Made by a program: the position numbers and the translations under genes. Below the pieces are notes generated by a model. It ran no database searches, had not been told where the DNA came from, and saw only the letters and a program-made list of their open reading frames with translations. From the IMG/VR virus record IMGVR_UViG_3300007963_000006, positions 4,526 through 68,525 of that record: a stretch of DNA of 64,000 nucleotides. One strand, written 5' to 3'. Each line of letters begins with the position of its first letter. Position 1 is the first letter of the stretch. Below, one piece after another: positions 1 through 64,000 of this stretch. This stretch comes from a virus.

Positions 1-1
1 G

Positions 2-241
2 GCAGACAAGGCATACAAGCGCACAGACGCACAGAATCAGGCACTTCACATGGTGTTGCTACAATACACCACCATCGAGGGCTACGGTGCTGAAAAATGG
101 CTTGATTGGGCTACAAACGGTGAACGTGGCTGTTCTGTTCCGGCATGGCATCAACCCGTGATCTGCACAGTGGATGATATTCAAGACGCCATGCAATACA
201 TGGTCGAGAATTATTGGACTCATCAGAAGGTGGTTGCATGA
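2..241 (+). CDS. Hypothetical protein, 5' partial
   Basis: Frame is open from the window start into the listed 50..241 ORF; ends in an ATGA overlap. Confidence 0.65.
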   Translation, partial: ADKAYKRTDAQNQALHMVLLQYTTIEGYGAEKWLDWATNGERGCSVPAWHQPVICTVDDIQDAMQYMVENYWTHQKVVA

Positions 242-333
242 TGTTCAGATTCAATTTGTGTTCAAAATGCGACTGTTTGACGGTTGAGAATTTCTGTGTT
301 GTTTGTCATTACGAACAGGAAGTGGTTGCATGA
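238..333 (+). CDS. 31-aa Cys-rich microprotein
   Basis: MMFRFNLCSKCDCLTVENFCVVCHYEQEVVA; fills the gap exactly with ATGA overlaps at both ends; two CxxC pairs. Confidence 0.6.
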   Translation: MMFRFNLCSKCDCLTVENFCVVCHYEQEVVA

Positions 334-878
334 GTCTTTCATCACAAATCGCTGACATTGAGGATGAGAACAAGCGATTGAAAGAGATCTTGGGTCAGGT
401 TCACGCACTTGTCCTTGAGGCCACCCACCCTGATTACAGGGGTTCAAGCGGTGATGCCTTGAGTAAGATTCGACAAACCTTCAGGAACGCTGCTCACGCC
501 GAGCCAGTCGAGCCAGTCGAGCCTGAATCAAAGAGAGCAGTAGTCAAGTGGATTCGACGTGTGCCTCCTCCCCCCTCCAAGATGGAGGATTCGCCTATGC
601 GCCCCGATCTAACTGATGAGCAGTGGCGCAAGGCACAGGGTGGTCATTGGTCCGGTTGGATGCGTGACTACATTTACGACCACCAGTGCCCCAAGTGCGG
701 TCAAGGTGCCCTCAATTGGTGTTCATCAGCGACATACCCGTATGAGCAAACAAACAGCCCTCATGTGGCTCGTATCAAAATGGCTGTGCCTGAAATCCGC
801 AAGCATCTTCACGATGAATGGTTGGCTCTCCCTGAACAGGCCCACCTTTTGTCACAAATCACGGAGGAGAGCGTATGA
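330..878 (+). CDS. Hypothetical protein (coiled coil + CxxC)
   Basis: ORF track; start moved to the ATGA overlap at 330. Confidence 0.75.
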   Translation: MSLSSQIADIEDENKRLKEILGQVHALVLEATHPDYRGSSGDALSKIRQTFRNAAHAEPVEPVEPESKRAVVKWIRRVPPPPSKMEDSPMRPDLTDEQWRKAQGGHWSGWMRDYIYDHQCPKCGQGALNWCSSATYPYEQTNSPHVARIKMAVPEIRKHLHDEWLALPEQAHLLSQITEESV

Positions 879-1306
879 GCGAATCAATCGATCCAGTCTA
901 TGTCTGCCCTGAAGGTAATGTGTATCGTGACGGCGACGTGGCACCAGTCATCAAGACTGAAACCGGCTTCAAATACAACGTGCCTATCAGACGCTATGAT
1001 TGTCCGGGGTTTGCGGGCTTGGTGCAGATTGCTATGCCGCAGCCACGTCAGCACTGCTGTTCATGTGGGAATTGCCCCGATGTAATCGTTCGTAAGGTCG
1101 TGACAGAATACACACCTGAATTGGATGAGGATATGATAATCGAATGGGTTGTCGAACCATACCGTGATGAGGACGAGAACGGCGATGTGCCGTTCTTTGT
1201 CGGTCCTGCATCGGATGGGTGGCGATACGATTACGCACGCAGCCAGTATTGCGCTGCACGCGCAAAGCAGATTCACGAACAGACCATGATGGGAGGCGGT
1301 GCTTGA
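875..1306 (+). CDS. Hypothetical Cys-rich protein
   Basis: ORF with GGAGG SD and ATGA overlap. Confidence 0.75.
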   Translation: MSESIDPVYVCPEGNVYRDGDVAPVIKTETGFKYNVPIRRYDCPGFAGLVQIAMPQPRQHCCSCGNCPDVIVRKVVTEYTPELDEDMIIEWVVEPYRDEDENGDVPFFVGPASDGWRYDYARSQYCAARAKQIHEQTMMGGGA

Positions 1307-1411
1307 ATGTCGAGCGCACATTGTTCATGCCGAACCTGTGGGGTTTTCATCCACTTTCAATTGGAACCATATTCGTCAATGCAGATATGTAAAGAATGCT
1401 GTCAAAAGTGA
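1307..1411 (+). CDS. 34-aa Zn-ribbon microprotein
   Basis: MSSAHCSCRTCG...ICKECCQK, starting directly after the upstream stop. Confidence 0.5.
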   Translation: MSSAHCSCRTCGVFIHFQLEPYSSMQICKECCQK

Positions 1412-1421
1412 AGGGTGATTC

Positions 1422-1700
1422 GTGATGAAAGACCGAGCAGGAGAATTCCCATTACAATGTCCTCGGCCATCCTGTGCCGGTATCATCGGTTTAGATCGTG
1501 ATGGCTATGCCTGTCTGCCCTGCGAGGTATGCGGGCACAACATCACAGCGTGTCAGAAGTGCGCTCGCACGATAAATCGCCACAAGAGGGGAGAGCCAGT
1601 CGTTGTGGACGGTTTGAGATACTGTAACGAGCAGTGTGCAACCAATGGCACAGGCTCATTCATAGACAGATGGGAGAAGCAACAAGGCGGTGATGAATGA
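1422..1700 (+). CDS. Multi-CxxC zinc-finger protein
   Basis: CPRPSC, CEVC, CQKC, YCNEQC. Confidence 0.7.
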   Translation: MMKDRAGEFPLQCPRPSCAGIIGLDRDGYACLPCEVCGHNITACQKCARTINRHKRGEPVVVDGLRYCNEQCATNGTGSFIDRWEKQQGGDE

Positions 1701-1840
1701 TGGTGGGGTGGAAAAGGACATCGTGGATCAATCTCGGTGACGGGAGAATATCGCGTGAATTTGGTTCTCCGGGTGTGCATGGAAAGAACGCTTCTCTCTT
1801 TTGGTGGGTATTGCACATTCCGCTATGGAAGGAGGTCTGA
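1697..1840 (+). CDS. 47-aa hypothetical protein
   Basis: Fills the gap; ATGA overlap and GGTGA SD. Confidence 0.45.
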   Translation: MMVGWKRTSWINLGDGRISREFGSPGVHGKNASLFWWVLHIPLWKEV

Positions 1841-1843
1841 AGA

Positions 1844-2071
1844 ATGGGCATAATTGAGAAGGTATTCGGCGGTTCCGCGAAGGAGAAGCCACCAATGACG
1901 ATTCAGTCATTGGAGGCTTTGCTCACGAAACGCAGGGGAAAGATGGGTCACATTACACTACTGATCGAGGGGGAATCATACCGTTTGGTGCCTCTTGATG
2001 ACTACGAGCGCATCATGCGTTCTGTGAGGGCTGTGGAGGCCATGCACGGGGTGATGAAGGATGACGCCTGA
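1844..2071 (+). CDS. Hypothetical protein
   Basis: GGAGGT SD; ORF track. Confidence 0.7.
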   Translation: MGIIEKVFGGSAKEKPPMTIQSLEALLTKRRGKMGHITLLIEGESYRLVPLDDYERIMRSVRAVEAMHGVMKDDA

Positions 2072-2408
2072 TGATATGGATCAATGGAATGAACGGCTCA
2101 AAGACCCTGCATTTCTAATCAAGAATTTCAGGGAATTTCCTTCCATCGAAAAATACCGAGAAGAATACAATGACGAGGGGGAATTGCTCTCCCGTTGCCC
2201 TTGCTGTTGGGAATTGAAAGGGACACACGTTGTCGAGTATTGGAATGGTCGGTGGGGTCGCGGTCCAAAAGAGCCGCATTGGGTTCAGGCCGATATGTGC
2301 TATTGGTGCTTCTGCACCCTCGCAGAAGTCGAACCGAAAACCCCACGCAAGGATTACTTCGCACTTGAACGATCCATGTTAGAATCCCCATTGAAGGAGG
2401 CGGCATGA
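2061..2408 (+). CDS. Hypothetical Zn-finger protein
   Basis: CPCC...CYWC; GGTGA SD. Confidence 0.7.
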   Translation: MTPDDMDQWNERLKDPAFLIKNFREFPSIEKYREEYNDEGELLSRCPCCWELKGTHVVEYWNGRWGRGPKEPHWVQADMCYWCFCTLAEVEPKTPRKDYFALERSMLESPLKEAA

Positions 2409-2645
2409 ATGACAGAAGAACGCACTATCAGGATACGTTCAACGGGGTGTTTTGTGCAGAAAGCAGATAGCAACAGGCACGCAAAGTGTGACAAATGCAA
2501 TTCATGTTATTCAGTCAAACAAGAGGGCTATGACCGCACGCGGCTTAGGGAAAGAGATGGAAAATTCGTGTCGGAATTTGTCGTGTTGAGGTCGTTCGCC
2601 CAGTGCAATTGTTCCACGCTCAAAGGAAAGGAGGAGAGAGCATGA
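2409..2645 (+). CDS. Hypothetical Cys-rich protein
   Basis: CDKC, CNC; GGAGG SD. Confidence 0.65.
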   Translation: MTEERTIRIRSTGCFVQKADSNRHAKCDKCNSCYSVKQEGYDRTRLRERDGKFVSEFVVLRSFAQCNCSTLKGKEERA

Positions 2646-2980
2646 GCGGCTTCCATGAGTCCACATACACAGCCATGCCGTATGGACGGCGTGGGAAGCG
2701 CACACGCGACCTGTGGATCGAGATTAGGCGCGTAACAGGCTCTCCACCCACCCTGATTCACTATCAGCCCGCTCGTCGTAATTACACGGACGCTGACGGC
2801 AACCAGTATTTCCTTGATGCTGCACGGTGGACTATTCATCACGAATCAGGTATCTTTCAATTACATGGTTCGTCTGACGCGGTAATCGCTGAAATCGGCT
2901 CGGTTGGGCTGAAGGAGCCGGTATTTTCAATAGGAAACACACAGGGAGATGGGGTCGATGGAGATAGTCGAAACGGATAG
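2642..2980 (+). CDS. Hypothetical protein
   Basis: ATGA overlap at 2642. Confidence 0.65.
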   Translation: MSGFHESTYTAMPYGRRGKRTRDLWIEIRRVTGSPPTLIHYQPARRNYTDADGNQYFLDAARWTIHHESGIFQLHGSSDAVIAEIGSVGLKEPVFSIGNTQGDGVDGDSRNG

Positions 2981-3248
2981 AGGCGCGTGCTTCACGAAGA
3001 ACAGATTCAAGACGCTGTGCGGTCATCGGATCGAGAGCGAGAAGTCGCACACATTTAGTCGCATTATTGCTTCTATCGGGCGTCATCCGACACACAGTAT
3101 ATGGTGTGCCGTTTGTCACGAAAGATGGGTTGAAATTGAGAATCGTGTGGATCGACACGCGATAACCATTATTTCGCCTGATGACGGACCAAAAAACACA
3201 GGTTGGGCATGGTCGATTAGTCACGAAGAATCCTGTCAAAATGACTGA
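2949..3248 (+). CDS. Hypothetical Cys/His-containing protein
   Basis: ORF track; CGH...CAVC. Confidence 0.55.
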   Translation: MGSMEIVETDRGACFTKNRFKTLCGHRIESEKSHTFSRIIASIGRHPTHSIWCAVCHERWVEIENRVDRHAITIISPDDGPKNTGWAWSISHEESCQND

Positions 3249-3307
3249 CATTCCATATAACATCACCGGACAAAACCGTGCTACTGCGAGCCATTGGTGA
3301 CGAAACA

Positions 3308-3338
3308 CTTAAGTGTGCAGCCCCCGTCGTCAGTAATA
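3308..3338 (+). promoter_or_regulatory. Candidate viral promoter (TATA + C-tract)
   Basis: CTTAAGtgtgCAGCCCCCgtcg in an intergenic gap; resembles copies at 4780, 6915, 9051 and 15003. Confidence 0.4.
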
Positions 3339-3354
3339 CCCGGAGAGGTATGAT

Positions 3355-3576
3355 ATGGCAAAGAGAGCAGCAAGTGTAGCACACGCGGAATATGAAATTC
3401 TGCGTGAATTGATGAGAAACATCGATCTGGAAGATTTGATGGATGAAATGGTGGTTGGACGCAACGCCGACGAGATTCGACACGCACAGAAGAGATGGGA
3501 CGATGCTTCCACCAACCTTCTGAAGTGGATGAAGAAGCGGGCTGACGTTCGCGCAAAGGCGGTGCCTAAGAGATGA
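3355..3576 (+). CDS. Hypothetical helical protein
   Basis: GAGGT SD; ORF track. Confidence 0.7.
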   Translation: MAKRAASVAHAEYEILRELMRNIDLEDLMDEMVVGRNADEIRHAQKRWDDASTNLLKWMKKRADVRAKAVPKR

Positions 3577-3986
3577 AGCACTACACCACAGAACAATTGG
3601 AAAAGGCAACAAGATGCCCTAACTGCGGCGTGGGCGCGAAGCGTCATGTTCACGGCGGTTTGGATATTATCTATGCTGAATGCACTGGTGTTGCACAATA
3701 CTACAAAGTGGTTCCCTGTTCATCAGGATACGGCGATATGGTGGTGCCGATCCGTCCACCCATTGTCAAGGTTGAGTCGTGTGGTTGGTCACAGGGCACA
3801 GACGACATTCAAAGAATCCCCGGTGGCTACGTCAGTGATGTAGCACGGTATGAATCCACTACGCTCACGCAGGAATCATCCACAACATACGAGCCGACCA
3901 AGAATCACTTGGGCAAGCCGCGTGGTTCAGGTGTGTTCCTGATTGACTACTTGGCTGAAGTCACAATCGAGGAGGCGATTGCATGA
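3573..3986 (+). CDS. Hypothetical protein with CPNC
   Basis: ATGA overlaps at both ends. Confidence 0.7.
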   Translation: MKHYTTEQLEKATRCPNCGVGAKRHVHGGLDIIYAECTGVAQYYKVVPCSSGYGDMVVPIRPPIVKVESCGWSQGTDDIQRIPGGYVSDVARYESTTLTQESSTTYEPTKNHLGKPRGSGVFLIDYLAEVTIEEAIA

Positions 3987-4783
3987 GTCGCGTAATCAAA
4001 GTGGCTATGTTCAATCAATTGCCGCGACAGATCGAATTCCCATTCACGCTCTTACACACGATGGTTCGTGAAGGTCGCCTCCCGACCTGCTGTTATCAAT
4101 TGAGCGAGGCACTGGTTCGTGTGCTACGTCAGCGAGGATACCCTGAAGCACGCACAGTGTTGGCTGACGTGTTCCTGTGGAACGATGATTACCGCCGCGT
4201 CCAAAGCGATTCCACGCTTCGTGATGAATGGCTGAATGGATTGCGAAAGAAGGAATCTCACGACAAGAGCAAGACATACAACAAGCGCACATCATTCAAG
4301 AAGCGTGCCCGCTTGTCAAAGAAGAAGAAGGTCAAGCCATATCTTGCATCAGTCAGTCACAATCAGAATGGCCCCGATGGTGGCTATGATGGTCACGTTA
4401 TGGTCGAAGTGGACGGTAACATCATCTGTCCGACATTCACACAATTCTCACGCAAGCAGCACGGCATCAAAGCACCACCATATTCAATCATCCCTGTCGA
4501 GGAATTCACACTGGATGACAAGTCCGAAGAATTGATCGAGAAGTTATGTCACGCATTCATGGATGCCTCTTACAATGGCGACGAGGAAGTGGCGAAGGAC
4601 GTAGCGATGGCGGCTATGTCGCAGGGCTATGTAGCCATCAAAGGCCATCCCGAAAGAGGATGGTTTGCGATCTGCCTTCGTCCTGATGTGGAACCAAATT
4701 ACATGAATACAACCGACACAGCCGAGGATAACGTGGCTTGGTTGGTGAAAGATTTACTACAATTGATAGATGGCGGGGATTAA
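3983..4783 (+). CDS. Papain/transglutaminase-like fold protein (putative)
   Basis: TCCYQLSEAL...LRQRG and GHVMVEVDGNIICPTFTQF resemble the C...HxxvevdgxxiDpTxxQF pattern. Confidence 0.5.
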   Translation: MSRVIKVAMFNQLPRQIEFPFTLLHTMVREGRLPTCCYQLSEALVRVLRQRGYPEARTVLADVFLWNDDYRRVQSDSTLRDEWLNGLRKKESHDKSKTYNKRTSFKKRARLSKKKKVKPYLASVSHNQNGPDGGYDGHVMVEVDGNIICPTFTQFSRKQHGIKAPPYSIIPVEEFTLDDKSEELIEKLCHAFMDASYNGDEEVAKDVAMAAMSQGYVAIKGHPERGWFAICLRPDVEPNYMNTTDTAEDNVAWLVKDLLQLIDGGD

Positions 4784-4806
4784 ATACACACCCCCCTTCG
4801 GACATT
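4780..4806 (+). promoter_or_regulatory. Candidate viral promoter
   Basis: TTAAATAcaCACCCCCCTTCG upstream of the helicase. Confidence 0.5.
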
Positions 4807-4819
4807 CGCAGGTGACAGC

Positions 4820-6334
4820 ATGATAACACTATACAATTGGCAAGAAGAAGCACTGGAAATCGGCATCAAGCACGTTGAGGCGGAGGAGAACAGCACCTTC
4901 GCCGCCGTGACTGGATCGGGCAAGACACTACTGGCGACACGGATTGCAGAACACGTCTTGGCATTGGGATGGCACGTCACTATCATTGTGCCGCGCAAGG
5001 CATTGATGACACAATGGCGTGAGGACTTGCCGATGGATGCAGGGCGCATTGGTGGCGGCTCAATCAAGGGGTGGCCTCAAGACGGGACTCAAAATGTCAC
5101 CATCGCTACAATCAATTCTATGCGCGACGGCAAGGGCCGTGCGCTTGGTGGTGAAAGACACCTTGTCATTGTGGATGAATGCCACAATCTCCGAGGCGCA
5201 AAGAATCGCAACGCATTGTCACAGGAGAATTGCCCGCACACCTGCGTTGTCGGTCTGTCGGCCACGCCACACCCCACCGAGAAGGACAAGGAGGTTGTCG
5301 AGTCATTGTGTGGCCCGATCCGCTACACATACCGCTACGGTCAAGCACTGGCTGACGGTGTGATTCCACCATTCGTTCTGCACGCAATTCAAATCCCAAT
5401 GGACGCCGAGGAACAGCGCGAGCATCTAATCATTAGTGACAAAATCAAGGGCGTGATGAAGGAGGCAAACCGAGAATGGGGCGCAGAACGCAACCGCCTG
5501 ATGCAGATTGCCAAGATGATGGGGCTAAAGCGCAAGCGATTGCTCAATGCCTGTCGCTCACGCTTCCACATCGCGCTACGCATCCTCAATCATCATGGCA
5601 AGGACGCACCAACACTACTCTTCCACGACACTATCGAAGGCGTGGAGCGTATGTCACAAATGACTGGGCACCTGAACCCTGCTGTCTATCACTGCAAGAC
5701 CAAGAAGGGCAGTGAGCAGATCGAGCGGTTCACTTCCGCTGAAACCAACCATCTCTATTCATGCCTCGCGCTCACAGAAGGATTCAATGTTCCGCGTGTG
5801 CAGAAGGCCATTATGATGAGCGGCCCCAACGCGCCGTTGCGTCGTATCCAAACGCTTGGTCGATGCCTCCGAGGAAAGGCCGAGGAACCCAATGAGATCT
5901 TCTTCTTCTATGTCAAGGGCACGAAGGACGAGATGGGACTACACAATCTCCTCACGACTGCTGACATTCCTGAATCAATCAAGGTCAATGGTGACACCAT
6001 CAAGGTGGTGCATCACTGGTGCGTGGATAAACGCGGCTCTCCTGTCGCACAGGAGGGAACGAGAGCCGCTGAATTGGGCATCCACCCCGTCGAACCCCCC
6101 ATTCATCACGCATTCGTGGCGAAACAGTGGAGCAGTAGCGGCCCTCAACACTGTGAGAAGTGTGGACGTGACTTTCGCAGCGAGGTTGGATTGAACAACC
6201 ACCACTGCGTGAAGTCGAGCGGTCGCGTCGATAAGGACGGCAACCGGATCGTGCGTTCTTGGGAGGACATCTTCGGTCCCACGCCTGAAACATTTGATGA
6301 ATTCATGGAAGGATTTGAGGACGGTGATGCCTGA
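4820..6334 (+). CDS. Superfamily 2 helicase (XPB/Rad25-like) with C-terminal C2H2-like zinc finger
   Basis: Q motif WQ, Walker A AVTGSGKT, DECH, SATP, motif VI QTLGRCLR; CEKCGRDFRSEVGLNNHHC. Confidence 0.9.
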   Translation: MITLYNWQEEALEIGIKHVEAEENSTFAAVTGSGKTLLATRIAEHVLALGWHVTIIVPRKALMTQWREDLPMDAGRIGGGSIKGWPQDGTQNVTIATINSMRDGKGRALGGERHLVIVDECHNLRGAKNRNALSQENCPHTCVVGLSATPHPTEKDKEVVESLCGPIRYTYRYGQALADGVIPPFVLHAIQIPMDAEEQREHLIISDKIKGVMKEANREWGAERNRLMQIAKMMGLKRKRLLNACRSRFHIALRILNHHGKDAPTLLFHDTIEGVERMSQMTGHLNPAVYHCKTKKGSEQIERFTSAETNHLYSCLALTEGFNVPRVQKAIMMSGPNAPLRRIQTLGRCLRGKAEEPNEIFFFYVKGTKDEMGLHNLLTTADIPESIKVNGDTIKVVHHWCVDKRGSPVAQEGTRAAELGIHPVEPPIHHAFVAKQWSSSGPQHCEKCGRDFRSEVGLNNHHCVKSSGRVDKDGNRIVRSWEDIFGPTPETFDEFMEGFEDGDA

Positions 6335-6918
6335 TGCCTGAATTCGGTGTAGTCAGACGCCCCTCCTGCTCTCTATGCGATTCATTCGTCGTGTTCTGCG
6401 TGGATGAATACATGGGCCAATGGCACTGCCTCAATTGTGATTCAAATTTGCTCAAGCCGAGAAAGACTTCAGCGAAATACAAGAGCATTCACACACTGGA
6501 AGAACGACAGCAAACGGCGACAGAATTCAATGAAATGATGTTGGCTATGAAACACATCAACGGTGAAATCGTGATGAAAAACGTGCATGAAAAAACCGTG
6601 TATGCACCCGCGATCCAAATTGGAACGCGAGAAGTGCAATTGGCTCGCGCTCTTGAGAATTGGATGGATGACATCGGACTGGGCAGTATCGAAGAGATGG
6701 CTACACGCCTCTCATTCTTGGAACACTACTACGAACACACACAGCACATGGGCCTGAAAGATGTCATGGGTCGTTCACCACAAGAGGCTGAAGATTTTGC
6801 GAATTCTATGCCCGTGAACGGGATGCCGTGGATCGCTAATCGAGAGGAACGACCATACGGGGCATCATTGGAGCGTCAGAAGCAAATCAATTCAGAAGAA
6901 AACGAGAGCGTTGATTAA
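6334..6918 (+). CDS. Zn-ribbon protein
   Basis: CSLC...CLNC. Confidence 0.75.
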   Translation: MPEFGVVRRPSCSLCDSFVVFCVDEYMGQWHCLNCDSNLLKPRKTSAKYKSIHTLEERQQTATEFNEMMLAMKHINGEIVMKNVHEKTVYAPAIQIGTREVQLARALENWMDDIGLGSIEEMATRLSFLEHYYEHTQHMGLKDVMGRSPQEAEDFANSMPVNGMPWIANREERPYGASLERQKQINSEENESVD

Positions 6919-6944
6919 AAGGGCACATCCCTCTCCGCCACATC
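6915..6944 (+). promoter_or_regulatory. Candidate viral promoter, probably leaderless transcript
   Basis: TTAAAAgggCACATCCCTCTCCGCCACA; ATG lies 24 nt after the box with no SD. Confidence 0.5.
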
Positions 6945-7475
6945 ATGGCAGGAAAGAAACGCGCTAAGATTGACCATGAGCAGATTCGCTCATTATTGAC
7001 CACGAACAATGGGGACCAAAAGGCCACCCTGAAAGCATATCGCGGAAAGCGCGGTGTGCGACGGCCCAAAGAACAGTCCCTCAAGAATGCAATCAAGCGT
7101 ATGGCTGAACGCATGGCGGAGGAACGCCGTCAAACTGCGCGGCGACGTGCAAACAAATACGATCCGCGCTCGCATACACCGAGCAAGTGGGATGGGCCAC
7201 AGCAGCATCACCCTCAAGGATTCGCAAACAGCCCATTCCTCAAGTCTGCCGGTCTTAGTGAAATGCACAAGAGAGTTACTATGCCTCAAGCACGAAGCCT
7301 CCTCCTGAAGTATCAGGACGAATTGCCGCAGACGGAGAAGGAAATTTCAGCGTTGAAGGCCGCTCTTGGGGCACTGGAAGCGCGTCAGAAATTGTTGCGT
7401 GAGCGAACAGCGAGTCTTGAGGACTGGCTGAATGAACCAACGACACTGGAAATCTGTGACTGGTTGGATGAGTAA
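6945..7475 (+). CDS. Basic coiled-coil hypothetical protein
   Basis: ORF track. Confidence 0.75.
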   Translation: MAGKKRAKIDHEQIRSLLTTNNGDQKATLKAYRGKRGVRRPKEQSLKNAIKRMAERMAEERRQTARRRANKYDPRSHTPSKWDGPQQHHPQGFANSPFLKSAGLSEMHKRVTMPQARSLLLKYQDELPQTEKEISALKAALGALEARQKLLRERTASLEDWLNEPTTLEICDWLDE

Positions 7476-7831
7476 TGTCATTTGTTACACGAACCCGTGC
7501 GTATCTTGCTCGCTATGAGCAACGTGTCACGGAGGCTGAACGTCGCGCTCGCAAACAGCGTGAGGATTGGGAAGATGTCGTGCGTGAATTACACATAGAT
7601 CGAGGAACACTTCTTGGGTCCGAGGAATGGACTTCCATGAATGGTGTCGAACGAACCAATGCTTTGTTGGCAATCGATCAGAAGATTGGTGCGGCGCGTG
7701 ATATGATGGTTGAATTGATGGGGCGTGTGGAATCAGAATTCCCACCCCGTGCAGGTTACAAGCACCGATGCAGACGCATTCGCAACCGTGTTCGTGCGTT
7801 ATCAGACGATGATTTGGGGGCGAAAATGTGA
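7475..7831 (+). CDS. Hypothetical protein
   Basis: TAATG overlap. Confidence 0.75.
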   Translation: MSFVTRTRAYLARYEQRVTEAERRARKQREDWEDVVRELHIDRGTLLGSEEWTSMNGVERTNALLAIDQKIGAARDMMVELMGRVESEFPPRAGYKHRCRRIRNRVRALSDDDLGAKM

Positions 7832-8127
7832 CTGGTTGGGGCATTCAATGGTCCGATCCGGACACCAATTCTGCATTCATGTTGTCGTTGGAAGGGCCAA
7901 GCAAGAGCGGTTGGTATTCAGCGTTGATTGAGATTGAGAGCGGAGAGCCGCAGGACATTCTGAAAACGGCACAAGGAATCTTAGAGGAACGAGGATTCTA
8001 TCGACCGCACGATAACTGGTTGGATTGGGAAGAAATCAACACCACTTACATGAGGAAGCAAGCCACATATCATCAAATCAAAGTGAGGAAATCACAGGGG
8101 GCGAAAACAAATGACGAAGAAGAATGA
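7828..8127 (+). CDS. Hypothetical protein
   Basis: GTGA overlap. Confidence 0.7.
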   Translation: MTGWGIQWSDPDTNSAFMLSLEGPSKSGWYSALIEIESGEPQDILKTAQGILEERGFYRPHDNWLDWEEINTTYMRKQATYHQIKVRKSQGAKTNDEEE

Positions 8128-8317
8128 GGATGACGAATACAAATGCCCTGATTGTAATGCAATCATGGACGTAGTGAATGATAACAACGCCCCTGATGAA
8201 TGGGGAGATTCACCACAGCGAATGAAGTGTCGTCAATGCCGCCGTTGGTTGTGGGTTACGACTTTCCCTCCCGAATCCCTGAAACATCACCAATCAGGAG
8301 GCTTGTCAGATGACTGA
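8111..8317 (+). CDS. Small Zn-ribbon protein
   Basis: CPDC...CRQC. Confidence 0.7.
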   Translation: MTKKNEDDEYKCPDCNAIMDVVNDNNAPDEWGDSPQRMKCRQCRRWLWVTTFPPESLKHHQSGGLSDD

Positions 8318-9041
8318 TATTGGCCCCCTCCCTCCTCCTCAAAACCACGACGCGGAATGGGCGTGGCGTCTGTGGAATTCGTTGCAGATCGCTTCTCCTG
8401 ACGGCACGATAACAGGTGGCGTATGGGATATGCCGGGTGTTGGTCGATACCGACGCACTGGCCCTATGCACCTGACTCTCACTGAAATTCATTCATCAAT
8501 GGAACCTGACAGACTCGGTGTCACTGTGTGGAATAAGCATGATTGGGTGTGTCTGCTCGCTGAAGCAATTGGATGGGAAATCATTAGTGATCGAGTGCAG
8601 AAAGCAGATACAGCGGAGCCGTATGACCCTGAAGAACCTGAATTGGAACACATCGGGAAGGTGTTCGCGTGTCCCTGTGGCCTCGTATATTCGCTACATG
8701 GGCCGGATACAGGCTTCACACGCTTTTCTGTGGGGTCCGAAGGCCACTGTCTTAACACCACTTGTGATATTGTCCTCCCACATCCACACGCAGGGCGTTT
8801 GAATGTGGTGGATGACACCGCACTACTGGCGAAGATGGAGGCGCAAGAGCAGATTTCAATTGCTGTGGACGAGGACGAATACCCCGCGCCGCCTGACGAT
8901 CCAATCATTATCACTGACCCACCTTACACTGAAGAAGAGGCCGAATGGGAGGGCATGACCGAAGAGGAGAAAATCGCCCATTTGGAATTATACCGGGATG
9001 GAATAGAGGCATTAAAGCCCCCATCTGAAGAAGAGGAATGA
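8310..9041 (+). CDS. Hypothetical protein with acidic tail
   Basis: GGAGG SD; CPC...C...C. Confidence 0.8.
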   Translation: MTDIGPLPPPQNHDAEWAWRLWNSLQIASPDGTITGGVWDMPGVGRYRRTGPMHLTLTEIHSSMEPDRLGVTVWNKHDWVCLLAEAIGWEIISDRVQKADTAEPYDPEEPELEHIGKVFACPCGLVYSLHGPDTGFTRFSVGSEGHCLNTTCDIVLPHPHAGRLNVVDDTALLAKMEAQEQISIAVDEDEYPAPPDDPIIITDPPYTEEEAEWEGMTEEEKIAHLELYRDGIEALKPPSEEEE

Positions 9042-9050
9042 ATACGCACA

Positions 9051-9081
9051 TTGATAAGGGCCACCCCCTCTCGCTGTAATT
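9051..9081 (+). promoter_or_regulatory. Candidate viral promoter
   Basis: TTGATAAgggcCACCCCCTCTCG in an intergenic gap. Confidence 0.45.
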
Positions 9082-9098
9082 ACACAACGAGAAGTGAT

Positions 9099-9845
9099 AT
9101 GATGGCTGAAGCGAATTTCAAAGAATACTTTGCGAACATGGATGATGAAACACTACTGAAACTGACTGGTTTTGGTGCGGTGTTGTCGAAACTGGGTTCT
9201 GCTGCTGACAAAGAATGGCAAAGCAGATTCGGCGTGTGCATGGATAAGGCAGGTCGAGCAGCGAATGACCGACGCCCGAATGCAATTGCCGATCCGGTGA
9301 TTGATATTCAAGTGCCGAACGTGCTTGAAATCATGCTGCGACCCGATGGCGGGGCCAACAACAAGGCACGCGGTCACGGCTACGCAAACGATGTCGGTAT
9401 GACCGACAAGAGCGCGATGTGCAACATTCCACCCACACTGGTGATCGAATTGTTCCTTGAGAAGATTGTCAAGATGCTTGATGGTCGCCTCGCGCAAAGC
9501 ATTCTCAACGATGTTGAAGCGGCTCTCAATACTGGACTGACTGAAAACGAGGACGGTTCATTCGTCTTTGACAAGAAGGCGGTTGAAGCAGAACATCCAA
9601 TCACCAACGCTGTTGAGGTTGCCGAATGGACGCACCAATTGAAGCGTGCGGGCAAGCCTCGCAAGCAATCGGGCGCATCCCATGTGAGCATGGAGATTGT
9701 GCCTATTCCCACCGATCCGAATCCCGCGAACGAGGAGGTCGCCACCGTCGAGAATCCCATCCCCGACACATCAACCCCTGCTCACAGCGGGTCAGACCCC
9801 GAGGGCGATACGGGCACCAATTTCATTGACAATTGGGGTGCTTGA
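9099..9845 (+). CDS. Hypothetical protein
   Basis: ORF track; start moved to ATG 9099. Confidence 0.8.
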   Translation: MMAEANFKEYFANMDDETLLKLTGFGAVLSKLGSAADKEWQSRFGVCMDKAGRAANDRRPNAIADPVIDIQVPNVLEIMLRPDGGANNKARGHGYANDVGMTDKSAMCNIPPTLVIELFLEKIVKMLDGRLAQSILNDVEAALNTGLTENEDGSFVFDKKAVEAEHPITNAVEVAEWTHQLKRAGKPRKQSGASHVSMEIVPIPTDPNPANEEVATVENPIPDTSTPAHSGSDPEGDTGTNFIDNWGA

Positions 9846-10166
9846 ATGTCTGAAGGTCGCTACAACCAAGTGAAGCACGGTGCGATTGACACTTCATTCT
9901 CCGAGGGCGAAGAAGTCCACGTTTTGTCACAAGACGCACGCGGGGAACGGATGCTGAACATCCGTGTCTGTCGTGTGGCCCCATCCAAGACTGGGCACGT
10001 TGGCTACACCAAGCGTGGCTTCTATCTTACTGAAGAGGAGGCACTGGCCTTCTATGATTTGTTGGGCGATCTGCTTGACGACGATACACGCGCAGACATA
10101 TTCCATCCTGCGGGCGATACACAAACGCCCGTGAGCGATACACTGTCAGGGGTTGGTGACGAATGA
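9846..10166 (+). CDS. PC4/p15-like ssDNA-binding protein
   Basis: LNIRV...YTKRGFYLTEEE..AFYDLL matches the PC4 pattern vDiR...pTkKGisL. Confidence 0.65.
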   Translation: MSEGRYNQVKHGAIDTSFSEGEEVHVLSQDARGERMLNIRVCRVAPSKTGHVGYTKRGFYLTEEEALAFYDLLGDLLDDDTRADIFHPAGDTQTPVSDTLSGVGDE

Positions 10167-10648
10167 CTGGTCCCTGTTTGTGTGGTGACGACTTCTGCCC
10201 CTCATGTGGGGGTATGTGCCCCCATTGTAACTACGATGGCGACGAAATCATCCCTTGTGCGAAGTGCGGTATGACAGATGAGGAAATGGAAGAATACCTG
10301 AAAGAATCTATGCCTGACCCCAAAGAGGAGGCGGCATATCAAAAAATTTCTGAACGAGTGGCGCGATTGATGGAAGATGTTCCCCGTGCCGTAAATGGGA
10401 ACATACGCCATCGGCATACTGATTGCGAGCGTTGCGGCAGATTTCCCGCCAAGAATTTGGTCACAACATACGTCACCAAAGGGCTGAAGATGTGCGGTCA
10501 TTGTCGTCGCAGCACCATTAGTTACTATCGGCAAGAACACGGGGGCTATGGCTACAATCCCGTTGTCATCGTTGAGGCAGACTATGACATTGAGAACGAT
10601 GATGAAGCACTGGCTTGGGTTCAACCACTGAAGGAGGAGAAGGCATGA
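10163..10648 (+). CDS. Multi-zinc-finger protein
   Basis: Several CxxC pairs. Confidence 0.75.
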   Translation: MTGPCLCGDDFCPSCGGMCPHCNYDGDEIIPCAKCGMTDEEMEEYLKESMPDPKEEAAYQKISERVARLMEDVPRAVNGNIRHRHTDCERCGRFPAKNLVTTYVTKGLKMCGHCRRSTISYYRQEHGGYGYNPVVIVEADYDIENDDEALAWVQPLKEEKA

Positions 10649-11067
10649 GAGCATACACACAAGAATGGTTTGACCACTACGGACAGGAAATAGAGAATTT
10701 GCTCTATCACATGGCCGATTTAGGCTCATGGCGAATTCTCGATCCACTGATTATCACCGAGATTCACGCGAAGTCGTATGCCCTGTGGGGATTGTCTGTG
10801 CGAGGCGCAGGTCGTCACCCACGCAATCTGATGCTTGACTGCATTTACATCTGCGCCAAATTGTCAGGCAATCGTGCATCTTATTCCGCCATCAAGCGTT
10901 CAGCAAAGATGCTGTGGAAGAAGAACATGGATATTCTCACACTGGACCGACGCCGTGACACGCGCCGTTGGTTTTGGGATTACGAGGCGGAGATTCGATC
11001 CATGTTCCCTGATGAATATGCGTGGAATGATTTCGTGAGCGAATTTGCGATTGCCGAAGAGGAATAA
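10645..11067 (+). CDS. TFB/TFIIB cyclin-repeat-like protein
   Basis: GRHPRNLMLDCIYICAKLSGNRASYSAI resembles the TFB repeat GkspxglaAAaiYiasxlxgxrrtqxei. Confidence 0.55.
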   Translation: MRAYTQEWFDHYGQEIENLLYHMADLGSWRILDPLIITEIHAKSYALWGLSVRGAGRHPRNLMLDCIYICAKLSGNRASYSAIKRSAKMLWKKNMDILTLDRRRDTRRWFWDYEAEIRSMFPDEYAWNDFVSEFAIAEEE

Positions 11068-11069
11068 GC

Positions 11070-12557
11070 ATGGCCTCACCGAATTTCTCACACATCGCCG
11101 CCTGTTGCAGACAGGCATACAATGGCGTGAGAAGGCCACACATCGTGTTGGAGAGCGCATTCGCGCTGTCACCGAAGGAAATACCCTCCCTAATCGAATT
11201 CTTCTATGAGGACGGTTCCATAGGCGAGCGTCTGTCCGATGAGGACTTGCGCGAAATCTTTTACAATCTCACCGATCTATATCCTGAAGAGGTTGAGAGC
11301 GAGCCTGACTTGATTCAGATTCTCTCCAATCTCTCCGAGGAGATTGAAACGACAGTGAACTTCAAATTTGTTCACGCAAACATGAAACAAATGTTTAGCG
11401 AATCCACAATTTTCACGACCCACACTTCTCAAGAAGTGGATAACAAGGTGCGCTCACTGCTCATGCGAACCCTGCTGAAGCGTGTGACGGCGCGAGATGC
11501 CTATTGGCTCATCCTCCGCCTCACGCGCAAAGCAAATCCATTCAAGCACCGCGACGTAGTGAATGCACTGGCGATTCATCACAAAACACTGAAGGCGCGT
11601 GTGAGGAAAGAGGCACTGTTCACGCCGCTTTCTCAATTGGCACGGAAAATGCCCGAAGAATTGGTGGGTGTTCCTACCATCGGTGCGCCACTGCTCATTC
11701 CACTACCCGCTCGCACATACGCGCCCCACTTCTTCATCGACAATTACCTTGAGATCATTCGTGGTGAACGACTGGTGATGCACAAGGGCGAGGATTTCAT
11801 TTCATTTCACGATCCAAATGGGGTCGAAGTGGAAGTCGAACCCCATTTAATCGTGGGTGACTTTTTCGACGGCAACCCCTTGCCTCACGGCATCTATCTT
11901 ATCGAGCGGGTGCCGAAGGCCGAATATCCACTGAAAATTGTGGACGTGTTATATTCTCACGATTCCATCCAAGATAAGCCGCTTCAAGATAGACGACTAT
12001 GGTTGGAGGAAAATTTACCTGATATGTTCATCAAGCCAATGGAATGGGTGCAAAACGTCGCACAATTGAAGGCGAAAGCACCCAAGAATGGCTTGTGCTT
12101 CATCCACAATGCACGCGCCCCCGTGTCATACACCAACAGCCGCGAAGAGGTCGTCCGATTCAGCACGAAAGCCACAGGGGATATATTCAGACTGATTGGC
12201 GGCGTATGGCGTCACGATGCAGGACGCGGGCTGACGCTCAATTCATGGCGTGTAGCCGCCCGTGATGGAATCGACGGCTACTATGAAGTGGGCGACATTC
12301 CATGCGGGAACACCGATAGATCGTCCGATTTGGAAAAGACACTGGCGAAAATGACTGTCAAGGGACAGGCTGTTGAGGGCGAATTGCTCTTGATGGAGAA
12401 CCCGACATTCGTTGATGTGCAGGTTCACTTCGCAGAATACGGCGAACGAGGAATTATCATTCAAGGTTCGATTGAAGGCATTGTCAATAACGCGGGCATA
12501 TCCGATGTTGTGCCTGTTGAGGAAGTCGAATGGCTGATGGGTGGTGAGGAGGAATGA
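11070..12557 (+). CDS. ATP-dependent DNA ligase homolog, catalytic motifs degenerate
   Basis: DBD-like DAYWLILRL..VVNALA; motif I LEIIRGER; IIIa IVDVLY..PLQDRRLWLE; OB-like DIFRLIGGVW...SWRVAARD...EVG. Confidence 0.7.
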   Translation: MASPNFSHIAACCRQAYNGVRRPHIVLESAFALSPKEIPSLIEFFYEDGSIGERLSDEDLREIFYNLTDLYPEEVESEPDLIQILSNLSEEIETTVNFKFVHANMKQMFSESTIFTTHTSQEVDNKVRSLLMRTLLKRVTARDAYWLILRLTRKANPFKHRDVVNALAIHHKTLKARVRKEALFTPLSQLARKMPEELVGVPTIGAPLLIPLPARTYAPHFFIDNYLEIIRGERLVMHKGEDFISFHDPNGVEVEVEPHLIVGDFFDGNPLPHGIYLIERVPKAEYPLKIVDVLYSHDSIQDKPLQDRRLWLEENLPDMFIKPMEWVQNVAQLKAKAPKNGLCFIHNARAPVSYTNSREEVVRFSTKATGDIFRLIGGVWRHDAGRGLTLNSWRVAARDGIDGYYEVGDIPCGNTDRSSDLEKTLAKMTVKGQAVEGELLLMENPTFVDVQVHFAEYGERGIIIQGSIEGIVNNAGISDVVPVEEVEWLMGGEEE

Positions 12558-13648
12558 CTGGTCTTTCTGTTGATGGTGTCACTTTACATCTCGGTGATTG
12601 TTTAGAGAAGTTACGCGAAATGGAGGACGAAATAATTGATTCTTGCATCACTTCACCGCCATACTACGGCCTCCGAAATTATGAAAATGAAGGTCGTTGG
12701 TGGGGTGGTGATATTGATTGCGAGCATGAAAAAGGTGCAATTATCACACATCAACGCCGATCTAATGACGGAGGTTCAGCAGGGAGAAAACAGACCACAA
12801 ACAAGGGGGCAGGAAAACGCGATATGCCTTCCGAGCATTGTTATTGTGTGAAGTGTGAGGCATGGTTCGGGCAATTGGGCTTAGAACCTTCTCCTGAAAT
12901 GTTTGTTGCTAATCTTGTTGAGATATTCAGGGAAGTAAAACGGGTATTGAAGCCAACAGGCACCTTTTGGTTGAATATCGGTGATACTTACTGGGGCGGC
13001 AAAGGAAAGAGCGGCCATAACAATGCTGATTATCAAAGCAAAAGAAATGATAAGCACTTGCAGAAATCGCACCATAATGCAATAGGTGGAAAGGGACTTA
13101 CTCGCCCACAGGACGGCAAACACGCTACGATCAAACCGAAAGATTTGATGATGTTACCACACCGATTAGCGATAGCCCTTCAGGATGATGGATGGTGGGT
13201 AAGAAATGACATCGTTTGGGCGAAGCCCAACCCTATGCCTGAATCCGTGAAGGACAGATGCGGAAGGGCACATGAATACATCTTCCTTCTCACCAAGTCG
13301 AAGAAGTATTTTTTTGACCACGAAGCCATCAAAGAGCCGACCACAGATGGCAAAGGGAAACGCACAAGACGTGATGTTTGGACCGTTCCTGTGAAGCCAT
13401 ACAAAGGGGCGCATTTTGCTACGTTCCCCCCTGAATTGATTGAGCCTTGCATTCTTGCAGGTTGTCCTGAAGGGGGTGTCATTCTCGATCCATTTGCGGG
13501 AAGTGGGACCGCAGCACTTGTCGCCTTGAAATTTGGTCGGCGTGCTATACTGTGCGAATTGAATTCTGAATACGTTCCATTGATAGAAAAAAGGCTCACG
13601 GGCGTTACACAGCGAAGTAAGTCACTGGAACAAATTACGGATTGGTGA
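12554..13648 (+). CDS. DNA amino-methyltransferase, beta class (probably N4-cytosine)
   Basis: TSPPY, LNIGD, IVWAKPNPMPES, HFATFP, LDPFAGSGT. Confidence 0.93.
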   Translation: MTGLSVDGVTLHLGDCLEKLREMEDEIIDSCITSPPYYGLRNYENEGRWWGGDIDCEHEKGAIITHQRRSNDGGSAGRKQTTNKGAGKRDMPSEHCYCVKCEAWFGQLGLEPSPEMFVANLVEIFREVKRVLKPTGTFWLNIGDTYWGGKGKSGHNNADYQSKRNDKHLQKSHHNAIGGKGLTRPQDGKHATIKPKDLMMLPHRLAIALQDDGWWVRNDIVWAKPNPMPESVKDRCGRAHEYIFLLTKSKKYFFDHEAIKEPTTDGKGKRTRRDVWTVPVKPYKGAHFATFPPELIEPCILAGCPEGGVILDPFAGSGTAALVALKFGRRAILCELNSEYVPLIEKRLTGVTQRSKSLEQITDW

Positions 13649-13652
13649 TTAA

Positions 13653-13907
13653 ATGACTGATGAAGAACGCATTCCGCCGTGGGACCATCCCCTCGCCTTT
13701 GGTGTCAAACGAACCAAAGAATTCAATGGGCGCAATTGCGTTGGTTGTGGCCGCTTCCGCCGAGGCATTCGTCCGTCAGGAACGATGTGCGACAATTGCC
13801 GCAAGGTGCGCTACTGGCCTTCGTGGAGGCCACGCGAAGAAGGAAAGGCAAGTGGTTGGTATGGATACGACCACAACGGGTTTTGGATATGGGAGGCACC
13901 GGAATGA
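13653..13907 (+). CDS. Small Zn-finger protein
   Basis: CVGC...CDNC; GGTGA SD. Confidence 0.65.
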   Translation: MTDEERIPPWDHPLAFGVKRTKEFNGRNCVGCGRFRRGIRPSGTMCDNCRKVRYWPSWRPREEGKASGWYGYDHNGFWIWEAPE

Positions 13908-14056
13908 AGTGCCCCGAATGCAAACAAGAGGGATTCAAGATGATTGATTACCGCCCTATGGAACGCCCTATGGTGTCCGTCCGTGCCTCCAAGAAGGAGG
14001 TCGGAAAATTCCGCTGTTCCAATCCTGATTGCCGACACGAAGAGGTGATCGGCTAA
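13904..14056 (+). CDS. Small Zn-ribbon protein
   Basis: MKCPEC...CSNPDC; ATGA overlap. Confidence 0.65.
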   Translation: MKCPECKQEGFKMIDYRPMERPMVSVRASKKEVGKFRCSNPDCRHEEVIG

Positions 14057-14421
14057 TGGAGAAGGACGACTTGACACTACTACTCATCGCGCAGAACACG
14101 CGCATGAGGATTGCCTGTCGCTTGACGAGCAAGAATCAGACTGGGTATCAAATCCGTGCTGAATGCGATCTATTTGGCCGCAAAGCAATTCCCAATGACG
14201 TTCGACAATTCCTCACGAAACATGGACTGCCCACGCAGAACCGATATACGAAGCCGGAACACCTAACGCGGTTGTTGAGATTGCTCACACCGTATGCAGA
14301 ATTCACAAAAGAGCCTCAAGGATTAAGGGCTGTGTCCTCCCTCGTCGGACGCCTTGTGACGCTACGAAAGCATGAGGACGTAATTTCAATTTTGGAGGTA
14401 TTGGATAATGGCACTGTTTGA
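14056..14421 (+). CDS. Hypothetical protein, possible degenerate LAGLIDADG-fold DNA-binding protein
   Basis: GYQIRAECDL and LLRLLTPY resemble LAGLIDADG elements; no acidic catalytic motif. Confidence 0.4.
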   Translation: MEKDDLTLLLIAQNTRMRIACRLTSKNQTGYQIRAECDLFGRKAIPNDVRQFLTKHGLPTQNRYTKPEHLTRLLRLLTPYAEFTKEPQGLRAVSSLVGRLVTLRKHEDVISILEVLDNGTV

Positions 14422-14992
14422 GGATGAAGAAGAGGCAGAAATGCCCGATCCGTTCTTGGTGTGCCCCAATGCTGACGGGACGCCCCCCGGCATAGAGGAT
14501 GAAAAACAACGAATCTTCAATGTGATGTTAATGCACACGCGAGAATGGGACCGGCTGCGGGTGGCGAGGGCACTGCATAAATCAGATACGAATAGAAGAT
14601 ATTTGGTGACTGTCATGCAATTGACATACCCCGGAAATAACGTCATTGATTTCGCAATCCGTGAGTTAATCCAAAAGGTGCCTGATGATTTGCTTTGCAG
14701 CATTCTTGCATTCGCTCACAATGGATCGGGCGGGCGTGTCGAAATCAAATTCCCTGAAAAGCGACAGGGTAACTTACCCCGCACTTTGCTCCGTGCATTT
14801 GGATTGCGAGGAAGTGAGGGCGCATGGGCACACCGCCTATTGGAGAATGAATCCTTCATGCGGCGGGTCGCAAGTCGCATTCACAAGAAAGATTTCAAAT
14901 GGCTCATCCATGATAAAGCAACGCTATACAATAAACATTCTAAAGAGGACACCGAGAGCCTATTGGCTATGGAACAGGGGGCGAATGTATGA
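14408..14992 (+). CDS. Hypothetical protein upstream of clamp loader
   Basis: GGAGGT SD; ORF track. Confidence 0.75.
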   Translation: MALFEDEEEAEMPDPFLVCPNADGTPPGIEDEKQRIFNVMLMHTREWDRLRVARALHKSDTNRRYLVTVMQLTYPGNNVIDFAIRELIQKVPDDLLCSILAFAHNGSGGRVEIKFPEKRQGNLPRTLLRAFGLRGSEGAWAHRLLENESFMRRVASRIHKKDFKWLIHDKATLYNKHSKEDTESLLAMEQGANV

Positions 14993-15002
14993 CACCACCA
15001 GT

Positions 15003-15033
15003 CTTATACACCACCCCCTGTTCCGCCACAATC
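15003..15033 (+). promoter_or_regulatory. Candidate promoter of the replication operon
   Basis: CTTATAcacCACCCCCTGTTCCGCCACA; shares CCGCCACA with the 6915 copy. Confidence 0.5.
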
Positions 15034-15049
15034 CGAGGAGGCAAATAAT

Positions 15050-16036
15050 ATGAAAGTCCAAATTCCTGATGAACCCGAAGAACAGCCTGTTCAATTGTGG
15101 CTCAAGTATCGTCCTGATACACTACAACACATGGTCGGGCTTGACAATCTAAAGAAAGATGCTTCAGGGTGGTTCGTGGCGGGCACACTTCGCATAAGCG
15201 GCATCGTCATATATGGGCCATCCGGCACAGGCAAGAGTAGTGGCGCACGCGCTCTTGCGAGGGATGCTCTCGGAGATCGATTCACCGAAAACTACCATGA
15301 ATTCAATGGTTCGGATGATAGAGGAATTCAATTTGTGCGTGAACGATTGAAGCCATTGGCCGAGCAAAAGGCCGTTGGTTCTAAATTCAAGATTATTTTT
15401 GTGGATGAGGCAGATGGTTTCACCCGCGATACGCAGGACGCACTGCGCTCAATCATCGAAAAAACAGGCACACACACAATGTGGATACTGGCCTGTAACT
15501 CAATTGGAAAGATTCGACCTGCGCTGCGTTCACGTTTGCCCGCATATTCCTTCCCTGCTCTTACTGTTGATGAGGCCGACGCATTCCTGTCTGTGGTCAT
15601 CCATGAAGAGGGATTCCCAAGTGAATGGATTGCTTCTGTTCCAAATCTAATTCGTAAGCATCGCGGTGACTTGAGGGCTTGCCTCAAGACCTTGCAGTTA
15701 TGTGATCCAACAGATGATTTGGCGTTGGATGAAGTGATGCACGATGATTTGATGGCGATTGACGATCTATACTGTGCGGTCCTCAAAAATCGGTGGGATG
15801 AAACAATGGGACTCGCCGCGAAGGTCGAAAGACTGGGTGTGAGCCGCGAGGAAATCATTGACGCATTCCACCGTGCTATTACTGACGCATACGAAAACAA
15901 TGAGTCAGATGCTAAACATACCCTAACCCACCTGTGCGTCCTCGGACTATGGGCCGCACGTTCCCCTGACTGGACCGCAGGGACTCTCCTATTCCTCCAT
16001 GCACTTATTGGAGATTACAGAAAAAGAGGAATGTAA
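15050..16036 (+). CDS. rfcS: Replication factor C small subunit (clamp loader)
   Basis: WLKYRP, GPSGTGKS, EFNGSDDRGI, DEAD, LRSR, GDLR. Confidence 0.93.
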   Translation: MKVQIPDEPEEQPVQLWLKYRPDTLQHMVGLDNLKKDASGWFVAGTLRISGIVIYGPSGTGKSSGARALARDALGDRFTENYHEFNGSDDRGIQFVRERLKPLAEQKAVGSKFKIIFVDEADGFTRDTQDALRSIIEKTGTHTMWILACNSIGKIRPALRSRLPAYSFPALTVDEADAFLSVVIHEEGFPSEWIASVPNLIRKHRGDLRACLKTLQLCDPTDDLALDEVMHDDLMAIDDLYCAVLKNRWDETMGLAAKVERLGVSREEIIDAFHRAITDAYENNESDAKHTLTHLCVLGLWAARSPDWTAGTLLFLHALIGDYRKRGM

Positions 16037-16037
16037 A

Positions 16038-17375
16038 ATGAATGAAGCAAGAATGATAGGAAACGAATGTTTGGATGAAGCAGCGAAGATACTCGGCATT
16101 GGCCGAGAAGAGGCAGAAGCCTCCTTCGGTGCATGGATGGCCGAAATCTTCCCCGAAATGTGGGATGATGCCGGACAAAAGGCAGACGGTTTGATTGATG
16201 ATGACTACAACCACTACGCAGACCAATTCGTGTCAGCGAGCGCACCACGCGGTGGTGGCGGTGGCGGTGGATCGGGCGAAGAATGGGTCGGTATGGTTGT
16301 CGGCTTCACCAAGCGTCTTGATTTGATGACCCGAAAGCGTGAGATGGCTATTGATGTCGCTACGGCTGACATTGGAACAGCAATCAAGAATGGCTTCACT
16401 TACAACGGCAAGCACACTGGGATTGGTCGGGCGCACACGCAGAATGATGTGTGGCGCGTTGAGCATTCCGATGGGCTGTATGTGTCGAACGAGGCAGCAG
16501 ACACTTCTCCAAATTGGGTTATCCCAATCAATGAGAAATTGTCGATTGCTATGCTGAAGCCTGACAAGACGCCTCAAATGGCATACTCTCTCAAGTCCAT
16601 GTGGATTTTTCACGGCAACCTGAAGGACAAATTGTTGGACGAAGGCCCAATGACTATCCTGCTTGAAGGTGCGTGGGATGCAGCCGAAATGAATTGGAAG
16701 ATGTTCACACCAATTACCCTGAAGGGCAAATTTGACCCTGATGGTTGGAACGACAGTGGCCCAACCCTGACTGTGGGCAACACCAACGTAACCTATGGTT
16801 TGGATTGGGTGTCTGATAATCACAAGGAGGCTGTTGAGAAATTCTTCGATCCAACCCAATACTTGACTACGATGGCTATGTGCCCGTTGTCAGATTTACT
16901 CTCCCATCACTTCGATGGTCGCAAAGAATCCTATACGGACAGAAACGGCAATCAACGCTATGACGGCCCAATCACCTGTGTTGTCGGCAACGTGCAGAAT
17001 ATCAATCACGAAGGCCGTGAGAAGCAGTGGGATCCAACGGGACGTGACTACTGGTTGTCTATCAGCAATCAATCACTACGCCGTGAGAATCCAAACGCTG
17101 CTATCGGCATTGGTGTTAGCGGTCCTTTACACGATGACCACAACGGCATGAATGTTCTGCTACGCGGAGAATGGCTTCCATTCACCAACGGCTCTCGCAT
17201 CTATGTCGTGGGTCGCACTGATTCATACACCAACCAAGAAGGTGATGACATCGTGAAGATTGAGGCTCAAGGTATCTATGCGGTGCCGAAGAAGTCTATT
17301 CCTGCAAAGCGTCCGAGCGAGGAAAGCAACGATCTCGGTAACTTGAGCGGATTCGGTATGGATGGTGACAATTGA
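16038..17375 (+). CDS. Putative OB-fold ssDNA-binding (RPA-like) protein
   Basis: C-terminal OB-like GSRIYVVGR...IEAQGIY, acidic tail, position within the replisome cluster. Confidence 0.5.
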   Translation: MNEARMIGNECLDEAAKILGIGREEAEASFGAWMAEIFPEMWDDAGQKADGLIDDDYNHYADQFVSASAPRGGGGGGGSGEEWVGMVVGFTKRLDLMTRKREMAIDVATADIGTAIKNGFTYNGKHTGIGRAHTQNDVWRVEHSDGLYVSNEAADTSPNWVIPINEKLSIAMLKPDKTPQMAYSLKSMWIFHGNLKDKLLDEGPMTILLEGAWDAAEMNWKMFTPITLKGKFDPDGWNDSGPTLTVGNTNVTYGLDWVSDNHKEAVEKFFDPTQYLTTMAMCPLSDLLSHHFDGRKESYTDRNGNQRYDGPITCVVGNVQNINHEGREKQWDPTGRDYWLSISNQSLRRENPNAAIGIGVSGPLHDDHNGMNVLLRGEWLPFTNGSRIYVVGRTDSYTNQEGDDIVKIEAQGIYAVPKKSIPAKRPSEESNDLGNLSGFGMDGDN

Positions 17376-18634
17376 TGGCAGGAACAGGCTTCCTTGACTC
17401 TTTCACGCCCAAGAAGGGCAATTACGAGCCTTCTAAGCCAACGAAGGTGGCTGCAAAGCCTTCCAAGAAGGCGAAGGAGGAAAAGAAGCCTGTCAAGGCG
17501 AAGAAGGCCGAGAAGGTCGTCAAGAAGCCGGAACAGCCGGTGTTGAAGGTATCTTCCCCTCCTCCTCGACCAATCGAGGTTTTGAATGAAGGCGAGGAGA
17601 AGGCATTCCCTGACAGTCGCACGGTCATTGTATCCGATGATGCCCCACCACGAATGGTGCCTGAACCTGAATTCAATGATGCAGTCATGGCGTTTAATCC
17701 ATCGATCCAACGAATGCTGCAATCAGCGAGAAATGCACCTGTGATTGATCAAGAATACATTCTTTGCGGCATATACGGCCCTCCAAAGTCCGGTAAGACT
17801 GGAATTTGTATGGATAGTCTATCCGAGGAGGACATTGAAAATGGTGCTGAAGTCATTCACGTTGATTTCGATATGGGCGGTGCGTCCACACGCGCTGCTC
17901 ACCATGCAGATAAGGCCCATCACATCTTGGTTCTCAATCCGTGGATCGTTCAATATGGGGAGAGTCGTGAAACATACGACTTCCCTGCTACATTCCAACA
18001 GACCATTGACATTCTCAAAGGGGCTGTGGCTCAAGCCGAATTCCAAGTCGAATACCGACAGAAGAACGGCACTATGCCTCCAACCTATCTCAAAACCGTT
18101 ATCTTTGACGGCTGCGACCAATGGCAACATATCTGTGAAACCCTGATGAAGATTGAGGATTTGGAATTGGGTCACGATGGGATCGATGCAGCGGCATTCC
18201 TTCGTCAGCGCGAAAAGGGCGGCGAGAAGAAGAAGTCCGTAAGTCGCTTCAATTGGAACCTGCGAAAGATTCGCTATCAATTAGCCTTCCATCTTCTCCG
18301 TGAATTGTGCCGACTGGGTGTGCATTGTTATCCAATCACGCACACAAAGTCTGACTACGATTCAAGCGGTAACGAGATTCGCGGTAGTGCTTCACCTGCA
18401 TGGCTCAAGGATACCGAGGGCCAATTGCAGCAATTGATTTGCACTGAAATTGAAGATGAGCGCGATGACAGCGGGGAATTGACAGGCATTTCGCGTGCCT
18501 ATGGTCGCCTCCTATGGCGTCGAACGAGTCTGAACACGCCGGAGCGTTGGGTCATCTTTGAGCGCAACCCTGACGGTGGCGAATGGTTCGGGACACCGGG
18601 CATGGCTCAAGGCACCTTTGGGGTGATTGAATGA
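17375..18634 (+). CDS. RecA-superfamily ATPase (Sak4/AAA_24-like recombinase)
   Basis: GIYGPPKSGKT, HVDFD, VIFDG, ITH; Lys/Pro-rich N-terminus. Confidence 0.75.
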   Translation: MAGTGFLDSFTPKKGNYEPSKPTKVAAKPSKKAKEEKKPVKAKKAEKVVKKPEQPVLKVSSPPPRPIEVLNEGEEKAFPDSRTVIVSDDAPPRMVPEPEFNDAVMAFNPSIQRMLQSARNAPVIDQEYILCGIYGPPKSGKTGICMDSLSEEDIENGAEVIHVDFDMGGASTRAAHHADKAHHILVLNPWIVQYGESRETYDFPATFQQTIDILKGAVAQAEFQVEYRQKNGTMPPTYLKTVIFDGCDQWQHICETLMKIEDLELGHDGIDAAAFLRQREKGGEKKKSVSRFNWNLRKIRYQLAFHLLRELCRLGVHCYPITHTKSDYDSSGNEIRGSASPAWLKDTEGQLQQLICTEIEDERDDSGELTGISRAYGRLLWRRTSLNTPERWVIFERNPDGGEWFGTPGMAQGTFGVIE

Positions 18635-19425
18635 CCGGCTGTCGCATTTCATACGGTCGATTGCGCCATTTCCTCAAGGGATTCAATATGGACGATCTAA
18701 TCCTCAACATCACTGAAGAGGGCATAGAGGCCGCAGGGACCGAGCAGAAGATGTTTTACATCCACAAGTGGACTCGCTATCAAGCAAATGAGGGTGAATG
18801 TATCGAAGCAGGTGACATTCCAATCGGTCAATTGGCTACATTCATTTCATTGATTGGTGAATGTGGGCAGGGAGGCGACGAAATCGAATTGTCCTATACG
18901 GACGATGTTATCACCGTGTCCGGCCCCCAATCCACCTTCAGCATTCCTTCTGTGACCAACCCTGCATCCCAAGCAGGTGTTGAAGTCATCAGCGGCTTCA
19001 TTGAAGCGGCTGAAGCAGACGACTGGAAAACCTTCGGTCAAGGTGGTGTGTTCGATTATCACTTGGAATTCGACGCTGAAGCATTTCAGCAATTACGCAA
19101 TACAGGAAAAGCCATTCAATCCGGCTCTCTCTATTGCGTGGAGGTTGGTGACGAAACACTGACCCTTAGTGTGAAGCGCGACAGTGTGCGCGTGGATCGT
19201 TCGATAGAACACAACAGCACATTCGATTCAGACGAACCCGTGATTAACTGGTTCGGTCAATGGTTAATGGACGCTCTCAAGGCTATGCCGGGTGTGGGAG
19301 AAGTCCATGTTCATGGAGGGAATCACGCACCCTTCCTCATTCGCCAAGAAGCGACTGGGACGGACACTGGATATGGTCAAACATTGGTCGTATCACCCCG
19401 GCAAGAGTCGGGGGCGAATAAGTGA
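18631..19425 (+). CDS. pcna: PCNA-like sliding clamp
   Basis: 264 aa, acidic; C-terminal WLMDALKA..EVHVHGGNHAPF...VVSPRQE like the PCNA end LAPR; sits between RFC and PolB. Confidence 0.75.
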   Translation: MTGCRISYGRLRHFLKGFNMDDLILNITEEGIEAAGTEQKMFYIHKWTRYQANEGECIEAGDIPIGQLATFISLIGECGQGGDEIELSYTDDVITVSGPQSTFSIPSVTNPASQAGVEVISGFIEAAEADDWKTFGQGGVFDYHLEFDAEAFQQLRNTGKAIQSGSLYCVEVGDETLTLSVKRDSVRVDRSIEHNSTFDSDEPVINWFGQWLMDALKAMPGVGEVHVHGGNHAPFLIRQEATGTDTGYGQTLVVSPRQESGANK

Positions 19426-21815
19426 TTATTGACGCATTCGATCCGGCTGACGGAGAAGGAAAGCACATCTATGTGCGATACAGGAATGATGACGGCGAAG
19501 TGATGGAACGCATCGTTGATGACTTCCGACCTTACTTCTTCGTTGAGAATCTGAATACTGAACGCCTGTCGGCGTTGTATGATGATAATTTCGATGGTTG
19601 GGGCACTGGCGGTCTTGCCGAGGCCAAAGATGGTCGAGAATTGCTACAAATCTATGCCCCTATGCCTGAAGATGTCAAGCGCATGAGGAATATGGCGGAG
19701 GAAACATGGGAGGCCGATATGCACTTCCCCGATAGATTCGCCATTGACACCTTCACAGAACCGAGCGGCGAACAGCCAATGCCTGATTGGTTCTCCAACA
19801 CCGTTCGTGCCGGTGGCTTCGATATGGAATGGAATGAGGATGGCGCAATCACCGCTATGGGTTACACCACAGACGGTGAGCAGGTTCACCAATGGTCTTG
19901 GCATCCAAATGCTTGGAATGAACTCATTACAATGGATGCAAAAGGAATTGAGTCGAATATGTATTCATCCTATTTCACCAATGAAAAGGAGATGCTTGAG
20001 GATTTTGCGAACGCATTCAACCTTCTTGATCCGGACGTTATCACCACATGGTCCGGCAATCGTGCTGACTGGCCGAAATTGTATGAACGATTCAAGCATC
20101 ACGATTTGAGCATGGATTGGATTTCCCCCATCGCATCCGTCAGCCATTCACCACCAATGAAGCACCTTCCGCGCAGTGGCTACTACGAGGACGGAACACA
20201 GGTCATACTGGGCCGGATGACCATTGACTTGGCTGATCGAAATCATGGCTTTGAGCGTGTGTGGAAAGATAGCGGCAAAGGGCAATTGGGTGATCGGCGT
20301 CTTGGTTCTGTGCTGAAAGAGGCATTCCCGAACAACCCTGAATGGCATAAGATTGATTTTGAGAATGACCCTGAATTGCTTGACGAGGAGGGGAATTGCA
20401 TTGTGGACGGCCACCATGACCTGTGGCTCAATCACTTTGACAAATTCATTGACTATCACAGGCAGGACATAATCGGCACGGATCGACTGGACCGAGAGTA
20501 TCACGTCACCCGCTTCTTCATGGCGTTGCAGCAGGTCTGCGGCGTGTCCTTCTCATCTGTATTCACCGTGAGCCGCTTCGCAAGAGGATTGTTGCGACGG
20601 CGGGCATGGTGGAAAGCACCCACAGGCAACAAGAAGCAGAAGCACGAATCATACGGAGGGGGCTACATTCCCAATGCGGTGGGTGGTCGTCACGATATGG
20701 TGGCTGTATTCGACTTCAGGGCGCACTATGCCGCCATCCAAGAGGGGCACAACATCAGTCCTGAAACGCTACGCGGGAAGGACGGGGAATGTTGGGTGCC
20801 GATGACAGACAATATCTTGGCGTTGGAGAACGGCACCTTTTGGGAACAGTCCGAAATCGGTGTTCTCCCTGAACTGCAAATTGATTTGGCTGACGCAAGG
20901 AACGCAGCGAAGCAGGAAATGAAAAAACACGACCCCAAGAGCAGTGAATACGCCGGATTTAACACCCTTCAATTGGCCTTCAAGCGGGCGGCTGCGTCAG
21001 TGTATGGCCTCATGGGACACACAGGGCACGGCGAGAGCGATCTAACTGTTGCCTCCACTATCACCTATGTTGGCCGTGAATTGCTGAAACGCTTGATGGA
21101 AATATGTGAGGAGATGGGCTACACCCCATTGGCCGCTCACACCGACAGCGCATACATCGCCATTGGTGACGCTGATGGTCACGAAATTGCCGAGCGTTTA
21201 ACACAAACCATACAGGATGAATGGAACACCGATAAATTCATTGTCGAATTTGAAAAACTCATGCTGCATTGGGTGGCCCACGATGAGGTCAAGAATCGAA
21301 ACTTCGGGTGGGTCATTTGGCCCAAAGAAGGCTTGCACTGCACCGGCTTTGAATTGAAGAAGTCCAATGCCGCTGAAATCACGAAGCGCATTCAGGAAAC
21401 GGCATTCATCAGTATGTGCAAGGAGGGTGCAAGTGAGGACGACATACGCGAATTGGTGAATTCGTGGATCGCATCTGTGCGAACCACAGTCAAACGCGAA
21501 GCATTGGTGATGCGTTCACGCTTGGGCAAAAAGCCGGAGGCATACGGGAACAAGGGAGGATTTCAAGGTGCAGCGAAACGCTACAATGACACCAACCCCC
21601 GTGAACCGTTTGTGATAAGAGATGGGGTGCCTCACGTCTATTCGACAAAGGGCATCGAAGCATTCAGAACGTCCGAGGAATTAGAGAAAATAAACTTGGA
21701 CTACACAACGATAATACAGAAGCAGATTATCGCACCAGTTAGCCTCATCTTTGAGGCGATGGGATGGAAAGAACCCAACGCTGATGGTGCGGTGCCGCAG
21801 GACTGGTGGAATTGA
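19422..21815 (+). CDS. polB: Family B DNA polymerase
   Basis: Exo I FDME, Exo II GNRADW, Exo III YHRQD; motif A DFRAHY, B KRAAASVYG, C HTDS. Confidence 0.92.
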   Translation: MIIDAFDPADGEGKHIYVRYRNDDGEVMERIVDDFRPYFFVENLNTERLSALYDDNFDGWGTGGLAEAKDGRELLQIYAPMPEDVKRMRNMAEETWEADMHFPDRFAIDTFTEPSGEQPMPDWFSNTVRAGGFDMEWNEDGAITAMGYTTDGEQVHQWSWHPNAWNELITMDAKGIESNMYSSYFTNEKEMLEDFANAFNLLDPDVITTWSGNRADWPKLYERFKHHDLSMDWISPIASVSHSPPMKHLPRSGYYEDGTQVILGRMTIDLADRNHGFERVWKDSGKGQLGDRRLGSVLKEAFPNNPEWHKIDFENDPELLDEEGNCIVDGHHDLWLNHFDKFIDYHRQDIIGTDRLDREYHVTRFFMALQQVCGVSFSSVFTVSRFARGLLRRRAWWKAPTGNKKQKHESYGGGYIPNAVGGRHDMVAVFDFRAHYAAIQEGHNISPETLRGKDGECWVPMTDNILALENGTFWEQSEIGVLPELQIDLADARNAAKQEMKKHDPKSSEYAGFNTLQLAFKRAAASVYGLMGHTGHGESDLTVASTITYVGRELLKRLMEICEEMGYTPLAAHTDSAYIAIGDADGHEIAERLTQTIQDEWNTDKFIVEFEKLMLHWVAHDEVKNRNFGWVIWPKEGLHCTGFELKKSNAAEITKRIQETAFISMCKEGASEDDIRELVNSWIASVRTTVKREALVMRSRLGKKPEAYGNKGGFQGAAKRYNDTNPREPFVIRDGVPHVYSTKGIEAFRTSEELEKINLDYTTIIQKQIIAPVSLIFEAMGWKEPNADGAVPQDWWN

Positions 21816-22774
21816 TGATTACACATCGGGCACCACGTCCAATCCCAGTGAAGGGGCACGACGATTTATTCTCCTGCTATCACTGGCACCCCGAAATGCC
21901 GGATAATGTCATTCTCCGTATGAGTAAATCGTCGCTGCTGTCTGACTTCGGGTTTTGCCAACAGCAGGGCTTCATCAAGCGCATTGTGGGTATGAAGGAA
22001 CCACAGAACGACAATATGCTTCGGGGAACCAATGTTCACGATTCAGTGGAATTATTCTATGACCGCGTGGATATTGAAGAAGCGAAGGCAGCAGAAGATA
22101 TGCTCAAACTTGACAGGTATTTCCAACGCTGTTTTCCCAAACCACCTGAAATCCGTTCCGCTCAAGACTCATTCTATTTGGATGAAGATTTGCACCTTGA
22201 CAGGTGGCGAAAGGTGGAAGTGGAGAGATTCTTAGGTTCCGATCCAGAAAACTTCCTCCCGACTGGAAATGAATTGGTGGTTGATCATATCATGGATATT
22301 GAAGTCGATGGTGTGTCACAACCAGTGCATTTCACGGGCATTATTGACCGTATATTCACCAACCCTGACGGCTCACTACACGTTCACGAATTGAAAACCG
22401 GACTGTGGAAGGACACCAAATACAAGTATGAATCCATGCGAAAGGAAATGGCCTTCTATGTATGGATGCTACGCAAGATGGATGCTTCAACACCAGTCAC
22501 ACACTGGGGTTGGGACCACACGAAAGGGGTCAAGGGCACCGATAGCGAGGATGCCCAAGTATTCCGTTACGTTGAACCAGTGCGCGTCAAGGAAATTGGC
22601 CTGATGTTGGCTGATGTGCATAATCTCATTCGCAATTATCGTCGCTACAAGGGCGACGGTGACGGGTCCATGTTCCCTTTGATTTCTGCCTCTATGCAAT
22701 CACGCCTTTGCGATCCGTGGTGTGCCCTCAAGGAATTCTGCCCGCGCTACGCCAACGTCTTGGAGGACTACTGA
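21815..22774 (+). CDS. Cas4/RecB-like PD-(D/E)XK exonuclease with Fe-S cysteines
   Basis: N-terminal FCQQQ, GTNVH, GIIDRI, ELKTG, C-terminal CDPWCALKEFCP. Confidence 0.85.
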   Translation: MITHRAPRPIPVKGHDDLFSCYHWHPEMPDNVILRMSKSSLLSDFGFCQQQGFIKRIVGMKEPQNDNMLRGTNVHDSVELFYDRVDIEEAKAAEDMLKLDRYFQRCFPKPPEIRSAQDSFYLDEDLHLDRWRKVEVERFLGSDPENFLPTGNELVVDHIMDIEVDGVSQPVHFTGIIDRIFTNPDGSLHVHELKTGLWKDTKYKYESMRKEMAFYVWMLRKMDASTPVTHWGWDHTKGVKGTDSEDAQVFRYVEPVRVKEIGLMLADVHNLIRNYRRYKGDGDGSMFPLISASMQSRLCDPWCALKEFCPRYANVLEDY

Positions 22775-24270
22775 TGAGTTACGAATTGGTTCAGGGCGAT
22801 TGCCTCAAGGTCATGGAGAGGGTGGAGGACGACAGCGTGGATTCTATCGTCACCGACCCCCCGTATGGATTGACCCAAAACAAGCGGGGTGGCAGTGGGG
22901 CAGCAAGCGCAAGTAATGAAACGCCATACGGCAGGGCAAGAATTGGAACGGGGAATGGGGCAGGTGGCTTCATGGGTATGAAATGGGATTCCGGCGTCCC
23001 TCCTGTTGAGATATGGGAAGAGGCATACCGAGTCTTGAAGCCGGGGGGTTATCTGCTTGCTTTTGGTGGTTCACGGACCTATCACCGAATGGTGGTGAAC
23101 ATTGAGGATGCGGGCTTTGAAATCCGTGACCAAATCATGTGGCTGTATGGGTCGGGCTTTCCAAAATCACATTCCGTCAGTAAGGCCATCGACAAACTCG
23201 GTGGCGATTCTGCCGTCCTTGTTGAAATGGCGCAAGCACTGGAACAGGCTCGCCTTCAAAGAGGCATGACAATCAAGGAATGTGATGACAAATTCTGCAA
23301 CGGTTCAACAAATTGGAATTGGATTGAAGGGAAGCGAGATAGAATCACGCAGCCATCCGAGGAACAAATGAAATTGATTGCTGAAGAATGGTCTGAAATG
23401 GAACCAATCTTTGACGCCTTCAATGTCAAGGGTAACGTGGTGGGTTCAATTACACATTCCAGATCGGGCGGGAAGGATTTCGCAAAACAAGTCGGCTCTC
23501 AAGCCGAGAAGCGTGCGGAAATTGTTTTTGATCACGGCACTGACCCCGCTAAACAATGGGAAGGTTGGGGAACGGCCCTCAAGCCCGCCCATGAGCCTAT
23601 CGTAGTGGCTCGCAAGCCCTTCAAGGGCACAGTGGCCGAGAACGTGCTTGAACACGGCACAGGGGCCATGAACATTGATGGGTGCCGTATTCCATCCGAT
23701 GAAGAAGTGAAAACTTCAATAGGGGCAGGTTTTGGAGGAACAAGTCTGTTTGAGGGAGGAACAAAAGAAAGAAAAGAGAGTGAAGTGCGACAAGAGCGTT
23801 GGCCCGCTAACGTCATTCTTGACGAAGAGGCCGGTGCTATGCTTGGCGAAGAATCACGCTTCTTCTATTGTCCGAAGGCGAGCAAGTCCGAGCGCAACAA
23901 GGGTTGTGAGGAATTGGAACCACAAAAAATGGGTCGTAATCAATCATCACTTGATGGTGGGAAAATACTCACGGGTTCAGGGAATGAGAGAAGTAACGAG
24001 AAACAAAACCACCACCCCACCGTCAAGCCGGTGGATTTGATGAAATATCTATGCCGTCTTGTGACACCACCCGGCGGTGTCGTTCTCGATCCATTCATGG
24101 GAAGTGGAACAACGGGCATAGCCGCCTGTGTCGAGGGCTTCAATTTCATAGGCATTGAGCGTGAAGAGGACTACATCGAAATCGCTCGCAATCGAATTGA
24201 AACATGGGTTGAGGAAAAGGAAGAACAAGTGCGTGAGGAACGGGCACAGACAAGCCTCTTTGATTGGTGA
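22774..24270 (+). CDS. DNA amino-methyltransferase, beta class, with inserted XRE-type HTH
   Basis: TDPPY, WLYGSGFPK, HPTVKP, LDPFMGSGTTG; insert LEQARLQRGMTIKE...WIEG. Confidence 0.92.
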   Translation: MSYELVQGDCLKVMERVEDDSVDSIVTDPPYGLTQNKRGGSGAASASNETPYGRARIGTGNGAGGFMGMKWDSGVPPVEIWEEAYRVLKPGGYLLAFGGSRTYHRMVVNIEDAGFEIRDQIMWLYGSGFPKSHSVSKAIDKLGGDSAVLVEMAQALEQARLQRGMTIKECDDKFCNGSTNWNWIEGKRDRITQPSEEQMKLIAEEWSEMEPIFDAFNVKGNVVGSITHSRSGGKDFAKQVGSQAEKRAEIVFDHGTDPAKQWEGWGTALKPAHEPIVVARKPFKGTVAENVLEHGTGAMNIDGCRIPSDEEVKTSIGAGFGGTSLFEGGTKERKESEVRQERWPANVILDEEAGAMLGEESRFFYCPKASKSERNKGCEELEPQKMGRNQSSLDGGKILTGSGNERSNEKQNHHPTVKPVDLMKYLCRLVTPPGGVVLDPFMGSGTTGIAACVEGFNFIGIEREEDYIEIARNRIETWVEEKEEQVREERAQTSLFDW

Positions 24271-24276
24271 TGAAAC

Positions 24277-25338
24277 ATGGCGCACATATTCCGACATTTC
24301 CCGCGTGAAGTGGATATGCGAAAGAGGAAAGTGGTGCATAACATGGACGAATTGCAGCATTACGTCAAGGCCACCAACGGTGCTGATGACCTGACAACCA
24401 CCGTCTATGGCTTCCAACAATTGAAGCCAAAAGGCAATCGTGGTGAGTATTCCACAGCCATTGTGCCCCACTTCGTCATTGATATGGACTACGAACGGGC
24501 TAAAACACCCTCTAACACGGCGCGAGAGGCAGGGAATCGTTGTCTGCGGGAAGTATTGGCCCTGCACCATCATTTGCTCTCTAACGGGTGGAAACACGCC
24601 ATGTGGTTCACAGGCGGTGGCGTCCACATTTGGGTCAATCTCGATCAGACGCACTATCCCGAGGAAAGCCTATCCGATTTATTCGTCACTGGACGGCGTA
24701 TGATTGACGGTTGGGTCAAGCAGTGGGATTTATCCACGCTCGATCCAGTCGTGTCATTCCGCCCTGACCGTCACATTCGCATTCCTAACACATACAATTT
24801 CAAGCGTGGCCTATGGGGTATGCCGCTTCAAACCAGTGACCTTGAGGGTGATTGGGAGGAAATCTTGTCACGGGCTGTCGAGCCGCACGGGGGCATGAAT
24901 CTCTATGGGCAACACGGGTTACATTTGGACGTGAAGAAGCGTGACCCTGCAACCCCCTTTGAGGCCGAGAAGGTGGACGTGGATATGAAGCGCATTGGGT
25001 CTATTTCTGTGCTGCCTTGCTTGGCTGCTGCGGCCTGTGAGGAGGGTGGCAATCCTCCACATGAGGCACGCATCTATCTCACCATGTTCCTTCAGGACCG
25101 GCTTCGGTCTTTCGCACGTCCCCCTCAATCATCACAAACGAGCAACGATGGTATCGTAGCCTCGATCTGTAACTTCATCAAGGATTTGAAATGGTCTGAC
25201 TACAATGAGGAGATAACTCATCAAAATGTTAAGCACAGTGTTGGGAGTCACTACATGACCCCTTCTTGTCGCACGCTTTACGCGAAGGGATATTGCATCG
25301 GTAAATGTCCTTTCTATGACGGCACAGGGGGTGTCTGA
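24277..25338 (+). CDS. Archaeo-eukaryotic primase, PriS-PriL fusion
   Basis: IDMD, FTGGGVH, RIPNTYN; then LPC...HEAR...PSC...CIGKC (PriL Fe-S-like domain). Confidence 0.88.
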   Translation: MAHIFRHFPREVDMRKRKVVHNMDELQHYVKATNGADDLTTTVYGFQQLKPKGNRGEYSTAIVPHFVIDMDYERAKTPSNTAREAGNRCLREVLALHHHLLSNGWKHAMWFTGGGVHIWVNLDQTHYPEESLSDLFVTGRRMIDGWVKQWDLSTLDPVVSFRPDRHIRIPNTYNFKRGLWGMPLQTSDLEGDWEEILSRAVEPHGGMNLYGQHGLHLDVKKRDPATPFEAEKVDVDMKRIGSISVLPCLAAAACEEGGNPPHEARIYLTMFLQDRLRSFARPPQSSQTSNDGIVASICNFIKDLKWSDYNEEITHQNVKHSVGSHYMTPSCRTLYAKGYCIGKCPFYDGTGGV

Positions 25339-25339
25339 T

Positions 25340-25410
25340 ATTCCAATTGAAAAATTGAATTTCCAATTGGAAAATTACAAAAATAGGGTTGAAATTCTCA
25401 ATTGAAAAAT
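25340..25410. repeat. AT-rich iterated palindromic repeat (candidate origin or operator)
   Basis: TTCCAATTGAAAAATT (25341), TTCCAATTGGAAAATT (25361), TTCTCAATTGAAAAAT (25395); perfect palindrome TTTCCAATTGGAAA. Confidence 0.75.
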
Positions 25411-25419
25411 GGTGATTAG

Positions 25420-25737
25420 ATGACGGATGAATTGGATGAAATACGCAAGAAGAAGATGGCTGAAATCAGCGATAAGATGAAGCAAGTCGAGAAGGATGTT
25501 GAAGAGGTAAGAGCCATGCAGAATGAATTCACATGGGCTGACTTTGGAATGGATGAACCGATGTGGGGCTTCCGCGAGAGCGAGGATATGCCCGGTGCTT
25601 TCGATGTTTGCCAACAAGGTGAAACCGTTGCTTTAACGGGCGACCCCCGATGGGCCATGCTTGTGACCGATCTGCTGAACCGAGCCAAATTGGAAGAACT
25701 GATTGTCAATTCAAAGGAGGGTGAAAAGGATGATTGA
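25420..25737 (+). CDS. Hypothetical protein
   Basis: GGTGA SD; helical N-terminus DELDEIRKKKMAEI. Confidence 0.75.
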   Translation: MTDELDEIRKKKMAEISDKMKQVEKDVEEVRAMQNEFTWADFGMDEPMWGFRESEDMPGAFDVCQQGETVALTGDPRWAMLVTDLLNRAKLEELIVNSKEGEKDD

Positions 25738-26437
25738 GAAGGTGCTTTACATCGACAACCGAGAGCGGTCAGGGCTTGAGGAGGCTGTCAAAAGACACGC
25801 CACCAAACAGAAAATCAAGTGGGCTGTCAATCAAAATCTCATCACCGACTACTGCTACGGAACACTTGGGATCGAAGCCAAATCAATGGCTGATTACATT
25901 CAATCGCTACAAAGCGGCCACCTGCAACACCAGTTAGAGAATATGGACGACAATTTCCAACGCATGGTTCTCATCATTCATGGTCGAATCGACAAGTATG
26001 TGAGCAATATGCGGAAGCGTGGAGGGCGCACACCTTACGCACGCATAGAAGCCATGTTCATTGGTTCGTTGGCCCGCTTCGACGTTGATTTCGATATGAC
26101 CATCATGCACTTTGAAACCGCGTCGGCGGCGGCACGGTGGATTGTAACACGCTGCAAGAAGGATGGGACCATCGGAACAGTGAATACCTATCGCACCTTA
26201 AGACGCACTTCCAGTGAGGACGTTCGCATTGATGGTTTGAGAGCCATTGGTTGCAGCGAGGCCATCGCCAAGCGACTGTTGGATCGCTTCGGCTCAATCG
26301 CTGAAATTAGCAGTGCGCCTGTGAAGGAAATGATGGCTCTTGACGGCATCGGAAAAATCAGGGCAAAGCGAATTTCTGAAGCCCTCAACAGTGAAGAAGC
26401 CGTTGTGAAAGAGAAGGTCAAAATGAAATCAGCCTAA
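25730..26437 (+). CDS. ERCC4/XPF-family nuclease with HhH motifs
   Basis: IDNRE, DY, IEAKSMAD, QL..M; HhH-like GCSEAIA and GIGKIRA. Confidence 0.88.
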   Translation: MIEKVLYIDNRERSGLEEAVKRHATKQKIKWAVNQNLITDYCYGTLGIEAKSMADYIQSLQSGHLQHQLENMDDNFQRMVLIIHGRIDKYVSNMRKRGGRTPYARIEAMFIGSLARFDVDFDMTIMHFETASAAARWIVTRCKKDGTIGTVNTYRTLRRTSSEDVRIDGLRAIGCSEAIAKRLLDRFGSIAEISSAPVKEMMALDGIGKIRAKRISEALNSEEAVVKEKVKMKSA

Positions 26438-26488
26438 ATGATTATATGGCAAATGCGAGCAGCCCAAATTCCCGCCGGAGAGAGAGAT

Positions 26489-28015
26489 ATGGAAATGATT
26501 GATGCGATACAAATTAGACAACGCCAGTGGGACGATTACATGGTCGTGACGGCTGATCACGAAGGCGCAAAATTCCTTCGTGGCTACATTGAAAGATTCA
26601 ACACAGTGTCCTTTTTCAATGAATTTGCGGGCCTCCTTTCCTTCTTCTTTGTCATGGGTCAAATCTGCGCCCCGTTTATGCGAATCCCCATTCATGGCAC
26701 CTTCCTTGACTGCCGCGTCCATGTGTATTGGATTCAACAGTCAAGGACCGGCAAATCAATTGCATGGGAATTTACAGATCGGCTCTTAGCCGCTCTTGAT
26801 GTCGAAAGTGAATCATTCACAGCAGGGTCAGACGCCAAATTGATTGGAACCGTAATGGAACAACCAGTCATGGAGGACGGGCGACCCACAGGAGAGGTTC
26901 AGCACATCACCGTTCCCGGCCTTCTCAACGGCTACAAGACGCTTCTATTCGATGAGGCTTCTATTCTCCTCAATGACGCCAAAGCGCACTTCTCGGACAA
27001 GATTCTCTATCTCCAACAGGCGATGGCTCCTCTTGGGTCGAGAACCAACGTCCTTGTCAAGCACTTGGTGGGTGGTTCCGTCAGGACACCATCAGGCGTG
27101 TCCCTGTGGATGACCACATACCCTCCAAAGGACATTATGCACCACGTTCTTGAGAAGGGATTCTTTCAGCGCGTTTTCCTATTCCAAAACGACATCAATG
27201 CAGAACAGCGACAGACCGTCAGCGAACACCGCATGGGCGGGTTGTATGTCCCAGTAAGTGGGGATGTTATGGATTATGACGTTTTGGCTGAATATCTGCA
27301 AGGCTGTGTCAATCTATTGAAAGGTCGTCTTTTCGACGCTATGGGTCTTGAGGAAAGCACAGTCGAAGTGATGAATGAAGAACGTGAAATCGTTGAGCAA
27401 ACCCTCACACGTCAAGAGGTATGGGATCGCATGGATGATGGCGATAAAGAGGACGCCACTATGCGTCACGCCCATGACATATTTACTGTATCACCGGGTT
27501 ACGCCCCTGCTATCCTTAACACATTGGATGAATACTATGGCCTCATTAACGCCATATCCAGTGAGAATGTGAGAGAAACAGCCCTCTCCTTTGAGCCGAA
27601 CATTGAAAATTATACTGCGATATTCGCCAATCTAATTGCAGTGTTGTATCGTTCATCCGTCATCACCGAGGATCATGTATTCATGGCAAGGGAAATTATT
27701 TTCGACAATATGCACAACCTGATTATTTGGCTTGAGCAAAAGCAGAACGTCAAGGACAGGAAGCGTATTGCCGCTCAACGCGCTGCATGGATGCAAGCAT
27801 TCAACCAGTGTCAAAAGCACGTCAATGAGAAAGATGGCAAGGAAAGTGTGTTACAACAGGAATTGCTTGCCGTCTATTCCTCTCAACAATCAATCGCAGG
27901 AATCACAGCAGAACGCCGATTCAAGACGTTACGCGAAGGAGGAAATGCAACCGTTGGCACCGTTGGTGGTAAATGGGGCAAGCGCAATTTCGTGTCATTC
28001 GCATGGGGGAATTAG
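26489..28015 (+). CDS. Divergent MCM-like AAA+ replicative helicase
   Basis: SRTGKS, LIGTV...PGLL, LLFDEA, FFQR arginine-finger position, C-terminal wHTH-like region. Confidence 0.6.
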   Translation: MEMIDAIQIRQRQWDDYMVVTADHEGAKFLRGYIERFNTVSFFNEFAGLLSFFFVMGQICAPFMRIPIHGTFLDCRVHVYWIQQSRTGKSIAWEFTDRLLAALDVESESFTAGSDAKLIGTVMEQPVMEDGRPTGEVQHITVPGLLNGYKTLLFDEASILLNDAKAHFSDKILYLQQAMAPLGSRTNVLVKHLVGGSVRTPSGVSLWMTTYPPKDIMHHVLEKGFFQRVFLFQNDINAEQRQTVSEHRMGGLYVPVSGDVMDYDVLAEYLQGCVNLLKGRLFDAMGLEESTVEVMNEEREIVEQTLTRQEVWDRMDDGDKEDATMRHAHDIFTVSPGYAPAILNTLDEYYGLINAISSENVRETALSFEPNIENYTAIFANLIAVLYRSSVITEDHVFMAREIIFDNMHNLIIWLEQKQNVKDRKRIAAQRAAWMQAFNQCQKHVNEKDGKESVLQQELLAVYSSQQSIAGITAERRFKTLREGGNATVGTVGGKWGKRNFVSFAWGN

Positions 28016-28570
28016 ATGAAAGGTATCAGTGTAGTATTCGACACTCATTTCGATGAAGGTTGGAGAAGCCGGATGGAAATTATCTTGATTGCTACATGGG
28101 ATGGAAAAGAAGGGGCGCAGATTTACACGGATGAGTCCTTGACGCAAAAGATGATTGGTTGTCCGGTTCACGATCTATCGGATTTTATTTGGGAAGAACA
28201 AGCCCCGTTGGTTGGTCACAACCTACACGGTAATTTCAAAAACGAATGCTTTGACTTGTTAATTGCCGTCAAAGAGGCCAGTGGCCCTGTCCTTCAGAAT
28301 GAGGGCAAGCGTTACGAGTTACACAATCTTGCACGTTGGAACCGTTGCCAAACGGTCCCTGTCGAAATGTATTCCAAATGGCGACGTGGGGCAGCATGGA
28401 TACGAGGGCAACGCATCAAGGTTGCACGTTGGGCGATTGAGGATGCGATGATGTGTCACGATCTCTATGTGAAGGTCAGGAAAAAGGGACGGGTTCGATT
28501 CTTAGACACCAAAACAGGAAAGAAGGTATTTGCCGAGGTTTCGTGGGGAAAGAAGGAGGAGGAGGAATAA
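28016..28570 (+). CDS. RNase H-like (DnaQ/YprB-type) exonuclease homolog, degenerate
   Basis: VFDTH, LVGHNL, FDLL, AIEDAMMCHDLY. Confidence 0.5.
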   Translation: MKGISVVFDTHFDEGWRSRMEIILIATWDGKEGAQIYTDESLTQKMIGCPVHDLSDFIWEEQAPLVGHNLHGNFKNECFDLLIAVKEASGPVLQNEGKRYELHNLARWNRCQTVPVEMYSKWRRGAAWIRGQRIKVARWAIEDAMMCHDLYVKVRKKGRVRFLDTKTGKKVFAEVSWGKKEEEE

Positions 28571-28716
28571 TGCCGTATCAATGGATGGGTTGCCCTTCAG
28601 GTTGCTACAAAATTTGGTCGATGGCACGACGACCACAATGTCGGATATGTTGGAAGCGGCTGAAAGCACTGTCCCCTGCCCCACCGCCCCCGGCAGGATT
28701 ATCCGAAGGAGCGTGA
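28570..28716 (+). CDS. Small Zn-finger protein
   Basis: CPSGC...CRIC; TAATG overlap. Confidence 0.55.
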   Translation: MPYQWMGCPSGCYKIWSMARRPQCRICWKRLKALSPAPPPPAGLSEGA

Positions 28717-28722
28717 TGCGAA

Positions 28723-29991
28723 ATGAATGTGTGGGGACATAGGAAAGCGTCTGACGCCGCTTGGAACGTGATGAAATCATTCATGTATCAAGGCAAGCAG
28801 GGTGACTTAGAGGACATTATGCCCCTCTTACAAGGCACCATGGATCGTTACGATACATGGAGCGGTAGCCCCCTAACTGGTAATGCAAAAACGAAATTGA
28901 AGCCAGTCTATCGTGTGCCTTCAAGTGCCGGTGCAAAGAAGCCAATGAAGCAAATGGAATTGGCAGGAATGCCCGGTGCAAAATTCAGTAGCCAACAGGA
29001 AGCATTGTTGAATCGCATACCCGGATTCACCCGACCTGAAAAGGGCGGCATTCCAACATTCATTAACTGGTGGGGCGGTAAATCGGGCCTCAAGAATGTG
29101 TTCCGGCAGATGTATAAGCCGTTCCAAGATACCCACAAGCCCGCAGAAATGTTCGGCGGCAGTGGTTCAATGCTCACTGGTTTGAATGCCGGAAAGGGCA
29201 TTTACAATGAAATGAATCCTGATTTGACCAACGCCATGCGTATGGCTCAATTGGGCCTCCAAGTGCCTGATTTCGGACCCAACACGAAGGAAGTATTGGC
29301 TGACATTACACAACGACTCAACGCCCTGCGATACAAGCGCGACATCGAGCAGGAGGAAATGACGCCGGAGGAAAATGAATTGATGGCTCAATTATTCATT
29401 TCGGCCAATAGCAGGGCATTTCAGGGGAACATGGGATACAAACAGAATGATGAATGGCACACTGGCGCAGGGCGTATGAAGCCCGGTTTGAGGACTGTTC
29501 GACCGGATCGCGGTTCACCCGCTATTCCATTCGATTTGCGCCCGTGGGCTGATCGAATGAAAAATTGGGAAGTCCATGAAGGAAAGATGCAAGATTTGGC
29601 AGAATTGCTCGGTCCTGAAGTATTCATGTATCTTGACCCACCTTATTGGGGTCGGACATTCGACTATACAGATAACCCCAATGAAGCAGGTCGTGTGTTA
29701 GATGACCTACAACGTGAAACAATTGATATTGGGGCCGAGCATGAAGGCCCAGTCGCATATTCAAACTATCTTCTCGATCCAGATACGAGAGAACCATACC
29801 ATGAAGCAATTGAATATCTGTTGAATCAGGGTTACGACATTACGCCGTGGGCGCGAAATATCAAAACAGGAAAAACAGGCGGAAAGAATGTAGTGGAAAT
29901 GTTGGCTACTCGCAATATGCCTGAATGGGAAGGGATGAAAGAAAAACTTCCAAAGGTCAGCGCAGCACAACAAAGCCTCTTGGAATTCTAA
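28723..29991 (+). CDS. Dam-like (D12 class, alpha) DNA adenine methyltransferase
   Basis: NWWGGK, EMFGGSGS, YNEMNPDL, YLDPPY. Confidence 0.88.
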   Translation: MNVWGHRKASDAAWNVMKSFMYQGKQGDLEDIMPLLQGTMDRYDTWSGSPLTGNAKTKLKPVYRVPSSAGAKKPMKQMELAGMPGAKFSSQQEALLNRIPGFTRPEKGGIPTFINWWGGKSGLKNVFRQMYKPFQDTHKPAEMFGGSGSMLTGLNAGKGIYNEMNPDLTNAMRMAQLGLQVPDFGPNTKEVLADITQRLNALRYKRDIEQEEMTPEENELMAQLFISANSRAFQGNMGYKQNDEWHTGAGRMKPGLRTVRPDRGSPAIPFDLRPWADRMKNWEVHEGKMQDLAELLGPEVFMYLDPPYWGRTFDYTDNPNEAGRVLDDLQRETIDIGAEHEGPVAYSNYLLDPDTREPYHEAIEYLLNQGYDITPWARNIKTGKTGGKNVVEMLATRNMPEWEGMKEKLPKVSAAQQSLLEF

Positions 29992-30191
29992 CGTGAGAGA
30001 ACCCATTCAATCTGTTTGCTTTGACTGATTCGCTCATTTTCTGCGAATTCATCGGGGAATTCCAATTCAACATCCCCCAATCCTACCATCGAGCGTTCAA
30101 CACCAAAGAGGAAGAAGCGAAATAAACCATAGAATACGACAGCATCTAATCCCACAATAGCCGCAAAATAGAGTATTGTGAGGAAATCCAT
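29988..30191 (-). CDS. Small membrane protein
   Basis: MDFLTILYFAAIVGLDAVVFYGLFRFFLF; TAATG overlap. Confidence 0.6.
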   Translation of the reverse strand: MDFLTILYFAAIVGLDAVVFYGLFRFFLFGVERSMVGLGDVELEFPDEFAENERISQSKQIEWVLSR

Positions 30192-30466
30192 TATCGATCC
30201 CTCGTTGGTCTTTTGCCGCCCGCACCCAATTGCCGCCTCATCTTTGGCCTTGCACCTGAACCGCTGCCACGAACCTTGCCTCGTTTGTAGCGATTGGCTG
30301 TGCGCTTTGATTTGTTCTTGCGGGATTTGCCCCATACCCTACGTTTAGCCTGTCGTTCAGCACGACCGCCGATGTTGTCTTTGGAATAGCCCTGAAATTT
30401 GCCCTTCACAACGGACCATCCAACATTGAAGGCACGACCTTCAACTTCGGACGCGCCTTTCGCCAT
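30191..30466 (-). CDS. Small Arg/Lys-rich basic protein
   Basis: GGTGA SD; very basic composition. Confidence 0.65.
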   Translation of the reverse strand: MAKGASEVEGRAFNVGWSVVKGKFQGYSKDNIGGRAERQAKRRVWGKSRKNKSKRTANRYKRGKVRGSGSGARPKMRRQLGAGGKRPTRDR

Positions 30467-30618
30467 AAGTCACCACAGGTGGGGCATTCCCATAAATGTA
30501 TTCTTTCACGACTACCTGCATAGAAGCCATTGATGCGTAATGCGAGAATGTCATCGCCGCATCCGGGGCAATTTTGAGCCACCCGATCTTTGTATGAGAA
30601 CATGGGTAACTTCTTCAC
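30406..30618 (-). CDS. Zn-ribbon protein
   Basis: CPGC...WECPTC. Confidence 0.65.
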   Translation of the reverse strand: MKKLPMFSYKDRVAQNCPGCGDDILALRINGFYAGSRERIHLWECPTCGDLWRKARPKLKVVPSMLDGPL

Positions 30619-30619
30619 A

Positions 30620-31765
30620 TCAATACCCCGCGTGCGTGTAAGATACATGGATAGTGCCCGGACCCAGTGGGGGTGCAATAACAGCAGCAAGATTGAGGAA
30701 AGTCAATGTTTTACCGGACAATGTGTAGTGTGGCCCTTGTGCTATGGTTTGAGTCGTTTGTGTTGCACCATCCACCCAAAGGCAATTGATGAGATGGATA
30801 TTTGGGTCCACTTCAGCCGGAAGTGGGGTGAATTGTAAGGTAACAGAACCCGGTCCACTGTAACTGACCACTTCTTTGGATTGCCTATGAACTGGTGTTA
30901 ATTGATAGGAACCGCCCGACATAGCCCCAAAGCCAATATCTGCCTGATAGAACAAATGTGTTTGCCCGTTCCCGTGAATGTGGGTGGGTGTGCCCAGTGT
31001 TTCGTGTCCTAATGGATCACGCGCATACAATGTCCCCAAACCTGCTTGCGGTAATGCGCCGCCTGTCATAGTGGGTGATGTTCCATAATCATTGATTGGG
31101 TTTGTAGCCGCGCCATCTGACTTGATCATCTTCGTTAGAGGATATGGACCGCCACGAATGAATACCCGCTTATCCTCAATAGAAGCAATCACGACTGGGG
31201 AAGCATAGGTGACACGCACGGCTGCAAGCACCACTGACTGCTTGATGAGATGGGATGACGGCATTTGTGGATACACACCTGTGCTTGTATCAACCACTGT
31301 TCCACAGACAAGGCCCACGTTGTTGGTGCCCGTCAATTCAGGATCGGCAATCACCAACACCCAACATTCATGGTTAGCACTGGCAGGAAGCACCATTCCA
31401 CCTGCGTTGAAGCGAGCATTGTAGTAGCCGGATGTGTTGATGTTGAACGCTGAACCTGAACCCACTGTGTAAAATGCACCATCAAGGCATACGACCCCTG
31501 CGTCCACGAACATGGAATTGGTGCCTGTGCCCGGATTCGGACGCACACAGCAATTTGTTAGAATTGGATTATTGCGGTCTGAACCGCCACTGTCGGCTGA
31601 ATAATTGGTGAGGGTGATTGGAACGACCCCGTTCCCTATGCCCCTCTCCACGAAATTGGAGAGGGTGGCCGAGGAAAGCACGTCTGTGTCCCGTAGCCCG
31701 TCAGATTGCCATGTGGCCCCTGTGCCGGTCTTTTCGTGTCCTTCTGTAATGCCTTTTGTGCCCAT
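30620..31765 (-). CDS. Putative virion tail/fibre protein
   Basis: G/T/S-rich, beta-type sequence; lies at the end of the tail module. Confidence 0.6.
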   Translation of the reverse strand: MGTKGITEGHEKTGTGATWQSDGLRDTDVLSSATLSNFVERGIGNGVVPITLTNYSADSGGSDRNNPILTNCCVRPNPGTGTNSMFVDAGVVCLDGAFYTVGSGSAFNINTSGYYNARFNAGGMVLPASANHECWVLVIADPELTGTNNVGLVCGTVVDTSTGVYPQMPSSHLIKQSVVLAAVRVTYASPVVIASIEDKRVFIRGGPYPLTKMIKSDGAATNPINDYGTSPTMTGGALPQAGLGTLYARDPLGHETLGTPTHIHGNGQTHLFYQADIGFGAMSGGSYQLTPVHRQSKEVVSYSGPGSVTLQFTPLPAEVDPNIHLINCLWVDGATQTTQTIAQGPHYTLSGKTLTFLNLAAVIAPPLGPGTIHVSYTHAGY

Positions 31766-32106
31766 CAGCGAACCTCCATAATCACATCGACTCGTATTTC
31801 GTTTGTAGCATTTTTGCTAATCGGCATGAAGGACGTGCGGAATGCGGGGTTATCAAGCGGTGTCGCGCCATGCACGGCCACTTCTTTGATGTCGCTTGCA
31901 GTGATGAGAGAAGTGTCGAAAATGCCGGTGATTGATACGGTCCTGTCATCGATCCGTTGCACGGTGGGGGTAATGGTGTGAGCCACGTTCCCTGCCCCAC
32001 CATCACGACTGGATGCAGCCCCTCCTGCGGTTCCTATACTCATCTTCGTCACCAGTGTTTCCAAGTGAGCCGCTAATTTCGCTTTGATTCCGTCTAACAC
32101 TGGCAT
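31765..32106 (-). CDS. Putative tail-tip/baseplate protein
   Basis: IKEVAVHG...FMPISK..EIRVD pattern typical of small tail-fibre attachment proteins. Confidence 0.55.
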   Translation of the reverse strand: MPVLDGIKAKLAAHLETLVTKMSIGTAGGAASSRDGGAGNVAHTITPTVQRIDDRTVSITGIFDTSLITASDIKEVAVHGATPLDNPAFRTSFMPISKNATNEIRVDVIMEVR

Positions 32107-35100
32107 TATCGCACCTCATAGAATACTGATTTTGAATGACCAATTGGCGGTGCCCTCGCAGATGCCACCATTAACTCGGCGTTATCTGCTACTGCGACTG
32201 CGTTATTGGCCTTTAGGGTTATGGCCGTTGATGTGACGCTATTTACATACCCAACAAGAAGTGGCGTATGCGCCGTTGGTTCACGGACATATACCGCATC
32301 ATGTTGTTTGAATCGAAGTGTGGCGTCCACAGTATCAACGGCAACGGTTGTAGTGCTTGAAGCACCAATGGCACCATCCTTGAGAACGCCAGTCAGCCCA
32401 CCTTGCACACCAATGCAACCCAAACGACTGGTGGTTGGGGAACCACGATGCCGTCCACCGATGAGGAATCGGGTTCCATTGACCATTCGTGTGGATATAC
32501 GGCTCACTGCCTTGATTCTGATTGGTGCTGTCAGGGCCATTTCAATGCGCTCACTGATTCTCCCTGCATCATCATTGGTTGTGCCGCTGCCGGACGCCAT
32601 TTGAAGATCCGCCAACAGTCCTTCAATCCCCTTCTCATATTGCCCCATCACAAGATTTGTTGTCCCATTCATGTAATCGTGGAATGCCTCAAACACCGCG
32701 AATTGGCCTCTAATGCCTTCCATGACGAAATCGACTGAAAGGATTTCACCGGGTTGAATGTCATTGGCTTGGAGCAGACCCTCCACACGGATAATTGCAG
32801 CACCTTGTTCTGTGCGATTCAATTTACTCTTCGCCAATCTAAGTGCAAGGTTTGGATCGCGCAATCCGGGGATTATTTCAGTGACACTGCGAATAACGCT
32901 GTCATCAGTGCCTCCACCCATTTGCTTCATCTTTTCCAAATCCTTGATTACACCACGAATCTTCTCATTCATGGCGATTTCATCACCCTCCACGATTGCC
33001 TGATTCGCCATTTCCAACATAGCACTGACTTCGATCAATTGAGGGCCGCTACTGGAACCAATGCGTCTATCACGACCGATGAACACTTCAGGGGAATAGA
33101 GCAACAGGCCGCTATCATCCATCACCATTTGGTAGCCGTCCGTTTGTGACAAATTACGCAGTATATCCAAAACGCCAATTCCGCGTATGGACCGACTAAC
33201 GAAAACACCGCTATGCAGCATGGCGGAACGGAGCGATGGGTGGGCTGACACAAAGGCTGAAAGTGCCGTAGTGTCACTTGAGCCTCTTGCGGGCGTTCCT
33301 GTGACCAATGCCTTGTATGGGCCGTCATCCTGCTTCTTTTGCTCATTGAGTGCCCTCTCACGGATTAGATCGATACCCGGCAATTTGGTTTGTAAATCAT
33401 TCATCACCATAAGGGCCACATCGCTTGTGCGTGCCCCAACAGACATCCAATGAGTCAATCTGACTAAATTACCGTCAGCAATACTCATACCTGCACCGCT
33501 CAAAGAGCCGCCAGTCAAATTGCGGAATTGTAACTCATAGTCGTATGAATCACCATTCCCTACATCAATTCGGGCACCTGCAACACGCCATCTCATGTGG
33601 GCACCATCAAGAAGATAGGGTGGGCAATTGCTTGCAGACAGCAATTTCCCATCAACGTATATGTCTGATAAACCACCTGTTCCGGGGTATTTTGGATAAG
33701 TGAGGACACCCGATGTTTGCCCGTCTGTAAGCAGGAATTCCTGTGGTGTCAGCATGAAGAAGTCACTTGGATTGTAATGCCCCAATCCACGATAGGAGAT
33801 ATTGGGGGAATACTGCGTGGTGTCATCGCTACTGGTCGCATCCCATTTGTCAGTGAGAGAGAGAGCGAGGCTCACGGCGTTATCCACCAATGAAGGGAGG
33901 ATAACCAATGAATGGGTGGTTGGGTATAGATCGGTAATCTTGGAGGCCACAGATGCGCTCGCATTCTTCCCAAATCGGACTGTATATCCGGCCAAGTCAC
34001 TGATACTGCTACACTGCCCGGTTGATGCACTAATTGTCAATTTATTCTCCGTGCGCCCGCTATACGTCAATTGCCCCGTGAGGCCAATAATAACCAATGT
34101 TCCACTTGCAGGGAAGCCTGTTGCATCATTAACCGTGATGGTTGCGCCGCTATCCAATTTAATTTCTGCTCTTGGACCCAGTGTAGTCATAGCATATTTC
34201 GGCTGTTTTGCTACTGCCACCCCGTCCCTTTCACGTCGAGGGTAAGGGTCAATGACTACGGTTCCATCCACAGCATATCGGGTTTCTGTTTGTGATGCGA
34301 CTTCACCACCACCGGGATGTGTGCTTTGTGAATATCGAGCGTCAATCAATGGATACAATTTCCCATCTCGATCACGTCTTGAAGCGTCCGATTTGAAATG
34401 TTGTAGCATATTTGCACTGGGTATCAAGTGCCATGTTACATCTCGATTGTTTGCATCCGGCCACTCTATCATTGGTGCTGAATCATGGGGGGATGTGATA
34501 GGGAGGGTATTTCCGGGCGTTTTGCTACTATTCAATTCAAACATTCCATATCGCTTGTCGCGTGTGAATACCTGATGCTTACAATTGGCCTGTGTAAGTG
34601 TGCTGAATGCACCCAATAGCCACCCATCTTGATTGAGGACTGTCGATCCGTCTGCATCCATGAGGGTGCTGTATCCGAATACCTTGAGAGGACGCACCAT
34701 ACGGACGATGTAATCAGCCGTCTTACGGACAGGTTGGGCCACCTGTGGTTTGGCTGAAGCGTGGGCTGAAATATCCGTGCGCCGAATATCGTTGTTTTCA
34801 CCCCGTTCAAGCCATGTTTTGCGGAGGATGAATACGCCGCCCCATGCGGGCAAATCACCACTGCCTCTCACTGCCCAGTGGTCTTGAACACCTGTCCCAT
34901 CGAACTCTTTCGTGCTATCTGAAAGGGCCACAGCCCCCAAATTCTCATTCCGATTCAAACAGAATTGAGGCTTGGATAAACGGTGATTTGGTGCCGCCGC
35001 ACCGCCATAAGGCAGGTCAGGATTGGCTGCAACAGTAGTGATAGAGCCTATGGAACCACCATATTTCGTCCATTTAGTCTGCTGAACCCATGATGGCGTT

Positions 35101-38100
35101 ACTGGGAATTGCTGTCCCACCGCCAAGTCGCTGTGGAGGGACACGGCTTTCGTGCTTGTAACGGCATAGTCGGTTCGCTTCGCGTTATTGCGTTCCGTGT
35201 TGGTTTCAGCCACTAATCCGAGTCGGGGTGACAGGTCCGATTGCACCTGCCGGTGATCAGCAATCTCCGATAGAGGAATGGGCATGGTTCCGCGTTCTCC
35301 TGATGGCGGAGAGGCTTTCAATTTCATATTGAGGGATTGACCCCATCCATGAGCGGGGAAGTGCTTTTGATCGGCTGAATTGACCCTGTAATCAATTGGG
35401 TGTGCATTGATATGCAGGTTGTTTCCTTTGTGATGATGGAACCCACCACCAGTGAATGCACTTGATTGTGTTACGGCCTCCACAGAATTTGCGGCCAATG
35501 TAGCCTCTCCACTGTGATGATTGAGGCCAATGATGGGGTCTGACCCAGTATTGACCGTTTTAGCGTGCAGGAACTTAGACGTATCATCGCTAATGTCTGT
35601 GAAATCAATTCCGTGCGAATCCATCACACCTGCGGGCATAGCCGAAGGCTTCACCATTCCAAGATCGTGATGATTCAACACACGACCCATGCCCACCTTC
35701 TTCTCTCCTTCTTCCCACGGACTATTGGATAGGCGATTGAAGCCCTCACAGCCGCAACCCTCACTGCTATGTTCGCTCAACACTACACCAATTGGAACTG
35801 CTCTTTCAGCCCCCGTATAGGTGGTCGGCCACCGCCAATCTGCGCCATCACTGACAGTCGGTAATTTCTGCATGGTGTCATGCAACCCACCGTCGAATCT
35901 CGCAGAACGCTGAATCTTTTGTTGGGTGCCAAGAATTTCTGTTGGATCGCCCGACAGCATATTCAATGCGTCACTTCCACTACGGAATCCCCATGCCCGA
36001 ACAGGCAATCGTCGGCTGACATCAATAGCCACCACTGGATTCTCAACAGTCGTCACTTCGGACCAAATGTATGAATTCACAGCATCTTTGTCGAGAACGC
36101 GCCGTGATACGGACTTCGCAGGATGCAGTGCATCCCCAATGCCTTCACCCCTGCTGTATCGGGCCTTTGCACCCGCAGCCACGAAATGTTGCCGCAATTC
36201 AATGGTCCCTTGTGGTTCCCGAAGCCCGCTATGACCCATCAATACTGCACTGGTCGCACGTTGGCCCCAATTCGCACCGTGACCACCGGCATTCAACGCA
36301 TTGTAGCCGTAATTCTGCAACCATTGGAATGCGTATATGCGCTCAAATGGTGCCGCTACACGCGGGGTTGCTGCTGTGATAGCACCCACTGAAGCATTAC
36401 GCAATAATAGCCCCCGGACAGCAGGATAAGCAACAGCATTCGGCATTCCCGCCTCTCGATAACGGAACGCCATGAAATGTTCACGGCTTGTGCCGAATAA
36501 GGCAGGGTGACTGTATTCAGCCAACCATGTGCATAAGAATGCGTCCGGTGCTGCACCTGAATTGGTTTCATTTGCCTTCAACAGCCCCAAATCAGTGTGT
36601 GTGGATGATTGGGTGAAATGTCCTGCGGCAGATGGTGATTCGGTAATCGCAATTGGTGTCGCTGAAGCATTCAACATCTCCGGATCGTGACCGAATAGAG
36701 GAGGAACGGTCCCTAATTCCGTTCCGACACGGGGTTGGTGCCAACCTTGCGCCTTCCCAATTAAATTGTAATTGTGAGATGGATTCACCGATACAACCCA
36801 AGAAGGGTGTGGCCTTCCGCCCATCAATTGATATTGATTGAGGAAGAAGCCATTGATTGCGAACTCATCACTGGTGTTGAAGCGATTGACAGCCGTTCTT
36901 GTTTCTGTGGAAATCGCCATTGTGCCTGATTGAACAACAGAACTGTATGGTCCGATTCCGGCCCCTTTGCGGTGAGTATTTGTGACGAATTTTGCTTGTT
37001 CTCTATGCCCTTCAACCAACGTATGCTCTTGGCCGGGACCGAATAGAACGTCATGTGTTCCATGTGTTGTAGCCACACCACTATACATCCGATGATGATT
37101 GGGCAAACCACTGTATCCAATTTCACCAAGTGGGAATCCATCAGCAGAAAACGCCCCAGTATTGAACGCCTCCGATTTGGATTCTAACGCATCCATGTAA
37201 AACAGGGTTGCACTTGATGGGTTGGGTGAACCGCTATACGCAGATTGGAAGCCCCAATGTTTGTTCTCCGTTTCGGATTCAAACATGAGGGAATACGCCG
37301 AGCCGTGCGATCTATGCAATTGTCGGCGTAAGGATATGGGGGTTCCTCTAATGGTGCAAGGACTGATGAAATGGTGGCCCTGTCGCCCGAATCGTATTCT
37401 TTGATGAGGATGTGTATAGGTTGCCAATACCCCATTTTGTGTATCTTTGAGAACTGAACCCCGCTCAACATGATCAGAAAGCCTGTGAGCCGCGAATAGG
37501 CGCGTGCTTCCACTTGGAACAGCACCGGGCGTCGTATTTGGTGTCAAACCAAATTGAGTAGTCATTGTATCGTGCAGAATACGCACTGGATGGAAATGCA
37601 GAACACGGTCATGGGTGTCGAATTGGGTTGCTTCACCGGCTGTGCTGTCATACGGATCGGTGTTGGCTTCAATGACACCCGGTTCATCGGGTCTTGGTGG
37701 TGAAAGACCACCCATTCCCCAAGAGAGATTTTTCCACGCTTGCACACGATCATGCCCGCTACGAACAATGATATTGCCGGGGATTTCGTTTTGAGAGGGT
37801 AATTGAATTTCCAAATTTGGCTCAATTCCGCTTCCGGGCGTTGAAGGACGGGACACTTCGGTTCCAGTAGCAGGATTGAGGCGATTCTGTTTGAATTTGT
37901 AATCCTTAATCACGGTCCCAAATGGAGAACCACCCTGCAATATCAATTCCTGTCCTGTTTCGTCCACTACGGATATGTTGTCCCACACCTGTTCTTCATT
38001 GGGGATAACAAGCCCTTTGACTCGTTCCGTGCTGACTGGACGCACTACACGATATGGTCGAGTTACATATCCCTGCGATCCTCGCGTTTGCACTGTTGAT

Positions 38101-41100
38101 GCTGTAATTGTAGTCGCTTCGCTTTTGAGTCCATTTTTCACAACGGCTTTATTCGACACCAAATTAGAATTGGTAAGATTGCTGATTTGAGCGTGTTGAT
38201 CACTGTATCCATTCTCATACTTTCCAAAGTCGGCATTCATCTTCTGTCCGTTCTCAAGAGTAACCTGCCATTTGTTTGGCTTCTCTCCTTTGTATAGCAT
38301 CTGTCCGTTCTCAAGAGCAACAGCGATATTCCCTGTCAATGTGACTTGAGCGCAAGACCGATAGAAAGCCAAACCAGTGGTAATTTCTTTTGTGAATGCC
38401 GACAATGTTCCGTATGAGTAGTAATTGCTGCCCACTGTTTTGGTGCTATCAACGCCCGTTACTACATGGCCGGAAGCAAGAATCGTCGCATATTTCACAC
38501 CGTTGCTATCCAATATGTGACCGGGATTGCCTTCGGCACTATTGTGATAGGTTGATAGTGACGTGCCACTTCCTGCTGCTTCATTGATATTGACCCCAAT
38601 GTTACTGGTGGCTTTGAATATGACTGGGCGTGCGCCGTTCTCATCGTCAAAATCACTTTGTAGGTAATTGGTGCCGGTTGCTGTGGTGTAATTGATTGGT
38701 TCGTAGTAAATGGCGTCCCCATTGAGGACTGGTTGTTGGGTAGTGCCACTTTGGGGAATAACGATAGAAAAACCTGCACCAACTGTCCCGGGATCAACCA
38801 ATCCGATGAGATTAGGCGCAAGGGTTTCACCCCAAATGATGGCCCCTTCCCGCACGTCTTGTGCGATATTGTCTGCCAGTGTTATTTGCCATTCACTGGT
38901 GGGAATTGTTTTGAATTCTTCTCTATCACCAATCGCATTCGCGATCCCCCCTCGGAGAGCAGACTTGAGAACAATGGTATTTTCATCTTTGATGGATTCT
39001 ATTTCTCCAATGAAATTTCCTGAAGTCGCCCCATATAATCGCCACCCCACTTTCAAGACGTGCTGTGCATCTGCCGATACTGGATCTCCTGCGACACCTT
39101 CCGTCAATGTAATTGTAGTCCCAATCACAGTAATTCCTGCCGTGCCTCCACTGCCACCACTGATAGTGATGCTATCACCATGCGAATATCCCGTTCCGGC
39201 GGCGGCGATGGCGACTGTTTGAATGTTGCCACTTGATTCTGTTATAGCCACTGTTAAACCGGAACCAGTGCCACCTGTTGTGGCTACTGTCCCCGCCGAA
39301 TACCCCGAACCGCCACTCACAAGACCGATAGTGTCTGCGGGGCCACCGGCCACGATGGTGCTACCTGCACCATCAGCATATACGCCCTTTCCTCCTCCTA
39401 AATCCGTTTCAGAAATTTCGCTGATGGTTCCAATATACGGCACTTTGTATAGTGAATCACCGTGTAATGCCGTATGGCCGATATTTTCAACAAATGTAAT
39501 CGTAGTGTTTGCCCCGTCATTATTGATAGATTCAACCACCCCATATTCATTGTTTGATAGATTGTAATAGAGGGTGTCACCCACGCTGATTTTGTGATCG
39601 CTTGGCTCTCCACCACCACTTGGTGATCCACCACCAATAGCGACGTTACAGGCTGCACTAACCCGTATTGTTCTTACACTTGTTGCGTATGAACTTCCAC
39701 CACCACTTGGGTGATTGACAGTAATTCCAGTGTTATGAATGTAAGTCGCACTGCTGCTGTAAGCATGAATTCTTTCACCTTTCGTGAAAAGTAAATTGGG
39801 GTCTGAAGTCATCACCCGAAGTGTTTTTTGGGTGTCAGGATGATCTGTGGCCCCGCCTGAAATCGTGGCGGCTTGACAAACACCACCACCTGCCAACACT
39901 TTAGGCATAATGCGCGAAAAACCCATTGTGCCGATTGATTGATGGTCTGAATTGAATAATTTGACTGGGTATCCACCATAATTGCGAGCCATGATTCCGT
40001 CCCAAGTGAATGTGTTTGCGACAGTATCGCTACCCTCCACTTTGATTACAGATAATGAATTGACTTTGTGATGTGTCAGACTTTCGGTCAAAGAGGATTT
40101 GTTGTATATTTGGGAACCATCAACGTAACTGTAAGGGTGGGCCACTTTGAGTCCTGATTTGCGGTTTTTCGGCCCGAGGACGATAAATCCGGTATCGTGC
40201 CTGTCCTTGATGGTGGAATCGGTAGTGCCTGTGGAGATTTGACCGACAGATACCCCTTCAGCAGTATAGATGTAGTCGCCTTCTTTGAAATGATCAATGA
40301 ATTTTGTTGAAGGTGCCAATGCCTTGAAAGAAGCGGTGGAACCTGCGGCCAGTGTAGCATTCGTGCTGACTAAACAGCCCGATTCATACGGCCCCATCTT
40401 ATCCATTTCAGTGCCGAATTCAGGCTTTTGAATCAATAGGTCATCTTTTTGATGGGCTGTCAGCAAATTGTTCTGTCCGGTCCATTGGAATGGATCGGCT
40501 TCCGTTTCACCCATGATGACAGGGCCGTCAAACGGCATATCAGGAGGCGGCAAATCAGGCATAACACAGGAATTCAAAGCCTCCACTGAAAAGCGGCTAT
40601 ATCCATGTGCCGTCACATGAGAAGCGGGCACAGCACCCCGCGATTCAGCATTGACAGCAGGAAGTCCCAAATTACCTCCATCCATCGGTTTGGCTGTCAA
40701 GTGCCACACTGGGAGATTCGTGCCCAAACCGTGAACGATAGGGCCACCATTGGCTGTGCCCCAATATCCACCACCTGTGGGGGCATCCATTTCCCATGAC
40801 ACCACTACGGTGTGCTGTTCTGCTGTATCATTTTGAATAGTCCATGCTTGATTTGTAGTCACATCATTGATAGCAACGTCGCTTCGTGCAACATCTGTGA
40901 TATTGAAATTGATGAAATCTGTGGCCGTTGCGTGCCCACCTTCCGATTTGATTTCCCACCCATCATACGTTAAAGTAAATCCGCCCAAGTCGTTGCCGCC
41001 AACATCCACACCACCAACGGCATTACCGACGATTGTTCCTCTCTTCGGTATGTCAGTGGGGATTCTCCGTTTCTTTTCGCCACCAACCAATTTGGCTGTG

Positions 41101-41918
41101 AATAGGCCGGTTCGGATTGTTTGATTGGTCGCCAAATCATTGGCAATTGGTTCGTGGAATGTAATTGTCCGAGTAGCGGAGTCAATTTCCAAGATTTTAC
41201 CGAGATATTTACCCGCATTGAATCCAAAACCACTTCCCGGTGTCCCATCTTCAGCCGCATAAACCTTTGAATTCGGAGGCAGATTCGTCCATGAAATGGT
41301 TCCCGCTGTGGCGTTAAGCACGATGGATCGGGTGCTTCCCTTCAGATAATCGGTGCTTGATTTGTGAACACCGCCTGAATATGTGCCCGTTTTGAATGAC
41401 AAAATGTTGCTGTTTTGACAGGCATAGGTCGCTTCACCGCTCATTTTCACATATCGCGCTCGCAAATAGCGATAACGTGAATGCTTACCATTCTGTTCAT
41501 GGCGACTGGAATTGATAACTGCTGCAATATAGCGACAGGCTTCTTCAGTGCCCAAATCAAAGGTTTTGGCCGGTATATTCACAGAAGCCGAAGAATGCGT
41601 TCTTGAATTGTCATGGGCTTCCCTTGCTCGCTTCAAATCCACTATGACCTTGTTCCAACCCTGAAGGTTATATTCTCCACTTGTTGCATTCATTATGCTG
41701 CTTGTGGTATCATTCGCAAGATTGGTTCGGATTGTGACGTGCATTCCCTGTGATGCTGCTTGCCATGTAAAATCGGTGCTTGTTGCATCATCATACGCGG
41801 TATCAGGATAGGTGAAATAGAGGCTGAAATAACCACTTGCGGGCCGCGCATCATCTGAAGTCATAGTCAGAAGAGTAGCAGGATACTGCTTCTTCACGAA
41901 GGACTTGACTTCGGCCAT
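32106..41918 (-). CDS. Giant (about 3270 aa) tail-tip/adhesin protein
   Basis: Uninterrupted ORF; GSGY-type repeat; tail-hub-like C-terminus (DIQPGEILSV...LVMGQY). Confidence 0.75.
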   Translation of the reverse strand: MAEVKSFVKKQYPATLLTMTSDDARPASGYFSLYFTYPDTAYDDATSTDFTWQAASQGMHVTIRTNLANDTTSSIMNATSGEYNLQGWNKVIVDLKRAREAHDNSRTHSSASVNIPAKTFDLGTEEACRYIAAVINSSRHEQNGKHSRYRYLRARYVKMSGEATYACQNSNILSFKTGTYSGGVHKSSTDYLKGSTRSIVLNATAGTISWTNLPPNSKVYAAEDGTPGSGFGFNAGKYLGKILEIDSATRTITFHEPIANDLATNQTIRTGLFTAKLVGGEKKRRIPTDIPKRGTIVGNAVGGVDVGGNDLGGFTLTYDGWEIKSEGGHATATDFINFNITDVARSDVAINDVTTNQAWTIQNDTAEQHTVVVSWEMDAPTGGGYWGTANGGPIVHGLGTNLPVWHLTAKPMDGGNLGLPAVNAESRGAVPASHVTAHGYSRFSVEALNSCVMPDLPPPDMPFDGPVIMGETEADPFQWTGQNNLLTAHQKDDLLIQKPEFGTEMDKMGPYESGCLVSTNATLAAGSTASFKALAPSTKFIDHFKEGDYIYTAEGVSVGQISTGTTDSTIKDRHDTGFIVLGPKNRKSGLKVAHPYSYVDGSQIYNKSSLTESLTHHKVNSLSVIKVEGSDTVANTFTWDGIMARNYGGYPVKLFNSDHQSIGTMGFSRIMPKVLAGGGVCQAATISGGATDHPDTQKTLRVMTSDPNLLFTKGERIHAYSSSATYIHNTGITVNHPSGGGSSYATSVRTIRVSAACNVAIGGGSPSGGGEPSDHKISVGDTLYYNLSNNEYGVVESINNDGANTTITFVENIGHTALHGDSLYKVPYIGTISEISETDLGGGKGVYADGAGSTIVAGGPADTIGLVSGGSGYSAGTVATTGGTGSGLTVAITESSGNIQTVAIAAAGTGYSHGDSITISGGSGGTAGITVIGTTITLTEGVAGDPVSADAQHVLKVGWRLYGATSGNFIGEIESIKDENTIVLKSALRGGIANAIGDREEFKTIPTSEWQITLADNIAQDVREGAIIWGETLAPNLIGLVDPGTVGAGFSIVIPQSGTTQQPVLNGDAIYYEPINYTTATGTNYLQSDFDDENGARPVIFKATSNIGVNINEAAGSGTSLSTYHNSAEGNPGHILDSNGVKYATILASGHVVTGVDSTKTVGSNYYSYGTLSAFTKEITTGLAFYRSCAQVTLTGNIAVALENGQMLYKGEKPNKWQVTLENGQKMNADFGKYENGYSDQHAQISNLTNSNLVSNKAVVKNGLKSEATTITASTVQTRGSQGYVTRPYRVVRPVSTERVKGLVIPNEEQVWDNISVVDETGQELILQGGSPFGTVIKDYKFKQNRLNPATGTEVSRPSTPGSGIEPNLEIQLPSQNEIPGNIIVRSGHDRVQAWKNLSWGMGGLSPPRPDEPGVIEANTDPYDSTAGEATQFDTHDRVLHFHPVRILHDTMTTQFGLTPNTTPGAVPSGSTRLFAAHRLSDHVERGSVLKDTQNGVLATYTHPHQRIRFGRQGHHFISPCTIRGTPISLRRQLHRSHGSAYSLMFESETENKHWGFQSAYSGSPNPSSATLFYMDALESKSEAFNTGAFSADGFPLGEIGYSGLPNHHRMYSGVATTHGTHDVLFGPGQEHTLVEGHREQAKFVTNTHRKGAGIGPYSSVVQSGTMAISTETRTAVNRFNTSDEFAINGFFLNQYQLMGGRPHPSWVVSVNPSHNYNLIGKAQGWHQPRVGTELGTVPPLFGHDPEMLNASATPIAITESPSAAGHFTQSSTHTDLGLLKANETNSGAAPDAFLCTWLAEYSHPALFGTSREHFMAFRYREAGMPNAVAYPAVRGLLLRNASVGAITAATPRVAAPFERIYAFQWLQNYGYNALNAGGHGANWGQRATSAVLMGHSGLREPQGTIELRQHFVAAGAKARYSRGEGIGDALHPAKSVSRRVLDKDAVNSYIWSEVTTVENPVVAIDVSRRLPVRAWGFRSGSDALNMLSGDPTEILGTQQKIQRSARFDGGLHDTMQKLPTVSDGADWRWPTTYTGAERAVPIGVVLSEHSSEGCGCEGFNRLSNSPWEEGEKKVGMGRVLNHHDLGMVKPSAMPAGVMDSHGIDFTDISDDTSKFLHAKTVNTGSDPIIGLNHHSGEATLAANSVEAVTQSSAFTGGGFHHHKGNNLHINAHPIDYRVNSADQKHFPAHGWGQSLNMKLKASPPSGERGTMPIPLSEIADHRQVQSDLSPRLGLVAETNTERNNAKRTDYAVTSTKAVSLHSDLAVGQQFPVTPSWVQQTKWTKYGGSIGSITTVAANPDLPYGGAAAPNHRLSKPQFCLNRNENLGAVALSDSTKEFDGTGVQDHWAVRGSGDLPAWGGVFILRKTWLERGENNDIRRTDISAHASAKPQVAQPVRKTADYIVRMVRPLKVFGYSTLMDADGSTVLNQDGWLLGAFSTLTQANCKHQVFTRDKRYGMFELNSSKTPGNTLPITSPHDSAPMIEWPDANNRDVTWHLIPSANMLQHFKSDASRRDRDGKLYPLIDARYSQSTHPGGGEVASQTETRYAVDGTVVIDPYPRRERDGVAVAKQPKYAMTTLGPRAEIKLDSGATITVNDATGFPASGTLVIIGLTGQLTYSGRTENKLTISASTGQCSSISDLAGYTVRFGKNASASVASKITDLYPTTHSLVILPSLVDNAVSLALSLTDKWDATSSDDTTQYSPNISYRGLGHYNPSDFFMLTPQEFLLTDGQTSGVLTYPKYPGTGGLSDIYVDGKLLSASNCPPYLLDGAHMRWRVAGARIDVGNGDSYDYELQFRNLTGGSLSGAGMSIADGNLVRLTHWMSVGARTSDVALMVMNDLQTKLPGIDLIRERALNEQKKQDDGPYKALVTGTPARGSSDTTALSAFVSAHPSLRSAMLHSGVFVSRSIRGIGVLDILRNLSQTDGYQMVMDDSGLLLYSPEVFIGRDRRIGSSSGPQLIEVSAMLEMANQAIVEGDEIAMNEKIRGVIKDLEKMKQMGGGTDDSVIRSVTEIIPGLRDPNLALRLAKSKLNRTEQGAAIIRVEGLLQANDIQPGEILSVDFVMEGIRGQFAVFEAFHDYMNGTTNLVMGQYEKGIEGLLADLQMASGSGTTNDDAGRISERIEMALTAPIRIKAVSRISTRMVNGTRFLIGGRHRGSPTTSRLGCIGVQGGLTGVLKDGAIGASSTTTVAVDTVDATLRFKQHDAVYVREPTAHTPLLVGYVNSVTSTAITLKANNAVAVADNAELMVASARAPPIGHSKSVFYEVR

Positions 41919-41919
41919 G

Positions 41920-44900
41920 TTAATTCCACACCGACCTCGCGTTGTAAAGCGTTGTGATTTCACTTGCCGAAAGCACCTTATTCCACAGGGCTACTTCGCT
42001 CAATCGGCCCTTGAAATAAATTGGATTGGAATTGGTGACTGTGAGATCATACGGCTCCCCGTAGTAGTAAGACCCCGTGAGATCGTATGCCTCATGTGAA
42101 CATAGACTGATACCGATAGCCGCCATATTTGCCGCACGACCATAGAGGCCAGTCGCAAGAGCAGACACCTTCTTCAAATTGTTAGTGTTCGGTGCTTCGG
42201 CCAAAATCCCTTCCTTGAATCCAATCGTTGTAGCATTGAGGGAATCAACAATGCCGAGGAATACCCCTGCATTTGTAAATACCTCATCTCCAATCGAAAA
42301 GTGAGTCAAGGCACTTGCACCACCAACGGTAATTGTGGTCCCACCCACCGCAACGGTTCCACTGACAACAACGCCGGACACTGCAAGTGTGCCCACACCG
42401 ATCCCTGCGGTCAAATGGGGTTGTCCTGAATTTGAACCGGCGTTATAGCCCGCATCCCCTGTGACCACATGATCAGTGTCGGTTGATGTGTTGGTTGTTG
42501 CTTTTACTGCCCCATTGACGTAAATGAGAGGAATACCTGTGCTTCCGTCACTTGTCACAACAACGTGATACCAAGCATCTTTAGCACCTGTCAGGGACAC
42601 ATTGGTGGTGGTGGCGAGATTTGTTCCGGCTGCTGCACTTGCATTCGCAATAATTTTGTAATCCCAATGACTTGTTGTGGAATGTTGTTTGCTGATAATT
42701 GACACGCCCCATTGTTTGCCGTTTGCGTCTATGCCTTGAAGAACGGGTCCATTCCCATGAGCCGCACTTGACCAAGTGCCCGTATTGCCGGGATGAACAA
42801 AGAATGAAATTGACCACGGGGTAGTCACCATATTCGCAGGGATGGGAACGCGGGGAAGAACCTGATTGGTTCCGTTAATCTCAATCTTGTGTAGTGATAT
42901 GGCGGTATGTGCATTCCCACTTGGTGTAGCGTGCGCTCCCTGCAATAATGCCCCGCTTGCATCACCATCAACGGTCACGGCAGAAGCAGCCACAGCCGCT
43001 AACGCCGACGACCAATTACCGAATGCCTTCAATTTCGTTCCATATAGATCTTCTGCATCAATTTCTGTTCCTGTTGTCAGGCCGTGATTTGTGGAACCCA
43101 ATGATGCGTGATTCATCCTCACATAGAACAGACAATCATGCGTCATCAAATGGGCACTGGCCGCAGCCACGCCTGTTGAAGTGACCGTTTGTGCATGATG
43201 AATGCCGCGATAGGTATTCTCCTTGACAGTATCACTGTTGCGAATTTCGGTGAAATCTAACACTGCGGCTGATGTTTGGACTTCTTGCAGATTTTGGAAT
43301 CCTGAATACCCAGTCGGCCCTTTGGCGTAATGGTGGGTGTAAAAATCGCTGTAATCATTGGCGGTTCCATCGCTTACGTCGAACGTCACACCAGTGTGAC
43401 CACCACCAAAGAATAGAATTCCGTGAGCGTCAATCAATGGTGAAATCACTTTGATTGGCACTTCTTTGAAATTCCCGTCACTATCATAGAACAAGTCCTT
43501 CCACTTCTTGCCCAATGAGCGATCCAATGGATACACATTCCACAGCCCCGCACAAGCACCTGTTCCCGATGCCCTGCTGATGGTGCCACCAATACCGGCT
43601 GCGTTGTGAGTAAATGTGCCTAAATGCTTGTCATCGACCAAAATAAGTCCTTCATTCCCCCATGTAGTGGCTTTTGAAATGCGTCTTAGAGCGTCCAGTG
43701 CTTTTCGCTCAACCCACAATATGGATTGGGTATCAGGGTCGTAGGGGGGTAAATCACTATTGCTTGTGTCCTTTGGATTTCGCACCGTTTTGAATTCAAA
43801 TTCCTGACCAATGCCGTTGTAGGTTCGCAAATTTCCGTCCAAGTCCTCGACAGCACCATGCACGCCTCCCTGAAATGTAGTGATAGGGACGTGTGTTTCA
43901 CCATCCATCCCCAACGGAAGAGGGGCAGGGAATGACCCTGCTTGATACGATCTGCTGTTTGTCGCAACCAACCCACCATGACCAACAGCCTGAATGGGCC
44001 GATATGGATATGGGCCGTAATTATTCAACCACACGGCAAAATTGCGTCCAGTAGCACCGGGAATAGTGCTGTGAATGACAATTGACCTTCCTTGTTCACC
44101 ATCACGACTTTCCACATCGCCTCCGAGGAAAGCACGAATATACCCCATGTGACTTCCAGTATCGTCAGAAGTTACAGTGTAGGTTCCTTCTGCCGCTGTG
44201 AAAAGAGTCGGTGGGTCAAAGGCACTTCCGCCATTTTCATTCTTTGCCAATGGGTGCCCTGCTTGGTTAATTTGGCGGATTAACTCATCCACCGCATCAT
44301 CAAATTTAGTCACTGTGCCCTTGCTACTCACTTCACCCAATTTGATACGCATTGGTCGCACATAATCCAATGTGTTATCACTACGCTTGCCCTTGAGAGC
44401 AAGATAGCCGCTTCGACATTCGATTGGAGGGACGAGGGGAATGTCGTCATTCCCATAGAGATAATTGCCGGGGTCAAAGGAGAATCCTTCCATTGTTGGT
44501 CCGTCATTGATGAGAATTGCTTCATTGTCGTCTGGATCGATGCAAATTCTTGTAGTGCCACTTCCGTGTCGAAGTCCCAAAGCCCGCTCCATCGGCAGCA
44601 CAAAATTCTGTGCAAGAGTCGCGTTAGACGTTGATGCGCCCACCGTTATTCCGGTCAAATCACTGACACCCACTTGCCCTTCACCGGCTTCATCTGTTAG
44701 CCAACAGCCCATCACAACGGGGAGGCCAGTAATCATTTTTCGTTCAATTCCACCACCGCCTGTGGGTCCGGCAGCATTGTTGTCAAAATCGTGAAATCGG
44801 TTCCAATAGAGGCGGTGTGAATCGCCGTTGATTTCCATTTTCCAAATATGCAATCGAAGCCCCCTTTCACTTAGAATGCCTTCTCCGACAGTCACAACAA

Positions 44901-47142
44901 ATCCGTTGCCATCGGGGTCATCGCCCACGGCGTCAAGAGTCCAAATTTGATTATTCGCAGGTTGGAGATGACCATTCGTAGGGGCAGCGATGCCGTGAAG
45001 TCCACCTTCTCGGACAAAAGGCAGCACACTATCCACTTCAAAATAAGACGAAGCCGGATGAGTCCCATAGTATGCCAAATCCACACTTTCCCCATGAGCA
45101 GAATTGTATTCAGACCTGCGAATGTAAGTGGCTGCACTTTCACGCATACAACGCACCCATACGTTACCGACCACTTTTGCCTGATCGTGAACTTTCAATG
45201 CTGACACCATATTTTTCATGCCCCAATCAATGGCCCATCTGCTCTCATGCTGTTGCATTTGAGGGCGATTTGCCGCTGTCATACTACAATCGAGAATCAA
45301 TTCCATTGATTGGTCATCGGGAAGAGGGGTTCGCTTGTTTTCGCTACTACTCAACCGTTTTTCAGTATCATAGAACATGGAGGGGAATAAGGGCAATTCC
45401 ACCAATGCGCGGGTTGATGCGTAGTATGTGGACGTTTGACGGTCATTTCGCACCGATGGATTACCCGCGCCAACGATGCGGTCTTTCCAAACAGGCAGGA
45501 ATGAATGTTCGGTGCGATCCGGCTTGATGTCAATTGCACCTTGACCGACACCACCCATCATCAGACTCACAGAAGGAGAACCCAAGTCACCAATCTCCTT
45601 GACTGGGTATCCTTCAGTCAAATTGAAGTCCCTTTCAGCGACTCTATCTGAAATATCCATCAATTGAGAGCGGCCTCGCACCAAAACACCACTTCCACCA
45701 CTTTCAGCATCAGAATTAGGTGCGATTTCCTCCACTCGACCCCGCATAAGCATCAATTCAATAGAACATGAATGATAATCGCTCTTGGAATTGTGTGTTG
45801 TGTAAAGGGTGCCCAATGTATTGCTTCTATGGCGATTTTTTGGGTGAATAAGCAGTAAATGACGGTCTGCCTCCACGATATTGTCGATAATGTCGAATTG
45901 TTCCAAACAGACTGGTTGCTGACTGGAAGTGCCGCTTGTCAATGCGGTTTGCTTGCCATTTACTCTAACAGACAGGGTGTGATAAGCCGAATCGCTCTTA
46001 GACACAGGAGATCGGGTGTTTGCTTGCGCCATCGGCACCCCAATTCCTGAATTTGTTCCTTTTTCTAAGCCCGCAAGTGACCTTTGGGCGACAGTATGGG
46101 CACAATTTTCCAAATTGATGAATGGAGAATTGGTTATGCCTCCACTTGGGTTCATTTGGAGGCTGTTTGAACGCACTTGGCCCTCTAAGTCCTTCGTTGG
46201 AATAGAAATCAGGCCACCGGGGGCATGAATTGTGAGCGGGGTCCATGTGTTATTGGCATTGGCCGTAGTGTAAGGCAATCTCAACCAATCGAATAAGGGC
46301 CGATAATTCGGAGAAGCACCGGAATTGTCAATATACACCGTATTCGCATCGGGCACTGTGCGTTTTACCACCAACCATCCACGTTTAGCAGCATTATTGA
46401 TGCCTTGTAAGTCATTTGCAGCCCATGAATGAGAGGCAATCGCAGATGCAAAGGAACTTCCTTTCCATGAAGCCACCACTTCTCCGCTCAAATCCACAGC
46501 ATCATAATAGATCAAGATTTTGGGTGGGCCACCCGATGAAATGAGATCGGCGGGTGAATCAATCACTGCGACTCTTGGTTCTTGTTCAGGGGTCAAGTGT
46601 CGAATGTAATTTTCATTCGTCGGTTTGCTCAAATCGGTGAAATCAAACAATGCGTCATGTTCGGTATCCAAATCCTTGAGAGCGAATGGTCGAATATCTT
46701 CAACAGCAATAGCCACAATGGTGTTTGCACTTGAACTGGTGACGTTGGTTGAACCATCATAGTATGACAGGCCACCTTGTTGCACAATTGCACTGGTTTT
46801 CGCACTGCCTGATGTCGCAGTGAATGTCCCAATGGCTGATTTCGTCTGCGTTGAAAGGATTTCACCTTGATATACAGTGCGTGTGACATTCACCTTGTCA
46901 TTCATTGACACCATAGACGCAACCGAAGGATCTTCATAGCCGGATTCAAAACGATCTGCCAAGCCTTGAACGGTTCGATTGACCGTTTCGCTTTTTGGGT
47001 CAGGCATTCGCTTCAAATAGAAATGGCCCTCAACGCGATTGTAAGATGTAATGCCGCACATACCGGGAAAATCGCTTGAGATTTCACCCAATGTATTGGT
47101 TGTGGGCGAATATCCTTCTGTTGGTTCTGTCGGCATAATCAC
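41920..47142 (-). CDS. Large tail protein with C-terminal LamG/ConA-like domain
   Basis: WSISFF, WYHVVVT..LIYVNG, FKGRLSEVALWNKVLSASEITTLY. Confidence 0.8.
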   Translation of the reverse strand: MIMPTEPTEGYSPTTNTLGEISSDFPGMCGITSYNRVEGHFYLKRMPDPKSETVNRTVQGLADRFESGYEDPSVASMVSMNDKVNVTRTVYQGEILSTQTKSAIGTFTATSGSAKTSAIVQQGGLSYYDGSTNVTSSSANTIVAIAVEDIRPFALKDLDTEHDALFDFTDLSKPTNENYIRHLTPEQEPRVAVIDSPADLISSGGPPKILIYYDAVDLSGEVVASWKGSSFASAIASHSWAANDLQGINNAAKRGWLVVKRTVPDANTVYIDNSGASPNYRPLFDWLRLPYTTANANNTWTPLTIHAPGGLISIPTKDLEGQVRSNSLQMNPSGGITNSPFINLENCAHTVAQRSLAGLEKGTNSGIGVPMAQANTRSPVSKSDSAYHTLSVRVNGKQTALTSGTSSQQPVCLEQFDIIDNIVEADRHLLLIHPKNRHRSNTLGTLYTTHNSKSDYHSCSIELMLMRGRVEEIAPNSDAESGGSGVLVRGRSQLMDISDRVAERDFNLTEGYPVKEIGDLGSPSVSLMMGGVGQGAIDIKPDRTEHSFLPVWKDRIVGAGNPSVRNDRQTSTYYASTRALVELPLFPSMFYDTEKRLSSSENKRTPLPDDQSMELILDCSMTAANRPQMQQHESRWAIDWGMKNMVSALKVHDQAKVVGNVWVRCMRESAATYIRRSEYNSAHGESVDLAYYGTHPASSYFEVDSVLPFVREGGLHGIAAPTNGHLQPANNQIWTLDAVGDDPDGNGFVVTVGEGILSERGLRLHIWKMEINGDSHRLYWNRFHDFDNNAAGPTGGGGIERKMITGLPVVMGCWLTDEAGEGQVGVSDLTGITVGASTSNATLAQNFVLPMERALGLRHGSGTTRICIDPDDNEAILINDGPTMEGFSFDPGNYLYGNDDIPLVPPIECRSGYLALKGKRSDNTLDYVRPMRIKLGEVSSKGTVTKFDDAVDELIRQINQAGHPLAKNENGGSAFDPPTLFTAAEGTYTVTSDDTGSHMGYIRAFLGGDVESRDGEQGRSIVIHSTIPGATGRNFAVWLNNYGPYPYRPIQAVGHGGLVATNSRSYQAGSFPAPLPLGMDGETHVPITTFQGGVHGAVEDLDGNLRTYNGIGQEFEFKTVRNPKDTSNSDLPPYDPDTQSILWVERKALDALRRISKATTWGNEGLILVDDKHLGTFTHNAAGIGGTISRASGTGACAGLWNVYPLDRSLGKKWKDLFYDSDGNFKEVPIKVISPLIDAHGILFFGGGHTGVTFDVSDGTANDYSDFYTHHYAKGPTGYSGFQNLQEVQTSAAVLDFTEIRNSDTVKENTYRGIHHAQTVTSTGVAAASAHLMTHDCLFYVRMNHASLGSTNHGLTTGTEIDAEDLYGTKLKAFGNWSSALAAVAASAVTVDGDASGALLQGAHATPSGNAHTAISLHKIEINGTNQVLPRVPIPANMVTTPWSISFFVHPGNTGTWSSAAHGNGPVLQGIDANGKQWGVSIISKQHSTTSHWDYKIIANASAAAGTNLATTTNVSLTGAKDAWYHVVVTSDGSTGIPLIYVNGAVKATTNTSTDTDHVVTGDAGYNAGSNSGQPHLTAGIGVGTLAVSGVVVSGTVAVGGTTITVGGASALTHFSIGDEVFTNAGVFLGIVDSLNATTIGFKEGILAEAPNTNNLKKVSALATGLYGRAANMAAIGISLCSHEAYDLTGSYYYGEPYDLTVTNSNPIYFKGRLSEVALWNKVLSASEITTLYNARSVWN

Positions 47143-49778
47143 ACCCCGTATCGGTCCTCAAACCATTGTTGAACATCAGAATGCTCCGCACTCGATAGGA
47201 ATTTCGGATAAGCCACCACTTCATGGATAATGAATCCGGGTGGTGCGATATTGGAATAAATGTTAGCGGCTCCGGCGGCAGTTAATTTACCCAAAATTTC
47301 CAAACCACCCGTTTGAGCAGTAGCAGTGTCAAACACTACGGGATTTGTAGTGGCGTAGGCGTGGCCTCCTGCTAATTCAGTGTTATTCGTGCCACCTTCA
47401 TTCCTCCATCCCCAGTAAATTTTGCTTGCCGATTCATCTATCCTTGCGCTGACAAGGCAAGGTGTTCCTGCGGTGGGGCGATAACCACTTCCGGGGGATG
47501 TCGTAGTCCCTGCTGCGGCAAGAACTGGACTTCCGCTGCCGTTATCCAATTGCAGATCGAATCCATCATTAACCACATTCCCAACCAGTGTAATGGCTCG
47601 ACTGGCAACATAGGTGGGTGTGATTACAAAATACCATGACCAATCACCGTCCGTCATACTTGGCCCACCACCATAAAGTGTGGAAAGATGTTCTGTTCCA
47701 AATGCCCTTTGCCCTGTGGTCCCACTGACTTCAGGCTGACGAATTCCACCTTGACCGGACACCCAACCTGCACCATCATAATACACAAGGGGATGTAATG
47801 GACTCCGAGGGACGATTTCCGATCCTGCAAGTGTAGGCATACCGACAGGAAAAACTTCTGTTGTAGTGCCACTATGAACCAATTCAGAAGGACTGGCGAC
47901 AACCAAACCCGCTCGATTATTTGCATTACCGCAATTCTGCTTCCAACGCCAACCGCCCCATCCATAGAAATGGTAATTGTTCGGGCTGATGGGTGCTTTA
48001 TTCCTCCACCAATGCACGAATTGGTCGTTGCTAACAACACTTGCACCGTTGTATGCCTTGACTGTTGTTTTGTCATTAGCGTCAAGCCAAAGCATAACAT
48101 CCGTAGCCATAGGGGGCTGATAATCTGCTGCCGAACCCATAACACCGGCAACTTGATTTTGCATATCGGCATTGTAGCGAGAATGGGTGGAAATGAAATA
48201 AGCATCATTTTGGCTTGGGCTACTATCTGAAAATCGTTGATTTTGAGTAAATCTTGCTCTCGTCATTTGACCCGTGATACGATTTCCAATGGGTGCTTCA
48301 AAACCGGGGTCAATGACCAAATCGCCATTTCCGAGGGTGAACCAAACTGGTGTGTTGTCAGGGTGGTCGAATAGAAATCCCTGTGTATATGGATTGACAT
48401 TTGCAGATGAAAGAATGCTACTTTGCACGACTACACATGGGGGACGAGCAGGACTACTTGCATTCCCTTCAAAATCAATGGCGACAATTCGCATCCGTTC
48501 AATTGGATTCACCATTGGGTCAAGATCTATGCCACCTTCCGGTGATGAATCGTGATAGCCAAATGTGGATACACTGCCACCAGTCATTGGATCGGTGCCT
48601 GAAGCATTGACAATGGCATTCAGATTTGATACCGGAATTCCGTCTGAATGGTAATTGGCCCCAGTGATTTGTGACGAAACGTCCAAGATACCACTACCCC
48701 ACCACGATTGGAGAGGCAATTCTTCCACTGGTATTGACAGCATATAGGATGCAAGCAATTCCAACGCAGTGGGCCGTTCTGTTAAGCCCGCAACCACACT
48801 ATCAGGGAAGTCACGGATGCGGAAATAGCCGTAATCATAGCCCGATGCAAGAGTAAGTGGGTGGCCTGATGCGGGACTTACGGCCCCACCGGGGGCCACA
48901 TTTGTGAAATCATAACCAACACACACCATCGGTTGGGGCATAAGTCCCTCATTCTCCGATCCCACCCCATCTTTACCTTGATGGGGATGTGCCGGATTTC
49001 GGTTGTTGAAAAAATGGAGATTGGGTATGTCATCTTCGTCCTCAAACGTCCAAAGGCCGACAGTATCAGGTAACAATGTAAGCGGTTGCATCTTTGGCTC
49101 TATGACCCCACGACTGACACGAACACTTTCAATTACACCACGATATTCACCGCCCCGACCTCCGATAAACAAATCGGAAGATGATGATTTTATGATTCGT
49201 TCTTCGCCCCCGAAATCCATATCCGCCACTAAATCGGTATTGATGTAAATTCTCATCCGTGTGCCTGTAAATTGAGCATTGACGTATAGCAATTCACGGG
49301 AAGGTAAATCCAAATCGTGTGGCTTGCTTTCACCGCCGCTGTATGTATCCCAATTGTCACTATTCAAAGGGAAATTGATAGCAGAACTGACTCTTTCCCC
49401 AATGACTTTACCGGCAGAATTGCGAGTATGCAATTCAAACACAGCAGGTGCCGCACTGAATGGCTCTCCAACCTTTAGGGTGTAACCCCCTTCTTTGTGC
49501 AGAATAACCCCGCCCCGATCAGGAATAACAAACGCTTCAAGTGTGAATGAACCAATCAAATTGTTGAGATTGTTGCCTTCGTTGGGATGGTGTCGTTGCC
49601 CCACCTTTGGATCGTCGCTTTCATACGACGATACCTTGTTTGTGCCGCCGGTCTTTTCAGTGTGAGCAGCATTGAATAAATCGACACCACTTTCACGATA
49701 TGCCCCAGTGGGCACAATCATACCGTCCGTGTAGCCGTTCAATCGAACTGCCTTTGAATTGAGAATATGAATCGGCAC
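47139..49778 (-). CDS. Tail protein with LamG-like domains
   Basis: FTLEAFV, LFIGG..YRGVIESVRVS, LWLDAND, EVVAYPKFLS. Confidence 0.8.
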   Translation of the reverse strand: MPIHILNSKAVRLNGYTDGMIVPTGAYRESGVDLFNAAHTEKTGGTNKVSSYESDDPKVGQRHHPNEGNNLNNLIGSFTLEAFVIPDRGGVILHKEGGYTLKVGEPFSAAPAVFELHTRNSAGKVIGERVSSAINFPLNSDNWDTYSGGESKPHDLDLPSRELLYVNAQFTGTRMRIYINTDLVADMDFGGEERIIKSSSSDLFIGGRGGEYRGVIESVRVSRGVIEPKMQPLTLLPDTVGLWTFEDEDDIPNLHFFNNRNPAHPHQGKDGVGSENEGLMPQPMVCVGYDFTNVAPGGAVSPASGHPLTLASGYDYGYFRIRDFPDSVVAGLTERPTALELLASYMLSIPVEELPLQSWWGSGILDVSSQITGANYHSDGIPVSNLNAIVNASGTDPMTGGSVSTFGYHDSSPEGGIDLDPMVNPIERMRIVAIDFEGNASSPARPPCVVVQSSILSSANVNPYTQGFLFDHPDNTPVWFTLGNGDLVIDPGFEAPIGNRITGQMTRARFTQNQRFSDSSPSQNDAYFISTHSRYNADMQNQVAGVMGSAADYQPPMATDVMLWLDANDKTTVKAYNGASVVSNDQFVHWWRNKAPISPNNYHFYGWGGWRWKQNCGNANNRAGLVVASPSELVHSGTTTEVFPVGMPTLAGSEIVPRSPLHPLVYYDGAGWVSGQGGIRQPEVSGTTGQRAFGTEHLSTLYGGGPSMTDGDWSWYFVITPTYVASRAITLVGNVVNDGFDLQLDNGSGSPVLAAAGTTTSPGSGYRPTAGTPCLVSARIDESASKIYWGWRNEGGTNNTELAGGHAYATTNPVVFDTATAQTGGLEILGKLTAAGAANIYSNIAPPGFIIHEVVAYPKFLSSAEHSDVQQWFEDRYGV

Positions 49779-49782
49779 AATA

Positions 49783-51027
49783 TCAAATCCCAAGTAACTG
49801 TTCGCAACAGGCAAAGCCCAATGAAAACGTCCACACGGAATCTCCCGCTTCATAACTCGGTTCAAAGGTTTGAACGACGCCCGCCAACGCTACACCTTGC
49901 CTAAAAAATGGATTCGGCCTCTCCCCCTCCTCCATTGGGTCAAATGCCTTCAAATTCTTTTCCGATGAATAATCAACACCCGGACCTGAAGGCAATACGA
50001 ATTGCCGAATCACTTCACTATCTGCACCTGAAGCCGTAATCATTGAGTCGTATGGAATGCGTAATCCGACAATGTATTTTTTGACGGAATCAGATTCTTC
50101 AATCATCAATAATTTCGCAATATCGAAATTCGACAATGAATCAGGCATTTCAATAAGATCGCCCGTGAATGCTTGGGGTGAAAGCATACCTCCACCCGCT
50201 GAAGCATTCACAGTCATATTGATGAGATCTTGAATCTTGTCACCTTTGCTCTTTTTGCTTCCACTGACGCCCCCAGTGAAATTGGTCACATGAAATGTAG
50301 CGGCCCAATCTTGAGATGAGGATACCGCCAAATCACCCTGTGTTGTCACCACACCATTTCCGTCAGCACTGGACGTTTTGTTTGTGAGGGTGATTTTTTC
50401 GTTACTCAATGTTCCCACTGCTTGATGGGCACCACTATTGGTTTTGACACCTGCCCCCTGCGTGATGGTGTATATGGCCGAAATCGCCGTTGTTACTGTC
50501 GCTATTTTGACTGATGCAGCCGCAAGAGCAGTATTCATCGCGGTCGCTATGTCACCCGTATGGTTGATGGTTCCTGATATATTCACAGGGATCATGCTGT
50601 TTGTCAAAACGGTGGCAGCAGGAACGCTACTGGAATAGAACCTCAATGTGATGTCCTCCCCTGCACCTGCGGCCACTTGACCTGCCGATCTAAACGTGAT
50701 TTCCTTACCGTGTAATGCGGCTACAATAGAAGCAATTGTCGTGTTGCCTTCCGCTTGTTGTTGCTTGAACCATGAATCAAACAAACCAGTGGGGCGTGAT
50801 AGGTCAAATGATGCAGCAGCAGCGGCAGAACCGCTCGTATTTTCATCATCAACAATCACCCCATTGATAGCGACACTTAACAGGTTGTTATTCAAATCCA
50901 GTCCCATGCGAACGCCCACGATAGGGGGTGCCCATATCGCAACACCACGTTGAACTGAAAAGCCAACAGATGTAGCATTCAATTCAATAATTTCACCATC
51001 ACGGCGAATCAATTGCACTTTCGGCAT
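49783..51027 (-). CDS. Putative distal tail protein
   Basis: Directly after the tape measure gene; ends WTFSLGF. Confidence 0.55.
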   Translation of the reverse strand: MPKVQLIRRDGEIIELNATSVGFSVQRGVAIWAPPIVGVRMGLDLNNNLLSVAINGVIVDDENTSGSAAAAASFDLSRPTGLFDSWFKQQQAEGNTTIASIVAALHGKEITFRSAGQVAAGAGEDITLRFYSSSVPAATVLTNSMIPVNISGTINHTGDIATAMNTALAAASVKIATVTTAISAIYTITQGAGVKTNSGAHQAVGTLSNEKITLTNKTSSADGNGVVTTQGDLAVSSSQDWAATFHVTNFTGGVSGSKKSKGDKIQDLINMTVNASAGGGMLSPQAFTGDLIEMPDSLSNFDIAKLLMIEESDSVKKYIVGLRIPYDSMITASGADSEVIRQFVLPSGPGVDYSSEKNLKAFDPMEEGERPNPFFRQGVALAGVVQTFEPSYEAGDSVWTFSLGFACCEQLLGI

Positions 51028-51030
51028 ACC

Positions 51031-52599
51031 TCACATCCCCCGACTGATGCCGCTACCCCGCGACCTGTTTTTGAATACGCGCCCCACTTCCTCACCAACC
51101 ATGCGAGCAATCTTCCGAGGATCGCCACTGGCCCCACTGACATTGATATTCACTGTGGTGTTACCACCACCAGTCAAACCACCCTTTATGGTCACTGGAA
51201 TGGTGCGACCATCAGGAAGAGGCACAACGGCTTCCGTGCCGTGTAAAGTGGCCGGATAACCACTCTTGGGTCCACTGGCTATGCCGCCTTTTGCTAATTT
51301 CATGCCTTCAATATCAATTGTAGGCAAATTGGGAACAAGGGGAATCTTGTTGAATGTCCTGATACCGGCGTTAATCAATTTGAATACGGGCGAAATGAAG
51401 TCAATTATCGAATTGACAAACGACTTGAAGAAGCCCTTCACCCCATTGAACACATCTTTGAAAATGTCACCGATACTTGAGATGTGTTCCCCCACTGCAT
51501 CAAAGTCGCCCCGCAATAGGGCCATGAATGCACGGAAAATTGCCATTAGCGTTCGCACAACACCCATTACGATTGTTACGACCATACCAATTGCTGCGAT
51601 AACTGCTTTGTAGTAGGGGGCGATGTATGGATATATGAAGCCAACTATTTTGATAACGAGAGAGATGATGAAAGCGGCAATAACAACGAGAGTAGCAACG
51701 ACTTCCCAAACAACACCAATCAATTCAAAGACGAATGACAAAATACCTGAAGTATTCAAAAAGTCCACAAATCCAACGACAATATCAATCAACCATTGAA
51801 CGAAGTCACCAATACCTGTATCACCCAATGCCCATGAGAACAGATCGAACACCGTTTGCAGTGTGTCCCACACTAACATGACATTATCAATGAGCATTTG
51901 CACGAATCCGGCTTCAATGAGAGTATCAACGATGAAGAAGATGGCGTCCCAAACCATAGTGTGAATTTCCATAAACACAGTGAAAACGGTTGTCAATCCC
52001 TCAATCAATCCTTCAAAGAAGGAGCCACCGTCTATTTCGGGAAGTGTAACATTGGCTTTGATTGCTTCCCATGTTCCCAAAAACCGCTCTTTCCAAACGT
52101 CGAGATAGTCACTGATGGTTTCCATTGAAAGGCCCAAACCACCGATGGTTTCCTTCACTTTGGCGATCCCTTCTTTCAACAATGCAAATGCAGCACCAAC
52201 AATGGGTAAATTTTCAACCCATTTGAGTAACGTGCCCCCGCCTTGATCGAATACGGCAGCGAATAGCAGCATGGCCCCCATGACGCCGAAAATCAACCCC
52301 ATAAGCGGCATCATAGCCAGTAACATTCCTTTGAATGAAGCAACAACGGTGCCCAAAACCAATGAAAACGGCTTCCATGCCTTTTTTGTTGCTTTTGTAG
52401 TCGCTTTTCCGGTCCCTGTGATTGCACCTTTGACGCTCGACATCGCCATTTTCATTTTCATGTGAGCGGTGTATAGGGGACCAAGTGTTTTCATCAAAAT
52501 ACGGTGTTTATCCGGCAATATAGCGATGGCATCTTTGTATTGGTTAATCGTCGCAACCTGATCCCACAATCGTTGAGGAACGCCACCCGCTTCAGCCAT
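51031..52599 (-). CDS. Tape measure protein
   Basis: Amphipathic helices with W/F periodicity; LAKGGI...LHGTEAVVPL; follows the chaperone pair. Confidence 0.8.
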   Translation of the reverse strand: MAEAGGVPQRLWDQVATINQYKDAIAILPDKHRILMKTLGPLYTAHMKMKMAMSSVKGAITGTGKATTKATKKAWKPFSLVLGTVVASFKGMLLAMMPLMGLIFGVMGAMLLFAAVFDQGGGTLLKWVENLPIVGAAFALLKEGIAKVKETIGGLGLSMETISDYLDVWKERFLGTWEAIKANVTLPEIDGGSFFEGLIEGLTTVFTVFMEIHTMVWDAIFFIVDTLIEAGFVQMLIDNVMLVWDTLQTVFDLFSWALGDTGIGDFVQWLIDIVVGFVDFLNTSGILSFVFELIGVVWEVVATLVVIAAFIISLVIKIVGFIYPYIAPYYKAVIAAIGMVVTIVMGVVRTLMAIFRAFMALLRGDFDAVGEHISSIGDIFKDVFNGVKGFFKSFVNSIIDFISPVFKLINAGIRTFNKIPLVPNLPTIDIEGMKLAKGGIASGPKSGYPATLHGTEAVVPLPDGRTIPVTIKGGLTGGGNTTVNINVSGASGDPRKIARMVGEEVGRVFKNRSRGSGISRGM

Positions 52600-52936
52600 C
52601 GTCTTTCAACCTCGCATTCATCCTGTCGAAAAAGTCCTTATCACTTGTGGTCCGAACAGGACGCCCTTTTGACTCTCCGATGGACTGCTCACGCTTAACC
52701 TTCTCCATTTCCTCGCCCTCAATCTCCTTGAATGCAGCCATAATGAAGTAGTCCAAATAGACTCTTTCGGGCGGTAAATGGTCCCATGAATGGGGTGGGC
52801 AATTGAAGTGCTTTCCAAGAAAATGTGTAGGGAGGGTGAAGGCCAATATCGGCAATTGATATTCACTAATGGGTAAATCTCCCTCTCCGTTCCAGTGCAT
52901 AAATGCCCTGACATCATCGAGGGTTATGCCAAAGGG
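52592..52936 (-). CDS. Tail assembly chaperone, frameshift extension (gpGT-like)
   Basis: The -1 frame from the slippery site reads FGITLDDVRAFMHWNG... into the 52592..52900 ORF. Confidence 0.7.
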   Translation of the reverse strand, partial: PFGITLDDVRAFMHWNGEGDLPISEYQLPILAFTLPTHFLGKHFNCPPHSWDHLPPERVYLDYFIMAAFKEIEGEEMEKVKREQSIGESKGRPVRTTSDKDFFDRMNARLKDDG

Positions 52937-53295
52937 CCGGTCATGCCGCCTGACAGACCTTCCATCAAAGATTCAAAGGAGGGCAATAATTTCTGAATTT
53001 GCTCTCCGACTTCGGGCTTCAAATTAAGCAATTGACCCGTAGTGAGATTTGGGTCGGTCTTTGTGATACAGGTTCGGAACAAGTATTCCCAATAGCCGCC
53101 AAAGTCCACCTGTGGACTCATATTGCCGTCAGAATCAGTGCCCACTGCCACAAACTTTGTAATTGCATTTTGCCGTGCAATCCACGACAATGGTTTAATC
53201 CACACGATCAACTCACCGTGTGGTGTTTCCACCGCATGGCGTTCTGCCTCTTCTGTTACTACTAAATCACTCGCCTTCGCTCTCTCCGCCATCAT
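52924..53295 (-). CDS. Tail assembly chaperone (gpG-like)
   Basis: Between tail tube and tape measure; ends GGC CCT TTG GCA TAA. Confidence 0.75.
   Translation of the reverse strand: MMAERAKASDLVVTEEAERHAVETPHGELIVWIKPLSWIARQNAITKFVAVGTDSDGNMSPQVDFGGYWEYLFRTCITKTDPNLTTGQLLNLKPEVGEQIQKLLPSFESLMEGLSGGMTGPLA
52930..52936 (-). other. -1 programmed ribosomal frameshift site C CCT TTG
   Basis: In-phase X XXY YYZ heptamer one codon before the stop. Confidence 0.75.
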
Positions 53296-53626
53296 CTTCA
53301 CCTTCGGTTGTGGTGTCGGCTTCATCGTCCTCTTGCAGTCGTGCAATCAGATCAGCCTTTGTGCCGCTGCTTGAAAGGCCACGCTGACTGCACAAGACCT
53401 GTAATTCGGTCTTGTTCATATCATCGTAACTCGTTTCCTCGCTTGGGCTTTCCGCAGGTGTCGATCTCGGTGACGGCATAGGAGGCGAAAGCAGGTGTGC
53501 ATCATCGTGGACTTGAATGTCTGTTGAAGATAGTCCCGGCCCTTCCACAATTCCTGTGGAAGTCACGGTCCAACTCAACGGCATTCTTCGTCCGGCGACG
53601 GTCACATATCCTGTTAGCCTTACCAT
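53267..53626 (-). CDS. SAP-domain protein
   Basis: YDDMNKTELQVLCSQRGLSSSGTKADLIARL. Confidence 0.8.
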   Translation of the reverse strand: MVRLTGYVTVAGRRMPLSWTVTSTGIVEGPGLSSTDIQVHDDAHLLSPPMPSPRSTPAESPSEETSYDDMNKTELQVLCSQRGLSSSGTKADLIARLQEDDEADTTTEGEDDGGESEGE

Positions 53627-53668
53627 TGTTCTCACCCCTGTTATCTGTCCTATTTGATTATTGCGCTA

Positions 53669-55915
53669 TCAAAGCGTGAAATACGGATTGGTTTCGGTCA
53701 CTTTCATGTGCCGGACCTTGAATTCGACATTGGCTGTTACTGGGCCTTTGTCATCAGGCAGTGGATGTTCTGCCTTCGATACGGTGTAATCTTCAATGGT
53801 GATTACACCATTTTGACGGGTTGCTGCCGAACCGGGCTTAGTGAGAGTCAATGTAATGTCATTCGTATTGGTGTGATGGGTGCGCTTTCGCACTTCATCG
53901 AACCAACGACTGTCCTCCGCCAATGCACTGAATTTGAATGTATATTCGCGGGCCGCTTCAGTGATTTCCGAGGAATACTGTGTAGCGGATTCTTGAACCT
54001 GATCAGCAGCCGCATACGCCCCATCAGTGCCCCGAATATACCACCGAGCAGTATTTCCATTGGCAATTGATAATTCGGCGTTTAGGGCACGCAATACGAC
54101 AGCACCAAAGGCACTGAACATAACGTGTTGGAATAGGTATGGCTTCTCACCATTGACAGCGATCCCTGATACTCGACGGTTCACCCGTGTGTTAGCCGTA
54201 TTCTCAAACATTCGATGTGGTGTCGTGAAGAGATTTGCAGTATCGGTGAACATTCGACCTGCTTCATAGTCGCCGCTGATTTTGACCTCCCCTTCACTGT
54301 CTGCGGTGCAAGTCAAAGCATTGACTTTACAACCACTGAATACCCTCAACATTTGTTCTTCGCCGGGTGTCACATCGGTTTGACGGTGTGATGTTTCAAT
54401 GCTGAATGTGGGCAGGTATGAATATCCAAAGAAATTGTGAACCACACCATACTTCAATTCGCTTGTCGTATCAACAATGGCAGGGCTTCCCCTTTTCCAT
54501 GCGTGGCTGTTTGTGCTGTCCCATGTGTATTTCATCCTCTCAATACCCATAGAAGCGGCTGTGTGGCTGAACAGGAATGGTTCTTCAACATAGAGATAGC
54601 CCGCATCCCCTCCACTGGCTGTTCCAATGGCGATAACTCGGCGGATTTCGTGCTTGTTGAGAGTAGGCAATTCTGCATCTGCGCCGGGGATTTGAACGGT
54701 GTCCTTGTCAAAAATCTGAAGATAATCGCCAACGGAGAATTTGGCCGCAAGTGTGGCCCCAATACTGATTCGCAGATCGCCCGCTGTGATAGAGGCGGCA
54801 GGTTGAGCGAGAAGATAAATTGGGACATTGACAATTTGCGCCCTTGCTACTGCCCCGGCATCAATATCAATGCAACCAGTAAGTGTGGTTGATGCGCCAC
54901 CACCTGCGCCATAATATCCAAGCAACACATCGTTTCCATCGGCTGAAAGCACCTTGAATAGACCCGCTGTGGGTGCTGATTCGTGGCTTACACTGGCGTT
55001 ATTGGTTAAAGTCAATTCATCTCCTGAATCGGCCACAGAAAGCGCACCGACAAACACATCCAACCCGGTGTATGTGTTCGATATACCCGTAAGGCCCGCT
55101 GCACCAGTCGTTGCTGTAATGCTTGTATCTATTCCGGTTGCACCGACTTCATGCGCCGCATAAGCGGCTGTTGCCGAATCTTTGAGATTGAGGGGCAGGT
55201 CATCCAATACGGTGTCTGTGCCTGTCACATTGGTGAATTCGCCCTTACTACGAGCCGTGTGCCCTCCGAGGGCATACTTGAACATCCTCAATGAATGGGC
55301 CATCGTATCATACGCGCCTCCTGCAAGTGTTTCCTTGCCGCTCGTCATTACATTGACATCACGGCCCATACCGACGACGTGCTGTGTTTTCACGTCGATT
55401 TCAGGTTCGGGTAGTGCAAATGAATTGAGCAGACCCAAGAATTGGTCGGCTTTGATGCGTTGATCGGTTGCTGTCATCGCAGCCTCCATCGTTGGAACTC
55501 GGAGGGTATTGATGATGAAATAATCACCAGTGTGGGCAACTATGGCCCCTGTTGTAGCCAAACGCGGTTGGATCGTAAGGGTGCTGCCGCTATTGGCTGA
55601 AATGTAGTAGGTGCGCTTGGTGCTTGGGTAATCGTCAGCGGTGTAGCGATTGCTGCCTCCCGACGAATAAATGCGTAATGTTGCACCAACAAGCATTCCA
55701 TCCGGCACTTCTGCCTTTTGTGGTGAACCACTGACCCAATACATCCCTGCACCAAGATTGATGGTTGATGAATTGGCTGTGGAGCCGTCAGCAGTGTTCC
55801 ATCCGGCAGTCGCGCCTGTGCCCGATGTGACGTTGGTTCCCTGTCCGAAAAGTCCGGTTTCCTTTGCGAGAGATACCTCCGACAAATCTCCTTTGTATAG
55901 CAAATTTACAGCCAT
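53669..55915 (-). CDS. Major tail tube protein with large insertion
   Basis: PTFSIE...FSGCKVN.L...ELSIAN...REYTFKF; position in the module. Confidence 0.75.
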   Translation of the reverse strand: MAVNLLYKGDLSEVSLAKETGLFGQGTNVTSGTGATAGWNTADGSTANSSTINLGAGMYWVSGSPQKAEVPDGMLVGATLRIYSSGGSNRYTADDYPSTKRTYYISANSGSTLTIQPRLATTGAIVAHTGDYFIINTLRVPTMEAAMTATDQRIKADQFLGLLNSFALPEPEIDVKTQHVVGMGRDVNVMTSGKETLAGGAYDTMAHSLRMFKYALGGHTARSKGEFTNVTGTDTVLDDLPLNLKDSATAAYAAHEVGATGIDTSITATTGAAGLTGISNTYTGLDVFVGALSVADSGDELTLTNNASVSHESAPTAGLFKVLSADGNDVLLGYYGAGGGASTTLTGCIDIDAGAVARAQIVNVPIYLLAQPAASITAGDLRISIGATLAAKFSVGDYLQIFDKDTVQIPGADAELPTLNKHEIRRVIAIGTASGGDAGYLYVEEPFLFSHTAASMGIERMKYTWDSTNSHAWKRGSPAIVDTTSELKYGVVHNFFGYSYLPTFSIETSHRQTDVTPGEEQMLRVFSGCKVNALTCTADSEGEVKISGDYEAGRMFTDTANLFTTPHRMFENTANTRVNRRVSGIAVNGEKPYLFQHVMFSAFGAVVLRALNAELSIANGNTARWYIRGTDGAYAAADQVQESATQYSSEITEAAREYTFKFSALAEDSRWFDEVRKRTHHTNTNDITLTLTKPGSAATRQNGVITIEDYTVSKAEHPLPDDKGPVTANVEFKVRHMKVTETNPYFTL

Positions 55916-55924
55916 TTTTATTCC

Positions 55925-56356
55925 TCATATTGTTGGTAGTGGTTGTGCGAATGTCACTATTTCGACTTGCATTGTGTAGCGAAAGAGCCTCTTACTGCGA
56001 TCTGACAGGTCGGTCCTTGTCTTGAAGATTGCCCTATCAAAGTTAATTCCATCCCCTTTTCTATACTTGTGAAGGATGCGCCGCACTTCGTCCCTCAAGT
56101 CACCGAGTCTGCTTCTGCTTTTCATGGTTCTTACGTCGATTGTCAAATTCACATGGATATTGACGAAATCGAACAGCAATTCAGGTTGCGCTTCGTTATG
56201 CGCCGTTTCAAAAATTCGTATCACGTCATGGTCTTGTAATCGTGTTCGCTTTCCTTCCCCGCGATCAAGAGTAGCAATATCCAAAATGGAAGGTTTAGGT
56301 GACACATTCCATTCAGAATCCAATAGTGATTCAATTGTAGCGATAGCATCGGCCAT
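55925..56356 (-). CDS. Putative tail terminator/neck protein
   Basis: IDVRT..SRL..LRDEVRRIL; directly upstream of the tube gene. Confidence 0.6.
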   Translation of the reverse strand: MADAIATIESLLDSEWNVSPKPSILDIATLDRGEGKRTRLQDHDVIRIFETAHNEAQPELLFDFVNIHVNLTIDVRTMKSRSRLGDLRDEVRRILHKYRKGDGINFDRAIFKTRTDLSDRSKRLFRYTMQVEIVTFAQPLPTI

Positions 56357-56607
56357 TAGGACACCTCCTTCCATTTTGTCAAAGCAGCGTCAGCATCCAA
56401 TTTGAATGGGCTTGCCGCCCTGTGTGATTCCATGATGCTTGCCAATTCTGCTTCATCTATGTCCTCTCCGTATTCATCTTTGTGAGTAAGTCGCTCATAA
56501 ATCTCCAATTTTTCCAAATGGGAAGGTTCTGTTTGCGCTCGCTTTGTCAAGGCATTCACCAATTCATCAGTGGCTTTATTGATTTTAACCCAATCCACAT
56601 CAACCAC
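56356..56607 (-). CDS. Hypothetical protein
   Basis: Overlaps both neighbours. Confidence 0.65.
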   Translation of the reverse strand: MVDVDWVKINKATDELVNALTKRAQTEPSHLEKLEIYERLTHKDEYGEDIDEAELASIMESHRAASPFKLDADAALTKWKEVS

Positions 56608-58213
56608 CCATACCCGCTACAATAATAGATTCTTGGAATGGGACCAACAATTTCTGCACTTCCGCTTCCAATTTCTGATGCTTCGTATTCAAGTCCACGT
56701 TTTGTGACCCTTCAGGGAATAACACGCTGTAATCATCCGACATTAGAATATCCATAACCACCAATTTGACGCACGCCTCATGGATCGACTTCTCGACGTA
56801 TCTTTCACCATAGATGTATGACATTCTCATTGAATGGTTTTCATAGAATGGATATTCATTATTGAATAGAACCATGCCGTTCTCCTCAATAGACCACCAT
56901 GACTTCTGCCGTTCTTCATCGACAATATCACATTTGAATCGAACCTGCAATACGGTGTCATCTGCTTCCACATGGTTATCAAAATTATGGAGAAGATCAG
57001 CCACAACGGTAAATGTGTTCCCACTACGGGTGCATAATGCAATTCGATTGGTGGTCCCATCAGATAAATAGACCAAACCATGCCCTGTGGTGAATGACGA
57101 ACCATCATTCACTATGAATGACGTTGCCGGTGAGCCGGTGACTGAAGCGACGGTTGCACTGGCTTCAGTCATCAGCCGTGTATCCAACGTAATACCAGTA
57201 TTATGCGTCACTGCAATAGTGGCGTTGGAACCACCTTCCGTGCTACGCATAGATGAAATCTCGACTACACCGTCGCCCGCATCACTGTTAGCAAGAGCCA
57301 AAAATTCGTGAGATACATTGAGAGCGGCAGCAGAACTGCTTGGTGTTTCAACCGTCAATGAACCGATCTGAATGGCGTCTTTGTTGTATTCGGGGTCTTG
57401 ATTGATGAGAGAAGCAAGATTGGTGGCTGTTGATTTGTGGTCAAAATCGGCCCTCCAATTGGTGGCCGCTGCACCGACAGTCAAAGTGGCTGTCCCATTT
57501 GCACCGGGACATAGCACTACGGATTCACCGGATAGAAGCGTATGATCAGCAATTTTCAGTGCTACACGGGACGCGGCCATTTCACGGTAATAGTCACCTT
57601 GCCATGCCCCCATCTTGAGAATCTGTTGTATGGCCCCGTGCCTGACGAATACGGCCCCCACATAGTCGGTGTAGTATCGGCGTCGGAATGGCTTGAAAGT
57701 AGTGAAATTCAGGTATTCCTCGGCCACTAATCGGGGTCGCCATGCGTGACGGGTCACTTTGTCGATGTAATCCTGTCTGTTTCGTATCAACTTCTCCACG
57801 AAGGACTTCTTCAAACCGCGCTCGTTGCTGTTGGTGATGGCTGACAACATTTGCACTTTCGCACTTTTGGCCGTTGTATATGCTTCTGAACCCACTTTGG
57901 CGGCAATCAAATAGACTTGCCCATCAGAACCAACAGAAGCCGATGAAGTGATTGTGTAGGTCTTGCCTATTGCATCATCATCGTCATAGACAAGAATGCT
58001 GTCAGTCGCCTGAAAACCCCACCTGCGATAATCGGCACCACTGATTGGGAATTTAATGTCTGAACCAACGATGGTGCTATTGGCTGCTAACGACACTGGA
58101 TCGGGCAAAGGCAATTGCAGATAGTCGGATACATCAGCCACCGTGCAATAAACTAAATCATCAGGGTATAGGGGTGCTTCGGGGCGGTGTCCGGGCGAAA
58201 ATGTTCGCGGCAT
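56600..58213 (-). CDS. Head-tail adaptor protein with insertions
   Basis: YCTVADV, IDKVT..W, SYIYG..IHEACVKLV. Confidence 0.7.
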   Translation of the reverse strand: MPRTFSPGHRPEAPLYPDDLVYCTVADVSDYLQLPLPDPVSLAANSTIVGSDIKFPISGADYRRWGFQATDSILVYDDDDAIGKTYTITSSASVGSDGQVYLIAAKVGSEAYTTAKSAKVQMLSAITNSNERGLKKSFVEKLIRNRQDYIDKVTRHAWRPRLVAEEYLNFTTFKPFRRRYYTDYVGAVFVRHGAIQQILKMGAWQGDYYREMAASRVALKIADHTLLSGESVVLCPGANGTATLTVGAAATNWRADFDHKSTATNLASLINQDPEYNKDAIQIGSLTVETPSSSAAALNVSHEFLALANSDAGDGVVEISSMRSTEGGSNATIAVTHNTGITLDTRLMTEASATVASVTGSPATSFIVNDGSSFTTGHGLVYLSDGTTNRIALCTRSGNTFTVVADLLHNFDNHVEADDTVLQVRFKCDIVDEERQKSWWSIEENGMVLFNNEYPFYENHSMRMSYIYGERYVEKSIHEACVKLVVMDILMSDDYSVLFPEGSQNVDLNTKHQKLEAEVQKLLVPFQESIIVAGMGG

Positions 58214-58545
58214 CAGACGACCCTCCGCCCCACAGAATGACTGCCGAGATTAAAACTCATCGGGGCACCACAGGCACCGCACTTCGGAACCCAACAGAAA
58301 TGCAGACAACCACACGATAGACAGCGGGTGCCTGAACCGATATTCTGAATATCTTGTCGGTCCCGACGATTGAGGCCAACGCGCTTTTTGGTCGCCCCTT
58401 TCATGTTCTCATCGGAGAATGGGCTATCATCCTCACGGACGGTTGCTCGACTACGATTAGCGATTTCAGCCATACGCACTTTGCGTCGGCTTTCAATATC
58501 CATCAATTCGGATAAATCAATTGATTCGACTTCCATTCGACCCAT
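58213..58545 (-). CDS. Zn-finger protein
   Basis: CLSC..CGAC. Confidence 0.75.
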   Translation of the reverse strand: MGRMEVESIDLSELMDIESRRKVRMAEIANRSRATVREDDSPFSDENMKGATKKRVGLNRRDRQDIQNIGSGTRCLSCGCLHFCWVPKCGACGAPMSFNLGSHSVGRRVV

Positions 58546-58549
58546 TGGT

Positions 58550-58569
58550 TGTCACCCCGTAAGGCGACA
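58550..58569 (-). promoter_or_regulatory. RNA hairpin covering an SD sequence
   Basis: UGUCGCCU-UACG-GGGUGACA stem-loop contains GGGGUGA, just upstream of the 58545 ATG. Confidence 0.45.
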
Positions 58570-58572
58570 CCC

Positions 58573-58974
58573 TCAAGCCCGCGTCCCTGTCGCCGTGACG
58601 TAAATGATGAGGCCGTTCAAATCTGCTGCTGCGTTTGGCAATTCAACCATTGGTGCCTGATCGGTATTTGCTGCAACGGAAGAACCTGAAGTATCAATTG
58701 CCGCATGACCGCTCTCAAACACCTTGAGGCGTTTGTTGTCACGGTCATACCAGTAGTGGTAGCCAAGACCCAGTGCTGCGGCCTTGTTGCCGCCTGAAAT
58801 GTTCACTTGCTCAATGGTCTTAATTCCTGACAAAGTAGGCAGATCGAATGCGTATCCATTCGTTGCTACTGCGCCACCCAGTGGGTATGAATTGTCTAAT
58901 GTAACCTTCAGTGTCACCGAAAGACGGTTGCCTGTGACGTTCGTTCGACCTTGCTTTGCGATTGTAAGTGCCAT
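58573..58974 (-). CDS. Putative virion structural protein
   Basis: LDNSYPLGG...YDRDNKRLKVF; in the head module. Confidence 0.65.
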   Translation of the reverse strand: MALTIAKQGRTNVTGNRLSVTLKVTLDNSYPLGGAVATNGYAFDLPTLSGIKTIEQVNISGGNKAAALGLGYHYWYDRDNKRLKVFESGHAAIDTSGSSVAANTDQAPMVELPNAAADLNGLIIYVTATGTRA

Positions 58975-59020
58975 GCTGCTCAACCCCTGTGGTGCTGTTG
59001 TTATTCATATATGCTTCGCT

Positions 59021-59599
59021 TCATTCGTAATAGATAACTACGAATAATGACCCTGTGCTTCCATCCCAAGCACCGGCTCCGCTCAATCCTAAACTGACCG
59101 ATACCTTGCCGCAGACAAGACCAGTCCACGGCGTAGTATCGTCCATCACTGTGGCTGCTCCTGCGCCATTGAGGGTTTGTGGGAGGGCACCGCTGTTCTG
59201 CTTTCCGGGCCACACCACTAAATGGTTAGCATCAGCGTGGGTGCCATCGGCAGTGGCCGCACCTTCACTGGTTTGAAATTGATATGGTGCAGGGGAAGCC
59301 GCTGTGAAATCCAATGCACTGATTTGTGCATGGTATGAGTAAGGCGTGCCCGCAGCATCGACCAAATCACCATCCAACAATTGAAATGTGCCGTGTGTTT
59401 TATTCACGGTTCCTTCACATACGCATCGGGTAGCATCAACAACAATTTTGTGGATTTTACCATTCATTTGAAATTGGGCTATTGCCTGTGGCGCACCGAC
59501 CAATTCAGGTGCAGTAAATTCATAGACAAGGCGATTGACACGGGTTCTAGATCCGTATCGTCCTTCGCCATCATCAATGCTGTGAGCGTGAATAGGCAT
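59021..59599 (-). CDS. Putative virion structural protein
   Basis: In the head module; TAATG overlap. Confidence 0.65.
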   Translation of the reverse strand: MPIHAHSIDDGEGRYGSRTRVNRLVYEFTAPELVGAPQAIAQFQMNGKIHKIVVDATRCVCEGTVNKTHGTFQLLDGDLVDAAGTPYSYHAQISALDFTAASPAPYQFQTSEGAATADGTHADANHLVVWPGKQNSGALPQTLNGAGAATVMDDTTPWTGLVCGKVSVSLGLSGAGAWDGSTGSLFVVIYYE

Positions 59600-60042
59600 T
59601 ACTCATCACCCGACTCTTCGGGCGGATTCATAATTGCTTCAGCACGGGCTGTTAGAGAAGCCTTTGTTGAAGTGCGTGATGTGCTTTCGCCTCTTGCCTT
59701 GAACCATTGAATCATTTGAGCGCGAGTCCAGTTAGGATCGAAATCGTCACTGGATTCTTCTTCAGCGGGTTCCGGTGTAGGTTCTTCAACAACCTCTTCA
59801 ACAACAGGTTCCGGTTCCGGTGTAGGTTCCGGTGTGGGTTCCTCAAGAACCTCAAGCATCTTGTCAGTGGTTGATGCCTCTAAATCGCTCACTGCCCACT
59901 GTGGGAAGCCATCATGCTCAAATTCTGCTGCACAGGCTTCAGGAATGTCAGTGCGGCTCATGCCGCGTGCAAACCCATACTTTGTGCCTTCGTATGAAAA
60001 CTCAACGTATGGCCTGTCGCCAACGTATTTTACAGTCGCCAT
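59599..60042 (-). CDS. Protein with Pro/Glu linker and C-terminal HeH/SAP-like motif
   Basis: EPTPEPTPEPEP; WTRAQMIQWFKARG...TKASL. Confidence 0.7.
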   Translation of the reverse strand: MATVKYVGDRPYVEFSYEGTKYGFARGMSRTDIPEACAAEFEHDGFPQWAVSDLEASTTDKMLEVLEEPTPEPTPEPEPVVEEVVEEPTPEPAEEESSDDFDPNWTRAQMIQWFKARGESTSRTSTKASLTARAEAIMNPPEESGDE

Positions 60043-60064
60043 GTTTTCACGCTCCTATACCGAC

Positions 60065-60436
60065 TCAACGGTAAAGGATCGTGAGTCTGTGTGTGTCGCC
60101 CGCTGTGCCGCCCGCTGTTGTGAATTGAACCTCTCCCGATGCGATGGTTGGGATGGTTGGTTCTTCAAAGCCACCGGATAGATTCTGAATGCCGAGGATA
60201 GCCAATGCTGTTGTTCCATCAACACCAGTAATCGTGGTGTCCGAGAAGTTCAACTTGGTTAGGGTGCTTGCCGAAGCGCACACCAAATCGACAATCAGTA
60301 GGTTGAGGGCACCTTCAGCGGCATTACTGCCGATAGGTGACTGTAACCATGCTGTGCTTGCCGGGTCGCTTCCTGCCCACATTCGGGTATCCAATACTAC
60401 GCTGCTGCTGCCTTGTGTGATATTTGCTGTTGCCAT
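60065..60436 (-). CDS. Putative capsid decoration/minor protein
   Basis: Directly after the major capsid gene. Confidence 0.65.
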   Translation of the reverse strand: MATANITQGSSSVVLDTRMWAGSDPASTAWLQSPIGSNAAEGALNLLIVDLVCASASTLTKLNFSDTTITGVDGTTALAILGIQNLSGGFEEPTIPTIASGEVQFTTAGGTAGDTHRLTILYR

Positions 60437-60472
60437 TTTTCCACTTCCTTTTTCATTTGTTTGTTTTCATCC

Positions 60473-61630
60473 TCAACTCAAGTCACGAATCTTCCCGCTT
60501 GCCTTGAAGAAGGTGCAAATCAGTTCGCCCATCGTATGGAATAGCCCCATTTGACCGAGGCGGTTGATACCGAATGGATCGCCTGTTTCAATACCGGACT
60601 CATGGTAAAGGGTTGGCTTTGCTGTGGTGAACCACAGGTAATCGGTGTCGAGGAAGTATAGTCGGCTGCTGCCGCCGGATTCCTTGTGAACGTCTTTGGA
60701 TGGGATGATAGGCACACCGTTGTAGGTTGCGACCATGAATCCACCGTTTAGACCGGGAACACCTTTCACGCCATTGACGCCGGGGGTGACACGCTTCATC
60801 TCAACGAATCGCTGTTGTGGTTGTAGCAACTGCTGAATGGTTTCCAGTGTATCGTAGCCAGTTAGGATGACCTTTGGCTGACCACCTGCTTCCCATACTT
60901 GGCGGAACATACCGTCAAGGATGTTGAGAGTCAAGGCACGCTCGGCACCTGTCGCTCCTGCGTCCACCTGTGCATCGAACCATTCTTGGGATGAACCAGT
61001 GGTTCGGGTCAGATTGTATAGGTTGTGATCTCCAAGACCGCTCACGTCCGAGAAGGCCGCTGTTTCCACGAAGGACGATGAAGTCACACGGTCAAGCGAC
61101 TCAAAGTCGTTCCCTGCCGGTGTATCCAAATCCTGAAGAAGCATTTTGTTGATGTGTTCGGTGTGGTGTTTTGCCATCTCCATCTTGATGACAGCCCGAG
61201 CATCGCCCAGTCCGTCATCCTTGTCAGCAAGGAACATGGCAGTTTCCGATAGGTCGAAGGTGTGTGCCACAGTCTTTGGTTTGGTGCTAACATGAACGAA
61301 TTCAGGCTTGCTTGTTTCCGGTAGGGTTGCGTTCTCACCAACACCGCCGCCCTTTGTGAAGGAAGGCTTTGCAGTGGTGACACGCCATCCCGACTTCTCC
61401 CACGGCTTCTTGGGAAGAATACTGAATGCGTTAAATTCTTGGTTCAACTGGGACCAAACCTTGCGTCCGAAGATCGCTTGATATGTTCCTGCTGTGCTGC
61501 TCATCATTGGTGAGTCTGCTTTCAGCAAATCTGTGCCGCTGTAAGCCCATGCTCCTTGTCCTGTTCCTGCACCATAATACAAATGTTCCATATCTTCAAT
61601 CGTGCGGATATATCCTGCGCTACCACTCAT
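60473..61630 (-). CDS. Major capsid protein (HK97 fold)
   Basis: 385 aa; GGGVGENATLP, YNGVPII, LYFLDTDYL; follows the protease. Confidence 0.88.
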   Translation of the reverse strand: MSGSAGYIRTIEDMEHLYYGAGTGQGAWAYSGTDLLKADSPMMSSTAGTYQAIFGRKVWSQLNQEFNAFSILPKKPWEKSGWRVTTAKPSFTKGGGVGENATLPETSKPEFVHVSTKPKTVAHTFDLSETAMFLADKDDGLGDARAVIKMEMAKHHTEHINKMLLQDLDTPAGNDFESLDRVTSSSFVETAAFSDVSGLGDHNLYNLTRTTGSSQEWFDAQVDAGATGAERALTLNILDGMFRQVWEAGGQPKVILTGYDTLETIQQLLQPQQRFVEMKRVTPGVNGVKGVPGLNGGFMVATYNGVPIIPSKDVHKESGGSSRLYFLDTDYLWFTTAKPTLYHESGIETGDPFGINRLGQMGLFHTMGELICTFFKASGKIRDLS

Positions 61631-61671
61631 TTCTCATCATCTCCATTTTTTTTGTTTGTAACCTGTGTCCC

Positions 61672-62991
61672 TCACTGGACGCTCCCGTGCAAAGCACGTT
61701 GTCCGAGTTCTTCCAATGCTCGCCATCCGTCAATGTCGTTGCCAAGAGCGGCAAATTCTTCGTGGGTTGGCACGCGAATGTCAGATTGGGCCGGGACGGG
61801 CACCGCTGACTTTTGAATTTCTGCGTTTGTAGTGCGTAGTGATTCGATTTCCTGCGTCAATGCAGCAATCTGTGAACCGTAGTCACGCGATTTTTGCACT
61901 TCAAGTGCTTGCTGTGTTTCAGCCTCATATCGGTCATTCCATTCCTTCTCAACAAGGGACTTTACAGCCTCTTCGTCGCGGATTCCTGAATATGCCTGAT
62001 AACCACGCTCAAGTGATTGTGGGGTCAGGTCAAGACCCTGCTTGATGACTTGACGGTTGCCCTGTGGGGCTGCGTTCTTCATCTGTGGAACCTGTGGTTG
62101 CTTAATCACATATTTGTTGGATTTTGCATTTGGAAGGCTTGGTGCTGATGCGAGGGTTGCATCTTCACCGCTGCCGATAAGGTCGCCCTGTCCTCGGTGG
62201 TTGAAGCCATGTGAGCCATCAACGCCAACCATATACGCCTTGCCAAGTCCGAAGTGACCACGAAGGCCATCCAGATCGACACCTTGTTGGTGTGCGAATT
62301 TTTCTAATGAGTCAATGTAAGCGATTGCCTGTTCTTCAGTTTTCGCTACGGGTGCGGGAGCCTGTTCGACTGCCGGTGCCTCATCTGTTTCCATGTGCTT
62401 GTTTATCCGAGATAGTGCATCTCTAATTTCATTCAAGGTTTCGCTTTGTTCGCTTGTCATATCATCACTTTCCATTTTCAATAGGGTGTATGTGCTTTCA
62501 GGGTTGATGCCCTTTTTGCACAAGGTAATCTCATGCAGTTCCATATCCGTGATTTCACGGTGGGTGCCATGTTCTTCTGTGGTCTTAGACACACGGAAGA
62601 GGGCTTGACCCCCAATGGAAAATGCTCGCAGTTCGCCACTGCGAACCTGCTTTTGGACTTCACGCGCCTTCTCAATGTCGTTGCGGATTTTGCATACGAC
62701 GAAGAGGCCGTGGTCATCAACGGTGGATTTCCACACGCGCCCTTCACTATCTGTATAGGACGGTAGGACTTCTCCAACCTGAATGCCACTGTGCGCTAAC
62801 TGGACGTTACGGTAAGCCGCGTTATCCATGAATCCGTTGAATGCCTTCTTCAAAGCGGATACCGGGATTCTATCTCCCTGCTTATCCACCATATCAACGG
62901 AGGCATAACCGGCGATGACGAGATCGTTGCCTGATGCCGCCTTCAGAATGAAGTCGGAACCAGTCGCAGACCACAGCGCACTTTGAGCCAT
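61672..62991 (-). CDS. Prohead protease fused to scaffold
   Basis: IAGYASV..VDKQGD, H, AFSIGG, EITL...GINPE; coiled-coil C-terminus. Confidence 0.9.
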   Translation of the reverse strand: MAQSALWSATGSDFILKAASGNDLVIAGYASVDMVDKQGDRIPVSALKKAFNGFMDNAAYRNVQLAHSGIQVGEVLPSYTDSEGRVWKSTVDDHGLFVVCKIRNDIEKAREVQKQVRSGELRAFSIGGQALFRVSKTTEEHGTHREITDMELHEITLCKKGINPESTYTLLKMESDDMTSEQSETLNEIRDALSRINKHMETDEAPAVEQAPAPVAKTEEQAIAYIDSLEKFAHQQGVDLDGLRGHFGLGKAYMVGVDGSHGFNHRGQGDLIGSGEDATLASAPSLPNAKSNKYVIKQPQVPQMKNAAPQGNRQVIKQGLDLTPQSLERGYQAYSGIRDEEAVKSLVEKEWNDRYEAETQQALEVQKSRDYGSQIAALTQEIESLRTTNAEIQKSAVPVPAQSDIRVPTHEEFAALGNDIDGWRALEELGQRALHGSVQ

Positions 62992-63019
62992 TGAACAAAG
63001 TCAGTTCGTGTTATGGTAT

Positions 63020-64000
63020 TTAACCACTTGGTTGAGGGGGAGGCATAGGACCGGGCATTGGTGGTTCAGGTTCTTCTTCGATTGGAACGACCACTTCTTC
63101 CTCATCTTTCGCCTCACGGGGTGTTTTTTGCGGGAATCGAAGGGTTGCTCTATTACCTTCAACCTCTAATTCACCTTCAACGTCCTCTCCCTGCCCATCT
63201 TTTGTTTGAATGTTGATATGCGTTGGCAATCCTTCCGGCATTCCTTGTTCTTCCAAACGGTATGGATCGAACATAGGTGTCGCTTCTTCATCCGTTAATT
63301 CAGTGGGTCCACGCGGCGTAGTAATCATATCTAACATTCCCGAAGGCACCCCACCCTGTATAGAACCACTAATTCGGGCAAGAGGCGAACCCTGACGCTC
63401 AACAATCTCATTGTCAAGTGCTTCATTCACAGTCCATTCACCTTCTTCCGTGCGCTCAAGGCCATATTCTGCCCCTAATTCATCAAGCATTCCTTCATCT
63501 AAACCTTTGACCTTACTTCTCAATGCCTGACTTGTCATTGAATTATCTGCATCCATCAGTAATTTACGGGCTGCAACAAGAGCGTGTTGTGAATCTCTCT
63601 CTCCACCGTTCGTGTCTAACAATGGGGCGCGAATAAAGAGGGTTGAATCTTCAGTAGTAATTTTCGGTGGATACGGCGTGACCTCCGAAATGTCATATTT
63701 CATCAGATGTGCGGCCACTGGACCCCATAATTGGAATTGCTTTTCCGCATGAATAGACAATGGGTTTTGTGGTTCAATGCCTTGCACGGCATAAGTGTCA
63801 TCCTCAAATGTTGATTTGACAATTACTGGTTGAATATGTCCGGGGTATTCCAAAACAATGTTCCCATTGTGATATGATGTTGAAGGATAGGGGGCATTCA
63901 TCTTGGTCAAATCATCCCCATTAGGGCTGTATAGAACCCATTTGTGGTGGTTTTCCTTTTCCTTCATAAATGTTGAAGTGGCATCTCGCAACCAAATTGA
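63020..64000 (-). CDS. Head-module protein, 5' partial
   Basis: Frame is open to the window end; acidic/Pro-rich tail. Confidence 0.7.
   Translation of the reverse strand, partial: SIWLRDATSTFMKEKENHHKWVLYSPNGDDLTKMNAPYPSTSYHNGNIVLEYPGHIQPVIVKSTFEDDTYAVQGIEPQNPLSIHAEKQFQLWGPVAAHLMKYDISEVTPYPPKITTEDSTLFIRAPLLDTNGGERDSQHALVAARKLLMDADNSMTSQALRSKVKGLDEGMLDELGAEYGLERTEEGEWTVNEALDNEIVERQGSPLARISGSIQGGVPSGMLDMITTPRGPTELTDEEATPMFDPYRLEEQGMPEGLPTHINIQTKDGQGEDVEGELEVEGNRATLRFPQKTPREAKDEEEVVVPIEEEPEPPMPGPMPPPQPSG

What the first reader, a model, noticed from the sequence alone, without database searches (positions are those of the whole stretch)
1..64000. Window-wide avoidance of CCAG[A/C/G], CTAG, AGCT and GTAC; surviving sites all overlap GATC
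Seen by eye, not computed: nearly every CCAG/CTGG is CCAGT/ACTGG (well over a hundred copies), and I found no CCAGG or CCAGC. The only CCAGA/TCTGG found are GATCCAGA (22241, 29776), CCAGATC (23459, 62271) and TCTGGATC (44531). The only CTAG found is CTAGATC (59547). AGCT and GTAC were not seen, while GATC is common. Inference: the avoided words are host restriction targets, tolerated only when an overlapping methylated GATC blocks cutting. Only a methyl on the C of GATC falls inside the avoided word in all six cases, which points to GATmC (for example m4C) rather than GmATC.
Basis: partly seen in the sequence, partly recalled or inferred. Interest (0 to 1): 0.8.

Follow-up and report, generated by a model that had tools for sequence, protein, structure and literature searches.

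The report
GATC mark shields purged restriction sites
This ocean archaeal virus has erased dozens of short DNA words that restriction enzymes cut and keeps copies only where they share at least one base pair with GATC, which suggests that the virus chemically marks GATC and that this one mark also hides the neighbouring target sites.

Summary
In the window AGCT and GTAC are absent and CTAG occurs once. CCAGC and CCAGG are absent, and CCAGT/ACTGG occurs 188 times. In addition, 49 of the 64 six-base palindromes are absent from the contig, and 18 of 18 surviving sites of the six G/C-containing, non-GATC-containing palindromes overlap GATC.

The contig is a tailed archaeal virus. A collinear relative lies in a Poseidoniales single-cell assembly. 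Related viruses show the same rescue (TCGA 18/18 and 35/35, CTAG, CGCG).

Shielding stops exactly at the edge of GATC. Observed/neutral ratios are 0.43 for 2-bp overlap, 0.17 for 1-bp overlap and 0.01 for merely adjacent words.

The likely writer of the mark is a rare Dam-fold methylase at 28723-29991. Which base is marked is open. The geometry favours the terminal G:C pair (GATm4C, about 0.5). The enzyme family and the avoided CGATCG/GGATCC favour Gm6ATC (about 0.3). M.CbeI shows that a D12/DPPY enzyme can make m4C.

The scan found this shielding before on other magrovirus DNA (e1-6091200, e1-6021243, e1-6091190, e1-6021232, e1-6124873).

The parts
1..64000 (.). Window-wide purge of short restriction-type words: AGCT, GTAC, CTAG, CCAGA, CCAGC, CCAGG, CAGAG, CTCAG, GAGAC, GTAGA, GGAGT and 49 of the 64 six-base palindromes.
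   Evidence: Codon-shuffle expectations are 70-180 copies for each 4-mer or 5-mer, against 0-6 observed.
3424..3430 (-). GATCTGG, which is CCAGATC on the minus strand. A surviving CCAGA sharing 2 bp with GATC. The same GATC also covers ATCGAT at 3421.
22241..22248 (+). GATCCAGA. A surviving CCAGA sharing only the terminal C:G pair of GATC.
23459..23465 (+). CCAGATC. A surviving CCAGA with 2-bp overlap. It lies inside the methylase 2 gene.
29776..29783 (+). GATCCAGA. A surviving CCAGA with 1-bp overlap. It lies inside the methylase 3 gene.
44531..44538 (-). TCTGGATC, which is GATCCAGA on the minus strand (1-bp overlap). The same GATC covers ATCGAT at 44536.
62271..62277 (+). CCAGATC. A surviving CCAGA with 2-bp overlap.
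59546..59553 (.). TCTAGATC. It holds the only CTAG and the only TCTAGA. CTAG shares 1 bp with GATC.
28838..28846 (.). CCATGGATC. The only CCATGG, with 1-bp overlap.
   Evidence: null fraction 0.029.
38787..38795 (.). CCCGGGATC. The only CCCGGG, with 1-bp overlap.
   Evidence: null fraction 0.051.
38939..38946 (.). TCGCGATC. The only TCGCGA, with 2-bp overlap.
7855..7862 (.). GATCCGGA. One of the 3 TCCGGA sites, all of which overlap GATC. The others are at 20028-20035 and 36679-36686.
   Evidence: 3 of 3; null fraction 0.189.
887..892 (.). ATCGAT. The first of 10 copies in the window: 887, 3421, 7673, 15276, 17701, 18182, 30193, 31948, 33369 and 44536. An eleventh lies upstream of the window. 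All 11 read GATCGAT or ATCGATC.
   Evidence: 11 of 11; null fraction 0.389; 27.6 sites expected.
28723..29991 (+). Methylase 3 (422 aa). Alpha-class order, FGGSGS then DPPY, with a weak D12/Dam family match. It is the candidate writer of the GATC mark.
12554..13648 (+). Methylase 1 (364 aa). Beta-class PF01555 with an SPPY catalytic motif, so predicted to methylate cytosine N4. It is not the GATC enzyme. Tolerance of CCGG tracks its presence.
22708..24270 (+). Methylase 2 (520 aa). Beta-class PF01555 with DPPY and an inserted domain, of a type widespread in phages. Target unknown.
25244..25249 (+). GGAGTC. One of the 4 surviving GGAGT in the contig, all of which read GGAGTC. The others are at 41178, at 47801-47806 on the minus strand, and upstream of the window.
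   Evidence: null fraction 0.27; GGAGTC 4 observed against 24 expected.

Best explanation
The contig is a tailed virus of marine Poseidoniales-type archaea. Selection by many host restriction systems has removed about 60-80 short target words from it. That much is shown as a pattern; the agents are inferred.

The virus keeps GATC because GATC is chemically modified. The most likely writer is its own rare Dam-fold methylase (28723-29991), which is an inference. A target word that shares at least one base pair with GATC then carries the mark inside its own recognition sequence and is not cut. Such copies are neutral and persist at about their chance frequency.

Shielding ends exactly at the outer base pair of GATC. 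I therefore lean to a mark on the terminal G:C pair, most simply N4-methylcytosine (GATm4C). In GATCTAG this gives the same Cm4TAG methylation that known CTAG systems use. I put this sub-claim at about 0.5, and Gm6ATC at about 0.3.

The 0.8 confidence applies to 'restriction purge plus shielding by a GATC modification', not to which base is marked.
For: 1. Depletion against a codon-aware null. The host chromosome contigs of the Poseidoniales single-cell assembly G001 carry every word at normal levels. Its 106-kb viral contig C2 lacks AGCT, CCAGC, CCAGG, GTAGA and GCAGC.

2. Survivors in this contig that overlap GATC:
- CCAGA 6 of 6
- CTAG 1 of 1
- ATCGAT 11 of 11
- TCCGGA 3 of 3
- TCGCGA 1 of 1
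- CCATGG 1 of 1
- CCCGGG 1 of 1
The joint probability is about 1e-17.7. The words were chosen after seeing them.

3. Control. Over 10 related genomes, 30 of 149 survivors overlap GATC, against 7.2 expected. The other 15 palindromic 4-mers stay at expectation.

4. Replication in relatives:
- L168: its only CTAG and its only GTAGA overlap GATC.
- L169: 2 of 2 CGCG overlap.
- G005 (95% complete, collinear with this contig): TCGA 18/18, ATCGAT 6/6, its only CGCG, CTAG, TCGCGA and TCTAGA.
- G012: CCAGA 5/5, TCAGA 6/6, CTAG 3/3.
- 56 capsid-gene loci: TCGA 35/35 distinct sites, CGCG 4/11, CTAG 2/4.

5. Positional profile in 12 methylase-3-positive genomes, as observed over neutral expectation:
- 2-bp overlap: 44/103
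- 1-bp overlap: 21/127
- adjacent: 1/87
- gaps of 1-4 bp: 0, 1, 0 and 0 of 87 each

6. Link to the methylase.
- 9 of 9 viral loci with a methylase 3 homologue contain GATC.
- 30 of 30 loci of another virus group that carry only methylase 1 have none.
- In G001 the only D12-class methylase lies on the viral contig.
- The fold model's best solved matches are E. coli Dam, DpnM, the entry 7m6b titled 'Mcbe1', and T4 Dam (the model is weak, pLDDT 58).

7. Support for the m4C sub-claim.
- M.CbeI was annotated as a D12 N6-adenine enzyme and has DPPY, yet it makes m4C (PMC3425538, passages read).
- Characterised CTAG methylases make Cm4TAG (PMC5867850, passages read).
- Most persistent archaeal 4-mer methylases are m4C (PMC10609329, passages read).
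Against: 1. Methylase 3 matches the D12 adenine family (Pfam 37.8 bits against a cut-off of 22) and has DPPY. Its NCBIfam Dam score is below cut-off (33.9 against 114.85). By family it should make m6A.

2. CGATCG (0 against 11.7-17.6 expected) and GGATCC (1 against 9.4-14.2 expected) stay purged. M.BamHI makes 4mC (PMC8885841, passage read; that it is on the C of the embedded GATC is recalled). I also recall that M.PvuI methylates that same C at N4. Under GATm4C, such sites should be safe from enzymes like those. PvuI is unaffected by methylation of the internal adenine (PMC6604393, passage read), which fits m6A.

3. In contrast, C2 purges TGATCA (0). I recall that Dam methylation blocks BclI at this site. 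These clues therefore conflict.

4. All 2-bp and 3-bp rescues (TCGA, ATCGAT, TCTAGA, TCGCGA, TCCGGA, TCAGA) are equally explained by m6A.

5. Three near-complete relatives (G006, G007, G010) carry GATC without a methylase 3 homologue, so GATC tolerance does not always need this enzyme.

6. They show almost no rescue (4 observed against 111 neutral). That control is confounded, because G007 and G010 avoid RGATC itself.

7. Rescue is uneven among positive genomes. C2 has 0 against 24 under the strict cut-off.

8. No methylation data exist, and no host restriction enzyme was identified.
Confidence: 0.8

Rival explanations
1. The mark is ordinary Dam-type Gm6ATC written by methylase 3. Words sharing 2-3 bp carry the methyl-adenine inside them. 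Words sharing only 1 bp are protected because the host enzymes are also blocked by a methyl-adenine on the base pair immediately next to their site.
For: - Methylase 3 has the D12 family match, DPPY and a Dam-like fold.
- Archaeal GATC methylases surveyed so far are Dam-like m6A enzymes (PMC10609329, passages read).
- Haloarchaeal tailed viruses with a Dam-type methylase keep GATC, and those without it lack GATC (PMC8651126, passage read).
- CGATCG and GGATCC stay purged. PvuI ignores adenine methylation (PMC6604393, passage read).
- All 2-bp and 3-bp rescues fit this reading.
Against: - 21 one-bp rescues in 12 genomes, a ratio of 0.165, against 0.012 for adjacent words. Several different enzymes (CTAG, CGCG, CCAGA 5' side, CCATGG, CCCGGG, GAGTG) would all have to sense a methyl group outside their site but not one base pair further out.
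- From recall, supplier tables list no such flank sensitivity for BfaI, BstUI, NcoI or SmaI.
- C2 purges TGATCA, although I recall that Dam blocks BclI.
Confidence: 0.3
2. GATC is modified by a host methylase (an orphan Dam-like enzyme) during replication, not by the virus. Shielding then works as described.
For: - Dam-like orphan GATC methylases persist in several archaeal groups (PMC10609329, passages read).
- G006, G007 and G010 carry GATC without a methylase 3 homologue.
Against: - In the 1.2-Mb Poseidoniales assembly G001 (completeness not given) the only D12 methylase is on the viral contig.
- 9 of 9 loci with methylase 3 have GATC.
- The genomes without methylase 3 show almost no rescue, although that control is confounded.
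Confidence: 0.08
3. The words are avoided so that host orphan methylases (CTAG, AGCT, GTAC, CGCG m4C) cannot mark them, because marked DNA would be cut by methylation-dependent nucleases in the next host. A modified overlapping GATC stops the host methylase.
For: The avoided 4-mers match the motifs of persistent archaeal orphan m4C methylases (PMC10609329, passages read).
Against: - It does not explain the purge of about 49 six-base palindromes and many asymmetric 5-mers.
- It needs two layers of inference.
- No methylation-dependent nuclease was looked for.
Confidence: 0.08
4. The mark is not a methyl group on C but a modified guanine (for example a 7-deazaguanine) or a bulky adduct at GATC. 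This fits the geometry equally well, because the terminal pair is G:C on either strand.
For: - Geometry read directly from the sequence.
- From recall, related haloarchaeal tailed viruses are known to carry 7-deazaguanines.
Against: - No TGT/DpdA or QueC homologue in the 68.5-kb contig. The contig is only 65% complete.
- A methylase candidate is present instead.
Confidence: 0.05
5. Chance, mutational bias or codon usage produces the pattern.
For: None beyond the fact that the words tested were chosen after inspection.
Against: - Codon-preserving shuffles.
- The control with 15 other palindromic 4-mers.
- Replication in independent genomes.
- The sharp positional profile.
Confidence: 0.01

Closest known systems
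Restriction-site (short palindrome) avoidance in phage and archaeal virus genomes, and the rule in haloarchaeal tailed viruses that a virus either encodes a Dam-type methylase and keeps GATC or lacks both (Liu et al. 2021, PMC8651126, passage read)
   Same: Target words are purged by synonymous choice. A virus-encoded methylase goes with tolerance of its motif: methylase 3 with GATC, and methylase 1 with CCGG.
   Different: The scale differs: 49 of 64 six-base palindromes plus many 4-mers and 5-mers are at zero in 68.5 kb. The survivors form an overlap footprint that maps the reach of the mark to single base pairs. The host lineage is marine Poseidoniales, not haloarchaea. Term look-ups in three magrovirus papers found no mention.
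Blocking of type II restriction enzymes by overlapping Dam methylation, such as ClaI, XbaI, TaqI, NruI, BspEI and Hpy188I (recalled from supplier tables and REBASE; not retrieved here)
   Same: The rescued words sharing 2-3 bp (ATCGAT, TCTAGA, TCGA, TCGCGA, TCCGGA, TCAGA) are exactly the sites of this textbook list.
   Different: Here the effect is read from natural selection on viral genomes, not from digests. It extends to words that share only the terminal G:C pair (CTAG, CGCG, CCATGG, CCCGGG, GATCCAGA), which the Dam list does not contain.
M.CbeI / DmtB: alpha-class methylases annotated as D12, with DPPY, that make N4-methylcytosine at GGCC (PMC3425538, passages read; I take PDB 7m6b, titled 'Mcbe1', to be this enzyme)
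   Same: Methylase 3 is also alpha-class with FGG then DPPY. It has a weak D12 match, and its model matches 7m6b almost as well as E. coli Dam (E 2e-6 against 1e-7).
   Different: The target would be GATC, not GGCC. The product of methylase 3 is unknown.
Magroviruses (tailed viruses of Marine Group II / Poseidoniales; PMC5434244, listing and abstract seen, term look-up only)
   Same: An archaeal-type replication module (PolB, an AAA+ ATPase with a clamp-loader-type domain, primase large-subunit-like protein, XPF-type nuclease), a marine source, and a relative in a Poseidoniales single cell.
   Different: I did not place the contig in a named magrovirus family. Its proteins are only 23-30% identical to those of haloarchaeal tailed viruses in the phage collection.

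Membership tests
Restriction-site avoidance | Words depleted against a null that keeps protein sequence and codon usage | tested here: met
   For example AGCT 0 against 169, GTAC 0 against 179, CCAGC 0 against 123.
Restriction-site avoidance | The host genome is not depleted of the same words | tested here: met
   140 kb of host contigs of G001 carry all words; 0 of 64 six-base palindromes are absent there. This host is that of relative C2, not necessarily of this virus.
Restriction-site avoidance | Matching restriction enzymes in the host | not testable with these tools
   Specificities cannot be read from sequence. G001 showed no PF01555 match above cut-off.
Methyl cross-protection by overlapping sites | Survivors overlap one particular motif more than chance, and other motifs do not | tested here: met
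   GATC 30 observed against 7.2 expected; the 15 control motifs are at expectation. Also.
Methyl cross-protection by overlapping sites | The effect depends on position relative to the motif | tested here: met
   ratios 0.43 for 2-bp overlap, 0.165 for 1-bp overlap, and 0.012 or less for gaps of 0-4 bp.
Methyl cross-protection by overlapping sites | The motif is actually modified in virion DNA | not testable with these tools
   No methylome data.
Dam / D12-class GATC adenine methylase (methylase 3) | Family profile match | tested here: inconclusive
   Pfam PF02086 scores 37.8 bits, above the cut-off of 22. NCBIfam TIGR00571 scores 33.9, below its cut-off of 114.85. There is no PDB sequence match.
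Dam / D12-class GATC adenine methylase (methylase 3) | Alpha-class motif order with FxGxG before (D/N)PPY | tested here: met
   FGGSGS, then DPPY, invariant D305, P306 and Y308; position 307 is Q in 1 of the 8 homologues.
Dam / D12-class GATC adenine methylase (methylase 3) | Dam-like fold | tested here: met
   best matches are 2g1p (E 1e-7), 2dpm and T4 Dam. The model is weak (mean pLDDT 58).
Dam / D12-class GATC adenine methylase (methylase 3) | GATC specificity | tested here: inconclusive
   9 of 9 homologue-bearing loci contain GATC. But 3 near-complete relatives have GATC without the gene, and the GATC-free relatives lack the relevant genome part.
Dam / D12-class GATC adenine methylase (methylase 3) | The product is N6-methyladenine | not testable with these tools
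   The geometry of 1-bp rescues argues against adenine only. M.CbeI shows that the family can make m4C (PMC3425538).
Beta-class N4-cytosine methylase (methylase 1) | PF01555 match with an SPP(Y/F) catalytic motif | tested here: met
   SPPY is invariant in 9 of 9 aligned homologues. The motif rule comes from PMC8885841 (passage read).
   30 of 30 loci with 76-81% identical orthologues contain no GATC.
Magrovirus / Poseidoniales tailed virus | Archaeal-type replication genes and tailed-virus morphogenesis genes | tested here: met
   PolB, an AAA+ ATPase with a clamp-loader-type domain, primase large-subunit-like protein, ERCC4 nuclease, prohead protease.
Magrovirus / Poseidoniales tailed virus | Link to a Poseidoniales host | tested here: inconclusive
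   About 35 proteins match contig C2 of a Poseidoniales single-cell assembly at 26-80% identity. This is indirect for this virus.

The most novel reading that the evidence does not exclude
The rare Dam-fold, DPPY methylase of this magrovirus lineage is a GATC-specific N4-cytosine methylase (GATm4C). By methylating the outermost base pair of GATC it mimics the protective hemimethylated state of many unrelated archaeal restriction targets (Cm4TAG, CGCG, CCATGG, CCCGGG, CCAGA, TCGA and others). One enzyme then works as a broad anti-restriction device, and its reach can be read at single-base resolution from genome sequence alone.
Probability: 0.4. Interest if true: 0.75.

Novelty: new variant of a known kind. 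Interest (0 to 1): 0.66.

Why it matters
[quoted passage not shown] These genomes carry a readable record of both.

- The list of purged words is a catalogue of restriction specificities that the host population deploys. It differs from virus to virus.
- The overlap footprint shows which motif the virus modifies and how far that mark protects.
- It gives a cheap, purely computational way to infer DNA modification in uncultured viruses.
- It yields directly testable predictions for three methylases: GATC for methylase 3, CCGG for methylase 1, and an open target for methylase 2.
- If the mark proves to be m4C made by a Dam-fold enzyme, family-based calls of 'adenine methylase' in metagenomes would need caution.
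- If it is m6A, several archaeal restriction enzymes must sense methylation outside their recognition site, which would be unusual enzymology.

Tried and rejected
1. Methylase 1 (SPPY) as the GATm4C enzyme: rejected. Its 76-81% identical orthologues lie in 30 of 30 loci with zero GATC. Those loci share only this gene with our virus.

2. CGATC rather than GATC as the protecting motif. All six CCAGA survivors have C on the far side of GATC, but 84% and 72% of comparable GATC sites do too. Not significant.

3. T before CCAGA (6 of 6 read TCCAGA). Only 3 of these are free of the GATC constraint. Left unexplained.

4. 7-deazaguanine pathway. No TGT or QueC match in the contig. The contig is 65% complete.

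5. Methylase 2 as the cause of the 1-bp rescues: not supported. G012 has CTAG 3 of 3 rescued at 1 bp and no methylase 2 match in its 77.7 kb. That record is 73% complete.

6. Within-family test 'no methylase 3, no GATC'. The GATC-free relatives G002-G004 do not include the replication module, so the test is uninformative.

7. Negative control with G006, G007 and G010: partly confounded. G007 and G010 avoid RGATC itself, and G006 avoids a different word set.

8. Typing the methylases by homology. PDB and phage-collection searches gave only family-level matches.

9. Close relatives by PolB or methylase 3 single-protein scans of viral contigs: none found. The nucleotide search of the phage collection also found nothing.

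10. The fold model of methylase 3 is weak (pLDDT 58). I use it only for family placement.

11. Tools and data not used or not seen: the look-up of sequencing runs, read laying, complex prediction, the search of protein representatives and the protein-atlas search. Supplementary tables of the papers, for example S4 Table of PMC8651126 on methylases, were not seen and may bear on methylase typing.

12. Literature. Claims that the purge and the overlap footprint are not in print rest on these searches:
-, 'magroviruses': 18 papers.
-, 'restriction site avoidance' plus 'archaeal virus': 3 papers, none relevant.
- Zero-hit term look-ups in PMC5434244, PMC11706807 and PMC10160649.
Subscription journals are not covered.

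Full report
**Observation**

- AGCT 0 and GTAC 0.
- CTAG 1, at 59547.
- CCAGC/GCTGG 0 and CCAGG/CCTGG 0.
- CCAGT plus ACTGG make 188 of the 194 CCAG/CTGG.
- GATC 180.

There are six CCAGA/TCTGG sites, not five. All six overlap GATC: three as GATCCAGA and three as CCAGATC. The only CTAG reads TCTAGATC. The full 68,525-base contig, of which the window is bases 4526-68525, shows the same pattern.

**Significance**

I called 70 ORFs greedily and shuffled synonymous codons within each gene.

| Word | Expected | Observed |
|---|---|---|
| AGCT | 169 | 0 |
| GTAC | 179 | 0 |
| CTAG | 79 | 1 |
| CCAGA | 123 | 6 |
| CCAGC | 123 | 0 |
| CCAGG | 91 | 0 |
| CCAGT | 137 | 201 |
| GATC | 286 | 191 |

Under this null only 10% of CCAGA and 3.9% of CTAG sites overlap GATC. 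Six of six plus one of one therefore has a probability of about 5e-8.

The overlapping forms are present at roughly neutral numbers: CCAGATC 3 against 8.7, GATCCAGA 3 against 3.9, CTAGATC 1 against 3.1. This is what relaxed selection predicts.

GATC overlap does not rescue every word. CCAGC, CCAGG, CAGAG, CTCAG and GTAGA together have 16.3 expected overlapping copies and none observed. So 'CCAG[A/C/G]' is not a single target.

**The purge is much wider than reported**

- CAGAG, CTCAG, GAGAC and GTAGA are absent.
- GGAGT has four copies, all GGAGTC.
- 49 of the 64 six-base palindromes are absent from the contig. Summed, 181 are observed against 886 expected.

Apart from those that contain GATC itself, the palindromes that remain fall into two groups. 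The first is built around AATT or consists of A and T alone, plus two CTTAAG. The second overlaps GATC:
- ATCGAT 11 of 11
- TCCGGA 3 of 3
- TCGCGA 1 of 1
- CCATGG 1 of 1
- CCCGGG 1 of 1
- TCTAGA 1 of 1

Against the shuffle null the joint probability is about 1e-17.7. These words were picked after inspection.

An unbiased control over ten related genomes points the same way. Among the 16 palindromic 4-mers only GATC is enriched at survivors, at 30 observed against 7.2 expected. All the others are at expectation.

**What the contig is**

It encodes these replication proteins:
- a family B DNA polymerase
- an AAA+ ATPase with a clamp-loader-type (DNA_pol3_delta2) domain
- a primase large-subunit-like protein
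- an ERCC4-type nuclease
- a PD-(D/E)XK nuclease

Its prohead protease and polymerase resemble those of haloarchaeal tailed viruses at 23-30% identity.

A profile of methylase 3 found one hit in the species genome collection. It is the end of a 106-kb contig (C2) in an assembly titled by the tool as an uncultured Poseidoniales archaeon.
- About 35 of our proteins match C2 at 26-80% identity, in a largely collinear order.
- C2 lacks AGCT, CCAGC, CCAGG, GTAGA and GCAGC entirely.
- The other contigs of that cell carry all words at normal levels.

So the virus belongs to a family infecting Poseidoniales-type archaea, and the purge is a property of the viruses, not of the hosts.

The capsid-gene query found 247 relatives in the viral collection, of which 80 loci were kept. 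Among the 56 loci of at least 6 kb, each has its own mosaic of absent words. This fits diverse host restriction systems.

**Replication of the GATC rescue**

| Genome or set | Survivors overlapping GATC |
|---|---|
| L168 | only CTAG, only GTAGA |
| L169 | CGCG 2 of 2 |
| G005 (100.9 kb, 95% complete, collinear with ours) | TCGA 18/18, ATCGAT 6/6, only CGCG, CTAG, TCGCGA and TCTAGA |
| G012 | CCAGA 5/5, TCAGA 6/6, CTAG 3/3 |
| C2 | TCCGGA 3/3 |
| 56 capsid-gene loci (distinct sites) | TCGA 35/35, TCAGG 6/6, TCGAA 6/6, CCAGA 3/3, TCAGA 13/19, CGCG 4/11, CTAG 2/4 |

Some sites in the last row may coincide with those of G005.

There are also misses. Examples are 7 CGCG and 2 CTAG in the capsid-gene loci, one TCGCGA in C2, and no rescue at all in L167, L172 and, under the strict cut-off, C2.

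**Reach of the shield**

In 12 genomes carrying a methylase 3 homologue I compared observed survivors with the neutral expectation by position.

| Position relative to GATC | Observed / expected | Ratio |
|---|---|---|
| 2-bp overlap | 44 / 103 | 0.43 |
| 1-bp overlap | 21 / 127 | 0.165 |
| Directly adjacent | 1 / 87 | 0.012 |
| Gaps of 1-4 bp | 0, 1, 0, 0 of 87 each | 0.012 or less |

Protection therefore stops exactly at the outer base pair of GATC.

**The methylases**

The contig has three.

Methylase 1 (12554-13648) is beta-class with SPPY, the hallmark of most N4-cytosine enzymes (PMC8885841, passage read).
- Orthologues at 76-81% identity occur in 30 marine loci of a different archaeal-type virus group.
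- Those loci contain no GATC, CTAG, AGCT, ACGT, CGCG or CCAG. It therefore cannot be the GATC enzyme.
- Tolerance of CCGG tracks its presence.

Methylase 2 (22708-24270) is a beta-class DPPY enzyme of a type widespread in phages. Its target is unknown.

Methylase 3 (28723-29991) is alpha-class, with FGGSGS and then DPPY, and a weak D12 match.
- It is rare: 8 homologues in the large protein search.
- All 9 viral loci with a homologue contain GATC.
- In the Poseidoniales cell the only D12 enzyme is on the viral contig.
- Its weak model (pLDDT 58) best matches E. coli Dam, DpnM, the entry 7m6b titled 'Mcbe1', and T4 Dam.
- However, three near-complete relatives have GATC without this gene. Their near-absence of rescue, 4 observed against 111 neutral, is confounded. 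Two of them avoid RGATC itself.

**Which base is marked?**

For m4C, or another change on the terminal G:C pair:
- The 1-bp rescues involve at least six different words.
- The boundary is sharp.
- GAT(m4C)TAG reproduces on one strand the Cm4TAG state made by characterised CTAG methylases (PMC5867850).
- Most persistent archaeal 4-mer methylases are m4C (PMC10609329).
- N4-cytosine methylases for TCGA exist (PMC8885841).
- M.CbeI is a precedent: a D12-annotated DPPY enzyme that makes m4C (PMC3425538).

For m6A:
- The family and motif of methylase 3 point that way.
- Archaeal GATC methylases known so far are Dam-like m6A (PMC10609329).
- The parallel in haloarchaeal viruses holds (PMC8651126).
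- CGATCG stays purged, at 0 against 11.7-17.6 expected here, and is also 0 in G005, G012, L168, L170, L172, L174 and L175.
- GGATCC stays purged, at 1 against 9.4-14.2 expected.
- PvuI ignores adenine methylation (PMC6604393). M.BamHI makes 4mC (PMC8885841). From recall, both it and M.PvuI act on the very cytosine in question.

Against m6A, C2 purges TGATCA, a site that I recall Dam protects from BclI.

I put m4C at about 0.5, m6A with flank-sensitive enzymes at about 0.3, and other chemistries or a host enzyme at about 0.2.

**Comparison with what is known**

Restriction avoidance, virus methylases that license a motif, and Dam-overlap blocking are each well known. What appears new is threefold:
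- the absolute scale of the purge in Poseidoniales viruses;
- the overlap footprint as a base-pair-resolution readout of a viral DNA mark;
- the conflict between that footprint and the family of the candidate enzyme.

I found no mention in three magrovirus papers (term look-ups) or in two literature searches.

Within this scan the same shielding was reported before on other magrovirus DNA. Those notes agree with my reading, and I reached it independently on this genome.

Noticed in passing
whole window (contig-wide): All four NAATTN palindromes are tolerated (CAATTG 73, GAATTC 42, AAATTT 19, TAATTA 3), and AATT is enriched (515 against about 274). Nearly all other six-base palindromes are absent. 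AATT may be a second protected motif, perhaps the target of methylase 2. Unlike GATC, it shows no enrichment at survivors (2 observed against 5.3 expected).
   Followed up: partly
window 25244, 41178, 47801-47806 (and 2,982 bases upstream of the window start): All 4 surviving GGAGT read GGAGTC, and so overlap GANTC/GAGTC. But GGAGTC itself is 6-fold depleted (4 against 24). All four also have A or C at +7 and T at +9. Unexplained.
   Followed up: partly
window 30442-61445: The 12 surviving CAACT/AGTTG all have the same orientation (AGTTG on the minus strand) and all lie in the minus-strand gene block. None is followed by T. One-orientation survival is what type III restriction would allow, but coding-strand bias was not excluded.
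   Followed up: no
window 12554-13648 and loci L085-L114: Methylase 1 has 76-81% identical orthologues in a different group of marine archaeal-type viruses, which carry a PolD small-subunit-like protein and a CCA/polyA polymerase. Those viruses share no other gene with this contig and lack ACGT, CGCG, CTAG, GATC, CCAG, AGCT and GTAC in 260 kb. This looks like methylase exchange between virus families. CCGG tolerance tracks this gene.
   Followed up: partly
G007 and G010 (relatives; loci L305-L310, L316-L320): These near-complete relatives lack methylase 3 and keep GATC almost only as TGATC or CGATC. AGATC and GGATC are nearly absent, so they seem to avoid RGATC rather than GATC. They carry a 778-aa ORF with a weak D12-like domain.
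   Followed up: partly
G012:C1:31506-32849: The methylase 3 homologue of this relative has one in-frame TGA, yet the genome shows full GATC rescue (CCAGA 5/5, TCAGA 6/6, CTAG 3/3). This could be a recent break, a sequencing error or read-through.
   Followed up: no
window 13620-13648, 24240-24270, 29960-29991: All three methylases end in similar short tails (…ITDW, …SLFDW, …SLLEF). I only saw the tails in the translations.
   Followed up: no
window 22244, 23459, 29779, 62271, 3426, 44531: All six surviving CCAGA are preceded by T (TCCAGA). In three of them GATC does not impose this. It is possibly a further constraint, or chance (about 1 in 30-60).
   Followed up: partly
G001:C2 (loci L201-L206): A 106-kb contig in a Poseidoniales single-cell assembly is a largely collinear relative of this virus. 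It is probably a virus caught inside its host cell, which gives a direct host link for the family.
   Followed up: partly

Follow-up and report, generated by a model that had tools for sequence, protein, structure and literature searches.

Clamp-hook-like C-terminal tails on viral DNA methyltransferases suggest modification coupled to replication

Nearly every DNA methyltransferase of the uncultured, archaeal-type tailed virus studied here and of its clamp-encoding relatives ends in a short peptide resembling those with which replication enzymes attach to the sliding clamp. The virus therefore probably methylates nascent DNA directly behind its replication fork. We consider it likely that these tails are clamp-docking peptides coupling methylation to replication. 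The tails would insert into the partner-binding pocket of a viral clamp with the PCNA fold, which an RFC-like ATPase would load onto DNA and which the family B DNA polymerase (PolB) would also use through an aromatic tail of its own. Methyltransferases would gather on clamps that stay behind on freshly synthesised DNA, and viral DNA would thereby be methylated during its replication, presumably at the fork and as protection against restriction. A clamp-docking interpretation had already been put forward in a sequence-only reading of this DNA and is now partly supported, given that tail conservation, enrichment, recurrence on unrelated folds, the PolB tail and the presence of a clamp and loader all agree with it.

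The window, that is the whole stretch of DNA analysed, comprises 64,000 nucleotides of a 68,525-base viral record and contains three methyltransferase genes. MT1 (12554..13648) is a beta-class N4/N6 DNA methyltransferase of the SPPY type, MT2 (22774..24270) a beta-class N6 DNA methyltransferase of the DPPY type, and MT3 (28723..29991) a D12-class (Dam-like, alpha) N6-adenine methyltransferase. MT1 and MT2 match PF01555 with 173.8 and 119.7 bits (Pfam cut-off 26.7 bits), and MT3 matches PF02086 with 37.8 bits (cut-off 22 bits) over profile positions 1-191 of 253. The catalytic motifs read TSPPYY, TDPPYG and LDPPYW, respectively; in MT1 and MT2, SPPY or DPPY lies near the N-terminus and DPF(A/M)GSGT near the C-terminus, which is the order expected of beta-class PF01555 members ((S/D)PPY before the FxGxG AdoMet motif). 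Families and motifs thus agree with the differing enzyme classes first assigned. Beyond these three genes, the record holds no match to PF01555, PF02086 or PF00145. All three are plus-strand genes of the replication module, where stop and start codons overlap or abut, and the ATG at 22774 as the start of MT2 agrees with the N-termini of its homologues.

The stop-free translations end in RAQTSLFDW (MT2), AAQQSLLEF (MT3) and KSLEQITDW (MT1). As originally read, MT2 closes with QTSLFDW (24247..24267, plus strand), a Q-x-x-L-x-x-W at the extreme C-terminus, and MT3 with QQSLLEF (29968..29988, plus strand), a Q-x-x-L-x-x-F in the same place. The MT1 tail LEQITDW (13625..13645, plus strand) had been described as a partial match without the Q. 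Position 4 (I) and the final W are preserved in it, but it fails the pattern Q..[LIMV]..[FYW] because both Q and, in addition, F are missing. Since its last 12 residues align with GRSKEQRTLFDW of relatives, the MT1 tail is, as judged from this alignment, a degenerate copy of their QRTLFDW tail. The nearest database homologues of MT1 (74-77% identity) end in RYFDNRKV, without the motif.

In the available part of PMC4929162, the archaeal PIP box is defined as QXXhXXaa. The glutamine at position 1 is present in MT2 and MT3 and replaced by L in MT1, and position 4 is Leu/Ile/Met throughout (L in MT2 and MT3, I in MT1). The two aromatics at positions 7 and 8 are absent: a single W (MT2), F (MT3) or W (MT1) ends each protein. 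Some relatives do carry two terminal aromatics (QKTFDDWW, STQMNISDWF). The match of MT2 and MT3 to the archaeal consensus claimed earlier therefore stands for the Q, the position-4 L and an aromatic, and falls short at the second aromatic of the canonical box. Most likely, the tails represent a shortened kind of PIP box placed at the protein end, with the form Q-x-x-L-[FL]-[DE]-[WF].

The proposed docking platform is a divergent sliding clamp encoded at 18631..19425 (plus strand). This ORF has no match in Pfam (E <= 0.01, including PCNA_N and PCNA_C), PHROG or a phage tblastn search, and there is no PCNA among its PDB sequence matches at E <= 10. Its AlphaFold2 model (pLDDT 89.7, pTM 0.85) shows a two-domain clamp fold superposable on PCNA. 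The best Foldseek match is P. furiosus PCNA (1iz5_A, E 7e-15, TM about 0.66-0.72) and, among the matches listed, all 45 are PCNA entries, including the PCNA-PIP peptide complexes 1isq (RFCL PIP box) and 3a2f (PolB). The protein is, according to this model, PCNA-like by fold only and stands outside the PCNA sequence families. Sixteen relatives were found by representative search, and the family is present at 30 viral loci. The RFC-like AAA+ clamp-loader subunit (15050..16036, plus strand) matches AAA with 55.3 bits and DNA_pol3_delta2 with 28.1 bits (cut-off 27) in Pfam, as well as phrog_168, 'clamp loader of DNA polymerase' (E 2e-37). The view that the virus encodes its own PCNA and RFC is thus borne out for the loader and for the PCNA fold, though not for membership of a PCNA sequence family. 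The loader gene lies about 2.6 kb upstream of the clamp gene, and the clamp gene shares 4 bases with PolB where the stop of the former meets the start of the latter.

PolB (19422..21815, plus strand; PF00136, 84.3 bits) is a textbook clamp client. Its PF00136 domain ends at residue 778 of 797, the protein closes with PQDWWN (21795..21812, plus strand), and an aromatic tail is found in 23/23 of its relatives (PQEWW, KPLF, VSLW, KSLW). A PAPS-reductase-like enzyme has a similar end (PKEWW or PKELW). D12 ends in F and PolB in W within one genome, so co-variation between methyltransferase and PolB tails is only partial. We regard the clamp serving the tails as probably virus-encoded. Two further families show an aromatic motif followed by an acidic end, namely those of the ORFs at 15999-17375 (conserved DLGNLxGFG..D/E) and 8310-9041 (conserved QQ[DE]LFT.SEEE).

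Co-folding of the tails with the clamp, suggested by the sequence-only reading, gave weak support: the clamp with MT2 residues 459-498 scored 0.45, against 0.01 for the best of three controls. As to the pass mark, 116 of the 157 solved complexes attain it, and so do 2 of the 215 mismatched pairs; scores of 0.60 or lower were obtained for only 18 of the 157 solved complexes plus both passing mismatches. The runs agreed in at least 100% of contacts, the partner pLDDT was at least 67 and no interface was reported. Given that purpose-made alignments were used and that solved PCNA-PIP complexes exist, the pass may reflect likeness to these. The weakness of this result is compatible with the tails binding another hub or serving a different purpose, with a single-strand-binding or RPA-like protein, the polymerase itself or the helicase as candidate partners, and signalling for C-terminal degradation or for virion packaging as candidate purposes. 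In several replication-module proteins of the lineage, a conserved aromatic motif also precedes an acidic end, which shows that C-terminal peptides of different kinds are in use in this lineage. Still, we judge such a partner or purpose unlikely: no structural-module ORF called in the window has a strict Q-x-x-h-x-x-aromatic end, and the type of tail shared with PolB points to the clamp, to which archaeal PolB C-termini are known to bind (3a2f structure; available part of PMC4929162).

Clamp docking is also consistent with the distribution of the tails across 30 viral loci carrying the clamp family. Here, 26 of the 27 methyltransferase ORFs end in the tail pattern, compared with 7/500 other ORFs. 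Counting unique last-40-residue sequences leaves 16/17 methyltransferases against 5/313 others (Fisher P 5e-22), although these counts take in related sequences and such P values therefore overstate independence. The tailed enzymes span the PF01555 lineages of MT1 (10/10) and MT2 (9/9), D12 (2/2) and C5 methyltransferases of PF00145 (5/5); the sole exception is a 5'-cut fragment of a PF01555 + Mrr_cat fusion (L018:15-632). Searching whole related records (four for PF01555, five for PF02086 and PF00145) added D12 and C5 genes outside the stretches first surveyed, with the ends QQRTLF, MQRRLF and IQTRLF. D12 relatives in clamp-encoding viruses end in LQQRLF, QQRTLF and MQRRLF, and database homologues of MT3 in LNKSLFDF, LQKSLFQYQS and similar.

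At viral loci without the clamp family, 21/70 unique tails of the MT2 family and 4/55 of the MT1 family match, with the proviso that only +/-10 kb of these loci were seen and a clamp could be encoded elsewhere. Tails are thus much rarer on methyltransferases from loci lacking this clamp family, a comparison of the kind that the sequence-only reading had proposed. The Q-anchored patterns found in 21/70 unique MT2-family tails at other loci compare with 14/1080 other ORFs. QLxLF-like ends (PLQLKLF, PQLTLFP, DEQLNLFG) are common among MT2 relatives at the clamp-family-free loci, but a family-specific segment, GDAPLF or GMF, makes up part of the tail signal on the bacterial side. The loci with PIP-type tails (L087, L110 and L122) are exactly those that have archaeal-virus replication genes in common with the window.

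The tails could instead dock on host PCNA, leaving the viral clamp to serve PolB only. The capsid protein matches archaeal tailed viruses only (11/11 records), so a host PCNA exists, and methyltransferases, which pass easily from virus to virus, could retain a motif suited to the host; the resemblance of the tails to QXXhXXaa, as given in the available part of PMC4929162, fits such a partner as well. We nevertheless find host docking improbable, given that the tails are near-universal on methyltransferases (26/27) in exactly the viruses with the clamp family and much rarer on other viral methyltransferases, and that the viral PolB bears a related tail.

The tails stand out against chance within the record itself and within each family. 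Two of the 70 ORFs called in the record end in Q..[LIMV]..[FYW], as opposed to 0.04 expected from residue composition (Poisson P about 9e-4), and both fall among the three methyltransferases (P about 1e-3), the patterns having been picked after the tails had been seen. In an alignment chosen for having tails, Q492 of MT2 is invariant and F496 conserved in at least 90% of sequences, while the linker varies. Within the last 12 residues, Q..h..a occurs in 21/119 MT2 relatives and 13/119 MT1 relatives, compared with 0.2 and 0.3 predicted from internal rates, which amounts to C-terminal enrichments of about 100-fold and about 40-fold. The best 40 cultured-phage tblastn matches to MT2 end at query residue 471-475; none of six fetched phage homologues has the Q-type tail pattern, and five of them end just past the core helix. 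From these alignments, the tails appear as add-ons beyond the catalytic domain, carried on a short linker. The suggestion that they were gained separately is upheld across the D12, C5 and PF01555 folds; MT1 and MT2, however, both belong to PF01555 and could therefore share an ancestral tail. While the motifs are short and degenerate and some of the sharing between MT1 and MT2 could be ancestry, the idea of chance endings or functionless inherited passengers is disfavoured, and indeed very improbable, in view of the excess of end-anchored matches on methyltransferases, the recurrence of the motif on PF01555, D12 and C5 methyltransferases as well as PolB and PAPS-reductase folds, and the C-terminal enrichment and conservation of Q492 and F496 over a variable linker.

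Our search of a paper collection found no report of clamp-docking methyltransferase tails in prokaryotic viruses. Methylation of viral DNA must match fast DNA synthesis, as otherwise unmarked sites face host restriction; if the tails dock, tethering every modification enzyme to the sliding platform of the replisome would solve this kinetic problem. DNA methyltransferases would then join the list of archaeal clamp clients, and a terminal Q-x-x-L-F-(D/E)-W would provide a simple sequence signature predicting such clients, which would also help to define which peptides are preferred by a divergent family of viral PCNAs missed by sequence profiles. It is conceivable, if rather less than even in our estimation, that DNA-modifying enzymes of viruses and mobile elements dock on clamps quite generally and across domains, each tail fitting whichever clamp is used. 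The Q-anchored MT2-family tails at other viral loci and the PIP-type tails at L087, L110 and L122 speak for this reading. Archaeal-type viruses would then bear PIP-type tails on all methyltransferases and on further DNA-modification enzymes, the PAPS-reductase-like protein being one, and bacteriophage methyltransferases would bear Q-L-x-L-F tails of the beta-clamp type. If so, replication-coupled modification would constitute a widespread, unnoticed counter-defence strategy.

In eukaryotes, the maintenance methyltransferase DNMT1 is brought to newly replicated DNA via PCNA by a motif of PIP type, and the clamp-binding peptide on the methyltransferase therefore makes methylation follow replication. 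The viral enzymes likewise combine a DNA methyltransferase with a peptide of clamp-binding type, here putative, and if it docks they would parallel DNMT1-PCNA coupling in a prokaryotic virus, with independent origins on several enzyme folds. Unlike DNMT1, they are small prokaryotic-type orphan N6/N4 enzymes (C5 in relatives) with the motif at the extreme C-terminus and a single aromatic, the clamp is probably virus-encoded, and the likely purpose is protection of viral DNA rather than epigenetic inheritance.

Archaeal clients of PCNA with a C-terminal PIP box include PolB, PolD, RFC, Fen1, RNase H2, NucS and NreA, and they share with the viral enzymes a short Q-x-x-h-x-x-aromatic peptide on a flexible C-terminal end (available part of PMC4929162). 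In the same part of PMC4929162, methyltransferases are not among the PIP-bearing clients listed, and the only one mentioned is a putative adenine methyltransferase found to co-purify with NucS. In contrast to the archaeal clients, the viral tails end after one aromatic, and the viral clamp falls outside the PCNA sequence families. The bacterial beta-clamp-binding motif has the consensus QL[SD]LF, and QTSLF of MT2 fits this pentapeptide except at position 2. Q-L-x-L-F-like ends are also found on many viral MT2 relatives from loci free of the clamp family. However, the viral clamp has the two-domain PCNA fold and not the three-domain beta fold. In T4 and RB69, the C-terminal tail of the polymerase binds the gp45 clamp, and we know of no methyltransferase using this route in T4-like phages. 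By analogy, our virus would be a tailed virus with its own trimeric-type clamp, a loader and a PolB docking via its last residues, although its clamp best matches PCNA structures.

Three DNA methyltransferases of this virus carry C-terminal tails resembling clamp-docking motifs, and we consider it likely that these are truncated PIP-type peptides, which would tether orphan methyltransferases to a viral clamp of PCNA fold. As the sequence-only reading had described, MT1 (12554-13648, plus strand; PF01555, SPPY) ends in SLEQITDW, MT2 (22774-24270, plus strand; PF01555, DPPY) in AQTSLFDW and MT3 (28723-29991, plus strand; D12-class PF02086, DPPY) in AQQSLLEF, with the classes assigned by Pfam; no further PF01555, PF02086 or PF00145 gene is present in the record. 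The motif Q..[LIMV]..[FYW] ends two of the 70 called ORFs, both of them methyltransferases, where composition predicts 0.04. MT1 does not match this motif; since its last 12 residues (QRSKSLEQITDW) align position for position with GRSKEQRTLFDW of its relatives, with I and DW kept, its tail is a decayed copy of theirs. The nearest database homologues of MT1 (74-77% identity) end differently, in RYFDNRKV. MT1 itself looks like a mosaic by sequence: its first ~300 residues are 74-77% identical to the tail-less marine clade with this RYFDNRKV ending, and its last ~45 (ILCELN...RSK...DW) resemble the tail-bearing clade. One tail-less homologue, P0133, has no close relative among viral contigs (best 50% identity).

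The linear record spans 68,525 bases (window, bases 4526-68525) and is 65% complete by the CheckV estimate. Its minus-strand half holds the structural module of a tailed virus, including the major capsid protein (60473-61630), a prohead protease and a tape-measure protein. In the tail region of the same strand, an ORF of 3285 aa (32106-41963) has no Pfam match, and another of 1740 aa (41920-47142) carries a single Laminin_G_3 (concanavalin-like) domain spanning residues 1436-1575; both are probably tail-fibre or host-recognition proteins. The plus-strand half carries the replication module, up to position 29991: an SF2 helicase (4820-6334), MT1, an RFC-like AAA+ clamp loader (15050-16036), a Sak4/RecA-like ATPase (17372-18634), the clamp ORF (18631-19425), a family B polymerase (PolB, 19422-21815), a PD-(D/E)XK exonuclease (21806-22774), MT2, a PriL-like protein (24277-25338), an ERCC4 + HhH nuclease (25703-26437) and MT3. 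The PD-(D/E)XK protein adjoins MT2 on its upstream side and is unlikely to be its restriction partner, because 23 related loci contain its family and nine that of MT2, and because its PHROG matches are exonucleases. In the phage collection, 11 records match the capsid protein, and every one of them is an archaeal tailed virus (Haloarcula, Methanofastidiosa, Methanomassiliicoccales). Because the top tblastn matches of PolB in the same collection are haloarchaeal viruses (~23% identity), we treat this genome as that of an uncultured archaeal-type tailed virus. Identity as a magrovirus is unsupported, given that the magrovirus paper lists MCM for all 26 genomes and Pfam detects none in the 36 ORFs of this virus that were scanned.

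A five-row alignment of the clamp retrieved 30 viral loci encoding its family, each taken with flanks of at most 10 kb, and the 527 ORFs called in them were sorted by best match to the ORFs of this virus. Three tail patterns, chosen after the tails had been seen, were scored: Q..h..a(a) at the end, Q..h-aromatic/Leu at most three residues from the end, and Q..h followed by up to four residues and a terminal aromatic. They match all members of the MT1 (10/10), MT2 (9/9) and MT3 (2/2) families, as well as five of the 179 ORFs that match none in this virus, and Pfam identifies all five as C5 cytosine methyltransferases (PF00145). Pfam analysis of all 140 distinct unmatched ORFs added one methyltransferase piece, a 5'-cut ORF (L018:15-632) in which the C-terminal part of PF01555 is fused to an Mrr_cat restriction-endonuclease domain; ending GLLRWIE, without the motif, it is the sole piece lacking a clamp-like tail in these loci. 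In total, 26/27 methyltransferase ORFs carry a tail versus 7/500 other ORFs, or 16/17 versus 5/313 by unique last-40-residue sequences; the counted sequences are kin, and P values from such counts overstate their independence. Family searches over whole records of relatives, for PF01555 in four and for PF02086 and PF00145 in five, yielded D12 and C5 genes beyond the first windows that end in QQRTLF, MQRRLF and IQTRLF, and a sub-threshold C5-like ORF ending in PGRLF.

PolB likewise ends in PQEWW, KPLF, VSLW or KSLW in 23/23 relatives and in PQDWWN here, and a PAPS-reductase-like enzyme of the relatives (PF01507, phrog_424) ends in PKEWW or PKELW, in the same style as the PQEWW of PolB. Together with the methyltransferase counts, these endings therefore show that one ending type marks both the canonical client of the clamp and practically all DNA-modifying enzymes in this lineage. 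The gene of the PAPS-reductase-like protein, possibly a further DNA-modification enzyme on the clamp, lies directly downstream of PolB in relatives (L002:6711-7670, L005:13087-14034, L006:13078-14034 and others) and is absent from the window. Within single loci, all tails can be alike (-LF throughout L016, -LW throughout L030); we dropped co-variation of methyltransferase and PolB tails as evidence, as it is only partial and D12 enzymes always end in F.

The tails are add-ons to the catalytic domain. In tblastn searches of cultured phages with MT2, alignments stop at residue 471-475 in the 40 matches listed, and none of six homologues from phages of Mycobacterium, Proteus, Klebsiella and Arthrobacter matches a Q-type tail pattern; five of the six terminate directly past the core helix, and the Arthrobacter phage enzyme ends EPVFDFGGLV. 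Five records of cultured haloarchaeal viruses (HVTV-1, HCTV-1, HRTV-14, HF1, HRTV-2) lack PF01555, PF00145 and PCNA_N. Our control sample comprised 80 IMG/VR loci found by the MT2 family and 64 by an MT1-family query, none with the clamp family within 10 kb, and a clamp elsewhere in these genomes is possible. The patterns match 21/70 unique methyltransferase tails versus 14/1080 other ORFs in the MT2-family loci, and 4/55 versus 6/1395 in the MT1-family loci, where a recurrent GDAPLF or GMF segment inflates any 'LF'-based pattern. Equal tail frequency without a clamp, which the sequence-only reading had named as counting against it, is thus not what we find (21/70 and 4/55 versus 16/17 by unique tails). 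Three of the 80 MT2-family loci share archaeal-virus replication genes with the window and carry the PIP-type tails STQMNISDWF, QKSLFDGW and QNTLERFM. Many of the rest bear Q-L-x-L-F-like tails, which resemble the bacterial beta-clamp motif. Across the L060-L139 and L140-L203 control loci, such tails (PLQLKLF, PQLTLFP, DEQLNLFG, KQQLSLF) end many methyltransferases from loci in which this virus's replication genes have no visible counterpart. Other methyltransferases of the control loci have a recurrent GDAPLF or ELGMFK segment directly past the last helix; either kind of ending may be a beta-clamp motif or an element particular to the family. That the tails of our virus serve another hub or function is an explanation we regard as unlikely.

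The clamp ORF has no sequence match in Pfam, PHROGs, the PDB or, by tblastn, 50,697 phage records, and a single-protein search of viral contigs retrieved no relatives; an exhaustive profile-free search found 16. An AlphaFold2 model built on an alignment of 11 of these (pLDDT 89.7, pTM 0.85) matches only PCNA structures in Foldseek (45/45 matches listed), best P. furiosus 1iz5_A (E 7e-15, TM ~0.66-0.72, 12-16% identity), and among them PCNA with the RFCL PIP peptide (1isq) and PCNA with PolB (3a2f). On the strength of this confident model, the virus does encode a clamp of PCNA fold beside its loader and polymerase. The sequence-only reading had credited the virus with its own PCNA and RFC; the fold and an RFC-like loader stand, and membership of the PCNA family by sequence does not. 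We rate host PCNA as the partner of the tails as unlikely. Co-folding of the viral clamp with MT2 residues 459-498 scored 0.45 (best of three controls, 0.01), with at least 100% contact agreement between runs and a partner pLDDT of at least 67; the full-length MT2 model is poor (mean pLDDT 41.8). This result was graded as weak support: 116/157 solved complexes and 2/215 mismatched pairs reach the mark, and scores up to 0.60 include only 18 of the 157 solved complexes and both passing mismatches. Since solved PCNA-PIP complexes exist, the pass may reflect likeness to them.

Chance is the least tenable origin of the tails, and we hold it to be very unlikely: among proteins of the metagenome database, 21/119 MT2 homologues and 13/119 MT1 homologues have Q..h..a within their last 12 residues, where internal rates predict 0.2 and 0.3. 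Judged by eye, 8/8 MT3 homologues end in [ST/x]L..F-like or similar aromatic tails (1/8 by strict pattern). We favor docking on the viral clamp, by which clamps remaining on nascent DNA would concentrate methyltransferases there. The earlier proposal of clamp-tethered methylation is partly supported. The analysis establishes that the motifs exist and are enriched, that they recur on PolB and on methyltransferases of the PF01555, D12 and C5 families, and that the clamp has its fold and the genes their context. Binding itself, which clamp is used, when methylation would occur and whether it protects the virus are inferred.

Elsewhere in the replication module, several proteins close with an aromatic motif and then a stretch of acidic residues, which suggests that the lineage uses C-terminal peptides more widely. 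Between MT1 and the clamp loader, a 194-aa protein (14408-14992, plus strand) ends in ESLLAMEQGANV; it has no Pfam or PHROG assignment and only sub-threshold Atlas leads, and its 20 relatives have clamp-motif-like ends (ANQGALF, SLFDGDWGSKQ, NLSNWGLSQ; 7/20 by pattern). The 458-aa protein following the RFC-like ATPase (15999-17375, plus strand) has the ending DLGNLxGFG plus acidic residues, strictly conserved in 28/28 relatives; its Atlas fold leads are only sub-threshold RPA/OB-like ones (TM <0.5), which makes it a candidate for either an SSB/RPA-like protein or a subunit of the loader, in both cases carrying a docking tail of its own. Relatives of 8310-9041 (plus strand) end in AFAQQ[DE]LFT.SEEE and those of 9051-9845 (plus strand) in SFIDSF..., the copy here being TNFIDNWGA. 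Archaeal XPF is a PCNA client; the XPF/Hef-like ERCC4 + HhH nuclease of this virus (plus strand) ends in KEKVKMKSA, without a clamp-like motif, and its 20 relatives are similar.

In the literature searched in full text, mostly outside subscription journals, we found no paper that describes prokaryotic or viral methyltransferases as bearing motifs for clamp binding. A canonical PIP box has two aromatic residues, and because our tails have one we call them PIP-like rather than PIP boxes. The principle is that of the C-terminal PIP clients of archaea, for which a review names PolB, PolD, RFC, Fen1, RNase H2, NucS and NreA, and no methyltransferase (PMC4929162). The placement of a methyltransferase on a clamp, in turn, has its counterpart in DNMT1 and PCNA, the principle of which agrees with our reading (PMC9690074).
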